64,000 bases of DNA from Podarcis vaucheri (taxonomy: Eukaryota), in assembly GCA_965113315.1 (NCBI GenBank), contig OZ220363.1. One strand, written 5' to 3'. The translations under genes were made by a program, and so were the position numbers. Positions 1 through 64,000 of the stretch are shown here, one piece after another. The notes below the pieces were generated by a model, which did not search any database, was not told where the DNA came from, and saw only the letters and a list, made by a program, of their open reading frames with translations. The first letter of the stretch is position 1. Every line of letters starts with the position of its first letter.

Positions 1-216
1 TTTCCCTCGGGCCCCTAGCCCTTTCCTTCGGGCTTACCTTTTTTTCCCCGCTGCGGATTCCCTCTTCCGGCCTCTTTTCTCCCTCGACCAGGTGTCTCCA
101 CTCCAGGACGGTGTGGCAATCTCCCCCTACAAACTGGCAGGGTGTGCACTGGAAATGCGAACGCCGATCTGAGCTGTTCACCTGAGGTCGAGCCTGGCTC
201 TCCTCGGTGGGGCGAT
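1..216 (-). mobile_element. ERV 5' leader, continuing off the window edge, with putative major splice donor
   Basis: GC-rich sequence directly after the PBS; AG|GTAAGC on the minus strand at about 32-39, as in gammaretroviral leaders. Confidence 0.65.
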
Positions 217-234
217 TTCCCGGCCAACGCACCA
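217..234 (-). promoter_or_regulatory. Retroviral primer-binding site, tRNA-Gly(TCC)
   Basis: Minus strand reads TGGTGCGTTGGCCGGGAA, complementary to the 3' 18 nt of vertebrate tRNA-Gly(TCC) (...TTCCCGGCCAACGCACCA). Confidence 0.85.
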
Positions 235-240
235 AAAATC

Positions 241-822
241 TGAAGCCTTATTGCACCAGGGAATCATTTTGCCCGTGTCCCCAGGACCGAAGAAAGAGTA
301 AAATAGCACCAGGAAAGTTTCTTCTTTGGAGAAAAGAGTTTAATCTGTGCACAGAGACAACCAGCAGAATATAGTTTCTGAAATCTGGCTGCAAAGTAAT
401 ACACATCAGCAAACTTTCTTATACCTGAAAGCATTCACCCACCTCTCAGACCTCCCCCAAAACTTCCCCAATCAGCTGGCAAGTTTTCACTTATTCCCTT
501 TTAGGGCATATCTATATTGCAGGCTAAGCACTGCTGGCTAAGCACTTCCTCCTCTTACCCCTGTGTGCCTTTCTGCTGGCTAAGCACTCCCTCCCCTCTC
601 CTTCGTACACGTGTCTTTTTGCTAGCTAAGCAGCCCCTTGTACGTGTCTTTCTTCTTCTTGCGTTACTAAAGCAGAAGCGCAAGGCAGGAAATGGGCCCT
701 CAGCCTGTCTGGTCAAATTTAGCTTGCATCTGTGGGTCTAGCTAGCTGCTTAACCACAATTGCAGAAGTAAGTTTAATGCAGAAACTCACTATGTGCAGA
801 TAATATGAAGATTAACCCTTCA
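241..822 (-). mobile_element. 5' LTR of an endogenous retrovirus (gamma/ERV1-like), antisense to NAV2
   Basis: On the minus strand it starts TGAAG (822) and ends CTTCA (241), a terminal inverted repeat. It has U3 direct repeats (GCTAAGCA-core, about 522-632), a CCAAT box (468-472), TATAAGAA (416-423) and an ATTAAA polyA signal (339-344), and is followed after 6 nt by a tRNA PBS. Confidence 0.8.
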
Positions 823-1591
823 ATTTAAAGTTTCTTTAATCAATAATAACAGTAGACCACCATCAGTTCACACTGGAGATACAGTGCTATTATTAGTACT
901 TTTGTAAATTATTATTATGTTGAGAGGGGCTTCTCATCTGCCTCTTTTTTCCTTATTAAATTTGTGAATAAAAACTTTGCTTTTATTTGCTTCATCAGTA
1001 TTTGTTTCATCAATATTTCTAAGCTAATCTATATATTCATTGGAGAAAGTACTATTAACCAGCTTCGTTATCTCCAGAAAGGTTTTTTGGTGTTCTTTAC
1101 CACTATAAATAAATTTGCATCTGATATATGAAAGAAAAGTATAACTGTGGAAACAGATATCTGTACTGGCCTCTCTTGTGAACTGTACACATTATTGTCA
1201 TTTGCCAATGAGAACTCTGAAATACTTTAATTGATCTTGAAAAGCCAGTGACCCTTTCTGGACAACTGCCAGATCATCAGTGAAATTGATTTTGGACTGT
1301 GCCAAATTCCCTGTAGCATTGAATCCAAGTGTGTTAGCTGGACAAGGGAGGAGGGGTGAGAGGGGAATGATGATAAATTTTCAGAAACTGAACGGGATTA
1401 ACAGCAGTTTGCTCAGCTGTCAAAACTAAGTAGAGGTTTTTAGGTAGAGATCGTTTTAGTTGTTGGTGAATGCTGCATTAGTGCATGCAGAGGGAAACTA
1501 GCAGCAGCAATTATAGAGCGAAATAGTTTGGCTCAAACACTCCAAAGCAGTAAGTTAAATATGTTTAGCTTCCTTCATGATAAAAGGATGA

Positions 1592-1673
1592 ATGCTTTAC
1601 TATTTCATACACTTTGAAAACGGTTGGCGATTTACTTTGATCTTTCTCGGTGTTTACTTCTTAAAGTGCTGTG
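1592..1673 (+). CDS. NAV2: Candidate alternative first coding exon of NAV2 (MLYYFIHFENGWRFTLIFLGVYFLKCC)
   Basis: ATG at 1592, 27 open codons plus G, then a GTG|GTAAGT donor. Phase 1 matches the acceptor at 11179 (G+AG = Glu). No expression evidence. Confidence 0.5.
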
Positions 1674-2382
1674 GTAAGTTTTTCATCTTATTATAAAAAT
1701 TTCACCATGCTTTCTGTTTTTAATGGGATTCTGCTTCCTAAATGCTTGCTTTTAGTATTAATATTTTTGCATTTTATTTATAAGGGTTTGTAGCCACAGA
1801 AACGCATGTTTAGTATCACAAAGCACTAAAAACCCAAGCTGAAAAATAATGCCAGCTAAACTGAAGCTTGAAAACCTCTCCTGCATTTTCAGTCAAGAAC
1901 ATGGAGTTTGAAACTATGGTGCAGCATCGAGTCCAGTGCTGGGTTTCTGTCTAGTAAAACTGTGCAGCAGCACCAGTGTGCATATCAGAGTTGCAGGCTT
2001 GCTTTTATGTGTCCATGTGCCGAATAACTGTCTAAAGTGCTATATCCCAGTTGGGTGCTAAGCAAGCATTACATTATCATACTTAGAAGTCGATATCACT
2101 GCAGCCCAATCACTGCAGAAGCTCCTGCTCTAAAAAAGTGAACACTATAGCGAATACAGCACAGTGAATAGGTCATAGCAATTTATAGAAAAATGGCATA
2201 GACAACATATTTATAAACTAGTGCGTTCAGTTCCTCTCCTCATTATGAAGCACACATTGGGATTCTTTTTTGTAATCATTACATTCCCAGTTTCTGTCCC
2301 ATTAGCCCAACTGAGCATAAAACACAGGCTGCAGAACAATTGCAGTAAGATAAATTCTGTTTGGGAAACTACAAACCCCTCT

Positions 2383-2722
2383 TATAGAATCATAGAATTG
2401 TAGAGTTGGAAGGCATCCCAAAGGTCATCTAGCCCAACCCCCCCGCTATGCGGGAATCTCGGCTAGATAATACATGACAGATGACCATCCAACCTCCGCT
2501 TAAAAACCTCCGAGGAAGGAGAATCCACCACCTTTGGAGGGTGCCTGCTCCACTGTTGAACAGCTCTTACCATCAGAAAGTTCTTCCTGGTGTTTAGTCG
2601 GAATCTTCTTTCTTGTAACCTGAGGCCACTGGTTTGCGTCCTAGCCTCCAGAGTAGGAGAATACAAGCTTGTTCCATCTTCCATGTCACAGACCTTTAGA
2701 TATTTGAAGATGGCTGCCCTGT
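2383..2722 (-). mobile_element. CR1 LINE 3' fragment
   Basis: ATTCTATG-type tail on the minus strand; ORF 2463-2771 encodes a CR1 RT C-terminus (FKYLK...RFRLNTRKNFL.VRAVQQW...SPS.EVFKRRLD). Confidence 0.85.
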
Positions 2723-2843
2723 GACTAGTCTTTTGGATGCTTACTGAGATAGTTAGTCTCAGTAAGGACACCTAGTGTTTTAGATGGTGTTTAGCTGGGA
2801 GGGTGGACAGTTTTTGAAAAACTGTGATGAAATTGTTCGATGC

Positions 2844-2918
2844 TTTAGCTGAGATTCGTGCATTGCAGGGGGTTGGACTAGATGACCCTTTGGGTCCCTT
2901 CCAACTCTACAATTCTGT
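2844..2918 (+). mobile_element. CR1 LINE 3' UTR fragment
   Basis: GGGGTTGGACTAGATGACC...CCCTTCCAACTCTACAATTCT, the reverse complement of the tail at about 2390-2465. Confidence 0.8.
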
Positions 2919-3556
2919 AAAATATTTATTGGATAGGAGCAGCTGGCTAATGTTCTCCTTCCTCCATTATAGTCACTAGAATTAAGCAGTTGAGACAGGA
3001 ATGTGAATCTTGCCCTTTTTTGTTCAATTGTTTCTATTGATACTTCAGTTTTCTTATAGCCGTTATACTATTATTATTTGATGTGACTCATTAACATTAT
3101 CTTAAGAATACAACTGGCTTGTCTGAGTCAGTCTTGACAGCTTATTTATATTGGAGATGTGCCATGGGGCACAGTAAATCCAAGGCCCAATGCAGTTGGA
3201 GGACAAGATACAAGCAGGCCGTAAATCATGCTGTTTAATCTTATGTCTCTTTTAACAAGCTAAATTTGGCCCTTTTTTGGCATTTTGAAACATACCCAGT
3301 TCTTTTACTTAAACATAAAGAGGCTAAAGTTTCAATAGCAGCTGAAATAGTGAAAGCTTTGCCATACTTGGTATAAACTTGTTGAAATATTAGAGTAAAA
3401 TAAAACTATATTTAAATACACTTCAACGAACTGACAAGAGCCAAGGAATATAGTTGATGCAGGTTTCTTAATTCCCACCCTTTTAAAAAGGCCACAAAAC
3501 AGATTTAAAACTAAACCTTCATAATGGGACCCCACCTATGGGCCTTTTTAAAGGTC

Positions 3557-3830
3557 TAAGAACATAAGGAGAATTCTGCTGGATCAGGAGCCCATCTAGT
3601 CCATTATTCTGTTCTCACAGTGGCCAACCAGATGCCTGTGGAAACCTCACAAGCAGGACCTAAGTGCAACAGCTCTCTCACCATTTGTGATCCCTGATAG
3701 CTAGTATTCAGAAGCTGCTTCTGACATGCTGCTTCAAACAGTCAAGGTAGCATATAGCCATTATGGCTTGTAGGCATTTGCAGCCTCCACAAATTTGTCT
3801 ATTCTTGTTTAAAGCTATCCAAATTAGTGA
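3557..3830 (-). mobile_element. Old CR1-type 3' UTR fragment (second subfamily)
   Basis: AAGAACATAAG...GCTGGATCAG...CCATCTAGTCC...GTTCTCACAGTGGCCAACCAGATG; related copies at about 13600, 29490, 44728 and 60424. Confidence 0.65.
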
Positions 3831-5539
3831 AAAGCATGGTGGAATCCATGTAGGAAGCCTTGAAGAGTTCTTTATGGTGGTATCTTTACAGAGGGGCAGG
3901 AAATGGCCATCACTTTATTGCTCCCTGGAGTATTTCATTTCTAGTAATCCAATCCTGAAGTGACCAACTGGTGTGGAATAGGGATCTGGTCAGTGTTCTC
4001 CAGGAAAGGGCAGCAGAAGGCAACTCAGTCATACTATCACTTCCAGATCAGTAGTGGTCAGGTGACCCAAGGAACTATGAAGCTGCTGACTCTCTATGAC
4101 TCTATGAAGCAGCAATGGCACTCAAAATTTTATGTCCTACAGTGTGAGATACTTTGGTATTGAGCTATGGAAGAAGGTATGATTGCGTCCACGAGAGCAG
4201 AGAGGGATGTGTATAGAAGGAAACAACAGGAAGAAGAAGCTAGCTGAAGAATACTAAAAATAGAGGCTAACGCAGATGAATGTGTATGGAGGGATGTAAT
4301 AAGGATGTGTGTGGTTGAACACAGCAAAGAATGCAGGTGTAAGAACTGACAGAAAAGCAAAGTGTGGGTATTTGCTGGGTTGGTTGTATCTAGGAATAAA
4401 AGCTTTGTTAAACCCCTGCTGTTTTTAATATTTCAATGACATTTGAAGCAAACATTTTGATTACTCTTTTCTCTTTTTGCATTTGGATTATTATAGCATG
4501 CTTTCATTTCCTGGTTATTCTTCGGTGACAAAAATGTTGTCTAACTTGATTCCCATGACTGACAGGTTTCCATGATTGTTTCAAGTCTTTCTAGTGCCTT
4601 ATAGATTGTATGCCAGACCTCTCTCTGTGGAGTTTCATTAAAACATTCAGTCAGGGTCCAAGGAGAATCCGCCTTCCAAGGGCTCTTTGGAAGGCTCTGT
4701 CATCTCAAACCTGTCAGTGTTTGTTATTACAAATGACTTAAATCCTGAAAGACTACATGGAGGGGCAAGTCTTGTTCAGTTTTTAAAAGCACCTCACATC
4801 TTCTATTGTTGCATAATGGGATGGTAGGAGTGCCTCTAGCATTTCAAGTACTTATACAGTGTTTAAACAAAGACAATAAGAAATTGTAGTCACTTAAGGC
4901 CAGACAAGGAAATAAATATGCCTGTATTGTAGCGTTGTGGGGTTCCCTCCTCACCTTTCAAAGGTAGTTCTCACAGCCATTTCTTCTCTGTGTAATCACA
5001 GTTCTATTTTATTTATTGCATTTATATTCCCCCACCCCACCCATCCTCTTGGAAGCTCAGGGCTGCATCCTCCCCTCATTTTATTCTGTCAACAGTATTG
5101 TGAGGAAGGTTCAGCTATCACTGTGAGGCACTGAGTAGCCCAAGGACCCTGCAGAGCAGGGAGTTGACATCTGCTCTCCATGGTTGAAGTCCCATCTTCA
5201 GCACCACACTGTCTCTCAAGGGTATAGACAATATCGTATGACTAAAAACTCTCTGTTACTACTCAATGTCTTAAGCAAGTAAGCTACAGTAAGAGAGCAC
5301 AGGTTCAAGAGAGGTTGGGAAATATTTACTGTACAGTGGCAGTTCACATCTTTTCAATTTGGCAGATATCCCCAGCCATGGTGGTTCTTCTCGGAAGCAC
5401 AATGGGGTGACATATTTACTGAAACATAATATGAGTTTCTGCCTGTGATAATATATAGAGGGCCAGAATTATGTGTAGAAACAAGATGCTTTTTAGCGGT
5501 GGAAACAGCTTGGTGGAACAATGAAACGTTAATGAAATA

Positions 5540-6034
5540 CCGCATTTTTTGTCCCATAGGACGCTCCATCCCATAGGGCGCACCTAGTTTTTTTGGGGGG
5601 GGAAATAAAGGGGGGGAAATTTCCTTTATTTCCCCCCCAAAAAAACCAGGTCGGGGAACAGCAGGATGGCGGTGTTGCGCCTCCCCGCTGTCCCCCGAGT
5701 TTGTGGGGCTGGCAGATGTCTGCCCGGAACTCCCGCAGGACTCCCCACACTGCGGATGTCTGCCCGGCGCGCAGGGTGCTCTGCTTCAGGGTGCCCCGCG
5801 CGCCGGGTGGCAGGCTGCTATCCGCAGCCTAGGGAGCCCTGTGGGAACTCCTGCGGGCTCCCCAGGCTTGCGGATAGCTTCCTGAAGCCTGGAGAGCGAG
5901 AGGGGTCGGTGCGCACCGACCCCTCTCGCTCTCTAAGCTTCAGCGAAAGCCTGTATTCACCCCATAGGACGCACACAGATTTCCCCTTCATTTTTGGAGG
6001 GGAAAATGTGCGTCCTATAGGGAGAAAAATACGG
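5540..6034. mobile_element. Non-autonomous Tc1/mariner-pogo-type DNA transposon (MITE)
   Basis: TA TSDs (5538-39, 6035-36); imperfect 25-bp TIRs CCG(C/T)ATTTTT...ATAGGACGC; GC-rich interior with palindromes. Confidence 0.85.
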
Positions 6035-9000
6035 TAATTTAGCAAACAGTTAAAGTTTGCTTATTTATTAGTCAATTTAAAGTGTTTTTACCCTGCTTTT
6101 TAGCCAAAAGGATTTCCAAAGTGAATAAAATGAACAAATAAAAACAAGGGAGTCTCTTTTTTTTAACAGGCTTGCAGTGGAAAAGAAATCGCAGAGAAGC
6201 AAAAAAAAAAGGGGGGGTGAGGAGGAAGGAGGGAAACAAGCAGGCCCAAGGACCAATTCTTAACATATTAGTTCTTGATTCTCAGCTGGAATGGAAATGG
6301 TTGAGGGACAAAAGGAGCCAAATTAAGCTGGTCTCACAGCAGAGCTGATGGAACAGCCTTGCTTCACATTGTTCCCTGATGGAATGGCGACTATCAAGGG
6401 ATGTATAGTTTGGTGTAGTTCTCCTTTAGATCCAAGAGGGAAATGTGCTTCTTTATAGGTATTTTTGACTGACACATTTTGGGTTTCGTTTTCAGAACTG
6501 AACTATCAAAATAAATTAGGCCATAGATCCTTGAATAAATGTGTCCATCATTTACTGCCTTTTCAAAGTCTGTTTTGTCATTTAAATCTGTGATTCCGAT
6601 TGTCATTTTTGCTGTATTTTTGTTTAATTATTGTGCATTGTTTTTGCTTCTTACTGTAAGCCAACCAACCGCCTTGAGCAATAGGACAAAAGCCAGGGTG
6701 GAAATGTTGGGTGGCTATCTTTCCATCTACCTATCCAAATGTCCTTCAGTAAGTTGGAACCTCATGACTGATCCAGCTGACTGAATGTTCCCTTCTGCAG
6801 TGGCATTCGAAGTATGACTTTGACGTAGTAGCTACAGGGAGATCCTGAGGGAAGGTGGTGTTCATGCATCTCATTATGGTTCATCTAGGATCTCCATATT
6901 AAACTCTGGAGCTAAATCCAGGGGGCCGTGGGTGCTTTGGCACCCACAATACTATACATGTGGGGGCTGCCCCCCCAAAAAAATCAATGGGCAAAGTTGA
7001 AGCCCTTCCCCACTGTCCCCATCTCTTCAATGTGAGAGAGGAGGGGCTGCTGTGTCTGGCTCTGGTCAGTGAGGGAGGAGGAAGAAAAGGAGCCGCAACT
7101 GCTGGTTGGTGTGTGTGACATCACATGTACTACATGCAGGATGTTTGTGTGACATTACACATCTGCATTATGTCGCAGACACCCACAATCTTCAGTGCAA
7201 GATGGCACCTATGTTATTAAATGTTACTGCAGATGTAGCTAATCAGAAGCATGAATCAGTCATGCTTCTATTTCCCCCTGCCTGACCCAGATCTCTGTTG
7301 AAATACACTGCTTTTTTCTCTGAATTAGTAACATGACTACTGTATTTCCATCTCTGGGTATATTTATTTTTGTAGACTAAAATGTAAAGTTGTTGCTGAA
7401 GATTCCCTTTATGTGTTTTAACTAAGACCTGAACTATGTCATATGGTGTCTGGCTTCACACAATCTGCTGTGTGTGAATGAAATTGGCCCAGGTTACTTT
7501 ATGTGCACAACCCAGCAGGCTGTGAGTGGTGTTTGGCGAATAGACCAGATAGTCATATGCATTAAAGAATTGTTAAACTGTTCTAATTTTATTTTCTGCT
7601 GTATTTTCTTTAGTTTCTGCTTTCTTGTGTTGATAAATTCCAGACACCATTTAACTATATTTGCTTTATGAAAAATCTCTTATATTTATGTTTCTTTTTG
7701 GGTACTCACTGTGAGTCTGCCTAGAACTATGTTTGGTAATATTTAGAGGCATTTTTGGTTACTTCTAGCAAAGTTACATAGATAGTGAGAGAGCAGCTTG
7801 TGTTTGACAAATGATGGGAAATTGCATATATTTTCTGTGGCATTTATTATAGTGCAATCTCTCTAGCATTTCACAGAACAATTCAAACCATATGCATCTT
7901 CTCATTGCAAATGGTTAGGCTTGCGTTTGCAGTGAAGACATTACAGGAGCGGATGAAATCCAACCTAGCTGTACTGCAGTGTATATTGGCATTCAAACAT
8001 TCATCTGTGTAACAGAAACACTTGGAATTAAATAAACTCTAGGCACAGCACTTGTCTATGAAAGAGGCAAAGTGAGTGGTTATTCAGCCTAGCTGTATTT
8101 TGAATTTGAAGACATTTCATTTGTTGTCGATAAAAGTCAGCAATGGTTCTGCAAAAAGAATAGAGCTTCACAAAATAAGACAAATGGGATTTTAACTCAT
8201 CATAAAATCAGTTGAGTGTTCAGCAGGACAAAGTCAGAGCTAATTGAAATGAAACTTTCTTTAGGAAGTGAATTTTTTTATGATGTATTGTTGAGATAGG
8301 GCCAAAACAATTTACCACACTGAGCAGCAAATTTTTTAAAGTAAAAACTGACCAAGAGATGGAGGCAGGCATGTGGTAAAGTCCTCAGGCAAGTGCATCT
8401 TCTTCCAGAAACTCCATATTGGGAGCTGATGCTGAGCAAGACAAGTCCATCCATAACAAAGTTGTGGCTTAAAGTTTCCCATATTCCGCTCTCTGACCAC
8501 TAGAAGTTTCTTCAGAGAATAAAACATAATGTATACATAAAAGCAATCCCCATTAGGTTTTATGATGAGGTGATACAATTCTCATCATACAGATACAGAT
8601 ATAACAGGTTTAAGGATGAGGGCATTGTTTATTTTTAATTGAGAAGGCAATGTGTGATGGCTGCAGTTTATAGTTGTGAGGAAAAGGAAGACTAGAGAAG
8701 ATAAAATAATAGTGGGAGATGGGAGAAGAGGATAAGAATTGAGAGTAAGTAGGGAGAGAGAAAATGAGGATCAGGGAATGGTACAGGAGACAACAAGTTA
8801 TGGGTGGGGTGGATGAAGAATAGCTTTGCACAGTTCAGGGCTACTTAATAAATTACAAAAAAGTTTCCAAAAACCTCTCCTTTAAATACCACAGCAGCTT
8901 TTGCAAATAAATTTTACAAATTTACAAGTGAACAGGAACTTTTACTAGCCTGCTGCTCATTCATTGCTAGATGTTGAGAGGACCGAAAAGCATTTAGCCC

Positions 9001-9154
9001 TACCTAGATTTGATTCTTTCTTATCAGAGGCAACTACATGAAAAACATAGTAAGAATGAATCTTTTACTGAAACATATCAATAAATCCTTAGTGGCTTAA
9101 AGGCTTAATTGACACTTCGGCATTAAGACAGATCTGAGGTCTGTGCACATACTA

Positions 9155-9427
9155 CAGTGGTACCTCGCAAGACGAAAAACGCGGAAGACGAAAGAGTTTT
9201 CCGTTTTTTGAGTCGTTCCGCAAGATGAATTTCCCTATGGGCTTGCTTCGCAAGACGAAACATCCTGCGAGTTCTTGCGAGTTTGTTTCCTTTTTCTTAA
9301 AGCCGCTAAGCCGTTAATAGCCGCTAAGCCGTTAATAGCCGCTAATAGCCGTGCTTCGCAAGACGAAAAAACCTCAAGACGAAGAGACTCGCGGAACGGA
9401 TTAATTTCGTCTTGCGAGGCACCACTG
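9155..9427. mobile_element. Tigger/pogo-like MITE
   Basis: TA TSDs; TIRs CAGTGGT(A/G)CCTCGCAAGACGAA matching at 21/22; internal AGCCG(C/T)TAA tandem repeats. Confidence 0.9.
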
Positions 9428-10217
9428 TACATTGGTTTACAGTCAATGGTACCCTTGAGCTCTGCCTTTTTAGGTGCATTTAGCATAACTTGTGAAAGAG
9501 CCCATATGGGTTGACGATTCACCAATTTAATGTGTGTGCTAATTAATCCATGAAAGGCTCTTCTCCCTGCATCTGGGTCTGTTAATAAAATTTCTCCTGC
9601 GCCATGCCTTTCTGTGGCTCCTGGCATAACGCTTTCTGGGGAGGAAACTGCAGCAGAGACCGTCCAGTTTTAACGGGTTGTGGTTAATAATCCAACACGC
9701 TGGAAATCTTCCCACATCCTAGCAATGCCTTCTTCCTATAAAACAAGCGTACACATCTGCTCTTCTAGTTAGGACGTAACAGTGTGAAATGACCATGGGC
9801 TTATTACAAGAGGGTTCTCCTGGAAATTCACATCCCTGCTACGTAAGGAAGATGGGTGTGCTTGGAAATTTGAGGTGGTCTGGTATGGATCATGCGAGGG
9901 AGGTTAACAGAGCTTTATCTTCAGTGAGCAGCCAAAAGTGAAGCAAAACAGCCTCTGTGTGGCTGCAGCAGCAGTTAGTGATTCACAGAACAGCATTCAC
10001 AGTTTCCCCCCACAAACTGCTGCAAACATTCACTCTCAGCCGTTGTTTATTTTTAAGTTCAAATTTTTTCTTTTTTTCTTTTTATAAAAAAACCAGCTTG
10101 AGAAGCGCTATATGCCGTTTATTGCTAGAGGATCTGGGACGGCAGGTAAAAGCCGTTAATCCCCAGCAAGCTCCTGGGCAGACTAACAGTCAGAGATGAC
10201 AAAAGTTAATTGGAAAC

Positions 10218-10321
10218 ATGAGCAGCATAACAGAAGACATATTTGCAGTAATTGGGATGTAATGTCTCCAGAAGAGAGAGTTTGCAAAGAGTAACTTTAA
10301 AAAAGAAGTGGCTCTCAAGAG
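10218..10321 (+). other. NAV2: Candidate alternative first exon of NAV2 with a 1-nt frameshift or UUG start (…GCNVSRRESLQRVTLKKKWLSR)
   Basis: Frame open from TTG 10252 to an AG|GTGGGT donor (10321/10322) in phase 1, in frame with exon 11179. Removing 1 nt at about 10252-10256 links it to ATG 10218. Confidence 0.35.
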
Positions 10322-11178
10322 GTGGGTAAGCAAGTGTGGTTCTTATGCTCTCGTATTCATTGAATGAGACGCTTTCAAACAGACAGAATCAATAAGAGAT
10401 TTGGACTTGCCAAGGAAGCATTTTCAGCTAGCTCTTTTTACTCCAGCTGGTTTCAATTATGAGATAAAGATGTATCGTTTATTGTTGCTGCGTGAGTAAG
10501 GATATGATGAGTTTCGGTTTTGTGGATTTGGGTTTGATTCAGTGTTTTACTGGACTAGAAACTGAGCTTGCAGTTATCAGAAGGATCTTCTGATAGAGTG
10601 TGCATGTGTGTGTTGTGCTGTTTGATCCATGTTACAGTTGGATTTTTGCCAAGTCGCAAACTTCAGCAGAGCTAATTCTGCTCAGTATAAAGCAGACAGT
10701 TTGGGTTATAAAGTTTTAATATTTTTTGATTTTCTAATAGTATGCTGTTAGTGTCTGATCAGGATACTCTGACACACACTGACCATGTGCATTTATTTGA
10801 ATGTAATTGCTGTTAGGTAACATCTAAAATACATTATTCTCTATTATTTGGTAAGCAACTAAAGGTAGACAAGGTGATTCATAGCAATAAGAACAGAAGG
10901 TCCCTGCCAGAAGGCTTAAAAAACACACAACTTAATAATTTTAATTGTTGATGATTTGATCGTGCTATTATTTTATTGCCCCCCCGACCAAAACAAAAAT
11001 AAAACAGATTTTGTTTTGAATGACATAGTGTTGTGTACAGGTCATATAAAACGTTACCTCAGTATTTCGTAGCTGCTGTTAGATGTCAGCATTTTGTGAA
11101 AGCAAGCTGTGTTCACCTGAAGACTTTCCAAAAATCATGGCATCATGATTTTCTTTTCTTTTTGTTTTCTGTCTCCAG

Positions 11179-12292
11179 AGCCAGCAGACAATTTAGCCTC
11201 TCAGCCCACAGGAATGAATGAAAATGCACCACCTTCAACCCAAAGCAGCAGTAGCAACAACATTGCCGGTTGCAATAACTCCTCAGCCATCCCCCAGCCC
11301 AACTCTGCCGTTAAACCCTGGCGCAGCAAGTCACTCAGTGCCAAGCACACAGCTACGTCTTCCATATTATCAGTAAAACAACAGGTCCAGGAACCTCCGA
11401 AATCCTCTCCAGAGATGGTCAAACCAACTCCCAACGGTCAGAAATCCATGCTGGAAAAGCTGAAGCTTTTTAATACAAAAGGAGGCTCCAAAGCAGGAGG
11501 GTCATCCCTTGAATGTCCGGGGTCTCGGGACACTAGTTGTGAAAGGCTAGAGGCCCTCCCTAGCTTTGAGGAAAGTGAAGAGATTGAAGCTGCGAATCGG
11601 AACGCAAACAACCCCCCATCAAACAGTCCCAAAATTGCACTCAAGGGAATTGCACAAAGAACGTTCAGTCGGGCACTGACCAATAAGAAGAGTTCCCCAA
11701 AGGGCAATGAGAAAGAAAAAGAGAAGCAGAAGGATAAAGAAAAGGAAAAGAGCAAAGACGTTGCCAAGAGAATATCCGTAACCGAGAAAGCAGATGTGAA
11801 AGAGGAGCTGAAAGAAGAACAGATCCCACCAGCTACAACCGAGATGCCAAAAAAATCCTCCAAGATCGCAAGCTTTATCCCTAAAGGAGGAAAGCTAAAC
11901 AGTGCCAAGAAGGAGGCACCTGCCCCTTCGCACAGTGGAATACCAAAACCAGGGTTGAAAACCGCCACAGGGAAATCCTCAAGTGCCCCAAGCTGTTCGG
12001 CAAAGGATGGCGAGAGAAGCCGCAGTGGGAAGCCTGCCTCAGGCCTCTCTCATCAGAAGCCCCAGCTGGACGGCAGGAATTCCAGTTCCACGTCAAGTTT
12101 GGCCTCCTCTGAAGGGAGAGGCATTGGAGGGGTGCCTGCTCTGAGTACTAGTAGCAGTACCCAGGCTGTCAATGGGCCCACAGGCAGTACCACACAGACC
12201 ACAGGAAGCAATACTGTGAGTGTTCAGCTACCTCATCCGCAACAGCAATACAGCCACCCGAATACTGCCACAGTAGCACCATTCATGTACAG
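11179..12292 (+). CDS. NAV2: Neuron navigator 2, large internal Ser/Pro/Lys-rich exon (1114 bp, phase 1-2)
   Basis: Pyrimidine tract plus CAG acceptor; AG|GTAGGA donor. Peptides KPWRSKSLS, QKSMLEKLKLFN, KIALKGIAQRTFSRALTNKK, KIASFIPKGGK and HPNTATVAPFMYR are recognisable NAV2 sequence. Confidence 0.97.
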
Positions 12293-12543
12293 GTAGGAGA
12301 ACCTTTTTAAGCAGGGTGTGTCAAGTCTGACTTGCTTAGCGTAGTCTGCTTCTTCTGTGGCATGCTTTCTCTAGAAGTAGGAAAAAACCTACAATAACAA
12401 CTTGAGTTTGGTTTCCACCCCAAACAAGCGTTCCAGATCCTAATAAGCAGCAGACTTGTGGTGTGCGTAGGACAGAGCTTCTTTTTATTTGTGTCTCGAG
12501 TTAACAGTGAAAGCGACACAAAAGAAGAAATACAACTGTAGTA

Positions 12544-12544
<1 letters not shown>

Positions 12545-12590
<46 letters not shown>
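12545..12590 (+). repeat. (AAT)n microsatellite, about 15 units
   Basis: Direct reading. Confidence 0.95.
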
Positions 12591-12591
<1 letters not shown>

Positions 12592-12769
12592 GTAAGATTA
12601 ATAACACGGGGCTGTTCAAGGTGCAAAATGAAAAATCCCTCACCACAACTATATAGCGATTATAGAGATGTTTGGAAATTGGCAGAAATGTTTAAAGCAG
12701 ATTGCTGAATCCAGATAAGACACAGATGCTGTTAGTGGTAGGTTTCTCAGCCTAGATGAGTAAATTACA

Positions 12770-13400
12770 TGCTGTTCTGGATGGAATGACACTCCCCTTG
12801 AAGGAGCAGCTGTGTAACTTGGGGATACTGTTGGATCTGGCATTGTCACTGGATGCAAAAGGGGTCTCAGTGGTATGAAGCGCCTCCTACTAGCTTTGGC
12901 TGGAAGCCCAGCTGACTTTGGCTGCCTATGTTCTGGTAACCTCCAAGTTAGACTAGTGCAGTGCATTGTACATGGGGCTGTCTTTGAAGTTGGTTTGGAA
13001 ACTACAATTAGATCAAAACGATGGTAACTCAGTTGTTAGCTGGGAGAAAAAGGCATTACCTTATAAAACTAGTTCTAACCCAATTGTGCTGGCTGCTGAT
13101 TTGTTTCTGGGCCAAATTCAAAGTGCAGGCTTTCACCTTTAATGTCATATACAAAATCAGGACTCCTATGCCTAAAGGACTGCATTTCCCCATATAAATC
13201 TGTCCAGAACCTGAGATCATCATGTGAGACCTTTCTCTGTGTGCCACCTTCAGGGGAGGTTTGGAGAGTGACAGTGAAAGAGCAGGCCTTTCCTGTAGGA
13301 GCTCCTCATCTATGGAATGCTCTCCCCTGGTGTCAACCTGGCATTGTTTTGGTACCAGACAAAGATTTTTTTCCCACTGGGCATTTTCTCTTATTATATT
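12770..13400 (+). mobile_element. Degraded L2 LINE 3' fragment
   Basis: Decayed match to the end of the young L2 ORF at about 40660-41290 (GTAACCTCCAAGTTAGACT..., CAAATTCAAAGTG..., TGGAATGCTCT). Confidence 0.7.
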
Positions 13401-13599
13401 TTTAATAGGTTTATATATTTTCTACTGTATTGCTGTGGCAATTCATAAAATTAATCAACTGACTCTGGCTGAAATGCTTTTTAAAATGCACAAACATTGA
13501 ATTCAAGGTTAAGAGACTAATCAGTTAATGGCTACATCCCACTATCATGATAAACTGCACACATAGTACCCCCCAGGCTTGTACACTCCCCTGCCCCTC

Positions 13600-13772
13600 T
13601 CCACAGTTGGAGGCAGCAATGTTCCTGAATGCCAGTTGAGGGAAACCATAGGAGGGGGTTGTGCTCTTGGGTTTGGGTCGTGCTTGTGGGTTTCCCACAG
13701 GCATCTGGTTGGGCACTGTTGTCACAGTGTGCTGGACTAGATGGTCATTGGTCTGATCCAGCAGCTTCTTCC
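13600..13772 (+). mobile_element. Old CR1-type 3' UTR fragment
   Basis: Reverse complement of the 3557-3830 family (GGCATCTGGTTGG...CTGGACTAGATGG...TCTGATCCAGCAG). Confidence 0.65.
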
Positions 13773-15185
13773 AATGCAACTGTGATGAGGCTCTCAGAAG
13801 CTTTCACTGCATCTTATCAGGTTGTCTGAACCCACCAAACTGTGATTTGTTTAAAACAAGCCAATTTCAAACTGTGTTTTATGAAGCTAGCTTGCTTCAA
13901 CAACCTATAGTTAAGATTAACTACAGTTTTGTGTTTGGACATAAGCTAAACCGTGGTTAGCTGCAGTCAGAAGTGAAAGCTTCCCAACTCCTCCTTGTGG
14001 ATAATCACTGGAGGAGGAGAGCAGACTAGGGATTGCACAAGTTTAAGGGAAATTAGCTGGTTGCTGTCATGAGAAAACGTAGTTTCTTGTGATGTCTGGA
14101 CGTTGCTGATGACTTTAAATTTCTTCTTGCAGTATTGGGAACATCTTTGATTTATTTCTGAGGACTTAGAATGTAATGTACTTAGAGGGTCATGAATGAA
14201 GCAATATCTAGACTGGATTTTCTGATACTTTGCGTTCATTTGAGAACATAAGATATATTCAATCCTTCTAAAAATAAGAATAAATAGGAATGCTCATAAT
14301 AAGAATACTCCTTCCCAGCATATGTCATTCTGTAGTTAATGAGCCCATGGAAATAAGCCATCTGCTTAACTTTGCATCAAAAGGATTCCTATCTGTTTTG
14401 GCATCTCTCACATGGCAGTGGGATATGTAAAGAAAGGCACCTTCTGTATAGTTCCAACATGAAAGTCAGCATAGATTGACATGCACTGACTGTTAGTCAA
14501 GAGTAAACTATTCACACATTGTGGCTCATACCCAACCCAGCCGAGGAGCTGATTTCTTTTTCTATACCAACCTTGCACAGGCATTAAGAAAATCATCCAA
14601 ACCACATGCTGAGCCACTTCACACAAAGAGTGAACCATGATATAGCAGCTGTCATGTGGTCACCATCACAAGTAAACCAGCCCCTAAATTCTAGAATAAA
14701 AATTAACAGAGATTTTTTACAAAAGCACTAGGAAGTTATATGCTGTTTTAATATGATAGATCTAAAACACTATGCCTCTTGGAGGAAAGGTGGTACACAA
14801 ATGGAACAAATACTTTAAATAAAAAAAAGAAACTGACACAAACATCCTGCATCCCATTGCCTAAAGTAGTCTCTGTTGTCATCAGTGATGGCTGGATCAT
14901 AAAACAGCAATAAAGGTTGTTGACCAGGCTGAACGCTTAATTTAAAAATGTGAAGGTATTTGTATAGCCAGTCTGTGGGCCTGCAAAGCCTGTATTTGAC
15001 AGTGAATATTTCATATATTTTTTACAGTTGAGTGCTTGTTTCCATTTCTAGGACATAGCTCAACATGGGACTAATGAATTATGTAAAGTCAGTCTGCTAG
15101 TATATCCTGGGGAGAGGACACAATGCGAGATGGCAAGTGTACTTGTATTGGTACTGGAATTCTTTTTTGCCATATGAATGACTAC

Positions 15186-15188
<3 letters not shown>

Positions 15189-15238
<50 letters not shown>
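15189..15238 (+). repeat. (TC)25 microsatellite just upstream of an acceptor
   Basis: Direct reading; ends 14 nt before the AG at 15253-54. Confidence 0.95.
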
Positions 15239-15242
<4 letters not shown>

Positions 15243-15254
15243 TTTGAACTTAAG

Positions 15255-15373
15255 ATCCCAGACAGACAATGAAGGGAATGTAACGGCTGAGCCCAGCACT
15301 GGAGGGATGAGCACGAGCATGGATTCTGCTCCTTACACTAAAACTACACAGCCTATTTTAGAAGATCTTTCTG
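15255..15373 (+). CDS. NAV2: NAV2 internal exon (119 bp, phase 2-1): SQTDNEGNVTAE...LEDLS
   Basis: AAG acceptor, G|GTAAGA donor, in frame with both neighbours, matches NAV2. Confidence 0.95.
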
Positions 15374-17947
15374 GTAAGACTTACATGTGTTGACTTTGTT
15401 AATACAGAGGGGGGAAAGGATGGGGCTAAATGACATCATTAGTTACCACTATCTCCCTTCTGTGATAGGAAGGAGATTAGTGTGCATTTTTATTCTGATT
15501 CTGGGTGAAAAGGCCCTGCCTAACCTTCCCAGTCCTGTTCTTTGGCTGCAAATGTGGGGACCATTTTTCCAGGATGGGCTGGATAAATCCTTAAAATTTA
15601 GGGGCTGGGAGATTCACATTGCATGACCAGTAGAGAACATTCTCTGCCTTAATTAAATTTATTATTTTATTACCACCTTTATTTTATTTTATTACCGCCT
15701 TTATTACTCCTTTTTGCCACCATGGCAAACAGTGGGAGTCCTGTTTATTTATTCAATACGTTTGTTAGTTGATGTAAAAATAAATCTCTATATGGTTTAC
15801 ATAAAATATAACCATGAAGGTATCAGTATAAAAGTAGAATAACAATATTTGAATAAGACTTTTTGAAAGCGAAATACAAGCAGAGCAATACTATATACCA
15901 TATATAAAACTTAGCAGTGCGTAGAGCCCTGGAAAGCTTGAATAGGCATACATAACTTAAAGAGGTGATTAAGGCTGGTTACTTTACTCTGCTGCTTGAA
16001 CTAACTGAAGGGCATTCCAAAGGGTGGATCTATCACCAAGAAAGTCCACTTCTGTGCTGGAACCAAGTGATAGTATGTTGGTTAAGAAATTGCTAGCAGA
16101 GCTTCAGCAGAAGATTTCGAGGCTCATCTTGGTCTATGCTGGAGGAGGCAGTCTGCTGTTATTATTTATTAATTTATATACCACTTACTTGCCAATATGG
16201 CTTCTAAGCAATTGTTCAGGGTCTTAAATATCAACAACAAAGCATCAAACCTGGCTCTGTAGCCAGGATCTTTCAACACCAGTGCAATTGTGCAAAGCTG
16301 GGTGTCCCACTTTGTACTAGATTATGCTGGTGAGCTAGGCAGAAGGGTAGCTCCACATACTGTACTGCACATTACAGTAATCTAGAGAGGGTTAAAAGTG
16401 CATGGCCAACTGTGGCGAGGCTGCTCTTGTCTGGGAGTGATCATAGCTGCTGAACCAACTGAAATGACAATGGGCAAGCCAAGCAACTGTAGCCATCTGG
16501 GCCTCTAGTGAGAGATTGGCTACCTAAGGTATATAGAAACACATATCAGCATAACCAGTAAGGAAAGATATGCATTTCCCATGTAGTGGTGCCTCAGGAA
16601 ATCTTCCAGACCTGAGTTACACATCTACAAAAAGCAAATAATAGCTAACTCGTATTGGTCCTTTGTCATCAAAACTGGAAATGTTTTATTTTAGCACACT
16701 GTAACTTTTGATCAAGCACCATGAGAAGTGGGACAACAGTTTCGCAAAGACAGATGGTTAGTGGCATTCAGCAGATAGTCTTATAAATTGTAGGCCGCTA
16801 GCAAAATAAATTAGGGTGAGGAAGAAGCAGTATGGAGATAAAGAATGAATGAGCTTCTGAATCTGTATAGTTAATAAAAACCACTTTAGGACAAGCTTTC
16901 TCATCTCTTCCTAGGGTACCCTCATCAGATCAAATAAGTTATGTATTAAAAACTCAGGCTTCACTTAGGTTAATGAACACATGAAAATGATTTTTCACTT
17001 TGAATCTGTGATTCATTCCATGAATTAACAGAGTTCTCCTTTCCGTTTTGCAAGACAAGTATTTGCGGTACAAAAGATCATTGTTAAAAATACCTCAAAT
17101 ATTATGCAACTTCCACATTTTCCTACAAAATTCAAAATGTGAGGAAAGTATGCCAAGAAGACATCTACTTTAATTTCTTGCACAAGAAATCGTATTATAA
17201 AAGAGAATAACAGTTTTGCAAGACTGAGGAGTCCTTGTAGTGTCTTTAACACACACACCCAAAAAAACCTGGATCACTAAAACTTACAGGATTGCAAAAG
17301 CTACTCTGTAGTTCATTTTAAATCAAGACTCATAAAAGTAGATTTTTGGAATATGATCCTTTGTTACAGTCCTCATACTGGTGAGGGTTTAGTTGTTTCC
17401 CTTTCAGTCAGCCAGCATGATAACTGATACGATGCAAGGATGTGTTGAGCGAGAAAATTCATACTTTTTCAAGCTAAAGAACTGTTTGGTCAACTAAGTC
17501 TGTTCAGGCTCCTATAAGCAGCATTTTTTATTTTTAAAAAGGTAAGCATCTTATGTTCAAAAGTGACTGAAGTATTCCAGTTATCAGCGCTTTCAAACTA
17601 CAGTCTTTATCGTGCCGTACTATATTCTTCTGAAATGCACTGAGTATTTGCTTTAACAATTAAGTGATCAAGAATATGGCTTAGGAAAAAGACCTTGTCA
17701 GAAGCAACAATAATATTTTGGTATATTAAGCATTTGATACTGGTCGTTGTGGAAGGGATCCTCCTAATGTCATTAATGTGCTATTGTACAAAAACAGTAG
17801 GTACCCATTCCATATAAAACTGATGCCAGTGTGCATTAACTGTAAAAGAAGTAATCTACATTTGGGCTGGAGCCATAAAAAGATGACAATTTCTGTTGGT
17901 AATAAAATCTAGTTGTTTTCCCCTCTAACAATTATATTTTTTCATAG

Positions 17948-18056
17948 GGGAAGATCCAGAAGCTCGACGATTGCGAACCGTCAAGAATATCGCTGATCTT
18001 CGACAAAACTTGGAGGAGACCATGTCAAGCTTACGAGGGACCCAGGTTTCTCACAG
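17948..18056 (+). CDS. NAV2: NAV2 internal exon (109 bp, phase 1-2): GEDPEARRLRTVKNIADLRQNLEETMSSLRGTQVSHS
   Basis: CTCTAAC branch-like site, TAG acceptor, AG|GTGGGA donor; conserved navigator coiled-coil motif. Absent from the ORF track. Confidence 0.97.
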
Positions 18057-19034
18057 GTGGGAGGAATGAATTGCTTCTCTGTTCAAATAGAAGAAGAACT
18101 GTGGGGGCCTGTTTTTCCTGTCCTTGACTCAGTTTTTGCCCCGAGAAACGATTTAAGACTGGTAATGACAAGCATTGACTAAACTAAGCATGTATTGTGC
18201 TTTATTCTTTTTTAAAACTAAAAGCCCAGGTTCTAAACTGTCTAAAGATGATGGAGTAAATTTTGCTAGTGGAGAAAACCAGACTGTATATAGAAGCCTA
18301 ACCCTGAATAAATGCTTGTTACATACTTTAGGTGATGTTTGAATAAAAATGTGCAAAGGTTACTACTTAAAATGTTACTTACGAGAGACTTCAATGCATT
18401 TTTACCAGATTTACAATATTGTGTTTAAACAAGCAGCTGAACTTTACGTGACCTGTTTGATAAGGTGCATAGCTTGAATTCCTACCTGCTCTTTGGTCAA
18501 ACAAAGCCTTATAATTTTTTTAAGTGATGTACATGTATATGATTTTTAAGAGAAAAGCAACTTTTGGGACTCTCCAGTAACATTTCAGAGATGAAACAAA
18601 ATGTCTGTTGTTAAGCCAATACTCAGTTAGATTGCCAACTTAAGTTTTTAACAAAAGGTTTTGGAAGGAATATGACGTGCAAAGACATTCAAGAGCTAGT
18701 TTAATTTGACTGTTAAGTGGTTGGATACCTCTTAGCATAAGATCTCAAATGAATTCAACATTTGAAAGTTTGCCTGGAAAATTCAATTAATTTAGTTCCT
18801 GCACTTCGGAACTTCCAGCACATCAGTTTTCCTTTTGAAGTTTAAATTAATACAGTGGCTCAGTGTGATTAATGACAATTACTATGGAGTCATTAGACTT
18901 GCTCAGAACCCTGTAGAATACTTATTGTTCTGGCAGATAGTCAGAATGGAGGCATTTTGCATGTTTCAGTGCCCGTTCTTATAGTATACGTTATGTAACT
19001 AGGAAATAAAATCAGCCACAAAAGAAATAATGAA

Positions 19035-19210
19035 GACCCATATAGTTCAGTGGTAGAGCAAATGCTTTGCATGCAAAATGTGCCCCAGTATCTCTAGGTA
19101 GGGCTGGAAAAGACTCCTGCCTGAAATCCTGGACACCTGGCACCATTCAATGACATGGAGTTTGATGGATCAGTGGTTTGACATGGTATAACTCAGATTC
19201 CCAAGTTCCT
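19035..19210 (+). mobile_element. Degraded tRNA-derived SINE (Squam2-like, CR1-type tail)
   Basis: tRNA-like head TAGTTCAGTGGTAGAGCA...TTTGCATGCA followed by a CR1-like tail; inverse copy near 61691. Confidence 0.6.
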
Positions 19211-20423
19211 CTTTTCAAGCAGTAACTGTAGAAAATGATTGAAAAATAGTGTACAATGTTTCTTGTTAATCAAAGAAAGGCTGCTCCCAGTAACAAATAT
19301 AAAATCTGGAAGAATACTTGGATCTTACTGCAAGAAACCTTAAAACACTGCCTTGGGACCAGAGTGGTCCTTCCATTTTCAAAAGGGCTGGCAATATAGT
19401 GAAGGCAATTTCCTCCCATCCTTTCTCTGCATCTTCCAGGATCACCTACCACACAGGTCTGGAGGGTCCTTCAATATTCCAGCGCAGATTTTCAGGGGAC
19501 ATAGGGCACTGCAGATGGGGAAATGAAATCAAACATAAAATTCATTCGCAATATCACTGAATCCAGGCCATTGTATACACTTAATCCAATTTTTTGATGA
19601 TCAAATTAGCATTTCAGCTAACTGTTAAAGGAAGCTAATAAAACCACAAGAATGTGACATTCTGTGATTTGCAGCTGTTAAATCACCCAGCACACCATAT
19701 TATAACATTAGGAATCCAAGCTCCCTTTTCAACCTCCAAGGAAAAAATGCAATAGCCTAAATTGTATTTTTAAAGTATTTCTTGTCTTGAGAGGTGTAAA
19801 GCTTTCACTTAGTCACAGTGATGAAGCATGTGTTGCTCAAATATGTTCCCTGTAGGATTCCTTCAGCAAGGATGAAGATTTTTAATTAAGTGCCTACCTC
19901 CATATTCACAGTACATGCAAATATATTTCTGTCCTTTCAGTGTTGTAGGTCATAGAGGTCTTAACACAAAACAAGGCTGCAGGTTAAAATTGGAATGAGG
20001 GAGACCAGAATAGTGAATATTAACTTAACCCTTAGGTTTTTGGTTTTTTTAAGAGTTAGACTAGAGTTCAATGTATCTAAGCATAATTTCAGCAGAAGAG
20101 GTTTGAAATGAATCCAGTATTTTAAAAATACAATTGTGTTTCTATTAAATCCCTTTATAACAGGCATGGGAAACCTCCTTCCCAAAGGCCTAATTAGGCC
20201 TTCCAAGCAGCCCCATTTGGCCCAAAAGGGGGTTTGCAAGACATTTTGGAGTCCCAACTATCAGCTGATAGGGTCTTCAAAGTGTAGCACATTGCAAGTA
20301 CAAACCATCAGCTGTATTTGTAACAATGGGGGGGCTTGTTATTCACTACAAATGCAATGCATTTTGATTAAAAGTTTCCCTGTTTTAATTTATTTCATAA
20401 TTTTGATTTCTTATTCTTTCAAG

Positions 20424-20813
20424 CACCTTGGAGACCACCTTTGATACCAATGTCACCACTGAAATAAGCGGACGCAGTATTCTCAGTATGACCGGAAGGC
20501 CAACACCCTTATCATGGAGACTTGGGCAGTCTAGTCCCCGCCTTCAGGCAGGTGATGCTCCATCAGTGGGCAATGGATATCCTCCAAGAGCCAATGCCAG
20601 CCGGTTCATCAATGCAGAATCAGGGCGTTATATGTATTCAGCTCCCTTAAGAAGACAGCTAGCATCGCGGGGCAGTAACGTTTGTCATGTGGATATCAAT
20701 GACAAAGGAGGTGATGAAATAGATCTTGAAGGAATCAACATGGATGCCACGGGTTACATGAGTGATGGAGACGTTCTGGGGAAAAATATAAGGACTGATG
20801 ATATTACAAGTGG
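20424..20813 (+). CDS. NAV2: NAV2 internal exon (390 bp, phase 2-2): TLETTFDTNVTTE...GYMSDGD...DDITSG
   Basis: AAG acceptor, GG|GTGAGT donor; SPRLQAGDAPS and GYMSDGD navigator motifs. Confidence 0.97.
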
Positions 20814-21263
20814 GTGAGTACATTCAAGTTTACTGATATAATAATAATATTATTAATAATAATTGTATAATCTTCCTTTGAGCCAGAATTGGCTCACAGA
20901 GCATTTTATAACCATTACAATACTTTATGAAAATACGTAGTATTAAAGATACATGGACGTGTGTGTTTATGGTAGCTTCAACTGGTTCCATGAAGCTGAT
21001 GATCCAAGTCTAGATGTTAGGCTCTTCCCTACAGGAGAAGGGAGGGGCAAGAAGAACTGCAGGTGGCCATAAAGGCATCAGGACTAATAAATTATCAGAT
21101 GTACTTTGTTTGCTTGACACAGGATGCAGATGTTCAAGCACTTCCATAAGAATGTAGATTTTGTTCCTGTTATGCATGCCTGATGCAGACACTTTTATAG
21201 TGATATGTCTCTTAAGAACACTACAGTCTATTACAAGGATCTGTAAAGCAGTTGGTTGAGTTA

Positions 21264-21499
21264 TAGTGGTACCTTGGGTTAAGAACTTAATTTGTTCTGG
21301 AAGTCCGTTCTTAACCTGAAACTGTTCTTAACCTGAGGTACCACTTTAGCTAATGGGGCCTGCTGCCACGCCGCTGCTGCACGATTTCTATTCTCATCCT
21401 GAAGCAAAGTTCTTAACCCGAGGTACTATTTCTGGGTTAGCGGAGTCTGTAACCTGAAGCATATGTAACCTGAAGCGTATGTAACCTGAGGTACCACTG
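21264..21499 (-). mobile_element. Tigger-like MITE (same family as 31318 and 32500, opposite orientation)
   Basis: TA flanks; (C/T)AGTGGTACCT TIRs; interior is the reverse complement of 31318-31559. Confidence 0.88.
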
Positions 21500-21755
21500 T
21501 ATTTGGTTTTTTCAGGGTAATGGGACACCCCACAGCAAACACGCCACTCCTCCCTAGTATATTGTGGCATGGTAGGACACTGAAGCAGCATGTTGAATTA
21601 TTGACTACTATAAAGTTTCAAATTCTTGGGGGGATATGTTTTCTTGCCACCATTCTTCAGAAAATTTGTACAAATAGTTTGCATTTTAGAAACATTTTAG
21701 AATGCTCACAGTCTGTAATGGTAGAATTAAATTTAACACCTCTGCCTTAACTATA

Positions 21756-21870
21756 CAGTCAAACCTCGGTTGTCAAATGTAATCCATTCCGGAAGCCTGT
21801 TTGGCTTCCGAATTGTTTGACAACTGAGGCACGGTTCCGATTGGTTGCAAAAGCTTCCTGCACTCAAGCA
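21756..21870 (+). mobile_element. Truncated Tigger-like MITE (one TIR)
   Basis: TA followed by CAGTCAAACCTCGGTTGTC; no second end found. Confidence 0.55.
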
Positions 21871-21917
21871 GATTATAGTGAAGGGGTGTGTTGTGTTTTA
21901 GTGGGTGTCTAAAAGAG

Positions 21918-22283
21918 GGACGCGGGTGGCGCTGTGGGTAAAACCTCAGTGCCCAGGACTTGCCGATCGTATGGTCAGCAGTTCGAATCCCCACGGTGGG
22001 GTGAGCTCCCGCCGTTCGGTCCCAGCTCCTGCCCACCTAGCAGTTCGAAAGCACCCTTAAGTGCAAGTAGATAAATAGGTACCGCTTTATAGCGGGAAGG
22101 TAAACAGCGTTTCCGTGCGCTGCTCTGGTGCTGGCTCGCCAGAACAGCTTCGTCACGCTGGCCACGTGACCCGGAAGTGTCTTCAGACAGCGCTGGCTCC
22201 AGGCCTCTTAAGCAAGATGAGCACGCAACCCCAGAGTCAGTTGTGACTGGCCCGTACGGGCAGGGGTACCTTTACCTTTACCT
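21918..22283 (+). mobile_element. Sauria SINE (Squam1/POM-like), full length
   Basis: GGACGCGGGTGGCGCTGTGG head with A/B boxes (GTTCGAATCC), (ACCTTT)n tail, TSD TAAAAGAG (21910-17 and 22284-91). Confidence 0.93.
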
Positions 22284-23841
22284 TAAAAGAGAATTGCTGC
22301 ACCATTCCCTGATACCACAAGGGGGTGCATATTTCTACTCTTAGTTCAACAAGAGCTTTTTCAGAATTATTTTAAAAATCTAGATGCTGGCAAGTTAATA
22401 CAGGAGATTATCATTACGTGGAAATTATGTTTGTTATGCAACATATACTGCTTGTAGGTGAAGATTTTGAATACACTTGATGGGCCTTCAGTGAAATGAT
22501 TTATCAAAAAACATTAATAATGTGGAAGTATTCCTACCGAAAAGGAAGGAAGGAAACATTGATCAGAAAATGATCACTTTTAGTATTGTATACATGGTAT
22601 ACAAATCCGTTTTCTGAAACCAAATAATGTTATTTATTTAAACACACATCTTTATAGGAAAATAATTACTTCAAGAAAACAGAATTAAAAAGGCTGGTGC
22701 TTTTTTAAAAGCTGTGTCGGACCAGGAGAACCTCTAAAAAACTTCAGTTACAAAATCTGGGCTCTCCACACATTGAACATTATGGACCCCATCCTTATTT
22801 GTCTCTCCTTCCTTGCCCCCCTAAATACAGATGTACCTATCGCAATCTGATGTCATTAAGTAGAGAGCAGGTGCAAATGAAATGTGTGTTTGATTCAAGA
22901 AATGGTTTATAACAGTTTTTATGGATCAAATTAATCGGCCAAGATAAAAAGAAGAAGTAGAGATTCCTTAGGATCTCTTGCCAGATTTAAGGGACATAAA
23001 ATTCCCACCAAGTACTACCTGTTTGCCAGTTGGCTGGTCTCAGTATATGGTACAAACCACATACACTAGGGTCACAGTTTGGCTGGTGCCTTCATGGAAG
23101 TGACTTTTGTGTTGAAATTACTGTCTTGTCCATGGGTTTTAGGTGTGTCAGTCCCATATAAATGTAAACTGTTGCAGGTACACCAAGGTAAAAAGTGGAG
23201 GGGAATGGATTTAGTGCCCTGGTCCAGCATTGGCTCCCTGATCAAATCATCCCTCTGACTGTTTTGAACTAAAAACAACTTCAAGTCCATAGGAAATGTA
23301 ATCATGGATCTCCTGGCATCTTGTCTAGTTTGGTCCTTACCTGAAACATCTTGAATTTGAGGCTGCTGATTTTTACTCTGACAGTTTCAAAAGCACATTG
23401 TAAAAAAAACGGACACACACACAAATAAATATTCTATCCTGCAAAAGGTTTAGGAAATGATTATCAAAAGAACCCTTTAGCAACCAGTGGTCTAGCAAAC
23501 ACACGGCTTGCCCATCCCATGTTTCTGCAAATAAAGTAGTGCAAGACTTTGCTTTTCAGTGTTTCTTGTGCTAATATTTGCAAAGCAAATGACCTTTACC
23601 TGAAACTGCATTTGGAATGCATTTTATTTCCAAGAGAGTTTATTTTAAATGATTGTGAATCCTTTCATCAAAGGAATGTCTTCGGTCAATAAAATACATG
23701 CATATGCACATTCAATTGAATTGGGGAAAATTATAGGCTTCCTATAGATGGTTGTCTTATTTCTTAGGATACCTTTGCACAAGCACTTGCAGAGACAGAT
23801 GCCTATGCTTTGTACAAGTTTTGGTTTTTTGTTTGTTTGTA

Positions 23842-23855
23842 GCTCCATCTAGTGG
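23842..23855 (-). promoter_or_regulatory. CTCF-like motif
   Basis: Minus strand CCACTAGATGGAGC versus consensus CCASYAGRKGGCRS; motif match only. Confidence 0.45.
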
Positions 23856-23964
23856 TGGATGATTTCGATAATATATTAGCATATGCCTGTGAAACTCAAG
23901 TGTTGTACAGCAAACCTGTTACTGTCAGGTAGCATTGCAGTTTCCTATTCTTGAATGTGAAACC

Positions 23965-24372
23965 CTCAGGAACAAAAATAGATGAAAAATTCAGAAAAGG
24001 ACGTAATTTGAAGTAACATTATGTTCGAGCTAAGTAGTTTACTCTATGATAAAATCACGCAAAAGTTGGAACATAATATTGGAGATCTATATAATAAGAA
24101 TGGAAGTAAGGTAATAATTTGCTGCATGTAACGATATGATCGAGAACGCAGGGAAGGGAGATGTGAGGAAGTCTGAAGATTATGAAAGTATGATTTGTGA
24201 ACAACATTTATTCTAACTTCTATCTCTTTATTTCTTTTTCTATCTTTTCTTTATTTTATAACTATAACTCTATTTTATATTCTTCTTATATTTTTGTATG
24301 TTATATGGTGATGGTAATATGTATGTTTGGTGTTTTAAAAAACTGTAATAAATATCTTTTTTTAAAAAAAAA
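23965..24372 (+). mobile_element. 5'-truncated L1 3' UTR fragment
   Basis: A-rich body, G-rich...GAAGTC motif, T-rich tract, AATAAA and A-tail, in the same order as the L1 3' UTR at 39071-39459. Confidence 0.55.
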
Positions 24373-26057
24373 TATTCAGCATCACTGTTTCTACCACAGA
24401 CTGGTAGTTTCCTAACTTGTGGCTTGCCTGCAGAGCATATTATAACTAGTAAATCCAACATAGCAAATGCTGACTGCAATTACTGAACTGTAGCTACTAC
24501 CACTTAAAATGTTTGCATTTTTCTACTGTTTGTTTCATATACTGTAGTTCTTATTAGCTATTTTAATTGCTGTAAACTGCTGTGAATGCAGTAACAGGAC
24601 AGAATATAAATCTCTGAGTAAATAAACAGAAGTATCTAGCGTGAACAGTGTGTTATGCAGTTTACTGGACAGAAATAAAACCAACATAGTGTGAAAAAAT
24701 GGAAAGGCAGTCAGTCGATCTTGGTTTTTCCAAGCAGCGCCCATAAGCATCTGTTTGACACTCTAGCTAATAATACTACTCTATATGTGCATCCTTGCTT
24801 ATGTGACTGAAATAACACATATTATTTCATTGTGTGGGTTTTGTTTTTGTAAACAATTCCAGTGTTAAGTAGACGGTATATGTTTCAGCAATTATCTTGG
24901 TGCTCATGAAAGAGTTTCTGGGTTAAACATTAACAGACGCAGAGAAATAATTATACTCCACAATTGCATTGGATTCCTGGATTGGGCCAAAGGTCTGTAT
25001 AGTCCAATACTCCTTCTCTACCAGCAGCCAGCCAAGCTAGACTCCCTCTCTCTGGCTGTGTGCCTAATAAAATGACAGATTGATAGTTACTCATATCCAT
25101 TGGCAAGCCCCTTGGACTGTTAGATTAATGACTGAATATGAGCTTGTTGGTGTTTTGGGGATAAGCAAATGCCATATTTGCTTAGAAGCAATTGAAATCA
25201 AGATATTGTAGCGGTGGGGCAGGGAAACTCAATCCCAGCAGTGTTGATTTTGGACTTTTTAATTTGATATATAAGCTCATATTCATGTTTGCCCCAGAGG
25301 AAGGCAGCATTCCAGTACTGTGTTGCAATGACGCAATTGGATAACATCTCAAAAACTGTTATGGGACATAAACTCTTCCGCCTCTAGGGGAAGGGTGTTA
25401 CCTTAGCGAACAATGCAGGCACCTAATACTGCTGGAAGAGGGTTGTCTGCAGTGCAAACAGATGTTTCTGTAGCATCAGTTTCATGAGACATGGCTTTTG
25501 GACATCCGCAACACACGACAAGAGAAAACGAGGAAGCCATATTTCTCACTGCGAGAGAAATAATGTCGCTGTGCACATCTGCACAATTAGATGTGCCCCA
25601 GGAAACAATCCTGGGTGTTTCACTCAGGTGTATTTTCAACGTACCCATCATGTGGCTTGCAGGGGGAAAGCATGCAGTAGCAGCTGGCGTGGTTGGGTAG
25701 CACTGCATAGCATCACCGCAGCTTGGACACTACTGTGGTAGAACAGGGTGGCAGCAAGGTCAGGGCTGTAACTGTGTAGATGCACGGACAGGTAGGAGTG
25801 CCTCCAGGTTGGTTCTGCTGGCATATCCGCCACCCTACGCCACCCCAGCACTGTCTGGGTAAGCTGCAAGTATACTGGTGTAAAGAGGACAGCTCCATGG
25901 CTCTGCCCTACCACACAACCTTCTCCCCGTGCCAGGTAGCTTTGGTTTTCATATGTTGAAAACAGCATGTCTCAGAGTACCAGATGATGGGGACAATTTG
26001 CTTCATGCCCTCTTTGAGAGTATCCAGAAGAGATGGCTGGCTACTGAGAGAAACGTA

Positions 26058-26383
26058 GGCCACATTCACATCCTACACTGAAAGCACCACTATACAAATT
26101 GAACAGTCATAGCTTCCCCCCAAGAATTCTGGGAGTTGTGGTTTGTTAAGGTTGCTGAGAGTTGTTAGGATACCCCTATTCCCCTTATAGAACTACAGTT
26201 TGCAAAGTGGTTTAACAATCAACCCTTCTCCACAAAGAACTGAGAATCGTTGCTCTGCAAGAAAGGGGTCTGCTAACAACTCTCAGCAACTTTAACGAAC
26301 TACTGTTCCCAGAATTCAGGGGTTGGGGTATGATTGTTTAAAGGGGTATCATAGCACTTTAAATGTATAGTGTTAATGTGGCC
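26058..26383. mobile_element. Palindromic MITE (GGCCACATT termini; possibly PIF/Harbinger-like)
   Basis: GGCCACATTCACA...TGTTAATGTGGCC termini; long inverted subterminal arms. Confidence 0.7.
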
Positions 26384-29300
26384 ATAATGCTAAACTAGGT
26401 GAACTTTTGTTTATTTGGCCAGGTATTTTCAATAGTGGTTCCTAAAGCACGTCAGTTGCACATCTCTCATTTGTTTCCAGGTATACACCCCACTTCTGAG
26501 CATCACTCATGGTGTCCATGCTGAAAGTGCCTCTACCCCACAAAATGTAGAGCAGCACTTCTTTGAAAAAGAGCAATGATGAGGCTTGCCATTAATTCCT
26601 TGATACAAATGTTTCAACACCCTCATTCTACTCATGTAACCCCTATAACAGTCTTTTCTTGCTTGGCTGCTGCTCACTTTCTGAAATGGGAGAAAAATTG
26701 TGGTTTTCTTTTGCAAGAAATCTTGTGAAACGAGAGGGTGGAGCAAAAACCACTGATATATCAGGCAAACAGAAGGAGTTGCACACTAGCCTTGGTTAAT
26801 TGGCAGAAGCATGTTGCTCTGATTTAAACTGAGGAGCAAAGAACAGTTGCTTCCAGGATTAATTAAGTAGGTTTCAAAAAAGGTTTCTTCCTCCCCACAA
26901 GGGCACTTAAAAGTGAGAAGAGGGACTAGTATGAAAACAGCTTGAGAGAAGCAGCAGAACAAATGTGTACAAATTCTTTGCTGTGTCTTGGGGTACAGAT
27001 AATAACAGGAGGCTTGAAAAAAAATTACAGTACGAATGCCCTTTTGTCAGCTGGCATGTGCTCCACTGTCATTCTCAGAATGGCAAGTATCTGTGTTTTT
27101 ACTGGCAACTAGATAGGAAAGTGAGCCAAAATATTTGTTACAGCCAAAACAAACCCAGTGGCCAAGATAAACCATTGCAGCCACATGTTCTCAGATCCCT
27201 CGCTGATCTATCTTGGGTCATGGGAAATTTTGTGAGGCCTCACTTACAGGTCTGTCCAAGCAAAGTTCTGGCAGGCAGCAATTTTGGTATCTTGAGGTTA
27301 GAAGGAATTGAATTCCTCTTGGTTTGTAAATATCTGAATGTATCTATGACCTTGTATGCCTCTGCAAACCTTAGGAGGCCACAGGTGCTTGTTCTGAAAC
27401 TGAATGACCCACCCAAGGGAGTTGCTTTGCCATAGATACCAGAAATCAACACAGCCAAGCAATGTAGAGAGGGGATATAAACAAGAGCCTTGTGTATCTC
27501 CATCTTCTCTTTAGAGTATGCCAAATCCAGCCCTACTCATGTGTAACACAAGCTGTAAATGTGCAACTAGTGATGCATTTTAAAAAAAAGTGGATTGGGA
27601 TGCATATCAGAAAGCACATTCCATTCGCACAGTGCAGTTCAGACTACATCTTCTCTTGGATGTGCAATGTTTGACTGTAGTTCCTAAGCCCAGCACGTGA
27701 TAACATGCATGTGAAACCTGCACAGGGTACATACAGGGCACCTGACTTTTCACAGCAGTGCTAATTTCTGTTTTTTACAAATGTAATCACATAAATTTTA
27801 CAACCAGTTCAACTCTGTCTCCACATAAGTATGCGTGTGAACATCTGATGATTCACAGGACATTGGAAAATATGTATGAGCTCCTTAATTACACCCTGGG
27901 CCAGAGGGTACAGGTTTCTGAATGTAAACACTAGGAGGTGCTTCCCAATTGCTTGCATTTACAAGAGAACTTTAAAGGAGCAACGTCATGCAGCTATCAG
28001 TTGATGTCCCTTCCCCCTTAAAAATTCAAGGATTTGTGAGCAAGGCCAACCGTATAATGAGGTGTGCGTCTTGGCAAATTGCACTTTCCATCTGCTGTCT
28101 GTGAAGCTGCCTGTTGTTGTCACCAGCATGGTTGGCTGGCAGCCTACTTTTCTGCCTACTGTGATTAATGTTGTGGTGGCAGCAGTGGTGGCAGCAACTG
28201 TGACTCGCCCTCATTCACCCTAGAGTCTTTCTACTGATAATGGAAAGCAGCTGGCAGTTGTGCTCTTCAGACCACCACAACTGGGACCCCCTCCTCAGAA
28301 TAAGGCATTGCAGGTAAGCTGGCCCCAGAGAATGCCTGTGCCACTGCTGCATTGCATCAATGGTGGTAAATGCTATTTCTGTGACTGCTCCTTCCCTCAT
28401 CCGCACGCCTGATATCCAGTTTCAGACATCATGATATGCAGTGTTTAGCTGCTGGTATATCATGATGCTGGAAACCAGATATTGCTCAGCCCTAGTCTGT
28501 TTTTTAGTATACCTAAAGTCCAATGCATATTAGAGGCTACTCCACATTTTGTTTTTTAAATAAATGCTTTGCAGAGGTAACTACCATAGAGTTATCAAAA
28601 AATTTCAAAAGTAGGGGGTCTGTGACTTTACTTTTGAAAAACAGGGGGTCCTCAGTAATTAGCTAATTGGGAACCACTGATCTAGACAATGGAAGCCCAT
28701 ACTGAATATATGGCTGTTGAAGTAGGTCATAAGTTGAGTTTGAATATGTTAGATTTGTTTGGGTGGAGATAAGAATGTAGCAGTGCTTGTGAAGCAAGAT
28801 AGAGCGTGGATTTGCTTGAGTGTTGAGTAACATGAGCAAGATTCTGATGTGTGTCTGGTGCCCCTTGTGATGGATGCTTCATATCAGTCTCATTGTTCAT
28901 GTCAATATTGTCTGGAAAGCATCAGTTGTACATTTCCACCTGCCACTTTAGATTGAGAGTTTATTTAATCTTTGCTTAGGGTGAATGCCTTTTATATTCA
29001 TCTCTATACATTGACTCATCATGCTCTTTCCCTCCCTTTCCCCCTTGTACTCATCATGCTGTAAATGTTGGGTAGCTGAAGCTTAGGGGTTTTTAAAAGA
29101 GGAGGAATATAAATAATAATGATACCATACCACCTACCTGTCCATGAATGTGTATGACATTCTATAGAGTTTAGTAAGCCAACAAAATAAGTGCCTAACC
29201 TAATGGTATTTAACAACTACAACCTGATCACATATACCCCCCCCCCCCTTTCAGGCAAGATACTCAAAAAGCCATGGCGATGCAGCCACAGACATTCTGG

Positions 29301-29489
29301 TCTCAGGAGTGAATCTGACTTGCTTGCCCTGATGAATGAACTGTTATCAGAAGAGGGATGTGGGGAGTGTGATCCTGTTGCTTTTACGAGACATCTTTTT
29401 GGTCTTTCTTACCGTCTACCATGGCTCCAGAAGGTAGCATTGGCTGAGTGTTTCTCAGCCTCCTCCCTCTGAGCTAACCTTGTAATATT

Positions 29490-29730
29490 GGCTTTAAAGG
29501 AGGATTAAACAGCTTCATAGAGGAGACAGCTATCAGTGGCTATTAACCATGATGACTATGCTTTGCCCCCACATATGGAGGCAGAAATGCTTCTGGATAC
29601 AGTACTGGAAACCACAGCAGGGGAGAGCGATCCTGTGCTTGAATACTGCTTGCTGGTTTCCCACAGCGAGAACAGGATGCTGGACTAGATGGACCATTGA
29701 CCTGAGCTAGCAGGCTCTCTTTATCTTCTT
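29490..29730 (+). mobile_element. Old CR1 3' fragment
   Basis: GGCTTTAAAGGAGGATTAAACAGCTTCAT...GCTGGACTAGATGGACC...TTCTTA. Confidence 0.65.
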
Positions 29731-29859
29731 ACAGGGTGTCACACAGCACTACTGTTTCAAGTGCTATTTAACATCTGCATGGAGCTGTTGTGGGTGGTCA
29801 TCGGGAGCGAGGTATCATTGGTATGCCAATGGTACCCAACTCTATTTCTCTGTAACAGC

Positions 29860-30560
29860 TGAACTGGGAATGGCAGAGAAGGCTCAGGTCTGGGTGCAGT
29901 GGTAGGCTGGATGAGGGCTAATAAGCTGAATCCTGGCAAGATGGAGCCTTTGTGGGTGAGTGGTTTCCGGGTTTAGGAGGTAGTTAACTTGCCTGCCCTG
30001 GATGGGGTCACACTCTCACTGAAGGTGTGAGTGTGTTGTTTGGGGGTGCTCCTGGATTCAGATCTGTCATTGGAGGCACAGGTGTCTTGTTCTCAACATC
30101 AATTGAGAAGAAAGCTGCAACCAGGATAGTTTGACCACAATTGCCATGCATTGGTAACCCCAAGATTGGATTACTGCAATGTGTTCTATATGTGGGGCTA
30201 CCATTGAGGATGATCCAGAGACTGCAGCTGGTGTAGAACAGATTATTTGTAGTGGCAAACTACTACTGGCATAGAACACCTTGCTTGTAGGATTTGCACT
30301 GACTGGCAATCTGCTATGGGCCAAATTCAAATTGGTTTGGCACCAATATATAAGGTCCTATGTCACTGGTTACTTGAGAGAGTGTCGTATTCCTTATATA
30401 TCCAGTAAGTCACTGTGGTCTGCAGGAGAGCTTCTCCTGCAAGTTCCAAAGATCTCTGCACTTTCTGTAATCTGTAAAATATAATTGTTCTGACGAGCTT
30501 TCTGAGCTGGATGAATAGGTCTCTGCCACGGGTGTCTACTAGGTACTGCTTTTACATTTT
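29860..30560 (+). mobile_element. Degraded L2 LINE fragment
   Basis: Encodes WMRANKLNP-like and RLDYCN-like remnants, with frameshifts. Confidence 0.7.
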
Positions 30561-31317
30561 ATCTGCTGTTTTCTGTGGGTTTGTTTTATTGCATTTTGTC
30601 TGTTGCCTTGAGACGTGTGCGGAAGATTTTCAGGGTCCAAAACTCTGAAGCAATTGGCTTAGATCCTAATGCTAACAAATCTCACTTGGTGAAGGCTGAA
30701 CTGCAGTGTAATCAAACTCAAGTGCAATTTGAACTTTGTAACCTTTCCAGCATTTCATACCGGGGCCCCTCAACAGTGTTAAAAATAAATTAGCGCAACT
30801 TGGTCAGTTCAAAAGGCACAGTAACATTAAACAGCTTGGCTTAGAGGAACAGGACTTGATCTCGCTGACTAATGAAGAGAGCTGAAAACTCTACTTATAT
30901 ACCGTATATGGCTGTATGATTTCAACGTGATTCATAATAATTACAATGTCATTTACGTTATCTTTTCTGAATGTGGTGTTTGTTTGAATTGCTTTCTGTT
31001 GGAGCAGGCTTTCTGCTGATTTTGTTAAATATTGAAGCATTGCAACTAAATACACAGTGGGACAGAAAGGCTGGCTTTGGGAGTTTCTGCTAACTCGTCT
31101 CCAGAATGTCAGTGCACATACTTCCCTTTTCACCTCCATACACTCCATTACATTGCGTCAGCTCTGAGGGCTAGGGTTTGAGACAGCTCTCAAGATACTG
31201 GTGCTGTTGCAAGATCAGAGTTAGATCCGTATTTGTGATAAGCAGGAGATTGTTCTCAATGCTACACATAAATAGTCCGGGGGGGGCGTGTCTCCTTGTG
31301 TAATGAAAAGTGAGATA

Positions 31318-31559
31318 CAGTGGTACCTTGGGTTACATATGCTTCAGGTTACATACGCTTTAGGTTACAGACTCCGCTAACCCAGAAATATTACCTTGGG
31401 TTAAGAACTTTGCTTCAGGATGAGAACAGAAATCGTGCTCCGGCGGCGGGGCGGCAGCAGGAGGCCCCATTAGCTAAAGTGGTGCTTCAGGTTAAGAACA
31501 GTTTCAGGTTAAGAACGGACCTCTGGAATGAATTAAGTACTTAACCCGAGATACCACTG
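31318..31559 (+). mobile_element. Tigger-like MITE
   Basis: TA TSDs; CAGTGGTA TIRs; near-identical to 32500-32725. Confidence 0.9.
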
Positions 31560-32499
31560 TAAATATATAGGCAATAAATTAATGAGTCCATGCTGCTGCC
31601 ATTTCAGTGAAAGGCTTGCTGCCTGTTACAATACTGTACATTGGATCTGTCCACTAGAGGGAAATGTGATCAAGAACAGCAAGTCAGTGGAATTCAACGG
31701 ACTGCATATTTTGTTTGAGATTTTCCATTGTTTGATTCCTCAAAGTAGTAAAACCAATATTGTCTCTTCAATACTTGTTTTCTGGCTTAAGCCTGAAAAG
31801 GGATAACAGAAAAACAGGCCGGTTATTTCATTTTTAGCATACCTGAGCTTTCAATTTTAATTCAAATCTCTCCCCACCGTGAGGTCATTGGAAGTTTATT
31901 TGCCCCTGGCCATACATAAAAATGGGTGCGCGCAGTTTCATCTCTGTTCATTTCAAACAAGCTGGGAGATACTAGGCCTGAAAACCGACTCTAGGCAAAA
32001 GTCGCTTTGTTCTTAACCTTCCTCAGCTGAATATTTTTTTTAAGGGGGGGTGCAGGTGGGCAACACATTATAACCTCATTATTATGGAGATAAATTTTGA
32101 AGCTCTGTTTGACCTAAGATATGTCTCATTCAATCCCAATGGCATCTATCGTTATACAATCCAGTGAACATATATTTTAAGAAGCACCAAGTTCTTAAAG
32201 TTTGTTATGTTTTGATATCCTTTGTATTGAAATTCCTACCTAGAAACCACAAGCCAACATAGCACTAATGGATAATAGGTATCATGTGGTTTTAGGACCC
32301 TGGGTTCTATTTTTAATTAGGTTTTTTAGGTATATACATACACAAACACACACATTGTAGAAGTATTATTTTTTTACAATAACAGTAATAACTTTTGTAT
32401 GGCATTCATTTATTACTCATTTATACCACCACCTTGAGCTCCTTGGAGAAAAGGTGCAATAGAAATCTAATAAACAAATAAAATGAAAGTGGCATTGTA

Positions 32500-32725
32500 C
32501 AGTGGTACCTCGGGTTACATACGCCTCAGGTTACACACTCCGCTAACCCAGAAACAGTGCTTCAGGTTAAGAACTTTGCTTCAGGATGAGAACAGAAATT
32601 GTGCTCCTGCGGTGCAGCGCCAGCAGGAGGCCCCATTAGCTAAAGTGGTGCTTCAGGTTAAGAACAGTTTCAGGTTAAGAACAGACCTCTGGAACGAATT
32701 AAGTACTTAACCCGAGGTACCACTG
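32500..32725 (+). mobile_element. Tigger-like MITE
   Basis: TA TSDs; TIR CAGTGGTACCTCGGGTTA / TAACCCGAGGTACCACTG. Confidence 0.92.
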
Positions 32726-32883
32726 TACTTTGTTATGTTTCATACTCACTATCCCATTTCCTATTCCAGCAATGTGAAAGAACAGCCCAGTTGTCACCAT
32801 CGATCTTAGCAGGATGCTGACTGGGTGGGATAAACCCCACCATCATGATTGTTAATATTCACACACTTTCTCCCCCTGTGGGG

Positions 32884-33260
32884 GATTGATTTTCCACCCC
32901 CACCCTGCTTAGGTGGCGAGCCAATTTGGGCTCGCCCGCGGAGGCTGATGGACCCTGATAGATTCCGTCAGGCCTTGCGGGACCTTGCTCCCCCTGGCGA
33001 CTCATTGACTGAGCTTGTTGAGGGCTGGAATATCCAGCTCCTAGCAGCCATCGATGAGATCGCACCCAGGCGCCCTCTGCGACCCCGCAGAAACCGGGCT
33101 CCCTGGTTTACCGAGGAGCTTCGGAAAATGAAGCGGGACCTCAGACGGCTAGAGCGAGTATGGCGGGGTGCCCGTGACAGAGCTTCAAGAACATCTTATA
33201 GGGTTTTTATGAAAACCTACGAGATGGCAGTGAAGGCCGCTAAAAAGTCCTACTTCTCGG
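32884..33260 (+). mobile_element. Young 5'-truncated L2 LINE, 5' part (interrupted by L1); left boundary approximate
   Basis: Encodes RPRRLMDP...APWFTEELRKMKR.LRRLER.WR...AAKKSYFS, the EN-RT linker of L2/CR1-clade ORF2; continues in frame at 39479. Confidence 0.88.
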
Positions 33261-33550
33261 GACTTCCGGAGGCGGCGCGAAGCAAGCAATGGCGGTCCTC
33301 TTTGCGCTGCGAAGAGGGGCTCCGCAGAAAAGGGTCGTTCGCTGCGGCAAAGCGACGACCCACTAAGAAAAACCACGAGCAGAGTGAGCTCGTGGCCGTG
33401 GGATCCGGCGGGCACCTAGAGCGACCCCCAAAACGAAGAAGGGACCCCGTAAGGGGCTCCGGAAGCGCGGAGGGGAAGCGGTGCTGTGGATTCATCGCTC
33501 TTTCTGCGGGAGTGAAGCCGCGCGGCTGTTGCGGATGAGCGCCGACCTTT
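33261..33550 (+). promoter_or_regulatory. L1 internal promoter, CpG-rich 5' end
   Basis: High CpG density; ETS-type ACTTCCGG at +2; YY1-like AATGGCGG at 33288-95. Confidence 0.6.
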
Positions 33551-34265
33551 CTTCCTTTTACATTGGATTACAAACCAACTACTCGTGAGTAAGATTTACT
33601 CAAAATTGGATTACAAATTTATGAATTTGGCTGAAAGCGGGAGGCGAGAAAAAGGAAGTCCGTCTCCCGAGGATGCTAGTGATCAAAAGCAAAGATTTGA
33701 CAAGCTGGAAGCAGTGCGGAGAGATTTTAAAGTGAGACATCATACGTTCGGAAAAGTCGGAAACTGAAGCAGGCAAGTTACTTTTATTTCCTTGCTATTT
33801 TCTGTACCTTATTTGGGGACTTTCTCCTCTGCTGGACTTTTCTAAATTCTAAAGACTTTAAAACCCCCAGTCCCGGACTTGCAGTGGGACAAAAGGCTAG
33901 TTTGCGGATACACTTATAAATTTGAAATGGACACTTAGAGGCATTACTGTTGGATACAATTAAACAACTGTACTTTGCACCTTTTAAGAAACTTATGGCA
34001 ACACTGTGAGAGCTTTGCTAGAGGGAAAAGGTCTTTTCCAAGGATCATCGTTAATTTACTTAACTTAAGGAACTTTAATGGCGTCTGAAATTTTGTTTCT
34101 CCTTCCCTGAATTGCAACATTACTCCCTCTAGTGGAACTTGGGACTTACAATTTCCTGAGAACCAACTTTGCTTTGTCTTTCTGTGGTTAGATTGTTTAC
34201 GCTTGCGCCTGCCTTTCTCATGAAACTTTTGACAGTCTGACCTTGAATCCAAAGACAGGTGTGGA

Positions 34266-35312
34266 ATGAGCGACAGGGTAAAAACAAGAGCTGCGTCGAA
34301 GGCAGGGAAAGGCAAACTGACACAAACAACCCTGTTTTCTCAGGGACGTAGATCTTCAGTCCCTGCTGTTTTACAGACTGCACCCTCGCCAATAACACCA
34401 GCTGAAGAAGCTGAACAACCAATAGGTGAGGATATGGCATCTGGAGGATCTAACACTCTTTTAGAGGAAATGTTACAACAATTCGCAATTTTGAACAAAA
34501 AAGTGGATGATCAAACTGCAAAAATTGACTTAGCCACATCTTCAATTACCAAACTTTCGGAACAGGTGGCCAAGCATTCACAAGATATTGGAAACTTAAA
34601 CGACGCAACATCTGAAAATCGAAAATTGGCGGAGGCTGCGATTGGAAAAGCAGAGGCCGCAGCCAAAGGAGTGGAGGAACTGAAAGGAGAGGTAAGACCG
34701 CTCCACAAACATATTACAGACCAGCAGGCCTACCTGTCTTTGGTGGAACTGCGAAACAGGGAAAATAACCTGAGATTACGCTCTATCCCAGAGATTGAGA
34801 AAGAGGATTTGACCGGCTTTTTAACGGCAGAATTTTCCAAATTCTGGGGTATAAACCAAGACACAGATTTCAAAATAACGACTGCATTTAGATTGGGAAG
34901 AGTCGTTGGGAAGGACAGGCCTAGAGACTGTTTGATTATTTTAAGGACTAAACAGGAGAGAGACAAGCTACTTGATTTACACTTCAATAAAGCACTTGTG
35001 ATCCAGGATAGAAGAGCACAAATTTACAAAGATATCCCTAAACAATTACTGGATCTAAGAGCCAACTACACTGACCTAACTGGACTTTTGAGAGGTAACG
35101 GAATACCTTACAGGTGGGAGTTCCCACAAGGCGTCTTATTTAAATACAAAGGAAAGAAGATAAAAATCAAAACGAAAGAGGATTGCCAGAAGTTCCTACA
35201 CGACCACGGAGAAGACCTACAGAAAGGAGCAGCTATTTGGCCACCACCAGAGTCAGGGAAAGAGTTACCACCTTCGGACTCGGACAAAAAAGAGGACACC
35301 CCACAAGAGTAA
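34266..35312 (+). CDS. L1 ORF1p (348 aa), coiled-coil/RRM/CTD RNA-binding protein
   Basis: Heptad-rich centre, ELRNRENNLRLRSIPE (RRM entry), PRDCLI, YRWEFP C-terminal motif; lies just upstream of ORF2. Confidence 0.92.
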   Translation: MSDRVKTRAASKAGKGKLTQTTLFSQGRRSSVPAVLQTAPSPITPAEEAEQPIGEDMASGGSNTLLEEMLQQFAILNKKVDDQTAKIDLATSSITKLSEQVAKHSQDIGNLNDATSENRKLAEAAIGKAEAAAKGVEELKGEVRPLHKHITDQQAYLSLVELRNRENNLRLRSIPEIEKEDLTGFLTAEFSKFWGINQDTDFKITTAFRLGRVVGKDRPRDCLIILRTKQERDKLLDLHFNKALVIQDRRAQIYKDIPKQLLDLRANYTDLTGLLRGNGIPYRWEFPQGVLFKYKGKKIKIKTKEDCQKFLHDHGEDLQKGAAIWPPPESGKELPPSDSDKKEDTPQE

Positions 35313-35329
35313 CAACAGATTGATACAAG

Positions 35330-38300
35330 ATGTCTCTGCAGCTGTATAGTTGGAACATTAATGGCGCGAATTCCCCAGAAAAACGCAAACGGATCTTCCA
35401 TATCCTAAAGAAAGAGAATTTGGATATAATTTGTTTGCAAGAAACCCATGTGACAAGGGTGCACAGGAAGGTGTTAACAAATAAAAGATTAGGCCAAGAA
35501 TTCATCTCATCAGACAGAGTTAAGAAGAGAGGCGTGGTGATTTACGCCAAAGAGACTCTTTCACCGAAACTTTTGTTTAAAGATGAACAAGGAAGAATCC
35601 TGGCTATTGAGATTTCGACCCAAGGAGAGAAAATTTTGATATTAGGAATTTATGCACCAAACGAGGGGAAATCAGAATTTTATAAGAAGCTGCATGAGAC
35701 ATTATTGGACTATCTGGACTATTCTAACATCATTATGATGGGAGACATGAATGGGGTTGTCTCTACTTTTATGGATAAGTCACAGAACCAGAATTTGACT
35801 AAAGATGGAAGACTACCAAAAACTTTCTTTGAACTAACTGACAATATGGATTTAATTGACTCATGGAGGACGAGAAACCCCCTAGGTAAAGAAGGAACTT
35901 TCTTTTCTGAGGCCCACCTGTCATGGACAAGGATCGACCAAATTTGGACAACTAGAGGGCTGGCACCTAAGACCACAAAAATAGAAATCTGCCCAAAGAC
36001 TTGCTCCGACCATAACGCTCTGAAAATGGAAATGAGATTTACTACTGCCGACTCCTTCAGATGGAAAATGAATGACAACCTGCTAAGAGATCAAGAGATT
36101 GTAAAGAAGGCCCAAAAAGCTTTAAAGGACTATTTTGAAATCAACTTGAACACCTCGGTGGAAAAAAGAACAATCTGGGACGCGAGCAAAGCTGTTATGA
36201 GAGGGTTTCTGATACAACAGAATACGATTAAGAAAAAACTCTGGAATGGTAAAAAGGACAAGATATTGGAGAAGATAAGAGACGGCGAGAAAAAATTAAG
36301 ATTAAACCCAAAATCCAAAGAGACCTTAAGAGAAATTAAATTCCACCAGTCACAATATGCGCAACTGATTAACCAAGAAGTGGAATGGAGAATTAAACAA
36401 ATGAAACAAAGATCATTTGAATCGGCGAATAAATGTGGGAAACTGCTAGCTTGGCAGTTGAAAAAGAGACAAAAATTAAACTACGTTACCAATCTAGAAG
36501 TTGAAGGAAAGAACATTCAGAAACCGGGAGAAATTAGAAAGTGTTTCCAGAAATACTTTAAAAAGCTGTATACACAAGGACCCGAGGATGTAACCGAGAT
36601 AGAACAATTTTTGAAAGAAAATGGTCTTCCAGAAATATCTCAAGAGAAGAGATCAACCTTGAATTGTAAAATAACACAACAGGAAATCGAGGATGCCATT
36701 CAGAATATGCAGCTGGGCAAATCTCCAGGACCTGATGGACTTACCTCCAAGTATTATAGGACGTTAAAAGACTATTTGATACAACCATTAGAGGAGGTTT
36801 GTAACCAGATTATGGGGGGAGGGAAGGCACCAGATACGTGGAAAGAAGCATTCATCACATTGATACCTAAAGTGGAAACTGAAAAGACTCAACTTAAGAA
36901 CTACCGTCCCATCTCACTCCTAAATGTGGATTATAAAATATTTGCGGATATTCTGGCCAACAGATTTAAAAAAGTATTAAATGAGATAATCCATAAAGAC
37001 CAGGCCGGCTTTCTCCCAGGCAGACATTTGTTTGACAATACCAGGAACATTATTGATATCTTGGAACTTTTACAAACAAATATTAACACCAAAGCAGTAT
37101 TGATCTTTATTGATGCGGAGAAGGCCTTTGATAACATTTCCTGGAAATTTATGAAGAAAAATTTGGAAGGGATGGGAGTGGGAAGGGGGTTTGAGAATGG
37201 AATAGAAGCAATCTATTCAGAACAAAAAGCTAAGTTGATAGTGAACAATGTGGTGACAGAAGAACTTCATATTGAAAAAGGAACACGACAGGGGTGCCCC
37301 CTATCCCCCTTATTGTTTATTTCAGTCCTGGAGGTTTTGCTGAACATGATAAGGGAGGATCGGCAGGTACAAGGAATACGGGTCGGAGCGAAACAATATA
37401 AACTGAAAGTATTTGCAGATGACCTGGTTTTAACACTACAGGAGCCAGAACCCAGTACAAAAAGAGTTTTAGAACTGATCCAGAAATTTGGTCGGGTGGC
37501 GGGTTTTAAGTTGAACAAGCAAAAAACTAAAGTCTTAGGGAAAAACTTGACGGCCATGGAAACAGAAGGGTTTCAGAAAGAGACAGAACTAAATATTGTT
37601 AAGAAAGTGAAATACCTGGGGGTCAATCTGTCTTCCAAGAATTTGAATCTATTTAAAGATAATTATGAGAAATGTTGGTTAGAAGTTAAAAAAGATTTAG
37701 AAATTTGGTCAAGACTGAAATTATCCTTGTTAGGCCGAATTGCAGCTATAAAGATGAACGTTTTGCCAAAGATGTTGTTTTTGTTTCAAGCCTTGCAGAT
37801 TGTGGACAGAGTGGAATGCTTTGGAAAGTGGCAGAAGGACATTTCTAGGTTTGTCTGGCAGGGCAAAAAGCCCCGAATAAAGTTTAAGATATTAACTGAC
37901 GCAAAAGAGAGAGGGGGGTTTGCCCTGCCGGACCTAAGGTTATACTATGAAGCGGCAGCCTTCTGCTGGATGAAAGATTGGATTCTATTAGAAAACACTG
38001 ATGTCCTAGATCTGGAAGGCTTCAACAATTCGTTAGGTTGGCATGCGTACTTGTGGTATGACAAGGGTAAATCATATGGAATGTTTAAAAACCATATTGT
38101 CAGAAAAGCAATATATATGGTCTGGAAAAAATACAAAGACTTATTGGAAAGCAAAACTCCGAGGTGGATCTCACCAATAGAGGCCAAAGCTCGGAAAACA
38201 ACCAATATGGAGGCTTATTGGCCGAAATATTGGGAAATAATAGAAAATATTGAAGGTAACTGGAGATTGCAGAGCTTTGAAAAACTAAAGGATAAGGTGC

Positions 38301-39070
38301 AAAATTGGCTGCATTATGCCCAAATTAATGAGGTTTTTAAGCTAGACAAAAAAACAGGTTTCCAGGTGGAAAAATCGAAACTTGAGACAGAGTTGCTTGA
38401 ACCAAAGACCAAGTTATTATCGAGAATGTATAACTTGCTGCTTAAATGGAACACTCAAGATGAGATAGTTAAATCAGCAATGATAAAATGGGCTCAGGAC
38501 ATTGGTTATAATATTATGTCTGATGACTGGGAAAGGTTATGGACCACCGGTATGAAGTTTACTGCATGTAATGCTTTGAAAGAAAACATTATGAAAATGG
38601 TATACAGGTGGTACATGACCCCGGTTAAGCTAGCTAAGATTTACCATTTGTCCGATAACAAATGTTGGAAATGCAAGGAAGCTGAGGGAACATTCTTTCA
38701 CCTCTGGTGGACCTGCCCAAGACTGAAGGCCTTCTGGGAAATGATCTATAATGAGTTAAAAAAGGTGTTTAAGTACACTTTTCCCAAGAAACCAGAGGCC
38801 TTCCTTCTAGGCATTGTCGGCCAGAAGGTGTCTAAAAAGGATAGAACTTTTTTTATGTACGCTACAACAGCAGCAAGAATTCTTATCGCTAAGCATTGGA
38901 AGACCCAAGATTTGCCCACACTGGAGGACTGGCACACGCAACTGATGAACTACATGGAATTAGCCGAGATGACTGCAAGGATTCGAGACTTGGGAGAAGA
39001 AGCAATGGAGGAGGACTGGAAAAAATTTAAAGACTATTTGCAAAAGTATTATAAGTTATATGAAACATAA
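35330..39070 (+). CDS. L1 ORF2p (1246 aa): APE endonuclease, reverse transcriptase, CCHC zinc knuckle
   Basis: SWNING, LQETH, GDMN, RID, SDH (EN); KSPGPDG, YRPISLLN, DAEKAFD, GTRQGCPLSP, FADD, KYLG (RT); CWKC...HLWWTC. Confidence 0.97.
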   Translation: MSLQLYSWNINGANSPEKRKRIFHILKKENLDIICLQETHVTRVHRKVLTNKRLGQEFISSDRVKKRGVVIYAKETLSPKLLFKDEQGRILAIEISTQGEKILILGIYAPNEGKSEFYKKLHETLLDYLDYSNIIMMGDMNGVVSTFMDKSQNQNLTKDGRLPKTFFELTDNMDLIDSWRTRNPLGKEGTFFSEAHLSWTRIDQIWTTRGLAPKTTKIEICPKTCSDHNALKMEMRFTTADSFRWKMNDNLLRDQEIVKKAQKALKDYFEINLNTSVEKRTIWDASKAVMRGFLIQQNTIKKKLWNGKKDKILEKIRDGEKKLRLNPKSKETLREIKFHQSQYAQLINQEVEWRIKQMKQRSFESANKCGKLLAWQLKKRQKLNYVTNLEVEGKNIQKPGEIRKCFQKYFKKLYTQGPEDVTEIEQFLKENGLPEISQEKRSTLNCKITQQEIEDAIQNMQLGKSPGPDGLTSKYYRTLKDYLIQPLEEVCNQIMGGGKAPDTWKEAFITLIPKVETEKTQLKNYRPISLLNVDYKIFADILANRFKKVLNEIIHKDQAGFLPGRHLFDNTRNIIDILELLQTNINTKAVLIFIDAEKAFDNISWKFMKKNLEGMGVGRGFENGIEAIYSEQKAKLIVNNVVTEELHIEKGTRQGCPLSPLLFISVLEVLLNMIREDRQVQGIRVGAKQYKLKVFADDLVLTLQEPEPSTKRVLELIQKFGRVAGFKLNKQKTKVLGKNLTAMETEGFQKETELNIVKKVKYLGVNLSSKNLNLFKDNYEKCWLEVKKDLEIWSRLKLSLLGRIAAIKMNVLPKMLFLFQALQIVDRVECFGKWQKDISRFVWQGKKPRIKFKILTDAKERGGFALPDLRLYYEAAAFCWMKDWILLENTDVLDLEGFNNSLGWHAYLWYDKGKSYGMFKNHIVRKAIYMVWKKYKDLLESKTPRWISPIEAKARKTTNMEAYWPKYWEIIENIEGNWRLQSFEKLKDKVQNWLHYAQINEVFKLDKKTGFQVEKSKLETELLEPKTKLLSRMYNLLLKWNTQDEIVKSAMIKWAQDIGYNIMSDDWERLWTTGMKFTACNALKENIMKMVYRWYMTPVKLAKIYHLSDNKCWKCKEAEGTFFHLWWTCPRLKAFWEMIYNELKKVFKYTFPKKPEAFLLGIVGQKVSKKDRTFFMYATTAARILIAKHWKTQDLPTLEDWHTQLMNYMELAEMTARIRDLGEEAMEEDWKKFKDYLQKYYKLYET

Positions 39071-39478
39071 GATGTCGTGTGATTGGGAATCTAGCCCCAG
39101 TAACAAAACTTAATTATTTATGAAATTTGATAAGATTTATGAAAGAATCAAGGTTTAAATGGGTAAAAACGATATTATGGTATATTGCTCAGAGTATATA
39201 TTGATCAAGAGATTTAAATTTAAACTGTAATTGAAAATAGAAAGAAACATACGAAATAAGGATATAATTTGCTGATAAATTTATTGTTAAGAAATGCATT
39301 CTGCGAGGGATGGGGGAAGTCCAATGGAAATTTGAAATGAGTTATCGAAATGGTCGTGTTTTTCTTTTTCCTTTTTTTCTGGTCTTTTTTTTTTTTCTTC
39401 TTACTTTTTGATCTCTTTGTTATTTCTGTAAAAAATGTAATAAAAATTATTATAAAAAAAAAAAGTCCTACTTCTCGG

Positions 39479-41289
39479 CCTCCATTGCCTCCGCTAGCTC
39501 TCGCCCGGCGCAATTATTTAGTATAATTAGGTCTTTAACGTCCCTCGAAGGACAGCCAAATTTAAATAACAATTCGACACACAGCTGTGAGGCATTTGCG
39601 AGCTTTTTTGCGGAGAAGGTCCTGTTGCTCCGCCATGACCTCTCTGCCAATTTGGATACAATGAAGGAACTGGAGGCCCCTCGACTGTCCTCGGGTCCAG
39701 TATTGGACCACTTTGACCGGATATCCCCAGCCGATGTGGACAGACTCCTCCAAGCTGGAAAGCCCACCACTTGTCCTCTTGACCCGTGCCCGTCCTGGCT
39801 GATTAGAGCGTGTCCAGACGAGGTGCGGGCCCCCCTGGGTGATATCATCAATTTGTCCCTTGGCACTGGGATATTCCCAGGGGAACTGAAGGAGGCAGTG
39901 GTGCGTCCGCTCTTAAAGAAAACATCATTAGATCCTTTAGATCTATCCAATTACCGCCCGGTTTCGAATTTGCCATTCCTGGGCAAGGTGATTGAGAGAG
40001 CGGTTGCTGAACAGCTTGGTAGGTTTCTGGATGAAACATCTGCTCTCGATCCATTCCAGTCCGGCTTCCGCGCTGGTCATGGGACCGAGACGGCTCTGGT
40101 CGCCCTAACAGATGATCTCCGTAGGCAGCTGGATCGAGGCGGGTCGGGGCTGCTGATTCTTCTAGACCTGTCAGCAGCCTTCGACATGGTCGATCACGAA
40201 CTCCTGGACCGCCGCCTTGCCGACGTGGGGATACAGGGCACAGTCCTTCAATGGCTGCGCTCGTTTCTCTCCGGTCGGGGACAGAGGGTGGCGCTTGGGG
40301 GGGAATTGTCATCGCGCCACTCCTTGGTGTGTGGAGTGCCTCAGGGTGCGATTCTCTCCCCGATGCTTTTTAACATCTTTATGCGCCCCCTCGCCCAGCT
40401 TGTCCGGAGTTTTGGGCTGGGTTGCCATCAGTATGCCGATGACACCCAACTCTATCTGTTGATGGATGGCCATCCTGACTCGGCCCCAGATACACTGACC
40501 AGATGTCTGGAAGCTGTGGCTGGATGGCTACGTGGGAGCCGGTTGAAGTTAAACCCTTCGAAGACAGAGGTCCTCTGGCTGGGACGGAGCGATATGGGAT
40601 CGAGGGGGCAACTCCCATCTCTTGCGGGGGTGCAATTAGTGCCAGCATCGTCCGTGAAGAGTCTGGGTGTAATCTTCGATACCTCCCTCTCTATGGAGGC
40701 GCAGATTACAGCTATAACAAAGGCGGCGTTTTTTCATCTCCGCCAAGCTAAGCAGTTGGCTCCTTATCTCTCTCGCCCTGACCTAGCCACTGTGATCCAT
40801 GCGACGGTCACCTCCAGACTGGATTATTGTAACTCGCTCTACGTGGGGCTGCCCTTGAGACTGACCCAGAAACTCCAGCGGGTGCAGAATGCCGCGGCGA
40901 GACTCCTTACGGGGTCTTCGCTGCGAGATCATATCCATCCGGTGCTGTACCAGCTGCACTGGCTCCCGGTGGAGTACAGGATCAGGTTTAAGGTGCTGGT
41001 TTTAACCTTTAAAGCCCTATACGGCCTAGGACCCTCGTACCTACGGGACCGCCTCTCCTGGTATGTCCCACAGACAAATTTACAGTCTGCAAATAAAAAC
41101 ACCCTAAAGAACCCAGGCCTCAGAGAGGTTAGGCTGGCCTCAACTAGAGCCAGGGCCTTCTCGGCTGCGGCTCCAATCTGGTGGAACGCTCTGTCACAAG
41201 AGACTAGGGCCCTGCAGGACCTGACATCCTTCCGCAGGGCCTGCAAGACAGAGCTGTTCCACCAGGCCTTTTGTCAGGGCGCAGCCTGA
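39479..41289 (+). pseudogene. L2 ORF2 RT domain (open frame, no EN domain, separated from its N-terminal part)
   Basis: NYRPVSNLPFLGKVIE, FQSGFR.GHGTETAL, LLDLSAAFD, GVPQGAILSP, YADD, LNPSKTE, RLDYCNSL, LHWLP. Confidence 0.9.
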
Positions 41290-41473
41290 CCCCCTCCTCT
41301 GGCAATCTGCACAAAACTTTGCCTGATGGTTGCCATTAATTTGATTTTAATTTGATTTAATTAATTTTATAATGAATGTTTTACAATGTTGAACCATTTG
41401 ATTGTTGTTAGCCGCCCTGAGCCCGGCTTCGGCTGGGGAGGGCGGGATATAAATAAAATTTATTATTATTATT
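39479..41473 (+). mobile_element. Young L2 LINE, 3' part with RT, 3' UTR stem-loop and (TTA)n tail
   Basis: Continues the frame from 33260; stop at 41289; tail ...GGGCGGGATATAAATAAAAT(TTA)n. Confidence 0.92.
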
Positions 41474-41877
41474 ATGTCACAGTGAAACAGCTCCCATACA
41501 GCTGGGTGTGCTTGTGAAGCGGAGCTCAAAGAGCAATGGAGGACTGGGACATGAATGTCTCAACGTTCCTCCAAAGAGATATCCTTCATTCATGTTCTAG
41601 GCATGTGATGGTGCCTCCTGAAGATTTGTGACTCAGTGATCTTTTCTTTGGGGGCTCTGCCGGGACAAGGGACTGTTGCACATCCCAGTCATAATATTCA
41701 GTGACCTCTGTTTGTCTCGGTTGTTTTCCTCATAGGTCTTCCCTCCCTATAAGCCTATTTTTCAGACTATGCCACTTACAAAACAATTTCTTATGCAGTT
41801 TGAAGCTCATCTAAGATACCACATAGCAAGGCTAGATTGTACTATTAGATTAAAAGCTAATGCTTAGAGTATGTTGA

Positions 41878-42198
41878 GTGGATATGTACTCAAAGAAGGT
41901 CTTTGGAGTTGACTAAACACTGTGGCCTTGTGACAAAGGCTCTCCTCCTGAAGGGAGGGGAGTGGTTGTGGGCGGTAGCCCGAGCCCCGCCTCTAGCAGG
42001 GGGCGTTAGCCCCCTGCCTCCCACTCACCTGGCTGGTGGCCACGCCCATCGGCAGGCACCCAACCAGGTGCCTCCAAGGGGGCGTGTACAGCAGCCTTAA
42101 TACGGCGGCGCCAGCCCCTCCTCGGCCTCACCCTTCGTCGTGGATATGTACTCAAAGAAGGTCTTTGGAGTTGACTAAACACTGTGGCCTTGTGACAA
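41878..42198 (+). repeat. 59-bp perfect direct repeat enclosing a 203-bp GC-rich insert
   Basis: GTGGATATGTAC...CCTTGTGACAA at 41878-41936 and 42140-42198. Confidence 0.93.
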
Positions 42199-44267
42199 CA
42201 AAGCCATGGACAAGTTCATGACCAAACTACACTCTGCCTGACTTCATTCATCAGTTCAAGTTTTGTAGACTAAAACTTGAATTGACCCTAGCCATCTGGC
42301 TATATATTTCTTAGTTTTCACATTGACAAAACTTGTGGGCAGACTTCACATACTACTCTTTGTCCAGAAAGATAAAGTTGAAAGGAGATGGTGGTCAGTT
42401 AAGAATGATGGGTTGACAGACTAAGGGAATAAAGTATGGTTTGGCACAGAAATTTAGCCAAGAAAAAAAGAAAGAAAAACAAAACTATTCTGAACTGACG
42501 TGTCAGGTTTCCAGTAGTTCTAGAGAAATTATGGGGCTTTGCTCTCTCATTTTTTTGAGCGCTGCTGCCCATCTTTTGGCACAGCAATCCTTGTGGGCCA
42601 GCATAGGTTCTTACTTTAAGTTACCACATGCACTTCCAAATCCAACTCCTGCTGCATTTCAGTTGGGGAGCCAATTGTGATTTAATGGATAACCCACCCA
42701 AAGCCACAGCATATTAAATAAGCATCCCTGCTTGCAAAGGAACAATTAGGAGCTCACTCTAAGCTCCTAGGTTTTCCTTTGTAGTTGTGTTTGTACCTCA
42801 CCTCACTTGACAGCAGGTGGGCGTCATCAGGATTTTGGTCTTTCAAATTTCAGTGGCACCCTGTAGGAGGCCAAAAATCAAAGGAGGGCATAAGAGAAAG
42901 GGGAATCTTCTCTGTACTTTTGTGTGGACTCCCCTGACCTCCTCCAAAATTTGGCCCAAATCAGAGTTTTCCTATTAGTATTTAAAGCCCATACCAGCTT
43001 GGGACCAGCTTGTCTCAACGATTGCCTTGCTCCATACTTGCCCACTTGACCACTTCAAGCTGTGGAACTTGCACTTCTACAAGTTCCATATAATGTTCAT
43101 TCCACAGTTAGAAGTCATATCTTTTCATGTGGTGGGCACCCTTGCTAGACGCCTGCTTAAGAAAAAATATTATTTCAGCAATCCTACTCAGACATATAAT
43201 TTAGTTACATATACTTGTTTTTTTAAAAATTGTTGATTTTATCTGTGGTGTCATTATTTTATATACGCTGTTTAGCTATTCTTTAAAAATAAGAGAGCAG
43301 TATATAAATTTTGCTGAGTAAAAAATCCATGTCCTAGGTTTGGAGGACCCTCTACAATGAAAGGTAGCACTGCAGAGGGAAGATGAATTCACAGAAAACC
43401 ACCTCTCATTTTTTATGTCAACCGACGTCTGTGCTGGATCAAAAGCCATTCTTCAACCAGCATGTCAGCACTGGATTTAACCCAGGCAGACTAGAACAAA
43501 GTAAACATGGGTTCAAACATTCAACTTTCTTTGTTCACCTTAATAGGAATTATATTTATAAATAGAAGAAAATTACTTAAAACACAAGTCAAACATAAAA
43601 CCACCAGAGGAGGAGGGGACAGGAGAGAAGTGATGACAAAATAGTAATAAAAACTTAGGCTGTGTACACACTCCCAGTGTTGGTGTTTGAAGCTGTGTAC
43701 ACATGACCTTAGCCACAATCTGTACCTATCCTGCAGTTATGTGGAGAAATACTGCTGTTTGATGCACTTTCCCTCAAACTATCTTCCATCCTATCTGAAA
43801 GCGTAAGCCGTCATTTATATACCTCCCCCAAAAGCCCATCCCAGAATGTTGGCTCCATAACAGAGAAGGTCTAGTCAATTCCTCCAGCTGTTGTCATCTC
43901 TTTGTAAAATGTTTTCAACAGGTTTGATTCTGCATTAGATAATGTCAGGTGCTCCTGTAAATTGGCAACTGAAAAATAGGCAAGATTTAGATTGCTAAAC
44001 TGAAACCTACTGTACTTGATCTCATTCAGTGAATGGAAGTAGGAGTGAAAAGCATTACTTAAGGCATCTTTTTAAAAAACAAAAACAAACAATGACTTGG
44101 AATGACTTTGCTGTACCAAACAAAATGTTTGAGGTGCAAGCAGCTGGCAAAAGGAGAGAAAAGTTCAAGAGTTTAAGTTGCCAAGGGAACTCAGAAGCAG
44201 TTGGTTTATGCCAGTAAATTAGGAACAGAGGAGGGGGGAAGCACCCCCCTTTTTTGCCTAGAAAAGC

Positions 44268-44297
<30 letters not shown>

Positions 44298-44299
<2 letters not shown>

Positions 44300-44320
44300 G
44301 AGGTTGAATTTCCATTTGCG
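44298..44320 (+). CDS. NAV2: Candidate alternative first coding exon of a short NAV2 isoform (MRLNFHLR-YMTDGG...)
   Basis: ATG AGG TTG AAT TTC CAT TTG CG|GTAAGT; phase 2 matches acceptor 49662 (CG+G = Arg). No expression evidence. Confidence 0.4.
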
Positions 44321-44727
44321 GTAAGTCCTTTTAATGCTCTATTAATAACAGTTGGATAAATAAAGGTTGTACACTGAATGCGACTGTAGAAAATGAATTT
44401 TACGACCCATTACTAGTTGTAGAATAGCACTGTCATTGAAAAAAATCCTGAGATAATCAGGGAAATGAATCAGAGAATTATTTTCGTAGTTTATGCTTAA
44501 TTCATTAATTAATTTCTGTCATTCCCATCTGCCATTTTTAAGCTATGCTAAACACCCTTTAGATGTTTTGAGAAAGTGCTGAAATTTAATAATTTGCATA
44601 GAAATCACAAAAGTTGAAGGGCTTCTCTGGGTTAGCTCCCCAAATGCAATAAAACCCAAATGCCTCAGTGTGTCATTTGCACTTTCCATTATTCAAATGG
44701 GTTTAGGCAGTGTGTGTTGAGTTACTT

Positions 44728-44922
44728 TAAGAACACAAAAGCCATCAGATCAAAGGTCCATCTAGCCCATCATCCTGTTCTTACAGCGGTCAATCAGATG
44801 CCTATGGAAACCCTGCAAGCAGGATCTTAGTACAACAGCACTCTTCCCCACTTGTATCTGCCAGCGAATGGTATGCAGAGACATATTGCTTCTGACTCTG
44901 GAAGTAGAATATAGCCATCATG
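44728..44922 (-). mobile_element. Old CR1-type 3' UTR fragment
   Basis: Same family as 3557-3830. Confidence 0.6.
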
Positions 44923-45542
44923 CTTTATCTTCAGAGGAACCCTGTGAAGTAGGTTAGGTTGAGTAGCCTAAATTTACCCAGTGAGCTTGACAGCTGATCA
45001 GGATTTTAATCGATACTTCTCCAGTCCAATCCTAAAGCTATCAACTTTTCAATCTACATTGACCTAATTTGTACTTTATGCTAAGGCAAACCATGGCTTA
45101 GCCTAAATGAGCACATGGGCTCTGGAAGAGGAAATTGCAGCCACTTTGCACCTCTGCTGCTGTTGCTGCTGTACTGTGCTGAGGTAAGCCATGGTTTGAC
45201 TTAATGTGCTCTCTGAACCCTGGCTCATGGTTCAGTTCTCTCCAGAGTCTGACCACAAACTGTAACCCGAGATTTGTCCTGTAGAGTTTACAGTTTGGGC
45301 TTTGTCTGGGAGAGCTAAGCCATGACCCAGTGCTCAGTGTAGCAGCAAAATGACTGGAAAGGAACAAAGTGAATTGGCTTAGCATGACTGTGGGAACCAG
45401 GCCTCTGTAGACATTATTTTAACTGCAGCTTCCTATGTAACCATCCACAAGTGATAATCTTTTTCTACATTTGGTTAAAAGAAGGCACCTATTCTTGCAT
45501 GCTGCTGCTGTTAAAGACACAGTTACTGAGGCTGACTGAAAA

Positions 45543-45598
45543 ACTGGTGCATTTTGTTCATTATATCATACTGGTGCATTTTGTTCATTATATCATAC
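45543..45598 (+). repeat. Perfect 27-bp tandem duplication
   Basis: ACTGGTGCATTTTGTTCATTATATCAT twice, plus AC. Confidence 0.95.
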
Positions 45599-46478
45599 AT
45601 CACAGTGCTTAATTACTACCTCTTTCTTGCAATTGTTTTATGAAATGGTAATGTTATGTGTTATAAAAAAAATTGGTGTTTTTGCACTAGAATAGTGAGA
45701 TTTAAAAAATAAAATAAATAAATAAGTAGACTAGATAACCAGGTAGCAATCATTAAATATGTCCATAATCGATTTTCATCTACTGGTTGTTTGTATTCAT
45801 GATTGTATGAGGATTCCACAGATGAGTTCAATAAATATCCCAGTGAAATACATTTTGGATAGCCAATCATTCAAATCTCTGTTTATATCTCCAATACATG
45901 TTGCAACTTCTTGTTGTGCTAGAGGGTCACAGACTTTGTCTTAACCTGCCTGCCAAAGTTAAGTAAACTTCCCCCTCAAAAGCTGTGCTTCTGTGGAGCA
46001 ATAATTCAGCAGAGCAAATGGGGGAATTTGTTACTTACAATTCCTCTGGCACACTGGCCCTAACCCCAAATCAACAGCTTCTTCATTTATGACAACCTTA
46101 AGAAGGAGAGCTTTATTGGGTATGAGAAGTCCATTTGCTCTGTTTTCCCAATAGTTTTGCTAATTGCAAAATCTAATATGCCTACACACAAATACACACA
46201 ATGTATCTTGGTGAGGGGGGTGTTATTGTTGAAGGAAGCAGAACAGCACATTATTCATAGCTATTCACACTGTTATTTTTAATCAAATATTTGGGTACAA
46301 AATATGTCCTGATAGTGAAGAATGGTGGCTGCTGCTGTTTTCGGACAAGCACAAAGATTACACCATAAACATGCATACATTTGGAAAGCCATTTTTCTTA
46401 TTCATGTGCTCTGTCTGCATAGGTCTGCCAAAAGAGGCACAAGTGTTTCACTTAAAATAATGAAAACTAAAAAGATGG

Positions 46479-46480
<2 letters not shown>

Positions 46481-46554
<74 letters not shown>
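46481..46554 (+). repeat. Compound microsatellite (TC)20(AC)17
   Basis: Direct reading. Confidence 0.95.
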
Positions 46555-46557
<3 letters not shown>

Positions 46558-49500
46558 CAGATATTCCACTGATTTGAGCCTCCTTGAGCTACACTCATGA
46601 GGTTCTGTTTCCTTTCCTGTTCCAACATGTATGTCCAGAAAGGTGGTGATAAATAGGCACCAACTACCTAAAGGGGGGTTGGGGATGGAATGCCCTGTCA
46701 TTGTGACATGTGGGAAAGTCAAAGTTCATTCAGTGTTTCGTTTTTTCAATGCAATGTAGCGCCGTAGCAAACGTTGCTGGTGCAGGAAAAGAGGCTTGTG
46801 GTTATATTAGTGTTTTTAAATGGTTGTAGGTGAATAGGAACTGGAAGGATAAGATGGCAATGTCTATAAGCAAGAAAGGATCTGCCTATTAGGCAGGAGA
46901 AGCTAACTCTGTTGAGGGGAGGGGTAAGCAGCAGCTGGAATAACAGAAATGGAGTTCACTCATGCTTTTGTTTATTTCTAAAATGTATATTAACTGATTG
47001 GACAAAGTCTAGCCTCATAGATTGTTGGCCAAAATCCGACTGATATCAGTGGAGAGATTTAAGCATGTGCTTGCCTGCCCCACTGACATCATCAGGGTTT
47101 CAGTGTTCTCAGATTTGATTGACTTGTCTAGTACACATTTTGTATGTGCACCTGAGATTTTAAAGATTTTAAAACTGTATACATCTAAATACATTAAGTT
47201 TGAACGCAACGAAAAGGCGTTTTAATGTGCATGGAAAGAAGACATTGGTCAGACCATTAGGATGGCTGCAGTATTCTGTTAAATACTGCCTTGGTGGCAA
47301 ACCTGTTAGTTACTGTGGAATATATGTGTGTATTTGTTTATATTTGTGTATATGTTCTCTGTGGCACTTATTCCATGTTGAATGAAATGTCCTTAAATAC
47401 TAGCACTTTTAACTCGGTCTGTTACATAACTGCTGAGTTTTCTTCTTCCACTTTAAAGGTTGATTTTTGTAAGCTCCTGACAAATAAATGAATGGAGGAC
47501 TAGTGGCAAGCTAGCTTCTATTAGTGCCATTGAAACTGGACTCCTTGTTTATGCAGTTGAGAGAAAGTATTGTGTCTTGTCCCCATGGACAAAGCAGAAC
47601 TGAGAATAGCCCTGTCCCTAGTTTAACTAGCTTAGCAACCTCTTTGTGAAGCCCCGGAGGGGCAATTGTCTTTTGTTCTTGAACCCAGTAGAGACTCACA
47701 AAGCTAACTTACATCCATTGCACTTTTTTTCTTGCCTTCCTGTTGCATGAGAAGTTTAAGAATTGAGTTAGGCAGCACAGTCAGGTTTTGTCTCTTAATG
47801 TTGACAGTATAACACTAGGGTTTCAAAAAAACGGGTTAGTGCTTCTGTGGACTAAGGGTTGTTTTCTGTTAGTCACTGCAAGATTATCAACTTTAACAGC
47901 ATTTGGACTGGCCGTGTGATGGGGGAAAGCTTCTTTTTCTCTTACTCACGGGCAAAGATAAGTCTCTAGAAGAAAAATCAGTGAGTGGCAATGAACTTTG
48001 CAAAACTAAAGGACGTCTTCAGCCTCTTCAGATAATTTGGTCACTGTTTCCAGAACTGCATTGGAAGGAAATAGCTCTTCAGGTTACAGTTTAGCCAAGT
48101 ATGTTATTTTATTGAAAGTTTACCAAAGCTTATCAGTTTGTTGGTTTTCCTATTGTTTATTTGATGTACATTTGGATTGTATTGCCAATTTGGAAACAAT
48201 CTAGAAGAAGGGGAAAAGTGCACATATACCATGCATTTAGAGTTTTTTCTCCAGTGTTCATAAGCTTATTCATTCATACTCCTGTTTGCAAAAAACAACA
48301 ATATATGCATCAATCTCTGTCTTATAGCCAAGCATATTTTACATGTGTATGTGTTTGGATGAATTATTTGCATTTATTTTACTTTTAATATATTCAGCTT
48401 AATAGATATATTTTAATTTCAGCTGGACTGGTTTGATATAGATATTTATTCTTTAGGGGTAAAGGATGGTAATAACACTTACTTTATCATTTTAAACCAT
48501 TATAAAGCATTTTTAATGTTGTTTGTCAGAGATGCTCCTTTTATTTCAATGCCAGTGTTTTATTTTATCCTGTCTTTTCCAAAGAGATAAACTATATTCA
48601 TAACTTGTTTTAAGTTCTTAAGTGTGACAAATTTACACTCTGTTAAACGCCATGAAATGAACATAGTGATGCTATATCCGGCTAATATACTGAAGAGTTC
48701 ATGTGTGAGTGTGATTGCATACTGCAGACATGGAAGTGGGTGTTTTGATGACAGAAAATATACAATAGTAATTCCAACATTTTCAAGCAAGAGCCTCTCA
48801 ATTCCAAAATGTTATGCAAGCTGTATGACACCCAGTGGCAATGAGAGGTCTATTGCTGATATTACCAGCCCCTGCTACCACTGGAATAATTTCCTTTTTA
48901 CCCTGTATTCCCAATTATATGAAGATACTGGAAGGATAATCCTGCCTGAAAAATTAGTTTTCTTACCCATTTACTTATGAAGATAACCTCACAATATTAC
49001 CAGCCCATTCCTAGTTGGAAGACATTATTACTCAATCAATTAATTACATTGATATCCTACCCCTCCTTCCAAAGGAGCCCAGGGCAGCAAACAAGAAGTG
49101 TCCATACAATAAAAACAACTTAAAAGCAATTCCCGTACACATGTAAACTGAGAACGATACGGGAAAGTCTACAGTAGGCACACAAAAAAACAGCAGAGAT
49201 GTCATCTAATATTCAAGGGAAGGGAATTCTGAAGGGTAGACGTTAAAATACTATATGCTTGGTTCCTATATTGTGCAGAATGGACCTCCTGATAAGATGG
49301 TATTTGCAAGAGGCCCTCACCTGCAGAGCTCAGTACATCAAGGTAGCAAGACCTTTGCCATGCTTCTAACATGCCACATTCCCCCCTAAAACTGACTTTT
49401 AACAGAATTCATGCTAAATGTAATGTGTAAAAAAGCTCTTGCGTTTTATTCCTTGGCAAAATTTAGTTTCAAGTAAATGTGCTCCAACTTTACATCTCTC

Positions 49501-49661
49501 AGTGTTGAATTTAGTGATTATATGATGTGCATGCATTTTTCTATCCTATTGTTACCCTTTGACTTTTTTGGTGAAGGATAATATAAAAATGAATTGCTAG
49601 CTAGCTAGGTTGACTGATCTGGTAAACTTGCAACACAAATGTATTTCTGGTGTTTTCAAAG

Positions 49662-49784
49662 GTACATGACAGATGGTGGATTGGGCCTTTACACTCGAAG
49701 GCTAAACCGACTTCCGGATGGGATGGCTGCTGTACGGGAAACTCTGCAACGCAACACCTCGCTGGGCCTGGGCGATGCAGACAG
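49662..49784 (+). CDS. NAV2: NAV2 internal exon (123 bp, phase 2-2): YMTDGGLGLYTRRLNRLPDGMAAVRETLQRNTSLGLGDADS
   Basis: AAG acceptor, AG|GTAGGC donor; in frame with 20813 (GG+G = Gly); recognisable NAV2 peptide. The ORF track shows a different frame here. Confidence 0.96.
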
Positions 49785-50418
49785 GTAGGCCTGCACCTGC
49801 CATTCTTTATTTTTACATTCTGTATTTTTACACTCTTATGAACTGTCTTCCACTGCAAGCACAAAGGAAAACTTGTGCCTTTTGAATAGCCTGCGAATAT
49901 ATTGCAAGGAAGTGGAATTTGGCCGTTGTGATTTTGAGTGGGATCTTCTGAGGATACTTGAGTTAAGGTATTTAAGTGGAGTGGAAATTAGGCACATTTT
50001 CTATGACAGCACATCTGGACAGTTATTTCGATGGTTAATTGGTAATGGAATAAAACTGAGACACAGTAGCTTGTTGAAGAGTTTGTGGCAGAGGTGAGAT
50101 TTTATCTACCCTGTTTCCCCTGCACTGTGTGACCTCAGAATGCAATAAATAAATAAATAAATAAATGGTGTCTGCAGTGTAGAGACGTTGACTGAAAACA
50201 AAGCCGTATGGCTGAACCAATTGAAGAAGGCCATGCAGGTTCTTACCCTGCCCCAGAGTCTTCAGTTAAACTGGGGGAACGTATTTTTCTGACCTCATGC
50301 CAGTCCATAAGACCTGGAGACCAAAAAGCAAACTCTTTTCCCGAGCCACACCAAGAGATAACTTGCTTATTATTAAAAGTCAGCTCTATCCTTCCCAATA
50401 CCCAAAGTCAACCTATGA

Positions 50419-50533
50419 TAGGGTTGCCATATGTCTGGAATTTCCTGGACATAGCCGTGATTTGGCCATCGGAAAAAGTGCCTGGGCGGAAACAGCTTAA
50501 ATGTCTGGGAGAATCAGGACGTATGACAACCCA
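50419..50533. mobile_element. Short hAT-like MITE
   Basis: TAGGGTTGCCATATGTC...GACGTATGACAACCCA inverted termini; no clear TSD. Confidence 0.6.
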
Positions 50534-50595
50534 TGTCAGAAGTGTAGATTTTGGCTCAACAACTTTTGTGTCTGGATTGAATTTCACTTGTGATG

Positions 50596-50839
50596 GTGTA
50601 GTGGTTAAGAGTGGTAGTCTTGTAATCTGGTGAACCGGGTTCGTGTCTCCGCTCCTCCACATGCAGCTGCTGGGTGGCCTTGGGCCAGTCACACTTCTTT
50701 GAAGTCTCTCAGCCCCACTCACCTCACAGAGTGTTTGTTCTGGGGGAGGAAGGGAAAGGAGAATGTTAGCCGCTTTGAGACTCCTTAAAGGGACTGAAAG
50801 GCGGGATATCAAATCCAAACTCTTCTTCTTCTTCTTCTT
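50596..50839 (+). mobile_element. Squam3-like tRNA/CORE SINE with (CTT)n tail
   Basis: GTGTAGTGGTTAAGAG A-box, GGGTTCG B-box, CORE-like middle, L2-like 3' end, TSD CTTGTGATG (50587-95 and 50840-48). Confidence 0.88.
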
Positions 50840-53800
50840 CTTGTGATGTCAACAGATTTTTAAAGCGTGGAAAGAACAACCCTTACTCTGTCTGCCACCA
50901 TATTTTCCCCCATCTTGACTCTCAACCCCTCTAATTATAATGCTAGTAGTGTTATGCTGTTTTACTCTGTAAGGCATTTGAGAGAAAAACGGTGGCAACT
51001 GGCCACATCACAGTAGTGGGAAGTGGCACTTTTGCTAGACTTTCAAACATAAAGGGTGGAGGGGGGTAGCAGTAGACAGCATATTCAGCATTACTGTTAA
51101 AAAGATAAGGGGAGGGGAAAGGAAACAGCACGACCTGCAAAATAATTTTTAATACTTAATCCCAACTCCGAAAACTGCCAAAATTGCCACTCCAGTTCAC
51201 ATAATTTGCAAACAGGGCTGGCAAATTTGTTGGAGAGGCATTTCCACTCAGCCCTAGCTATAATTAAAACATTATTAAGTTGCTCTTAAGCATGATTCAT
51301 GAAAGAATATTCTAGAGACTGGATTTATTTCCCTTTGAAACTGTATAAAGCTGAATGTCCCAAGACTGAGCCAATCCAACACTGGACTTGAATGTCACAG
51401 TAAAATGGCTTATTGCTAAGATATCCCCAGTGGAGCTTTTTCGTTTCCAGCTGCTCAGCTTACTTGTGCTATCTCATTAGTTGTAGATAGAATGAAGATT
51501 TCTCCATATTAACTGTATTAGCATCAAACATGGCCCTTACAAGATACATTTCCCCTTGCAGCAGACCAGCAGATCTGGATGTGGAAAATTAATTTAATGC
51601 CTGATTGCTAGGTTAATGGGGATTACCTTAATAACAGCTGAGCTTACCAGTTTATTTGTATTTTTGTGTGCACAGGCATACACGCCACTCACAATGAATA
51701 GCATCTGAAAGCCCCCTTTAATTTAGATTTGTTTTGTTTATTTTAAAAGGATGTAAAACAGACAAAAATAGTTTCAGCTTTTCTTTATTTACTGTGTTGG
51801 GTTTACCCACCTGGTTCTGGGAGTTATTAATTAATTTCAACACCTGTGCATGCCAAAGACTTCTCTCTTTTTTTTTGGTCACAGAATGGTAAAAGAGACT
51901 AGACATACCAGGTGAAGCCACTGCCTCAGGCGACGGCAACCCACCCCATCACTACTGGAGAAATAGCAGCAGCAGCGCCAATATCCGGCAAAATCTCACC
52001 GGAAATTGGTGATATTTGGCCAGAAACCAGCGCTGACCGCCAGAGGCAGTGGAGCAGGGCAGCACTTCCCCCTTTTGCCTCAAGTGGCAAAACGGGATAC
52101 ATCACCCCTGAGACAAAGGTGTAGGTACAGAGTTCTAGGAATTAAACTCTGTTTTCCAAATCTAGATCCCAAGGCCTTTGTTTGTTACAAAAGTGAATGT
52201 GCAAGAAGGTTGGAAAAACACCAGCTGCCAGATCTGCACATCTCCCAGGTGCCACCCTTTAACAGGGAAAGGTTGTCAGGATAGGAAGAAATTCCGAATC
52301 TTCGCAGTTTTCTTTCTTATTCTTCTGTCTTCTTCTGGTGGAATTTTCTGCCCACTGAGGATCTCCAGGCCTCATCTCTTTCTTCTTTTAGGAGGCTAGT
52401 AAAACATTCTTATTTTAAAAGGCCTTTTATCTTTTTTTTTGGGGGGGGGGGTTTATAGCTGCATTGTTGTTGTTAAACCTTCTTCAATAAGAACCCAGCC
52501 CTGCACATATATATGGTCACACACACACATCGATCGTGCGTAAGTAAGTGGGGGCAGGGGAGACGCCTGTACAAAATTTTGATAAAATACTCTTCTGAAA
52601 TGTACAGTTGAAATAGGCTGGAGGAAAGGCCTGTAGTCAGTTAGACAGAGGAAGGCATGCAGGACATCATGCACTAGAGCAGGACAAATGAGTTCTGCCT
52701 AGCAGCAGCTTTAATTAGTATTTACATTGCAAAAACATGAGGCCAGGCAGAGGACAATCCACAACCTGAATCCCTGTAGGTGACAACAGGATTCAGACAA
52801 AGGAATGGAACACACTGCGTTCAAACTGGTCGGACTAACTGCTTTGCTAGCATTGTTAACTTCTACAGTAAAGTTTCCACTTTTTGTAAAATGGAAGCTG
52901 GCCAGACCTGAGAAACCATGGCAATTATAGGCCTATATCATGACAGGGAGTGTTTATAATTCATTATGCTAACTGTTGGGCTATAATTTAATTTAACCGT
53001 TAAAGTTGTCCATGCTTTTATAAGCTTAGAGGATACATGGGCAGCTGCTTTCAAAGTCAATGTGTGGGAAATTTTATTTTAGTAGTATATCTTTAACTCT
53101 AAATATATGTGTGGCATGTAGGGTCCACCTACACAACTCTCATTCATGCCCCCATATTTTAATCCACCATCTCTTAACACATGTTTCTGAATGTTCTTGT
53201 GAAAAGTAGTATTTCTTGTAGCTAACAAATCGTGTAATATCTTTTGATATCTTGTAAGTGCACATAAAGAAATCAAGCATTGTTTCCTGCAAAGTACAAA
53301 CAAGTCAGTTGATGGAGCTAGTGGATATACCTTGCAGGGAAAAAATATGATATGTAACTAATAAGTCTATTCTTTATTGTTCCCTCTAGGGCATGATACC
53401 CAATCTTTGATAAAAGAGGGGTATACTGTTCTTATATCCCAAACACACTATAAAGACTTGTGGCTCCTTTAAAAGTAACACGAGTCTAGATCTGAGCTGG
53501 GTGGAGGTGCAGAAGCAAGTGGAAGGATAAGTGTCCTCTTCTTGTTTATAGCTTTTCCGCTGCAAATAGCACTTTCCTGGCTTTCATTTCACAAAAGAAG
53601 CCACTGTGGTTTGAGTGCCAAACTAGGACCAAATAAGACACAAATTCAACTCTCCGCTCTGTATGAGCCAGCTATTCCATCGTTCTTTCAGCCTAACCTA
53701 CTTCATAGGGATGTTGTGATGGTAAAATGAGACCAGAGGAGGACAACGTCCATTGACCTGAGCTATTTTGGTGAAGGGCATTATGAAATGTAATAAAGAA

Positions 53801-53955
53801 CAGTTTTGTTCAGATGCATGATCTTAAGGAAAGTGATGCAGTGTCTTGCTAAAGCTAAGTGGGTCATGGTGTGATCAGTGCCTGGATGGGAAACTGCCAG
53901 GGAACATTACTTATGCTGCCTTGAGTTTCATGATGAAGGAATACAGGATATAAAT

Positions 53956-54086
53956 CAGAAATGGGGAACCTGTGGCCCTCCAGATAGTGTTGTACCAAAA
54001 CACCCATCATCCCTGACCAGGATGGCTGGGGCTGATGGGAATTGAACTCCCAACAATACCTGGAAGGACACAGGTGTCCCATCACT
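53956..54086. mobile_element. Palindromic hAT-like MITE
   Basis: CAG..ATGGGGAACCTGTGGCCCTCCAG / CTGGAAGGACACAGGTGTCCCATCACTG inverted arms. Confidence 0.7.
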
Positions 54087-57000
54087 GATTCATTACCGAT
54101 ACAAGTATACTGAACACATCAAATAAGCAGCCACAAAGTTAAGCCAGAACATGTTGGCATATAAACTTTTAGTGGTGTGTTTATCTCACTGAATTCAGCA
54201 AGACTGAAGGATATTGGATTATGTCTGAGCTCAAAAGAACACAAAAGCCAGACAGGTAAAACTAAAGTCGTTTTACTGTAGATCGTAGCCTGGTTCAGCT
54301 GCTGCATTATGAGACAGCAAGGCAGAACACTCTGTATTTTTGCTACTACAGACTACAGAGCAGCATCACTACTCTTCTCTGGCTTTCATCTCTGGGTATT
54401 TGTTGACACCCTGGCCCTTGGAAGTGATCATGTATCCCAGTTTAGCCACCTAGACTGTAATATATGAATATTTATAGCTGCTGTAACAGAGAAATCAAAG
54501 GACCACTTAAACCTTCAACCCAGAAAACCCCACTCCTCATGTAGCTGTCTGGTTTGGTTTTTATCAGCTGGCTCAAAACAACCCTGCTCTCAAAGTAAAG
54601 TTATACTTGAGTGCATGGAGAGATAATCTCCCTCTGCCTTAGAAAGACAACTTTTATCTTGTAAATCAGATGCAAAAAGAAGAACAAAGGGAATTCCCAT
54701 CAAGAGTTCTTTTGAACTCTTGCATTCTAGAAAGATGATTGTCTGGTTACAATGACTAGCAATAACAATAGAAAAGGCCTTCATTTTATAGGTGAGATTT
54801 GTCGTATGCCTTAACTCAGTATGCCCACCCCAGAGTTACCCTTTGATGAGCATGAAGAACCCCAGCATCCCCCCCAAAGCCAAAACTACAGAAGGGGCAG
54901 GGGATCATCCTCGTAACTGGACAGTGATTCCCTAACTTCCTTCAGCTTCAAGATTTGGAGGAAGAGCTGTTTGGATGCTGTGGTGCTCCAAGCTCCCTGC
55001 CAACCTTTTCTGGTTCTAAACTGGTGAAGGGCTAGAATCCTGACAACCACAATGTTTGGATTAGCTGCCAAAATTATAGACCCGTTTTTTCTCCTTTAGA
55101 GCCCAATAAGGTGGAGAGGATAGCACTATTCTGTCAAGCATAAAGGTTTAAGTGCAGCCTTTTCAACAGCGTTAACCTTTGTGTCAAAAAGTTGAGTTAA
55201 AATATATGCACATTTACAAAGACATGGACAGGGCACAATATTCCAATACTATCTTTTTTTGTAAGGAGCATTGAAATTAGGCTTGTACTAAAGACATTCC
55301 TAGTACAGTACAGTACAACTATATCTGCCTTCCATCCAACTATGGCCATCCTCTTCTATGTATCCTACTTGAAAACAGGAAAAATAAGCACTGTGATTCC
55401 ATCTGACTGCCCCACTTAAAATTCTGGCAGTCGCATTCTACACTAATTAAAGCCTATGAGTCGTTTTCAAGGACAGCACCTTGTACAATGCATTATAGTA
55501 ATCTAGTCAGGAAGTTACCAGATCACTGCAAATATTAACATATAGTGGCTTTTCAAACTCAGCAGAGCAAGTGGGCAAAGTAGGTTTGCTATCCAAAATT
55601 AAGCACAGTAGGCAGGTCCTTTGTGCTTTGCAAGACAAGCTGAAGGATATAAATTTTTTTTTGACACAGAGCAGAAACTGTTATTTGGCTTTTCACATCT
55701 AATGGCAACAACATCAACAAAAGTCTCCAGACAGCTGCTTCAGTAACCTCTGATCCTGGGATTTCCCTGTTGTTGAGGTTATCTGTTCAGCTTCCAAAGT
55801 GCAAACACTGTTTTCATACATTTGGAGCTTTCATTCGGACTTGGGTATCTTGTGAGGCAATAAGGTCATATGTAAAGGCAATCAAACAACAAGCAAGTGC
55901 ACTTTTGAGCATTCAAGCAAATATATGATAGTTCACTGGGGAAGGGTGTGCCTAATTTTCAACCCTTATGAACTCTACTTTTGTGGATGAAGGCATGCAA
56001 TATAATTAGTTGTCAGTGAATTGTGCGCTCTCAAGTAACAGTGATAAGCTAAGGCTGCATAACTACACTTGGCTGGAAGTTAAGGTGCAGTAGATTTAGT
56101 GAGAATTATTATGTAGCACCAGTGGGACTTCCAAATAAACATGTATCGGACTAATCTGTACAGTCTCACCCCAAGGACTGTCCTTACGTCAGTTTTTCAT
56201 GTTGTTTTGACAATATGCATAATTGTTGACCTCGGCGGGTGATGTGCTGAGTTCTTGGATCCACTGATAGAAACTGCAAGAAAAGCAAGTATGGTGATGT
56301 TTTTGAAAGGAATATCACTTCTCATGTGATTGATGTACGTGCTTTGGGAACTAAGACCTACTGACCTTCTGGAAATTATCACATTGCTGAAGGCTGCACT
56401 GATGTATATCAGGATTTGAACAGTCAATGAATAGCTTGAAATGGTGACAAGTGAGCACTTGAGTCTATCTGAGTAAAGATTTAAGCTTTAAATTATTTTG
56501 GTCAGCACTTTAAAAATCTCTAATGGATCAGGTGGGGCATTCAGCTCAAAGTGTTGTCACTTCGCACTGTTGTCTACCTTTTGTTTTCTTAGTCTAACTA
56601 TTCAAGCATACATCATTTTATTTCCATAGTTCACCAATGCTCAAGCCCACTTGCAACATGAAAAAAGACAACAAAAGTAGTCATAAACAATAAATAAAAC
56701 TTTAAAAAATGCACAACCAAATGAAACAATTTCCACATAAATCATAGTAAGATCTCAAATAAAGATTAGTATCAATAACAGCAGCAACAACCACAAACAA
56801 AAAGTCCTAAACAATACTCCAGCCCAAGAGTCTGTTCAGCAGCCTCAGCTTTTGTAGCTATAGTTAGCCAGTCATCAGTCAGGGCCTTGACTCCCCAGGC
56901 CAGGTGGGGAAAGGCCTGCAAGGCAGGGATTAGGTCTTCCAGGACTCACAGCCAAGATGATCTCTGGCCTCAGCTTTTGTAGCTGGAGTCAGTTTTATCT

Positions 57001-58782
57001 TCTTTAATAATACTAGGTTCTGAATTATTTTCTGTTCAGCTAGTTAGCAGTACTTTGGATGGAGACAATGGAAGGAGTAAGCCGGGTCTAGCTTCTGTAC
57101 GTGTTTTCCTTTATGCCTGATACCCACCCACCCCCATACATTTATAACTGATATATTCATGTTCTGTTATTTAACCATTTTCATAAAATTAGATCCAGAC
57201 TTACTTTGTGTTCTATGAATGGAAATGCTTTTCCCTTGCTTTTTCCACTCAGCTGGTGGAGGCGAAAGACATCTTTCACCAATTCTCCAGTTCCCCTGTG
57301 CCCCACACCCCGTATCATCCCTCCCAACATGTGGAAAGCAATGAAGCTGGCAACAGTGGAACAATGGAGGGCATAAGGCAATGGGTTGTTCCTTCTCTCT
57401 CCTTGGTCACTTGAGACCTGCCTCCTAAATACATATAGCATATAAAATGTACCAACACATGTCAATATCTTGAGTGTTAATAATTAAGAGCAAGGCCCAT
57501 TAAAGCTTTCAGGAGCAGTTTATGTCTGTTAAGGCTCAGGCAAGAGAAATGTACCTCCCCTTAATCCCATAGAGGGAGCAGTGTTGGAAACGCAGTTCGT
57601 TACAGGAAATGGCAGGCCCAGGAGCACAGGAAAGGTAGGAACCTTATTGGAATAATCCTGGGTCTATTACAGAGCAGAACCACAAATTTGAATGATACCA
57701 GAATTCCTCTAACGTAGGTACAGTGTCATGTATAATGTGATATTTCTAAAGATTCCAATTTTGCAAGAATACCATCCATCAGATACACAAGACTGGCCTG
57801 CCTATGATTTCCACTTAAGCAGATAGCTGCTAATAGGGAGCTGCAATAATCTCTCCTCTTTGACCTGGTTATTTACCATAATGCTGCCAATAGCAGGGTT
57901 ATTAGGCTTTTGTAGAAGCACTGCAACTTCCTCACTTGTGTGAAGAATCATGGCCTGCTCATAGGAGGCAAGCAAAAGAGTTGGCATAGCTGGAATTCCT
58001 GTTGTAGAGGCCTTATTACAACTACTTTATTCAGTACAAAGGAAGGTGCAGTCGAAACTGCCATTTTCACACTAAAAACATGTAATCTCCCACTTAACCT
58101 CAGAGTTGCCTTACTGAATCATTACTATATCAAATAGCTATCTAGCGTTTGAGATGTCTCTAGAATATAACACACAGAGTTATGTTCATGGTTGTTCTTC
58201 TACAGTATCTGGTATTCCAAGGTATACTACCTTAGAAGATGGAGCTAATAGTCATTTTTAGGTCTTGATTTAGTTCTATGTTACCTTGTCTGCTTAAATA
58301 TTTACTGGAGTTTTCATTCCCAGATAGTATCTTGCTTCCAATGACTAAGTTGGTGACACTCATTAAAAGCTTGAGTGAACAATTTTAATGAGGGGTAAGA
58401 GGAAGAGTTTCTTACAGACGGACATTTGTCTTATGACGATCCAAAGTAAATATTTAACTCCGTTTATAAGGTACATAATGGAGACATTTACTTTATAGGC
58501 AGCTAAAAGAAAATAGTTTTGCAGATCATTGTCAGATGACATTACATGAATCACGTTAACAAATCTAGATCTCTGATGAGATGCTGGTGAAGTGATCTTG
58601 TAAATAAAAAAAATAAAAAATGTGAATAAGCAGAACTGTTAAATACACAAAGCCAAAGGTATTAGTTGGGCCAAAACAATTATAGTTCATGTTACCAACA
58701 AACTAGTAGCTTTTCTTCTTACAGTGTTTCTACTACCTATAACCAGGCACTCTTCAGTAAAGAAAATATCACCACCTTAATA

Positions 58783-59022
58783 CAGTCATGCCTTGGGTTA
58801 AAGTAGCTTCGGGTTGAGTGTTTTCAGGTTACGCTCCGCGGTGACCCAGAAGTAACGGAACACGTTACTTCCGGGTTTCGCCGCATGCGCAGACGCTCAA
58901 AATGACATCACGTGCAGAAGTGGCGAAACACGACCTGCACATGCGCAGTCGCGTGTTACGTTCTACTCAGGATGCGAGCGGGGCTCCGGAACGGATTCTG
59001 TTCGCATCCAGAGGTACCACTG
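58783..59022. mobile_element. Tigger-like MITE with CpG-rich interior
   Basis: TA TSDs; CAGTCATGCCT.../...GAGGTACCACTG termini. Confidence 0.8.
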
Positions 59023-60423
59023 TAACTGCATTTGTTGAACCCTTTCTCCATATCGAGCCAGAGATGTCAGTCTGATAATAATGACATGAGATGCACTCTT
59101 TCTATTGCCAGGGAGCACTCATGGTAAAGTTTTTCATCTCCTGAAGCAACTCTATATTTGCATTACCACTCAGTGAGATTGGCAGGTAAATCGGCCCTGA
59201 TTAAGTTACTTTGCACCACAGAAGTCATTGATGTGCTTGAGTGCAAGAAATTTTACATACGGTACTGAGCTTTGTTACACAGATAGTGTATTGCATTGAG
59301 ACTGGAAGGCAACTGTCACTGCACATCCAGAATACACTGGAAGCTCCCTGACAAGCTTCTGAATCCATTGTATAAATTTTCTAATACCAGTGTACCAGCT
59401 AAAATCTTACTTAGCGATAAGCCCTCTTCAGTTCAGTAAACACACAAGGAGGCACCAGGGAGGAGCTCTCTAGCTCTGCTTGCCATATTTGTAAGAGGGC
59501 AGCCATCTGAGGTGGAGGGCTTCCTATACTCCTGGAGATTACATGTATGTTTTATAAACAGAGTTCTAAAATGTACAGGGAGCCTCTAGACATTCAAGGG
59601 TCTCTTTACTTCAGTGAATCTATTACTCTGAAAGGTAGAGTTAGTACACTTGTCCCTGCTTTCCCCCACCCCCTCACATATTTACTAAACACCTTAACAT
59701 AATACCTGAAGTCACTTGCAGAAAGGCAAATAGTACAAAAAATAGGAATAGAAAAACAGAACCAGGAGGAATTTGATGGTAGTGAGTCAAGCGATACCGT
59801 ACTTTGCACACTTAAAAGTTCTAGAAGCCTGACAATCTCAGAAAATGTTTATGTGTTACATGGGAAACGGGATGATTTGGAAAAATGAAAGCCTTATGGG
59901 TAGCTTTTGCATAATTTACCATTAGGTATCATTCCCCCCATTATATGTACAGCAACCATACCATTTGGGCGCCAAAAGAGGGCTTGTCAAGAATTGAGAG
60001 GAGGCATTAATTCTCGGTGTAAAGCTATCAATAAAGAGCTTACTGACCGTGAAGTGAAAATTTGAGCCATTTGATCTTTGCATTTTTTGTGGGCTGTGGT
60101 TTCTTTCCAATAAAACTCATTGAAGCTGATACGCTTAGTCATACCTTGCCTTGTAAGACTGTTAATATTCTCAAATAACAGAAAGGGCTTGACCAGATAT
60201 TTTATTACACAATAGTTCTCTGTAACAGTTCGTTAATGTGTAAGTGGTCGTGTAAGGCTGAATAGATTTCCTTTAGGGCATATTTCAATTCAGTGGCTTG
60301 AATTCTTGCGGAATTTTCAAAGCTTTACTTAGTTTAGGAAGCTTAGGAATCTCTTCCTGCTTCATTATAAGGATGTATGTCATCTAGATGGGGACAGGCA
60401 TAGAATTGGTATATTCGTTAATA

Positions 60424-60810
60424 AAAACATACAAATAGCGTACTGGATCAGAGCAATGGCCTGTCTAGTCCTGCTTCCTGTTCTCACAGTGGACAACCTA
60501 TGGGAAGCCCGTAAGCAGGACCTGGATGCAACAGCACTCTCCCCACTAGTGGTTCTTAGTAGCTGGCATCCAGGGGCATGGAGAAAGAAGAAAGCCTTTG
60601 CATCTAGTAGCCGCTGATAAGCTTACCCTTCATGAATTTGTTTAATCCTCTTAAAACCATCCAAGTTGGTGAGCATCACCACCTCTTGGGGAAGTGAATT
60701 TCATAGTTTTAACTATGCTCTGTGTGAAGAAGTACGTCCTTTCTTTTGTCTCTTCTGAATCTTCTAACGTTCAGATTCATTGGATGTCCCCGAGTTCTAG
60801 TGTTATGAGC
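60424..60810 (-). mobile_element. Old CR1 3' fragment
   Basis: Same 3' UTR family as 3557, plus ORF2-end remnants (TTCATGAATTTGTTTAATCCTCTTAAAACC, GTGTGAAGAAGTAC). Confidence 0.7.
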
Positions 60811-61041
60811 CAAAGCTCCAACAATGACAGTCTGAAAAGGGGTTTCCTTTTCAAATGTGTTCACTTGTGAGACAACTACTGTTGGGAAGAAATAATGCTT
60901 GTCAGATTTCTGATAAGCTATTCTTTCACTGAGAATGAGAGGAAAACATCAAGCTCGTGTATGGGCATGATGGAATTTTGCAAGACAGAGGAAATGAAGT
61001 TATCTGAAGTCTTAAGTAACGTATGTATTGAAGTTCCACTG

Positions 61042-61094
61042 CATAGAATCATAGAATTGTAGAGTTGGAAGGGACCCTGAGGGCCAACTAGTCC
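61042..61094 (-). mobile_element. CR1 tail fragment
   Basis: CATAGAATCATAGAATTGTAGAGTTGGAAGGGACC. Confidence 0.75.
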
Positions 61095-61690
61095 GTTGTA
61101 GGTATGAAACCTGTTGCATGGAAAGACTAAAAGGGGGAAGAATATACAAACTCCCAAGATAGTTTGAAATCACCCCCCTTGCGTGAACAAAAATTCCTGC
61201 CTGAGATTTATATGTGAATAGAAAATGATTCCATTGTTAAATATCATGTGTTACAAGAAAGTGTGAGGGGATTGCAGGATCATGCTCACATGATTTCATG
61301 TCATGACAATATGCACTGTCCAGAACTCCCATCAGGTGGTCATTTGGCAGCCATTTGAATGAGTGCCACAACCCCATAGTTGCCTTTGACTGGACTTAAC
61401 CATCCAGGGGTCCTTTATTTTTACCTTTTTGTAATCTATTATTTGAGCCCATGAAGGGATATAAATCAATAAAAAACACCTTGGAGAGACAGAAAAGAAA
61501 CCAGGACTCATGTCATGTCCAGGTAGGACCTTTGGCAGATTCAGTAATAAATGGTGCACTGATACTTCCATGCATTATGGCTTGAATATTTGAACCCCTG
61601 TTAGATCTGTCATTTTTTCCTTCTGTCATGCACATGCACATGTATACGTATAAGAAAAGACAGTGGTTAGTGTTCATGACTTGGCTGCTA

Positions 61691-61840
61691 CTTAGGAACA
61701 TAGAAAGCTGCCTTATACTGAGCCAGACCATTGGTCCATCTAGCTCAGTACTGTCTGCATTGACTGACAGCTGGGTTTCAGACAAGAGTCTGTCTCAGCC
61801 TAATCTGGAGATATCAGGAATTGATCCTGAAACTGTAGCC
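61691..61840 (-). mobile_element. Degraded Squam2-like SINE
   Basis: TAGGAACATAG.AAGCTGCCTTATACTGAG.CAGACCATTGGTCCATCTAGCTCAGT; inverse of the 19035 family. Confidence 0.65.
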
Positions 61841-62120
61841 ATGAGGCCTTTTCTTGTTGTGATTGGATGCACTGAGGACTGTCCAATTCTTAAAAAGAGG
61901 ACTGTCCAATTCTAAAAGAAAGCCCTGGATAGAAGCACCCATTGACTCCAACACGTCTTGTTGAATAGTTATAGGCTCAGAAATACTTTAGGACTGTTCT
62001 CTAGCCAATTTCTTTTGTAATTCAGAGCTTTAATTAACCAGACTGAATCCTAAACACTAACAATCACAATTGTTTACTCAGATTCAGGTGGATTGTTTAT
62101 TTAAATACTATTCTACATAA

Positions 62121-62489
62121 AACGGACGCGGGTGGCGCTGTGGGTAAAACCTCAGCGCCTAGGACTTGCCGATCGCATGGTCGGCGGTTCTAATCCCTGC
62201 AGCGGGGTGAGCTCCCGTTGTTCGGTCCCAGCTCTGCCCACCTAGCAGTTCGAAAGCACCCTTAAGTGCAAGTAGATAAATAGGTACTGCTTTATAGCGG
62301 GAAGGTAAACGGCGTTTCCATGTGCTGCTCTGGTGCCGGTTCACCAGAGCAGCTTCGTCACACTGGCCACGTGACCCGGAAGTGTCTGCGGACAGCGCTT
62401 GCTCCCGGCCTCTAGAGTGAGATGAGCGCACAACCCTAGAGTCTGTCAAGACTGGCCTGTACGGGCAGGGGTACCTTTACCTTTACCTT
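62121..62489 (+). mobile_element. Sauria SINE (Squam1/POM-like), full length
   Basis: Near-identical to 21918-22283; (ACCTTT)n tail; 12-bp TSD TATTCTACATAA (62109-20 and 62490-501). Confidence 0.94.
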
Positions 62490-63169
62490 TATTCTACATA
62501 ATCTACCATATTGATCTTAGTTCCTCATACTTTTCTACTATTGAAACTAGGGCAGTAGGGAGGGGGAGAGAATTCAGTTGTTTTGATAACCCTTTTTGTA
62601 GTCCAGAGGACCTAGTCAAATATTAACAGCTGCAAAAGACAAGGGGGTATTGTAGGATAAGAAAGCAAAGTAATATTCTGGTCTGTTGCATTAACCTAAA
62701 AGAATGGAATTTTCTTCTTTAACCAAGGAAACTAATTGATCCTGTAACTGGAAGGTTATCCTTCACAGTTTACATTGTGTAATGCTATAGAAATCGAATT
62801 GTGGTTAAAATCAAAGTTAGATGGAATAATCCATTTTAGGTGGAACAAATTACAATAAAAGATATAATTTGGAAAGAGAGGGCATAATTCTCTCTCAACC
62901 TAACCTTTATGTAGTTGTTCTGAGGATGAAATGGTGGAAGGGGAAGAACCTTTAGCTCTTTGGAGAAAAGGTGAGATATGAATGTAATAAATGAAAATAA
63001 TATTAGGAGTGTAATCTTCTGGATGATATTTATTTATTTAAAGTACTTGTGTGCATCCCTTCAGTGTAAAGCCTCGCCAAGGTAGCTTACACACGGTAAC
63101 TAAAACAATTATTATTAAAACCAAATAAACATATTTTAAAAGGTCACTCTGTATGATTACCTATGTAAG

Positions 63170-63995
63170 GAGAGAGACAGGGGGAACATGTCCTTGCTAA
63201 TTCTCCTCAACCTCAGCAGCGTTTGATACTGTCAACATTGGTATCATTCTGGAGCAGCTGTCCAAATTAAGGGTTGGTGGCACTGCTTTGCAGTGGTTTC
63301 AGGCCTACTTGGATGTCGTTTCCAAAGGAGTGATGCTTTTGGCATGCTCTTTAGCCCTATGGAGCTATCAGTGTGGGGTTCTTCAGGGTTCAGTCTTATT
63401 TCACATGCTGTTTAACATCTACATGAAACTGCTGAGTGGGGTCATCTGGAGTTTTGGAGTATAATGTCAGCAATATGCTGACACACAGCTCTACTTCTCC
63501 TTGACATATGCGGGTGAGGCAGTGGATGTGCTGGGCCAGTGTTTTGCCTCGGTAATGGACTGGATGAGAGCCAATAAACTGAGGCTCAATCCGGATAAGA
63601 CACAGGCACTGTTAGTGGGCGGTTCCCTAGACTGGATGGATGGGAAGTGTCCTGCTCTTGATGGGGTTACACTCTCTGAAGTAGCGGGTACGCAACTTGC
63701 GGGGACTTCTGGATTCATTACTGTCACTTGAGGCTCAAGTGGCCATGCCCATGCAGAGTGTCTTCTATCAATTTTGGCTGCTGGTCCTGCTTGCACAGGG
63801 ATAGCCTAACTTCAATCATCAAATGTTCCCCTTCTCCCAAGCCTCTGGCTAATTAAACAATCTATGGCCTTTTAAACTGGGAGTGGGGTTATTGTTTTTG
63901 TTAATAACTATTTTATGCATTTTTGTGTTACTGCATTAAACCTCCCTGTGATTCTCGGATGAAGGGTGGTATAGAAACTTAATAAATATTTTTTT
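63170..63995 (+). mobile_element. Degraded, internally deleted L2 LINE
   Basis: Remnants LLILL.LSAAFDTV, CGVLQGSVL, QYAD and WMRANKLRLNPDKT, followed by an L2-type tail. Confidence 0.8.
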
Positions 63996-64000
63996 AAAAA

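Follow-up and report, generated by a model that had tools for sequence, protein, structure and literature searches.

Five coding exons of lacertid NAV2 lie within the window, the 64,000-nucleotide stretch of Podarcis vaucheri DNA that was analyzed. The gene was identified by its 99% match to P. muralis NAV2, and as an orthologue by the Pfam CH and AAA lid domains detected in the full-length relative P0083. The exons are colinear on C1, and a NAV3-like copy is found on C29. The coding exons are as follows:

11179 to 12292, + strand: large NAV2 exon encoding three SxIP motifs, with a phase-1 acceptor common to the upstream exon and units 1 and 2
15255 to 15373, + strand: NAV2 coding exon
17948 to 18056, + strand: NAV2 coding exon
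20424 to 20813, + strand: NAV2 coding exon with a phase-2 donor
49662 to 49784, + strand: NAV2 coding exon, the acceptor for unit 3, with its own Met at 49666

The original prediction placed three short ORF-plus-donor units, of phases 1, 1 and 2, in TE-poor introns of this gene. The three stretches are single-copy except for a microsatellite, but both introns carry many repeats. Units 1 and 3 do open with an ATG in the expected phase, but the ATG proposed for unit 2 (10218) is out of frame. The features concerned are:

1592 to 1673, + strand: unit 1, the coding portion of what is likely an alternative first exon (ATG 1592, 27 codons)
10083 to 10089, + strand: TATA box preceding unit 2; the contig described below begins 42 nt after it
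10125 to 10321, + strand: unit 2, a likely first exon covered by a contig from X1; the true 5' end is perhaps near 10112
10252 to 10321, + strand: in-frame open stretch of unit 2 with a TTG start, a candidate non-AUG myristoyl-type N-terminus
11214 to 11216, + strand: internal ATG, likely the main start of a CH-less isoform
44286 to 44320, + strand: unit 3, the coding portion of another likely first exon of the alternative kind, with a phase-2 donor at 44321

The frequency of such units was estimated by counting donors with no more than two mismatches to the consensus, i.e., as good as the real donors of NAV2. An in-phase ATG was found at 5 of 25 such donors in 11.2 kb and at 14 of 51 in 28.8 kb. 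As this amounts to 19 ORF-donor-phase units in 40 kb, the pattern by itself is no better than chance.

Unit 1 ends in the donor GTG/GTAAGT at 1674, whose phase (1) is the one required by the exon at 11179. Its start context is weak (T at -3, C at +4), and a second ATG at 1588 overlaps it. The peptide is the N-terminus of the predicted Zootoca vivipara isoform X7 (XP_034973219.2; P0208), with 22 of 27 residues identical in unit 1 vs 365 of 370 in the next exon; the excess of changes (5 of 27 vs 5 of 370) gave a Fisher p of 2e-4. Judged from these sequences, the peptide appears to be unconstrained and fast-drifting. It had been proposed to give a hydrophobic, palmitoylated form of NAV2, which finds little encouragement in such a peptide: its terminal CC is CY in Zootoca, i.e., one of the two cysteines is gone. 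The best 19-residue hydropathy was 0.92, compared with a threshold of about 1.6 for membrane-spanning segments, and the peptide had neither membrane-spanning length, conserved cysteines nor signs of purifying selection. A unit 1-type N-terminus was carried by 1 of 310 long proteins. The sole match to the unit 1 ORF among 1.84 billion representative proteins was repetitive and unrelated, Pfam gave no match for either of the two unit peptides searched, and there was no clear RNA cover at unit 1 in four runs.

Unit 3 comprises ATG 44298 and the donor GCG/GTAAGT at 44321, whose phase (2) is the one required by the exon at 49662. A (TA)n(TATG)4 microsatellite supplies four ATGs, of which 44298 is the final one and 44286 is likewise in frame. 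The residues LNFHL are common to unit 3 and the predicted Hemicordylus capensis isoforms X6 (XP_053142642.1) and X5 (P0253 and P0258), which start one codon later than unit 3 in the window and which, with one species between them, account for 2 of the 310 long proteins. The start of a further Hemicordylus isoform, X7, coincides with Met 49666. RNA over 43900-50000 comprised 14 records in four shallow runs that skip the microsatellite; none fell on unit 3, and these are too few to judge.

The matches of units 1 and 3 are to the same peptides joined to the correct acceptor exons in other lizards, albeit in RefSeq isoforms that are predictions, and the original suspicion that some isoforms may already be annotated is true of these two units. 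None of the predicted RefSeq isoforms retrieved uses the TTG frame of unit 2.

Unit 2 was delimited by a contig that is probably RNA. This 208-letter contig (record 8 of X1) aligned to 10125-10321 over 197 letters, ending on the last base before the donor GAG/GTGGGT at 10322; the remaining 11 letters form an overhang, which falls below the 31-letter bar for bridging joints, and X1 itself is RNA by guess. The other low-depth intronic contigs listed (three of three) aligned end to end, and X1 also has intronic contigs of similar depth to that of unit 2. A reading of unit 2 as ATG 10112 with a phase-1 donor at 10146 was not favoured because the contig runs through that donor. Fourteen runs guessed to be RNA contain 0.12-0.21 of the words of 9880-11500, and no run recorded as RNA was among those listed for this interval. 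X21 covers the SxIP exon and has zero depth at units 1 and 2. No unit-to-acceptor joint was listed in either RNA alignment (15 of the 39 joints were listed in one).

The ATGs of unit 2 (10196, 10218, 10257 and 10262) are all out of frame, that at 10218 opening a 14-codon ORF that stops at 10262. The donor phase fits the next exon either as 5' UTR or via the phase-1 frame at 10322, which lacks an ATG and begins with TTG 10252. The peptide of this frame begins TTG-Gly-Cys-Asn-Val-Ser, with seven K/R and one acidic residue in 23 residues. Dual acylation typically involves Ser6, Cys3 and a basic cluster, all of which are present. In 20,000 dinucleotide shuffles of the exon, xGCxxS arose 5 times, xGxxxS 52 times and a PROSITE-like site 99 times, for a motif that was picked after the peptide had been seen. 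The codon before Gly2 is TTG, so that an initiator Met would require non-AUG initiation. UUG starts are known, and non-AUG initiation is said to depend crucially on a good context (PMC3105428). TTG 10252 has T at -3 and G at +4, it is overlapped by uORFs from 10196 (G at -3) and 10218 (A at -3), and the downstream region forms no unusual hairpin (z -0.97). The TTG peptide was in no retrieved protein, none of the 310 long proteins begins with it, and no counterpart of unit 2 was found in the NAV3 intron. The myristoylome supplements of Thinon 2014 do not include NAV2. Among the literature matches listed for NAV2 with myristoylation or an alternative first exon, none was relevant by its title or the start of its abstract.

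A conserved, likely start lies in the exon that units 1 and 2 would join. Of 97 distinct NAV2 segments ranging from fish to mammals, 93 have the Met of 11214, and no other residue from the upstream KP to the SSAIP block is as well conserved. Sixteen of the 310 long proteins, from 15 species, begin at this residue; predicted models with this internal start include P. muralis X10 and Lacerta agilis X11. A protein model that starts at an internal Met leaves its 5' exon unnamed, and this Met could also be kept for a structural reason. Shorter proteins gave 19 matches; their extensions could be traced to read-through of introns, to artefacts of gene models or to the usual upstream exon, with no unit 1- or unit 2-type N-terminus among them. 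Scans of metagenomes for vertebrate NAV2 DNA gave 590 pattern matches, none of which was confirmed, and separately three loci that proved to be chance matches.

These observations suggest that units 1-3 are probably alternative first exons that give CH-less forms of NAV2. Units 1 and 2 would be spliced to the SxIP exon, giving a form without the CH domain that would be translated mostly from Met 11214; ribosomes would reach this codon by leaky scanning or by re-initiating once they have passed the short uORFs. Translation of the unit 3 form would begin at Met 49666 or slightly upstream of it, and the short product lacking both the CH domain and the SxIP exon that had been predicted for it is supported, the skipped exon having three SxIP motifs. 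It is likely that the units are ordinary alternative first exons with intronic promoters of their own and that their main effect is the loss of N-terminal domains, through which localisation may change, rather than the addition of targeting peptides. The Gly-Cys-x-x-Ser and basic stretch of unit 2 is left unexplained by this arrangement.

It is unlikely that the units are instead functionless noise, i.e., low-level spurious starts or splices caught by automatic annotation. The abundance of comparable units in the 40 kb, the rarity of unit 1- and unit 3-type N-termini among the long proteins, the microsatellite origin of the unit 3 ATG and an RNA record of one contig would all be expected of such exons. 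However, LNFHL and its donor phase are common to a lacertid and a cordylid, the TATA box, contig start and donor concur at unit 2, and internal-Met models occur in 15 species. In addition, a fourth internal first exon, which sits just outside the window, is identical to Hemicordylus isoform X8 at 29 of 32 residues.

It had also been proposed that promoter choice sets NAV2 localisation through swappable N-termini. In its fullest version, a myristoylated, palmitoylated and polybasic form initiated at UUG 10252 and a hydrophobic, cysteine-bearing form from unit 1 would carry SxIP-bearing NAV2 to membranes. The one stretch of unit 2 that is open in frame does encode the Gly-Cys-Asn-Val-Ser motif with seven basic residues, xGCxxS is rare in the shuffles, +4 is G, UUG starts have precedent, and in both lacertids unit 1 retains one Cys and a hydrophobic run of 11 residues (Kyte-Doolittle 2.37 and 2.35). 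Against this stand the T at -3, the two overlapping uORFs and the ordinary hairpin score; the absence of the peptide from the retrieved proteins, of a counterpart in the NAV3 intron and of NAV2 from the Thinon 2014 supplements; and the low 19-residue hydropathy and CY terminus of unit 1. Such a swap is very unlikely. The myristoyl-type form placed at 10218-10252 would depend on initiation at a UUG that has a poor context and is overlapped by two uORFs, the contribution of unit 3 is no more than 8-12 residues, and a general control of localisation by lipidated N-termini is unsupported. It is equally improbable that a TATA-driven intronic promoter yields a UUG-initiated, acylated, polybasic, CH-less NAV2 that would tie microtubule plus ends to membranes and that annotation would have missed in all amniotes because it has no AUG.

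Internal alternative starts that yield shortened proteins are a known and common arrangement. Alternate promoter usage is stated for mouse and human NAV2, an alternative start 'upstream of exon 13' is proposed to yield a shorter protein, and a short Nav2 transcript without the CH domain persists despite the gene trap (PMC2843687, PMC9985553, PMC9877351). This is the same gene as that of the lizard units, but those passages do not map the three lizard exons; the fourth exon is a candidate equivalent of the mouse short start. In the Fedorova 2022 PhyloSET, the NAV2 rows listed (two of five) relate to the upstream extension of a full-length transcript. NAV1 is a navigator without CH that keeps SxIP, as the products of units 1 and 2 would, but there the gene itself lost the CH domain, whereas in NAV2 an isoform would drop it (PMC9877351).

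The CUG start of Hck, with its myristoylation, is a precedent for a lipidated N-terminus from a non-AUG start. Its p61 and p59 forms come from two starts (PMC1899183), both on one mRNA, whereas the NAV2 candidate is a UUG in poor context below AUG uORFs. In NADH-cytochrome b5 reductase, an alternative promoter alters the N-terminus and membrane binding, and most of the product comes from a downstream AUG reached by leaky scanning; this was shown experimentally, and AUG is the start codon of the myristoylated form, neither of which holds for NAV2 (PMC2289487). BTK-C is, judged by a title, a comparable system.

Were the UUG form real, NAV2 would have a lipid-anchored isoform that leads directly to the membrane roles proposed for navigators; such acylated proteoforms with a non-AUG start are rare, and uORF control would toggle it with the soluble internal-Met form. 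For the preferred reading as ordinary first exons, the gain is one of annotation: the likely promoters of CH-less NAV2 are now mapped in a lizard, and a start codon kept from fish to mammals is pointed out within NAV2. Should these promoters also exist in the mouse, isoforms without the CH domain may bear on how 'hypomorphic' Nav2 mutants are read.

The window corresponds to C1:61876001-61940000, and a frame of 391 codons at 11121-12296 has 99% identity to Podarcis muralis NAV2. Upstream of the window come the exons for the CH domain and the preceding exon, the latter about 11 kb before the window's start.

NAV2 coding exons in the window
11179-12292, coding exon with three SxIP motifs, needs phase 1
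15255-15373, coding exon
17948-18056, coding exon
20424-20813, coding exon
49662-49784, coding exon, needs phase 2

Three intronic sites (units 1 to 3) were considered as candidate alternative first exons. In unit 1, ATG 1592 encodes MLYYFIHFENGWRFTLIFLGVYFLKCC followed by a phase-1 donor, as originally predicted. The Zootoca vivipara predicted isoform X7 has the N-terminus MLYCFIHLENGGRFTLVFLGVYFLKCY and runs on into the SxIP exon; the unit 1 exon is therefore already in the predicted catalogue. This type of N-terminus was found in one of 310 retrieved proteins of at least 1200 residues, a partial catalogue (120 of 2681 matches listed; for the two lacertid clusters, 15 of 28 and 15 of 32 members). 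The unit 1 peptide and its Zootoca counterpart disagree at 5 of 27 positions, W to G and C to Y among them, whereas the following exon differs at 5 of 370 (Fisher p = 2e-4). Judged from these substitutions, the peptide appears to be in near-neutral drift. Its hydrophobic run is 11 residues long (best 19-mer score 0.92). At -3 its ATG carries T, and the overlapping ATG 1588 carries A. None of the four runs had RNA depth in bin 1200-1573, and bin 1574-1947 had depth in run X4 only, indistinguishable from intronic background.

The Met at 11214 has an equivalent at which 16 predicted proteins from 15 species begin (lizards, turtles, crocodilians, a cormorant, bats and a gerbil). It is kept in 93 of 97 distinct NAV2 segments, fish included, drawn from 261 proteins with 16 NAV3-type proteins excluded; flanking residues vary, and the four segments lacking it are turtle models with aberrant sequence at that point. 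It has G at -3, and after splicing it lies 94 nt past the stop that ends the 10218 uORF. Met 11214 would be the main start for unit 1 and unit 2 transcripts.

In unit 2, originally placed at about 10218-10252, ATG 10218 is out of frame and meets a stop at 10262. A TATA box lies upstream, at 10083. One 208-letter contig from run X1 (a close relative, RNA by our guess) matches 10125-10321 with one difference; the match stops on the base preceding the GTGGGT donor, and 11 letters of the contig are unmatched. All three other low-depth intronic contigs match end to end (among the pieces listed, 16 of 4114). No joint from unit 2 to 11179 occurs among the RNA joints listed (15 of 39). Run X21 covers the SxIP exon but shows no depth at unit 2, while in X23 the SxIP exon itself is uncovered. 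The RNA support for unit 2, a single contig, is suggestive.

The frame in phase at the unit 2 donor follows a TAA; it begins with TTG 10252 and reads LGCNVSRRESLQRVTLKKKWLSR. It is probably the myristoyl-type form of the original prediction. G-alpha-i and Src-family kinases start with Met-Gly-Cys-x-x-Ser, which the TTG 10252 peptide resembles. It has seven basic residues, and xGCxxS arose in 5 of 20,000 shuffles, the motif having been picked post hoc. These features favour a lipid-anchor switch, in which promoter choice swaps acylated NAV2 N-termini. For cytochrome b5 reductase, a switch of acylation through promoter choice has been shown (PMC2289487). However, TTG 10252 has T at -3, is overlapped by two AUG uORFs and has no notable hairpin; its peptide is absent from all retrieved proteins, and no unit 2 counterpart was found in NAV3. 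Acylated or non-AUG NAV2 forms were found neither in the literature searched, which covered few subscription papers and none of the original cloning reports, nor in the Ivanov 2011 main text or the Thinon 2014 supplements. We regard such a switch as very improbable.

The ORF and phase of unit 3 were borne out, with ATG 44298 encoding MRLNFHL before a phase-2 donor. The predicted Hemicordylus isoform X6 has the N-terminus MLNFHLWYMTDGG and shares its first exon with X5, and the Met two codons into the exon after unit 3 is the start of X7. As originally expected, the unit 3 product would have no CH domain, which is missing from the predicted Hemicordylus capensis isoform P0253, and none of the large exon's three SxIP motifs. 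The unit 3 ATGs come from (TATG)4, at least one per frame, in a (TA)n(TATG)4 microsatellite at 44259-44300 with start codons in all three frames; repeat number would therefore alter which ATG comes first. RNA coverage at 43900-50000 was shallow, too thin to judge unit 3.

In the single-cell runs X21 and X22, most reads on 43900-50000 pile at 47570-48180, a single-copy intronic stretch, and three reads at 47918 have an adapter-like loose end. The pile could mark a further exon or transcription start, or could reflect internal priming. At 34233-39070 lies an L1-like LINE, apparently intact and sense to NAV2; its 359-codon ORF is followed by one of 1248 codons that encodes endonuclease and reverse transcriptase domains. 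It is flanked by an upstream fragment (32849-33538) and a second reverse-transcriptase ORF of 625 codons (39412-41289), possibly one older element split by nested insertion. A chance-looking phase-2 unit at 45107-45190, with six consecutive Cys and a good donor at 45184, is probably a mobile element, since short inverted repeats lie on either side.

The donor consensus is MAG/GTRAGT. With two mismatches allowed (the window's six real donors show two in at least one tested position), an in-phase ATG frame accompanies 5 of the 25 donors found within 11.2 kb ahead of the SxIP exon and 14 of the 51 found across the 28.8 kb intron. The originally predicted pattern is therefore common, and the standing of units 1 to 3 rests on outside evidence rather than on ORF, donor and phase. 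That the three units are noise is unlikely. Two of the three candidate first exons are present among predicted isoforms (unit 1 in Zootoca X7, unit 3 in Hemicordylus X5/X6), as the prediction's own caveat about existing annotation had foreseen.

Beyond the window there is a fourth internal first exon, at about 6325-6423 (around 6397) of a further stretch of C1, L003 (C1 about 61946400). It ends MLWPRDLA before a phase-2 donor, and 29 of 32 residues are identical to Hemicordylus X8, making its peptide the best kept of the internal first exons and far better kept than that of unit 1. In retrieved isoforms, N-termini of at least three recurring types (MPAILV, MESGSE, MSVMLW), encoded upstream of the window, are joined to the CH exon, and alternative first exons would therefore span the whole NAV2 gene. 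Two retrieved proteins (P0017 and P0219) have additional residues ahead of MPAILV. Fedorova 2022 gives human NAV2 a 32-codon PhyloCSF-positive extension ahead of the annotated start, upstream of the first coding exon; this is a separate candidate N-terminal extension.

Units 1 to 3 are probably real but ordinary alternative first exons. Earlier papers describe alternate NAV2 promoters (PMC9985553), a shorter protein whose start lies upstream of exon 13 (PMC2843687), a mouse short transcript without CH (PMC9877351) and several promoters in half of human genes (PMC13082882). The explanation we consider likely is that intronic promoters would set the NAV2 start, so that the CH domain is lost first and the SxIP exon next, with the short first-exon peptides most likely incidental. 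The proposed localisation system of swappable N-termini is not supported, and the UUG at 10252 is its remaining testable oddity. Localisation may shift via domain loss, because SxIP motifs mediate plus-end binding (PMC9877351).

What the first reader, a model, noticed from the sequence alone, without database searches (positions are those of the whole stretch)
1592..1679. Candidate alternative NAV2 start exon encoding a hydrophobic, Cys-Cys-ended leader
Seen: in a TE-poor stretch, ATG 1592 opens MLYYFIHFENGWRFTLIFLGVYFLKCC and ends at a strong GTG|GTAAGT donor in phase 1, the phase required by the acceptor at 11179 (giving ...KCC-E-PADNL). Known: canonical NAV2 begins with a calponin-homology domain encoded upstream of this window, and Cys pairs next to hydrophobic segments are typical S-palmitoylation sites. 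Inference: an internal promoter (about 1240-1590) makes a CH-less, membrane-associated NAV2 that keeps the SxIP motifs and downstream domains. An out-of-frame uATG at 1588 may dampen translation.
Basis: partly seen in the sequence, partly recalled or inferred. Interest (0 to 1): 0.8.

Follow-up and report, generated by a model that had tools for sequence, protein, structure and literature searches.

The report
Lizard NAV2 alternative first exon, already annotated
The short reading frame is most likely a real alternative first exon of the lizard NAV2 gene, because NCBI already annotates the same exon in a related lizard, but its hydrophobic leader changes fast, loses the Cys pair, and shows no sign of being a conserved membrane anchor.

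Summary
The letters are as described. ATG 1592 opens 27 codons, followed by one G, a GTAAGT donor in phase 1, and a matching NAV2 acceptor at 11179.

On sequence alone this is not beyond chance: about 0.2 to 1.8 such sites are expected in this intron. Two RNA runs gave no reads, but there was no positive control.

The protein databases changed my reading. The window is a lacertid lizard: its NAV2 exon is 99.2% identical to Podarcis. RefSeq isoform X7 of Zootoca vivipara (XP_034973219.2, 2151 aa) begins MLYCFIHLENGGRFTLVFLGVYFLKCYE|PADNL. That is the same leader (22 of 27 residues), joined to the same exon, without the CH domain.

So the structural inference of an alternative first exon giving a CH-less NAV2 is supported, and it is already in public annotation.

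The functional inference is not supported:
- The Cys pair is not kept (CC becomes CY).
- The leader has 5 changes in 27 residues against 5 in 370 in the next exon (p = 2e-4).
- The hydrophobic core is only 11 residues.
- The ATG has a poor context and overlaps a better upstream ATG.

Other RefSeq CH-less isoforms start at a conserved in-exon Met (MNEN, 11214). This transcript may make that protein too. The finding is ordinary and of low novelty.

The parts
1592..1673 (+). Coding part of the alternative first exon: ATG, 27 codons (MLYYFIHFENGWRFTLIFLGVYFLKCC) and the first base of the split codon GAG (E).
   Evidence: The orthologous leader MLYCFIHLENGGRFTLVFLGVYFLKCY+E starts Zootoca vivipara NAV2 isoform X7.
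1674..1679 (+). Splice donor GTAAGT, phase 1.
   Evidence: It scores 9.6 bits with my rough matrix and is among the 3 best of 629 GT sites in 1-11178.
1588..1617 (+). Overlapping upstream ORF (MNALLFHTL, then stop). Its ATG has A at -3, a better context than ATG 1592.
   Evidence: After its stop, the next ATG in the exon pair is the in-frame MNEN ATG at 11214.
1240..1591 (+). Proposed promoter and 5' untranslated stretch. This part is unverified.
   Evidence: It holds seven upstream ATGs. It has no TATA-like hexamer, a CpG observed/expected ratio of 0.37 and GC of 0.37-0.41. No reads were laid on it.
11179..12292 (+). Constitutive NAV2 exon that the leader joins (E-PADNL ... ATVAPFMY-R). The acceptor is in phase 1 and the donor at 12293 is in phase 2.
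   Evidence: It is 99.2% identical to Podarcis muralis and P. lilfordi NAV2, and 98.6% identical to Zootoca.
11214..11216 (+). In-exon, in-frame ATG (MNEN...) with G at -3. RefSeq CH-less isoforms of several reptiles and a bird use it as their start.
   Evidence: The isoforms are P0349, P0355, P0365, P0391, P0392 and P0164.
11871..11945 (+). SxIP motifs SFIP (11871-11882) and SGIP (11934-11945), which the CH-less isoform keeps.

Best explanation
This is a real alternative first exon of NAV2, restricted to a lizard lineage and used from an internal promoter in the long intron after the CH-domain exons. It splices from 1673 to the acceptor at 11179 and gives a CH-less navigator-2. That protein keeps the SxIP motifs, the coiled coils and the AAA+ module.

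Shown: the exon's letters, and its ortholog at the head of a RefSeq isoform in a sister genus.

Inferred: that it is transcribed in this species.

The 27-residue leader is probably a young, weakly constrained or unconstrained by-product of where the exon happens to start, not a targeting device. Ribosomes that start at the better-placed ATG 1588 read a 9-codon ORF. They can then start again at the next ATG of the message, the conserved in-frame MNEN Met at 11214. Other CH-less NAV2 isoforms use that Met as their start.
For: - Letters, phase and acceptor are confirmed.
- The window is a lacertid: its exon is 99.2% identical to Podarcis NAV2.
- Zootoca vivipara isoform X7 (XP_034973219.2, 2151 aa) starts with the same leader, 22 of 27 residues identical, joined by E to PADNL.
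- That isoform lacks PF00307 (CH) and keeps PF23092, AAA and PF25408.
- By my own knowledge of the NCBI pipeline (Thibaud-Nissen et al. 2013, NCBI Handbook; not checked for this record), extra variants of a gene are kept only if transcript data support every exon pair.
- The leader has 5 changes in 27 residues against 5 in 370 in the next exon (p = 2e-4), and CC is not kept.
- An open frame would survive 5-8 neutral substitutions with probability about 0.4-0.6.
- ATG contexts and the upstream ORF were read. The next ATG after the upstream ORF is MNEN, in frame.
- MNEN-start RefSeq isoforms exist in Podarcis muralis, Lacerta agilis, Zootoca, two geckos and a cormorant.
Against: - There is no RNA evidence from this species. 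Two bulk RNA runs (about 1.9 Gb read from each) and two contig sets laid nothing on 800-2390, though without a positive control.
- No RNA holder is on record.
- On sequence alone the site is within chance.
- I could not inspect the evidence behind the RefSeq model.
- Podarcis muralis, the closest annotated relative, appears to have no leader isoform in the annotation set seen here, going by the listed lengths of isoforms numbered up to X10; 13 cluster members were not listed.
- No promoter signal is recognisable.
Confidence: 0.7

Rival explanations
1. Chance ORF and donor in an intron. The ATG, the open frame and the strong donor are accidental. The Zootoca model is an annotation artefact that picked the same accident, kept because the two lizards are close. 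No such transcript is made in this species.
For: - The expected number of such sites in this intron is 0.2-1.8.
- The hydrophobicity is ordinary for T-rich DNA.
- No reads were laid.
- The leader evolves as fast as neutral DNA would.
- The same reader proposed further start exons in this gene.
- Leaders in other reptile models (Varanus, Sphaerodactylus, Chelydra) are unrelated to each other and to this one.
Against: - The Zootoca isoform is one of nine or more RefSeq variants of the gene. By the pipeline's rules as I know them, such variants need transcript support for each junction.
- The ATG, the frame and the junction residue are all kept between the genera, and the donor is kept in the window.
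Confidence: 0.22
2. The leader is a working membrane-targeting device: a hydrophobic segment plus S-palmitoylated Cys residues that ties a CH-less NAV2 to membranes.
For: - The core RFTL(I/V)FLGVYFLKC is 13 of 14 identical between the window and Zootoca, and one Cys (C26) is kept.
- GRAVY is 0.90 in the window and 0.95 in Zootoca.
Against: - The Cys pair is not kept (C27 becomes Y).
- W12 becomes G and Y4 becomes C.
- The leader's rate of change is 13 times that of the next exon.
- The uncharged core is 11 residues.
- The start context is poor and the ATG overlaps an upstream ATG.
- No leader-like N-terminus occurs in any other of the 418 NAV proteins fetched, including geckos, iguanians, skinks, Varanus, turtles and birds.
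- CH-less isoforms elsewhere simply start at MNEN.
Confidence: 0.06

Closest known systems
Zootoca vivipara neuron navigator 2 isoform X7 (RefSeq model XP_034973219.2)
   Same: It has the same 27-residue leader (22 of 27 identical), the same junction residue E and the same next exon (98.6% identical). It has no CH domain and keeps all downstream navigator domains.
   Different: There are five substitutions (Y4C, F8L, W12G, I17V, C27Y), so the Cys pair of the window is a single Cys there. It is a predicted model in another genus, and nothing has been shown for the window's species.
CH-less short NAV2 / unc-53H2 transcripts of mammals, from an internal start
   Same: An internal start gives a navigator without the calponin-homology domain. 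In the Nav2 hypomorphic mouse the long CH-containing transcript is lost and a shorter transcript persists (PMC2843687, PMC9877351).
   Different: The mammalian short form was proposed to start upstream of exon 13, much further downstream. The papers read here describe no hydrophobic leader for it.
RefSeq CH-less NAV2 isoforms that start at the in-exon Met MNEN
   Same: They use the same exon (11179 in the window) as their first coding exon, and the protein is the same from MNEN onward. Examples are Podarcis muralis X10, Lacerta agilis X11, Zootoca X9, Paroedura X8, Sphaerodactylus X6 and Phalacrocorax X3.
   Different: Their 5' exons add no residues. The exon studied here adds 28 residues upstream plus the 11 residues PADNLASQPTG.
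N-terminal dual-acylation or Cys-rich palmitoylation leaders (GAP-43 and SH4-type)
   Same: Cys residues lie next to a hydrophobic or basic N-terminal stretch.
   Different: There is no Gly2. The Cys residues lie at positions 26-27 and not near the N-terminus, and the pair is not conserved.

Membership tests
Alternative first exon of NAV2 (internal promoter, CH-less isoform) | An ATG-initiated open frame ends at a GT donor whose phase matches the downstream acceptor. | tested here: met
   ATG 1592, 27 codons plus G, GTAAGT, phase 1. The acceptor at 11179 is in phase 1.
Alternative first exon of NAV2 (internal promoter, CH-less isoform) | The orthologous exon is present and used in a related species. 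| tested here: met
   Zootoca vivipara isoform X7 starts with the orthologous leader joined to the same exon. The evidence behind that model could not be inspected.
Alternative first exon of NAV2 (internal promoter, CH-less isoform) | Transcripts in this species cross the junction 1673 to 11179. | tested here: inconclusive
   laid no reads or contigs on 800-2390 from 2 RNA runs and 2 contig sets, without a positive control. The 6-kb limit kept both junction sides out of one call.
Alternative first exon of NAV2 (internal promoter, CH-less isoform) | The product lacks the CH domain and keeps the downstream navigator domains. | tested here: met
   Pfam scan of the Zootoca ortholog finds no PF00307, while PF23092, AAA and PF25408 are present. 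The full-length Podarcis isoform has PF00307. SxIP motifs lie in the window's exon.
Alternative first exon of NAV2 (internal promoter, CH-less isoform) | A promoter and transcription start lie shortly upstream. | not testable with these tools
   There is no TATA box and no CpG island. No CAGE data or read starts are available.
Palmitoylated or membrane-anchoring N-terminal leader | The acylated Cys residues are conserved among orthologs. | tested here: not met
   CC in the window, CY in Zootoca.
Palmitoylated or membrane-anchoring N-terminal leader | The hydrophobic segment is long enough to span or firmly enter a membrane (about 18-20 residues for a span). | tested here: not met
   The uncharged core FTLIFLGVYFL is 11 residues between R13 and K25. 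No dedicated predictor was available.
Palmitoylated or membrane-anchoring N-terminal leader | The leader is under purifying selection. | tested here: not met
   5 changes in 27 residues against 5 in 370 in the next exon, p = 2e-4. The open frame survives neutral change with probability about 0.4-0.6. No nucleotide sequence of the ortholog was available, so dN/dS was not computed.
Palmitoylated or membrane-anchoring N-terminal leader | Acylation and membrane localisation are shown by experiment. | not testable with these tools
   This needs acyl-exchange chemistry and localisation of fusion proteins.

The most novel reading that the evidence does not exclude
Lacertid lizards have gained a new N-terminal hydrophobic leader on a CH-less navigator-2. 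The leader is translated and attaches this microtubule plus-end protein to membranes. It would be a young, lineage-specific change of targeting, made by a new first exon.
Probability: 0.06. Interest if true: 0.5.

Novelty: already known. Interest (0 to 1): 0.25.

Why it matters
The scan's exon-finding logic therefore worked here.

Biologically it adds little. CH-less NAV2 forms from internal starts are known in mammals and are predicted in many reptiles and birds. The leader looks like a young, weakly constrained add-on. It is a small example of how a new first exon can put an arbitrary peptide on a large conserved protein.

Tried and rejected
- **Chance model.** It made me rate the exon as about 75% accidental. 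The orthologous RefSeq isoform later overruled that.
- **RNA test.** No RNA holder is on record and nothing was laid.
- **First searches.** The representative search and first word search gave only fish, turtle and bird proteins. A turtle model has an unrelated 23-residue leader and a cormorant isoform starts at MNEN. The word search with the exon alone gave genomic ORF calls and ab initio fragments. The Varanus (51 aa) and Sphaerodactylus (33 aa) leaders are unrelated to the candidate and have no match in the window.
- **Flanking DNA.** No nucleotide comparison with other squamates was therefore possible.
- **Rfam on 1-12500.** Nothing lies near the exon. The only hits are sub-threshold hairpins in a transposon at 5580-6030.
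- **GC-rich 5550-6010.** I considered it as a CpG-island promoter and rejected that, because it has inverted ends and a palindrome typical of a transposon.
- **Joined model.** Exons were searched apart.

Full report
**The observation.** ATG 1592 opens MLYYFIHFENGWRFTLIFLGVYFLKCC. One further G (1673) precedes GTAAGT (1674-1679), so the donor is in phase 1. A TGA sits in frame directly upstream (1589-1591). An out-of-frame ATG at 1588 opens a 9-codon ORF that stops at 1615-1617.

The acceptor at 11179 (tctccag|AG) opens a 1114-base NAV2 exon that runs to 12292. G+AG gives E, followed by PADNL. The exon holds the SxIP motifs SFIP and SGIP. The stretch 1100-1899 has no second copy in the window.

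**Is it more than chance?** On sequence alone it is not. With a rough donor matrix of my own, the 11.2 kb before the acceptor hold 7 donors scoring 8 bits or more, and 3 scoring 9 or more. The candidate is the only one with a phase-1 ATG frame.

Over both strands of the window (128 kb) there are 5 sites with a donor of 8 or more, phase 1 and an ATG frame of 27 codons or more. There are 20 such sites if any frame length is allowed. That gives 0.2 to 1.8 expected in this intron.

The exon is 44% T. One in ten stop-free 27-codon windows of the intron is as hydrophobic. The same reader also proposed other start exons in this gene. At this point I put the odds at three to one for an accident.

**RNA.** No run on record as RNA holds the stretch. 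I laid two bulk RNA-seq runs (about 1.9 Gb read from each) and two contig sets on 800-2390. Nothing mapped except a 42-base stray piece. The loose-ends table does print letters, so laying the acceptor side would have been the better single call.

**Protein databases: the turning point.** A search with the exon at 11179 against cluster representatives, and a first word search, gave fish, turtle and bird navigators. A cormorant RefSeq isoform starts at the in-exon Met MNEN, and a snapping-turtle model has an unrelated 23-residue leader. A word search with the exon alone gave ab initio fragments from Varanus and Sphaerodactylus. Their leaders are unrelated to each other, to the candidate and to anything in the window.

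A profile search dominated by squamate rows then reached squamate RefSeq proteins. The window's exon is 99.2% identical to Podarcis muralis and P. lilfordi NAV2. It is 98.6% identical to Zootoca vivipara and 98.4% to Lacerta agilis. The window is therefore a lacertid lizard near Podarcis.

Listing the two lacertid clusters brought up Zootoca vivipara 'neuron navigator 2 isoform X7' (XP_034973219.2, 2151 aa, P0362). Its N-terminus is MLYCFIHLENGGRFTLVFLGVYFLKCYE|PADNLASQ. This is the candidate leader: 22 of 27 residues identical, the same length, the same junction residue and the same next exon. The protein has no CH domain and keeps the navigator ubiquitin-like domain, the AAA domain and the lid.

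Among the 418 navigator proteins fetched, no other shares even a 5-residue word with the leader.

**What the RefSeq model is worth.** The evidence behind it could not be inspected here. From my own knowledge of the NCBI pipeline (Thibaud-Nissen et al. 2013, NCBI Handbook), additional variants of a gene are kept only if one long transcript, or RNA-seq of one sample, supports every exon pair. A paper read here shows only that isoform counts in these annotations follow the share of evidence-supported models (PMC12605758). I therefore take the exon as probably transcribed and spliced in Zootoca. By conservation of the ATG, frame and donor, I take it as probably used in the window's species too. 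Confidence is about 0.7.

**The leader peptide.** The five differences are Y4C, F8L, W12G, I17V and C27Y, each one base change away. The Cys pair that carried the palmitoylation idea is CC in the window and CY in Zootoca.

Five changes in 27 residues against five in 370 in the adjoining exon is a 13-fold difference (Fisher p = 2e-4). About 10% of single substitutions would destroy the ATG or create a stop. An open frame therefore survives 5-8 neutral substitutions with probability 0.4-0.6, and its survival in two genera says nothing for selection. The uncharged core is 11 residues, between R13 and K25, which is too short for a membrane span.

**Translation.** ATG 1592 has T at -3 and C at +4. 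The overlapping ATG 1588 has A at -3. Up to seven ATGs lie in the proposed 5' stretch. After the stop of the 1588 ORF, no ATG follows in the exon. The first ATG of the next exon is at 11214, in the NAV2 frame, with G at -3: the Met of MNEN.

RefSeq CH-less isoforms of Podarcis muralis (X10), Lacerta agilis (X11), Zootoca (X9, two accessions), Paroedura (X8), Sphaerodactylus (X6) and a cormorant (X3) all start at this Met. The transcript may thus yield the MNEN-start protein with or without some leader-bearing protein. This step is inference.

**Comparison with what is known.** Navigator-2 forms without the CH domain are known. [quoted passage not shown] RefSeq models in lacertids show several further N-termini, such as MQSRLPGP... 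and MQSSASPRD..., and shorter forms of about 1540 aa occur in Hemicordylus. The exon studied here is one more such start, restricted as far as seen to lacertids, and already present in public annotation. I rate it as already known and of low interest. The membrane reading keeps a probability of about 0.06.

**Limits.**
- No signal-peptide or membrane predictor was available.

Noticed in passing
window 11214-11216: The in-exon Met of MNEN is the annotated start of CH-less NAV2 RefSeq isoforms in three lacertids, two geckos and a cormorant. A Met stands at the same place in the mammalian fragments seen (MSEN, MSDN). Their 5' exons must lie upstream and were not located.
   Followed up: partly
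window 10218-10331: The same reader noted a second candidate start exon here (finding s1-848945). None of the fetched lacertid isoforms has an N-terminus that would fit a coding exon there, but non-coding 5' exons of the MNEN-start isoforms could lie anywhere in this intron.
   Followed up: no
window 5550-6030: A GC-rich block (GC 0.64) has inverted ends (cccataggacgc...) and a 31+31-base palindrome at 5882-5943. It looks like a small transposon, not a CpG island, and gives only sub-threshold microRNA-like hits.
   Followed up: partly
window 20420-20814 and the intron after it: Hemicordylus capensis RefSeq isoforms of about 1540-1580 aa start with short private leaders joined to YMTDGG..., the exon after the one that ends ...DDITSG at 20814. 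A further internal NAV2 start may therefore lie in the window's next intron, matching the short transcript described in mammals.
   Followed up: no
window 35324-39067: An open 1248-codon L1-type ORF2 lies in sense orientation inside a NAV2 intron, next to a 359-codon ORF at 34233-35309.
   Followed up: no
window 2394-2442 and 2868-2916: A 49-base inverted repeat, 90% complementary, with a motif (ggttggactagatgacc...cccttccaac) that looks like the ends of a common reptile interspersed repeat.
   Followed up: no
P0003 (Acipenser sinensis model, 1935 aa): This sturgeon model joins a partial CH exon directly to the PADS... exon and skips the exons between. It may be a prediction artefact or an exon-skipping isoform.
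   Followed up: no

Follow-up and report, generated by a model that had tools for sequence, protein, structure and literature searches.

Can an intron of the nerve-guidance gene NAV2 in the lizard Podarcis vaucheri supply the gene with a lipid-anchored N-terminus, or does the stretch that looks like one serve another purpose? Close to the 3′ end of this intron, a frame opened by the codon TTG reads Gly-Cys-Asn-Val-Ser and runs through a set of basic residues to a splice donor, in the manner of a membrane-anchoring signal. All positions given here are those of the window, the whole 64,000-nt stretch of contig OZ220363.1 that was analysed. In a protein search, the product of the exon starting at 11179 was 99% identical to Podarcis muralis NAV2; it corresponds to residues 346-717 of P. 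muralis isoform X1, and four more NAV2 exons follow downstream within the window. Because the canonical upstream NAV2 exon lies beyond the window, at G000:C1:61864694-61864849, the exon ending at 10321 stands about 0.9 kb short of the 3′ end of a NAV2 intron of about 22 kb. The exon region is single-copy in the genome. The features concerned are as follows.

9850 to 10321, + strand: transcribed alternative 5′ exon of NAV2, from RNA-type contigs that reach 9850 or slightly beyond; its 3′ end is given by the junction
10112 to 10159, + strand: upstream open reading frame (uORF) of 15 codons, out of the NAV2 frame by a frame check
10196 to 10294, + strand: uORF of 32 codons with G at −3, overlapping the TTG and containing an internal ATG at 10262
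10218 to 10262, + strand: uORF of 14 codons with A at −3, overlapping the TTG; its final codon is ATG 10257, followed by TAA at 10260-62
10249 to 10251, + strand: in-frame TAA abutting the TTG; on the spliced RNA it closes the NAV2 frame 35 codons 5′ of ATG 11214
10252 to 10321, + strand: 23 open codons in the NAV2 frame, an SH4-like look-alike (TTG-Gly-Cys-Asn-Val-Ser..., seven basic residues)
10322 to 10327, + strand: splice donor GTGGGT, used (joint in run X17, loose end in run X16)
10326 to 10331, + strand: competing donor GTAAGC, use not seen (0/2 junction-bearing contigs)
10322 to 11178, + strand: intron of 857 nt, GT..AG, with acceptor AG at 11177-78 (joint in X17)
11179 to 12293 (3′ end approximate), + strand: shared NAV2 coding exon, by match to P. 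muralis isoform X1
11214 to 11216, + strand: first in-frame ATG, with G at −3; putative start of a NAV2 lacking the actin-binding calponin-homology (CH) domain (MNENAP...)

The sequence at ATG 10218 is AAACATGA, and TTG 10252 opens LGCNVSRRESLQRVTLKKKWLSR. From TTG 10252-54 to the donor there are 70 nt (23 codons plus one base), which end in phase 1 at AG/GTGGGT, in frame with exon 11179. An earlier note on this DNA had placed ATG 10218, TTG 10252, the donors at 10322 and 10326, the acceptor AG at 11177-78 and ATG 11214, and its letters and coordinates are all correct; deletion of one T indeed also yields, as it had said, an ATG before the glycine that is fused to the frame of ATG 10218. Details absent from that note are the TAA at 10249-51 before the TTG, the 14-codon ORF of ATG 10218 and the out-of-frame ATGs at 10112, 10196, 10257 and 10262. 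After the one-T edit, the strong upstream ATG 10218 places the glycine at position 13, and the edited form would therefore not be myristoylated without leaky scanning.

To the window we aligned 8 of 24 listed sequencing runs, among which X15, X16 and X17 come from organism E, X1 from organism A, X5 from organism D and X20 from organism G; the RNA labels of X15-X20 are a software guess. The splice is directly observed. An RNA-type contig of X17 runs from 10071 to 10321 and continues at 11179, skipping the 857-nt GT..AG intron with 79 nt on its short side, and an RNA-type contig of X16 covers 10125-10321 and then carries an 11-nt loose end equal to 11179-11189. Both come from one study of organism E, and their RNA label is a software guess, but a precise intron skip is itself RNA evidence. 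The exon is thus joined to 11179 in the phase that had been proposed for it, and of the two junctions suggested as a check, 10321 to 11179 was found in two contigs, whereas 10325 to 11179, made with the GTAAGC donor at 10326, was seen in neither of them. Use of that donor would put ATG 10196 in frame, but stops at 10292 and 10298 intervene.

Further RNA-type contigs cover the body of the exon (X17, 9850-10005, continuing 46 nt beyond the aligned stretch; X19, 9944-10094 and 10072-10222; X15, 10039-10262); depth spikes at 10035-10101 consist of 31-nt poly-T/poly-A contigs and were disregarded. The RNA-type contigs are colinear from about 9850, and those of three runs pass unspliced through a splice-acceptor look-alike at 10060-10097 (a pyrimidine run with AG at 10096-97). 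None of the contigs in the aligned runs joins the canonical upstream exon, some 22 kb away, to the exon ending at 10321. Since the contigs have no joint to any upstream exon and the intron is without real cover, we infer that this is a first exon, likely of about 400-500 nt, a length to be read in the light of the fact that contigs cannot mark a transcription start. X20 contributed the shared exon and otherwise just short pieces aligned by chance, and the run gave no orthologous first exon. About 12% of X23, a run of raw RNA, was covered and yielded 0 reads, a figure given no weight here; gaps in the cover of the shared exon were put down to filtering and likewise left out of the argument.

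The frame check shows directly that, with either donor, the exon has no ATG in the NAV2 frame that reaches the shared exon, so it is likely the non-coding first exon of an internal promoter. It holds five out-of-frame ATGs between 10112 and 10262, and depending on the 5′ end the RNA has five to eight upstream ATGs; on the spliced RNA the uORFs from 10112, 10196 and 10218 end 197, 62 and 94 nt before ATG 11214. We consider it likely that this is a non-coding, uORF-laden alternative first exon of NAV2, leading to a CH-less NAV2 from ATG 11214. The in-frame TAA before the TTG, the T at −3 of the TTG and 16 database models that start at the internal Met support this reading. The earlier note had held a non-coding exon with a start at ATG 11214 as its fallback; this is now the best explanation, by way of the GTGGGT donor, however, and not of the GTAAGC donor on which the fallback had relied. 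In outline, an internal promoter would drive an RNA with a uORF-rich leader, spliced from 10321 to 11179 as seen in the contigs. Scanning ribosomes would meet the ATGs at 10112, 10196 and 10218 and translate short uORFs, which may damp or regulate output, and, from what is generally known of uORFs, they could get to ATG 11214 by leaky scanning or reinitiation. The product, of about 2110 residues, would be without the CH domain and would keep the SxIP, coiled-coil and AAA+ parts, making it a NAV1-like navigator.

We gathered 384 navigator proteins by protein searches and cluster look-ups, and sought bearers of the peptide through the shared exon. The shared-exon motif is present in 353 of them. 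The canonical upstream exon precedes it in 296; a further 32 begin at the internal Met or beside it, many of them contig gene calls, and this set was left out of later counts; the N-termini of the remaining 25 are of other kinds, chiefly intron read-through. The named database models that begin exactly at the Met of ATG 11214 number 16 and come from 15 vertebrate species, namely lacertids (P. muralis, Lacerta, Zootoca), the amphisbaenian Rhineura, two geckos, two turtles, three crocodilians, two bats, a gerbil and a carp; the P. muralis one, isoform X10 (XP_077785673.1), is 2111 aa long. In P. muralis X10, Lacerta agilis X11, Zootoca X9, Rhineura X10, Pelodiscus X12, Alligator X2 and Myotis X6, the CH-less isoform is thus the product expected here, although such models are automated predictions known from proteins alone, in which the 5′ exon is not visible, so that their own 5′ exons may differ. 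For two of the proteins, P0209 (Zootoca X9) and P0220 (Rhineura X10), there are two transcript accessions each, suggesting that Zootoca and Rhineura have more than a single non-coding 5′ end. Among 107 distinct NAV2 segments, 104 keep the Met of ATG 11214, more than keep any other residue of the otherwise variable linker that separates the conserved K-P block from the SAIP block; in 103 of the 107, the residue before this position is G, I or V (a purine at −3). Such conservation of the Met and of the −3 purine appears as expected of a used start.

As an N-terminus, words of the GCNVS peptide occur in 0/384 of these proteins, and the same is true of words of the 10218 ORF. Cluster coverage was 10/10 members for the amphisbaenian, 12/12 for the turtle, and 15 of 16-17 members each for the crocodilian and the gecko. 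Had these groups an intact ATG-Gly-Cys exon, annotation should have picked it up; a UUG start would be missed by the prediction pipelines.

The extra T that separates the TTG from an ATG was covered by five runs (X15, X16, X17, X1 and X5; two of DNA type, three of RNA type, with the site near a contig end in X15), and positions 10250-10257 are directly seen to be free of indels in all of them. The T is therefore common to at least three related organisms (A, D and E), which leaves the earlier note's suggestion of an assembly error, and any private indel, without support; that the true sequence is ATG-GGA and the T an assembly error has, against 5/5 covering runs from A, D and E, next to no probability. 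Two variants fall within the 23 codons. At 10300, X1, X5 and X17 carry G for A, which replaces the leading Lys of KKK by Glu, and since all three agree, the allele of the window is the odd one. At 10259, G>T in X17 (one contig, depth 6.2) turns Cys3 into Phe, and X15 keeps the G. Both variants (2/2) are nonsynonymous and damage the proposed signal, which is modest evidence and weak alone, because 164 of the 207 possible base changes in the 70-nt frame (~79%) are nonsynonymous. The TTG frame stays open in the close relatives, but with the Cys>Phe change in X17 and the Lys>Glu change in three runs. At 10257-10264, the end of the 14-codon uORF, there is an overlapping start-stop-start, ATGTAATG; the X17 allele (10259 G>T) lacks the first of its ATGs.

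The orthologous DNA compared comes from close relatives only. Organism D departs from the window at 1 of the 472 nt of 9850-10321 and, over the intron, at 23 of 857 (Fisher p=0.0004); the first 379 nt of the intron are also quiet, with 4 changes. As the quiet stretch runs about 380 nt into the intron, the low divergence does not single out the exon; it is consistent with a constrained promoter-like region or leader, rather than constrained codons.

How unusual is the look-alike? The SH4-type consensus comprises Gly2, Ser or Thr at position 6, and a second signal (Cys3 or a basic run). The window frame has the Gly2 and Ser/Thr6 positions and a second signal (Cys3 and a basic run) and lacks the initiator Met before the Gly; the window and 5/5 covering runs have TTG there instead of ATG. 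We defined a strict motif as G-C-x-x-S/T preceded by a near-start codon or by an ATG one edit away, the frame staying open up to a phase-1 GT. Real DNA of the same genome has it at 20 of 7703 GTs (0.26%), and simulation produced it in 35 exons out of 40000 (0.09%); with at least four basic residues it occurs at 1/7703 GTs and in 11/40000 simulated exons (about 0.01-0.03%). A looser anchor-like rule is satisfied at 208 of 7703 GTs (2.7%), and when the donor is dropped the window has nine such motifs on both strands, two of them with at least six basic residues. The strict motif is thus uncommon, by a definition that is post hoc. The whole paralogous NAV3 intron contains nothing similar and no comparable motif with a donor; 2.5 kb of fish nav2 intron likewise have no comparable motif with a donor and no near-start-Gly frame at a donor, donors being scored with approximate frequencies. 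We conclude that the G-C-x-x-S/basic stretch is probably a chance look-alike, which purine-rich, AT-rich leader DNA could have produced.

That a strict and rare motif lies in frame with a really used junction is the best argument for a lipid anchor, which could have arisen in two ways. A minority of ribosomes might start at UUG 10252 and produce a Met-Gly-Cys-Asn-Val-Ser... NAV2, myristoylated on Gly2 and palmitoylated on Cys3, which its basic run would keep at the membrane. The frame is open from the TTG over the used junction into NAV2, G is present at +4, the strict motif is rare by chance, and there is a precedent for a targeting signal added by UUG in yeast GRS1, according to the available text of PMC13082882. 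We nevertheless regard such a start as very improbable: the in-frame TAA lies directly 5′ and thereby puts a T, a pyrimidine, at −3; two AUG uORFs in good context (10196 and 10218) overlap the TTG; no significant hairpin follows (fold z −1.4); and the signal is altered by Cys>Phe in one organism-E contig and by Lys>Glu in X1, X5 and X17. Alternatively, the exon was once the ATG-started N-terminus of a lipid-anchored NAV2, which a one-base insertion in a lizard ancestor broke, leaving a non-coding leader. Indeed, the frame is one base from ATG-GGA, the edit would give the ATG a strong context (G at −3, G at +4), chance again seldom provides the motif, and relaxed constraint would explain the damaging variants. 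We judge this, too, very improbable, because an ATG-started version is missing from all 384 proteins, the amphisbaenian, turtle, crocodilian and gecko groups have models that start at the internal Met instead, and nothing alike is found in the NAV3 paralogue or the fish nav2 intron. The earlier note had put forward both of these routes; both have weak support at most, given the poor context of the TTG, the uORFs that overlap it, the two motif-damaging variants and the empty protein search. Against any lipid anchor stand, in addition, the post hoc definition of the motif, the very many exons that such a scan inspects and, by our own estimate, the low prior probability of an acylation signal that is broken or begins without AUG. 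The wider hypothesis, in which an internal promoter gives a CH-less NAV2 that starts at a UUG among uORFs and carries a myristoyl and palmitoyl anchor, so that start stringency would switch a navigator of microtubule plus ends between cytosol (ATG 11214) and membrane, or else an anchored form with a true ATG in other reptiles, is in our view distinctly unlikely.

A different possibility is that the transcript is real but unproductive, its uORF stack blocking the main ATG and leading to nonsense-mediated decay, so that the RNA is a by-product of a promoter or enhancer or a regulatory decoy. The five to eight upstream ATGs speak for this, as do the depths of only 2.5-6 across the RNA-type contigs, contig depth being no measure of expression. 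We find it quite improbable, however, given the precise GT..AG splicing, the conserved internal Met with its purine at −3, and uORFs that are short (1-32 codons) and end at least 62 nt before ATG 11214.

The intron holds other elements of note. At 1592-1673 (+ strand), with a GTAAGT donor at 1674, there is an intact ATG-started phase-1 coding exon whose product matches the N-terminus of Zootoca NAV2 isoform X7 (P0206) at 85% identity across 26 residues. The Zootoca X7 N-terminus joins the same exon as 11179, and exon 1592-1673 can feed that acceptor; it encodes a hydrophobic 27-residue leader with Cys-Cys at its end, which makes it, as far as its translation can tell, a better candidate than the TTG exon for a membrane-targeting NAV2 start. 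As a putative second internal start for the same acceptor, it gives the intron the appearance of holding a small set of alternative starts. The segment 9159-9429 is CpG-rich, with internal short repeats and apparent inverted ends (CAGTGGTACCTCG ... CGAGGCACCACTG); by eye it looks like a small DNA-transposon-like insert, about 400 nt 5′ of the transcribed region. A metagenome scan returned one locus among 415 candidates, the fish nav2 contig L002, and its DNA has no significant similarity to the lizard exon (4/100 and 31/100 shuffles scored as well). At 1959-2537 of L002, a strong GTG/GTAAGT donor lies about 580 nt 5′ of the homologous exon and is possibly that of an analogous non-coding first exon.

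CH-less navigators have precedents. The available text of PMC9877351 describes NAV1 as being without a CH domain and reports that a shorter transcript persists in Nav2 hypomorphic mice after loss of the CH-containing one; that of PMC9985553 gives NAV2 alternate promoters. NAV1 and the shorter mouse Nav2 transcript are, like the product expected here, CH-less navigators, although the shorter transcript may start elsewhere than at the equivalent of ATG 11214, and NAV1, unlike the exon here, lost its CH domain from the gene and not through promoter choice. For the anchor, the comparison is Fyn, whose dual acylation of SH4 type joins myristoylation of Gly2 and palmitoylation of Cys3 (PMC2132482, available text). 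The TTG frame shares with Fyn-type SH4 the G-C-x-x-S and the basic residues; it differs in having no initiator ATG before the Gly, a Cys and one Lys that vary among close relatives, and no orthologous protein found. According to the available text of PMC13082882, near-cognate starts are weaker, with a −3 purine and a +4 G being of importance, and they add N-terminal extensions in yeast GRS1 (UUG) and in c-Myc (CUG). There, as at TTG 10252, an in-frame near-cognate codon lies 5′ of the AUG start; here it would add a targeting signal, as in GRS1. At TTG 10252, however, −3 is a pyrimidine, AUG uORFs span the codon and no significant structure follows.

A literature search, with most subscription papers outside its scope, returned no description of exon 9850-10321 or of NAV2 acylation, and no lipid-anchored navigator; the words 'myristoyl' and 'palmitoyl' occur 0 times in the available text of PMC9877351, and the available part of bioRxiv 10.1101/700575 deals with NAV2 exon 16 only. 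The exon was previously unpinned, and CH-less NAV2 is already predicted in databases across vertebrates. On the most likely reading, the non-coding first exon, one 5′ exon and its junction are thus pinned to a CH-less NAV2 isoform, a useful annotation of an ordinary gene architecture, which hints that NAV2 yields a NAV1-like form under uORF control. The UUG start, if true, would bring a lipid-anchored navigator and an example of an acylation signal that arises through non-AUG initiation. It would then also be relevant to the way in which navigators link the tips of microtubules to the growth-cone membrane.
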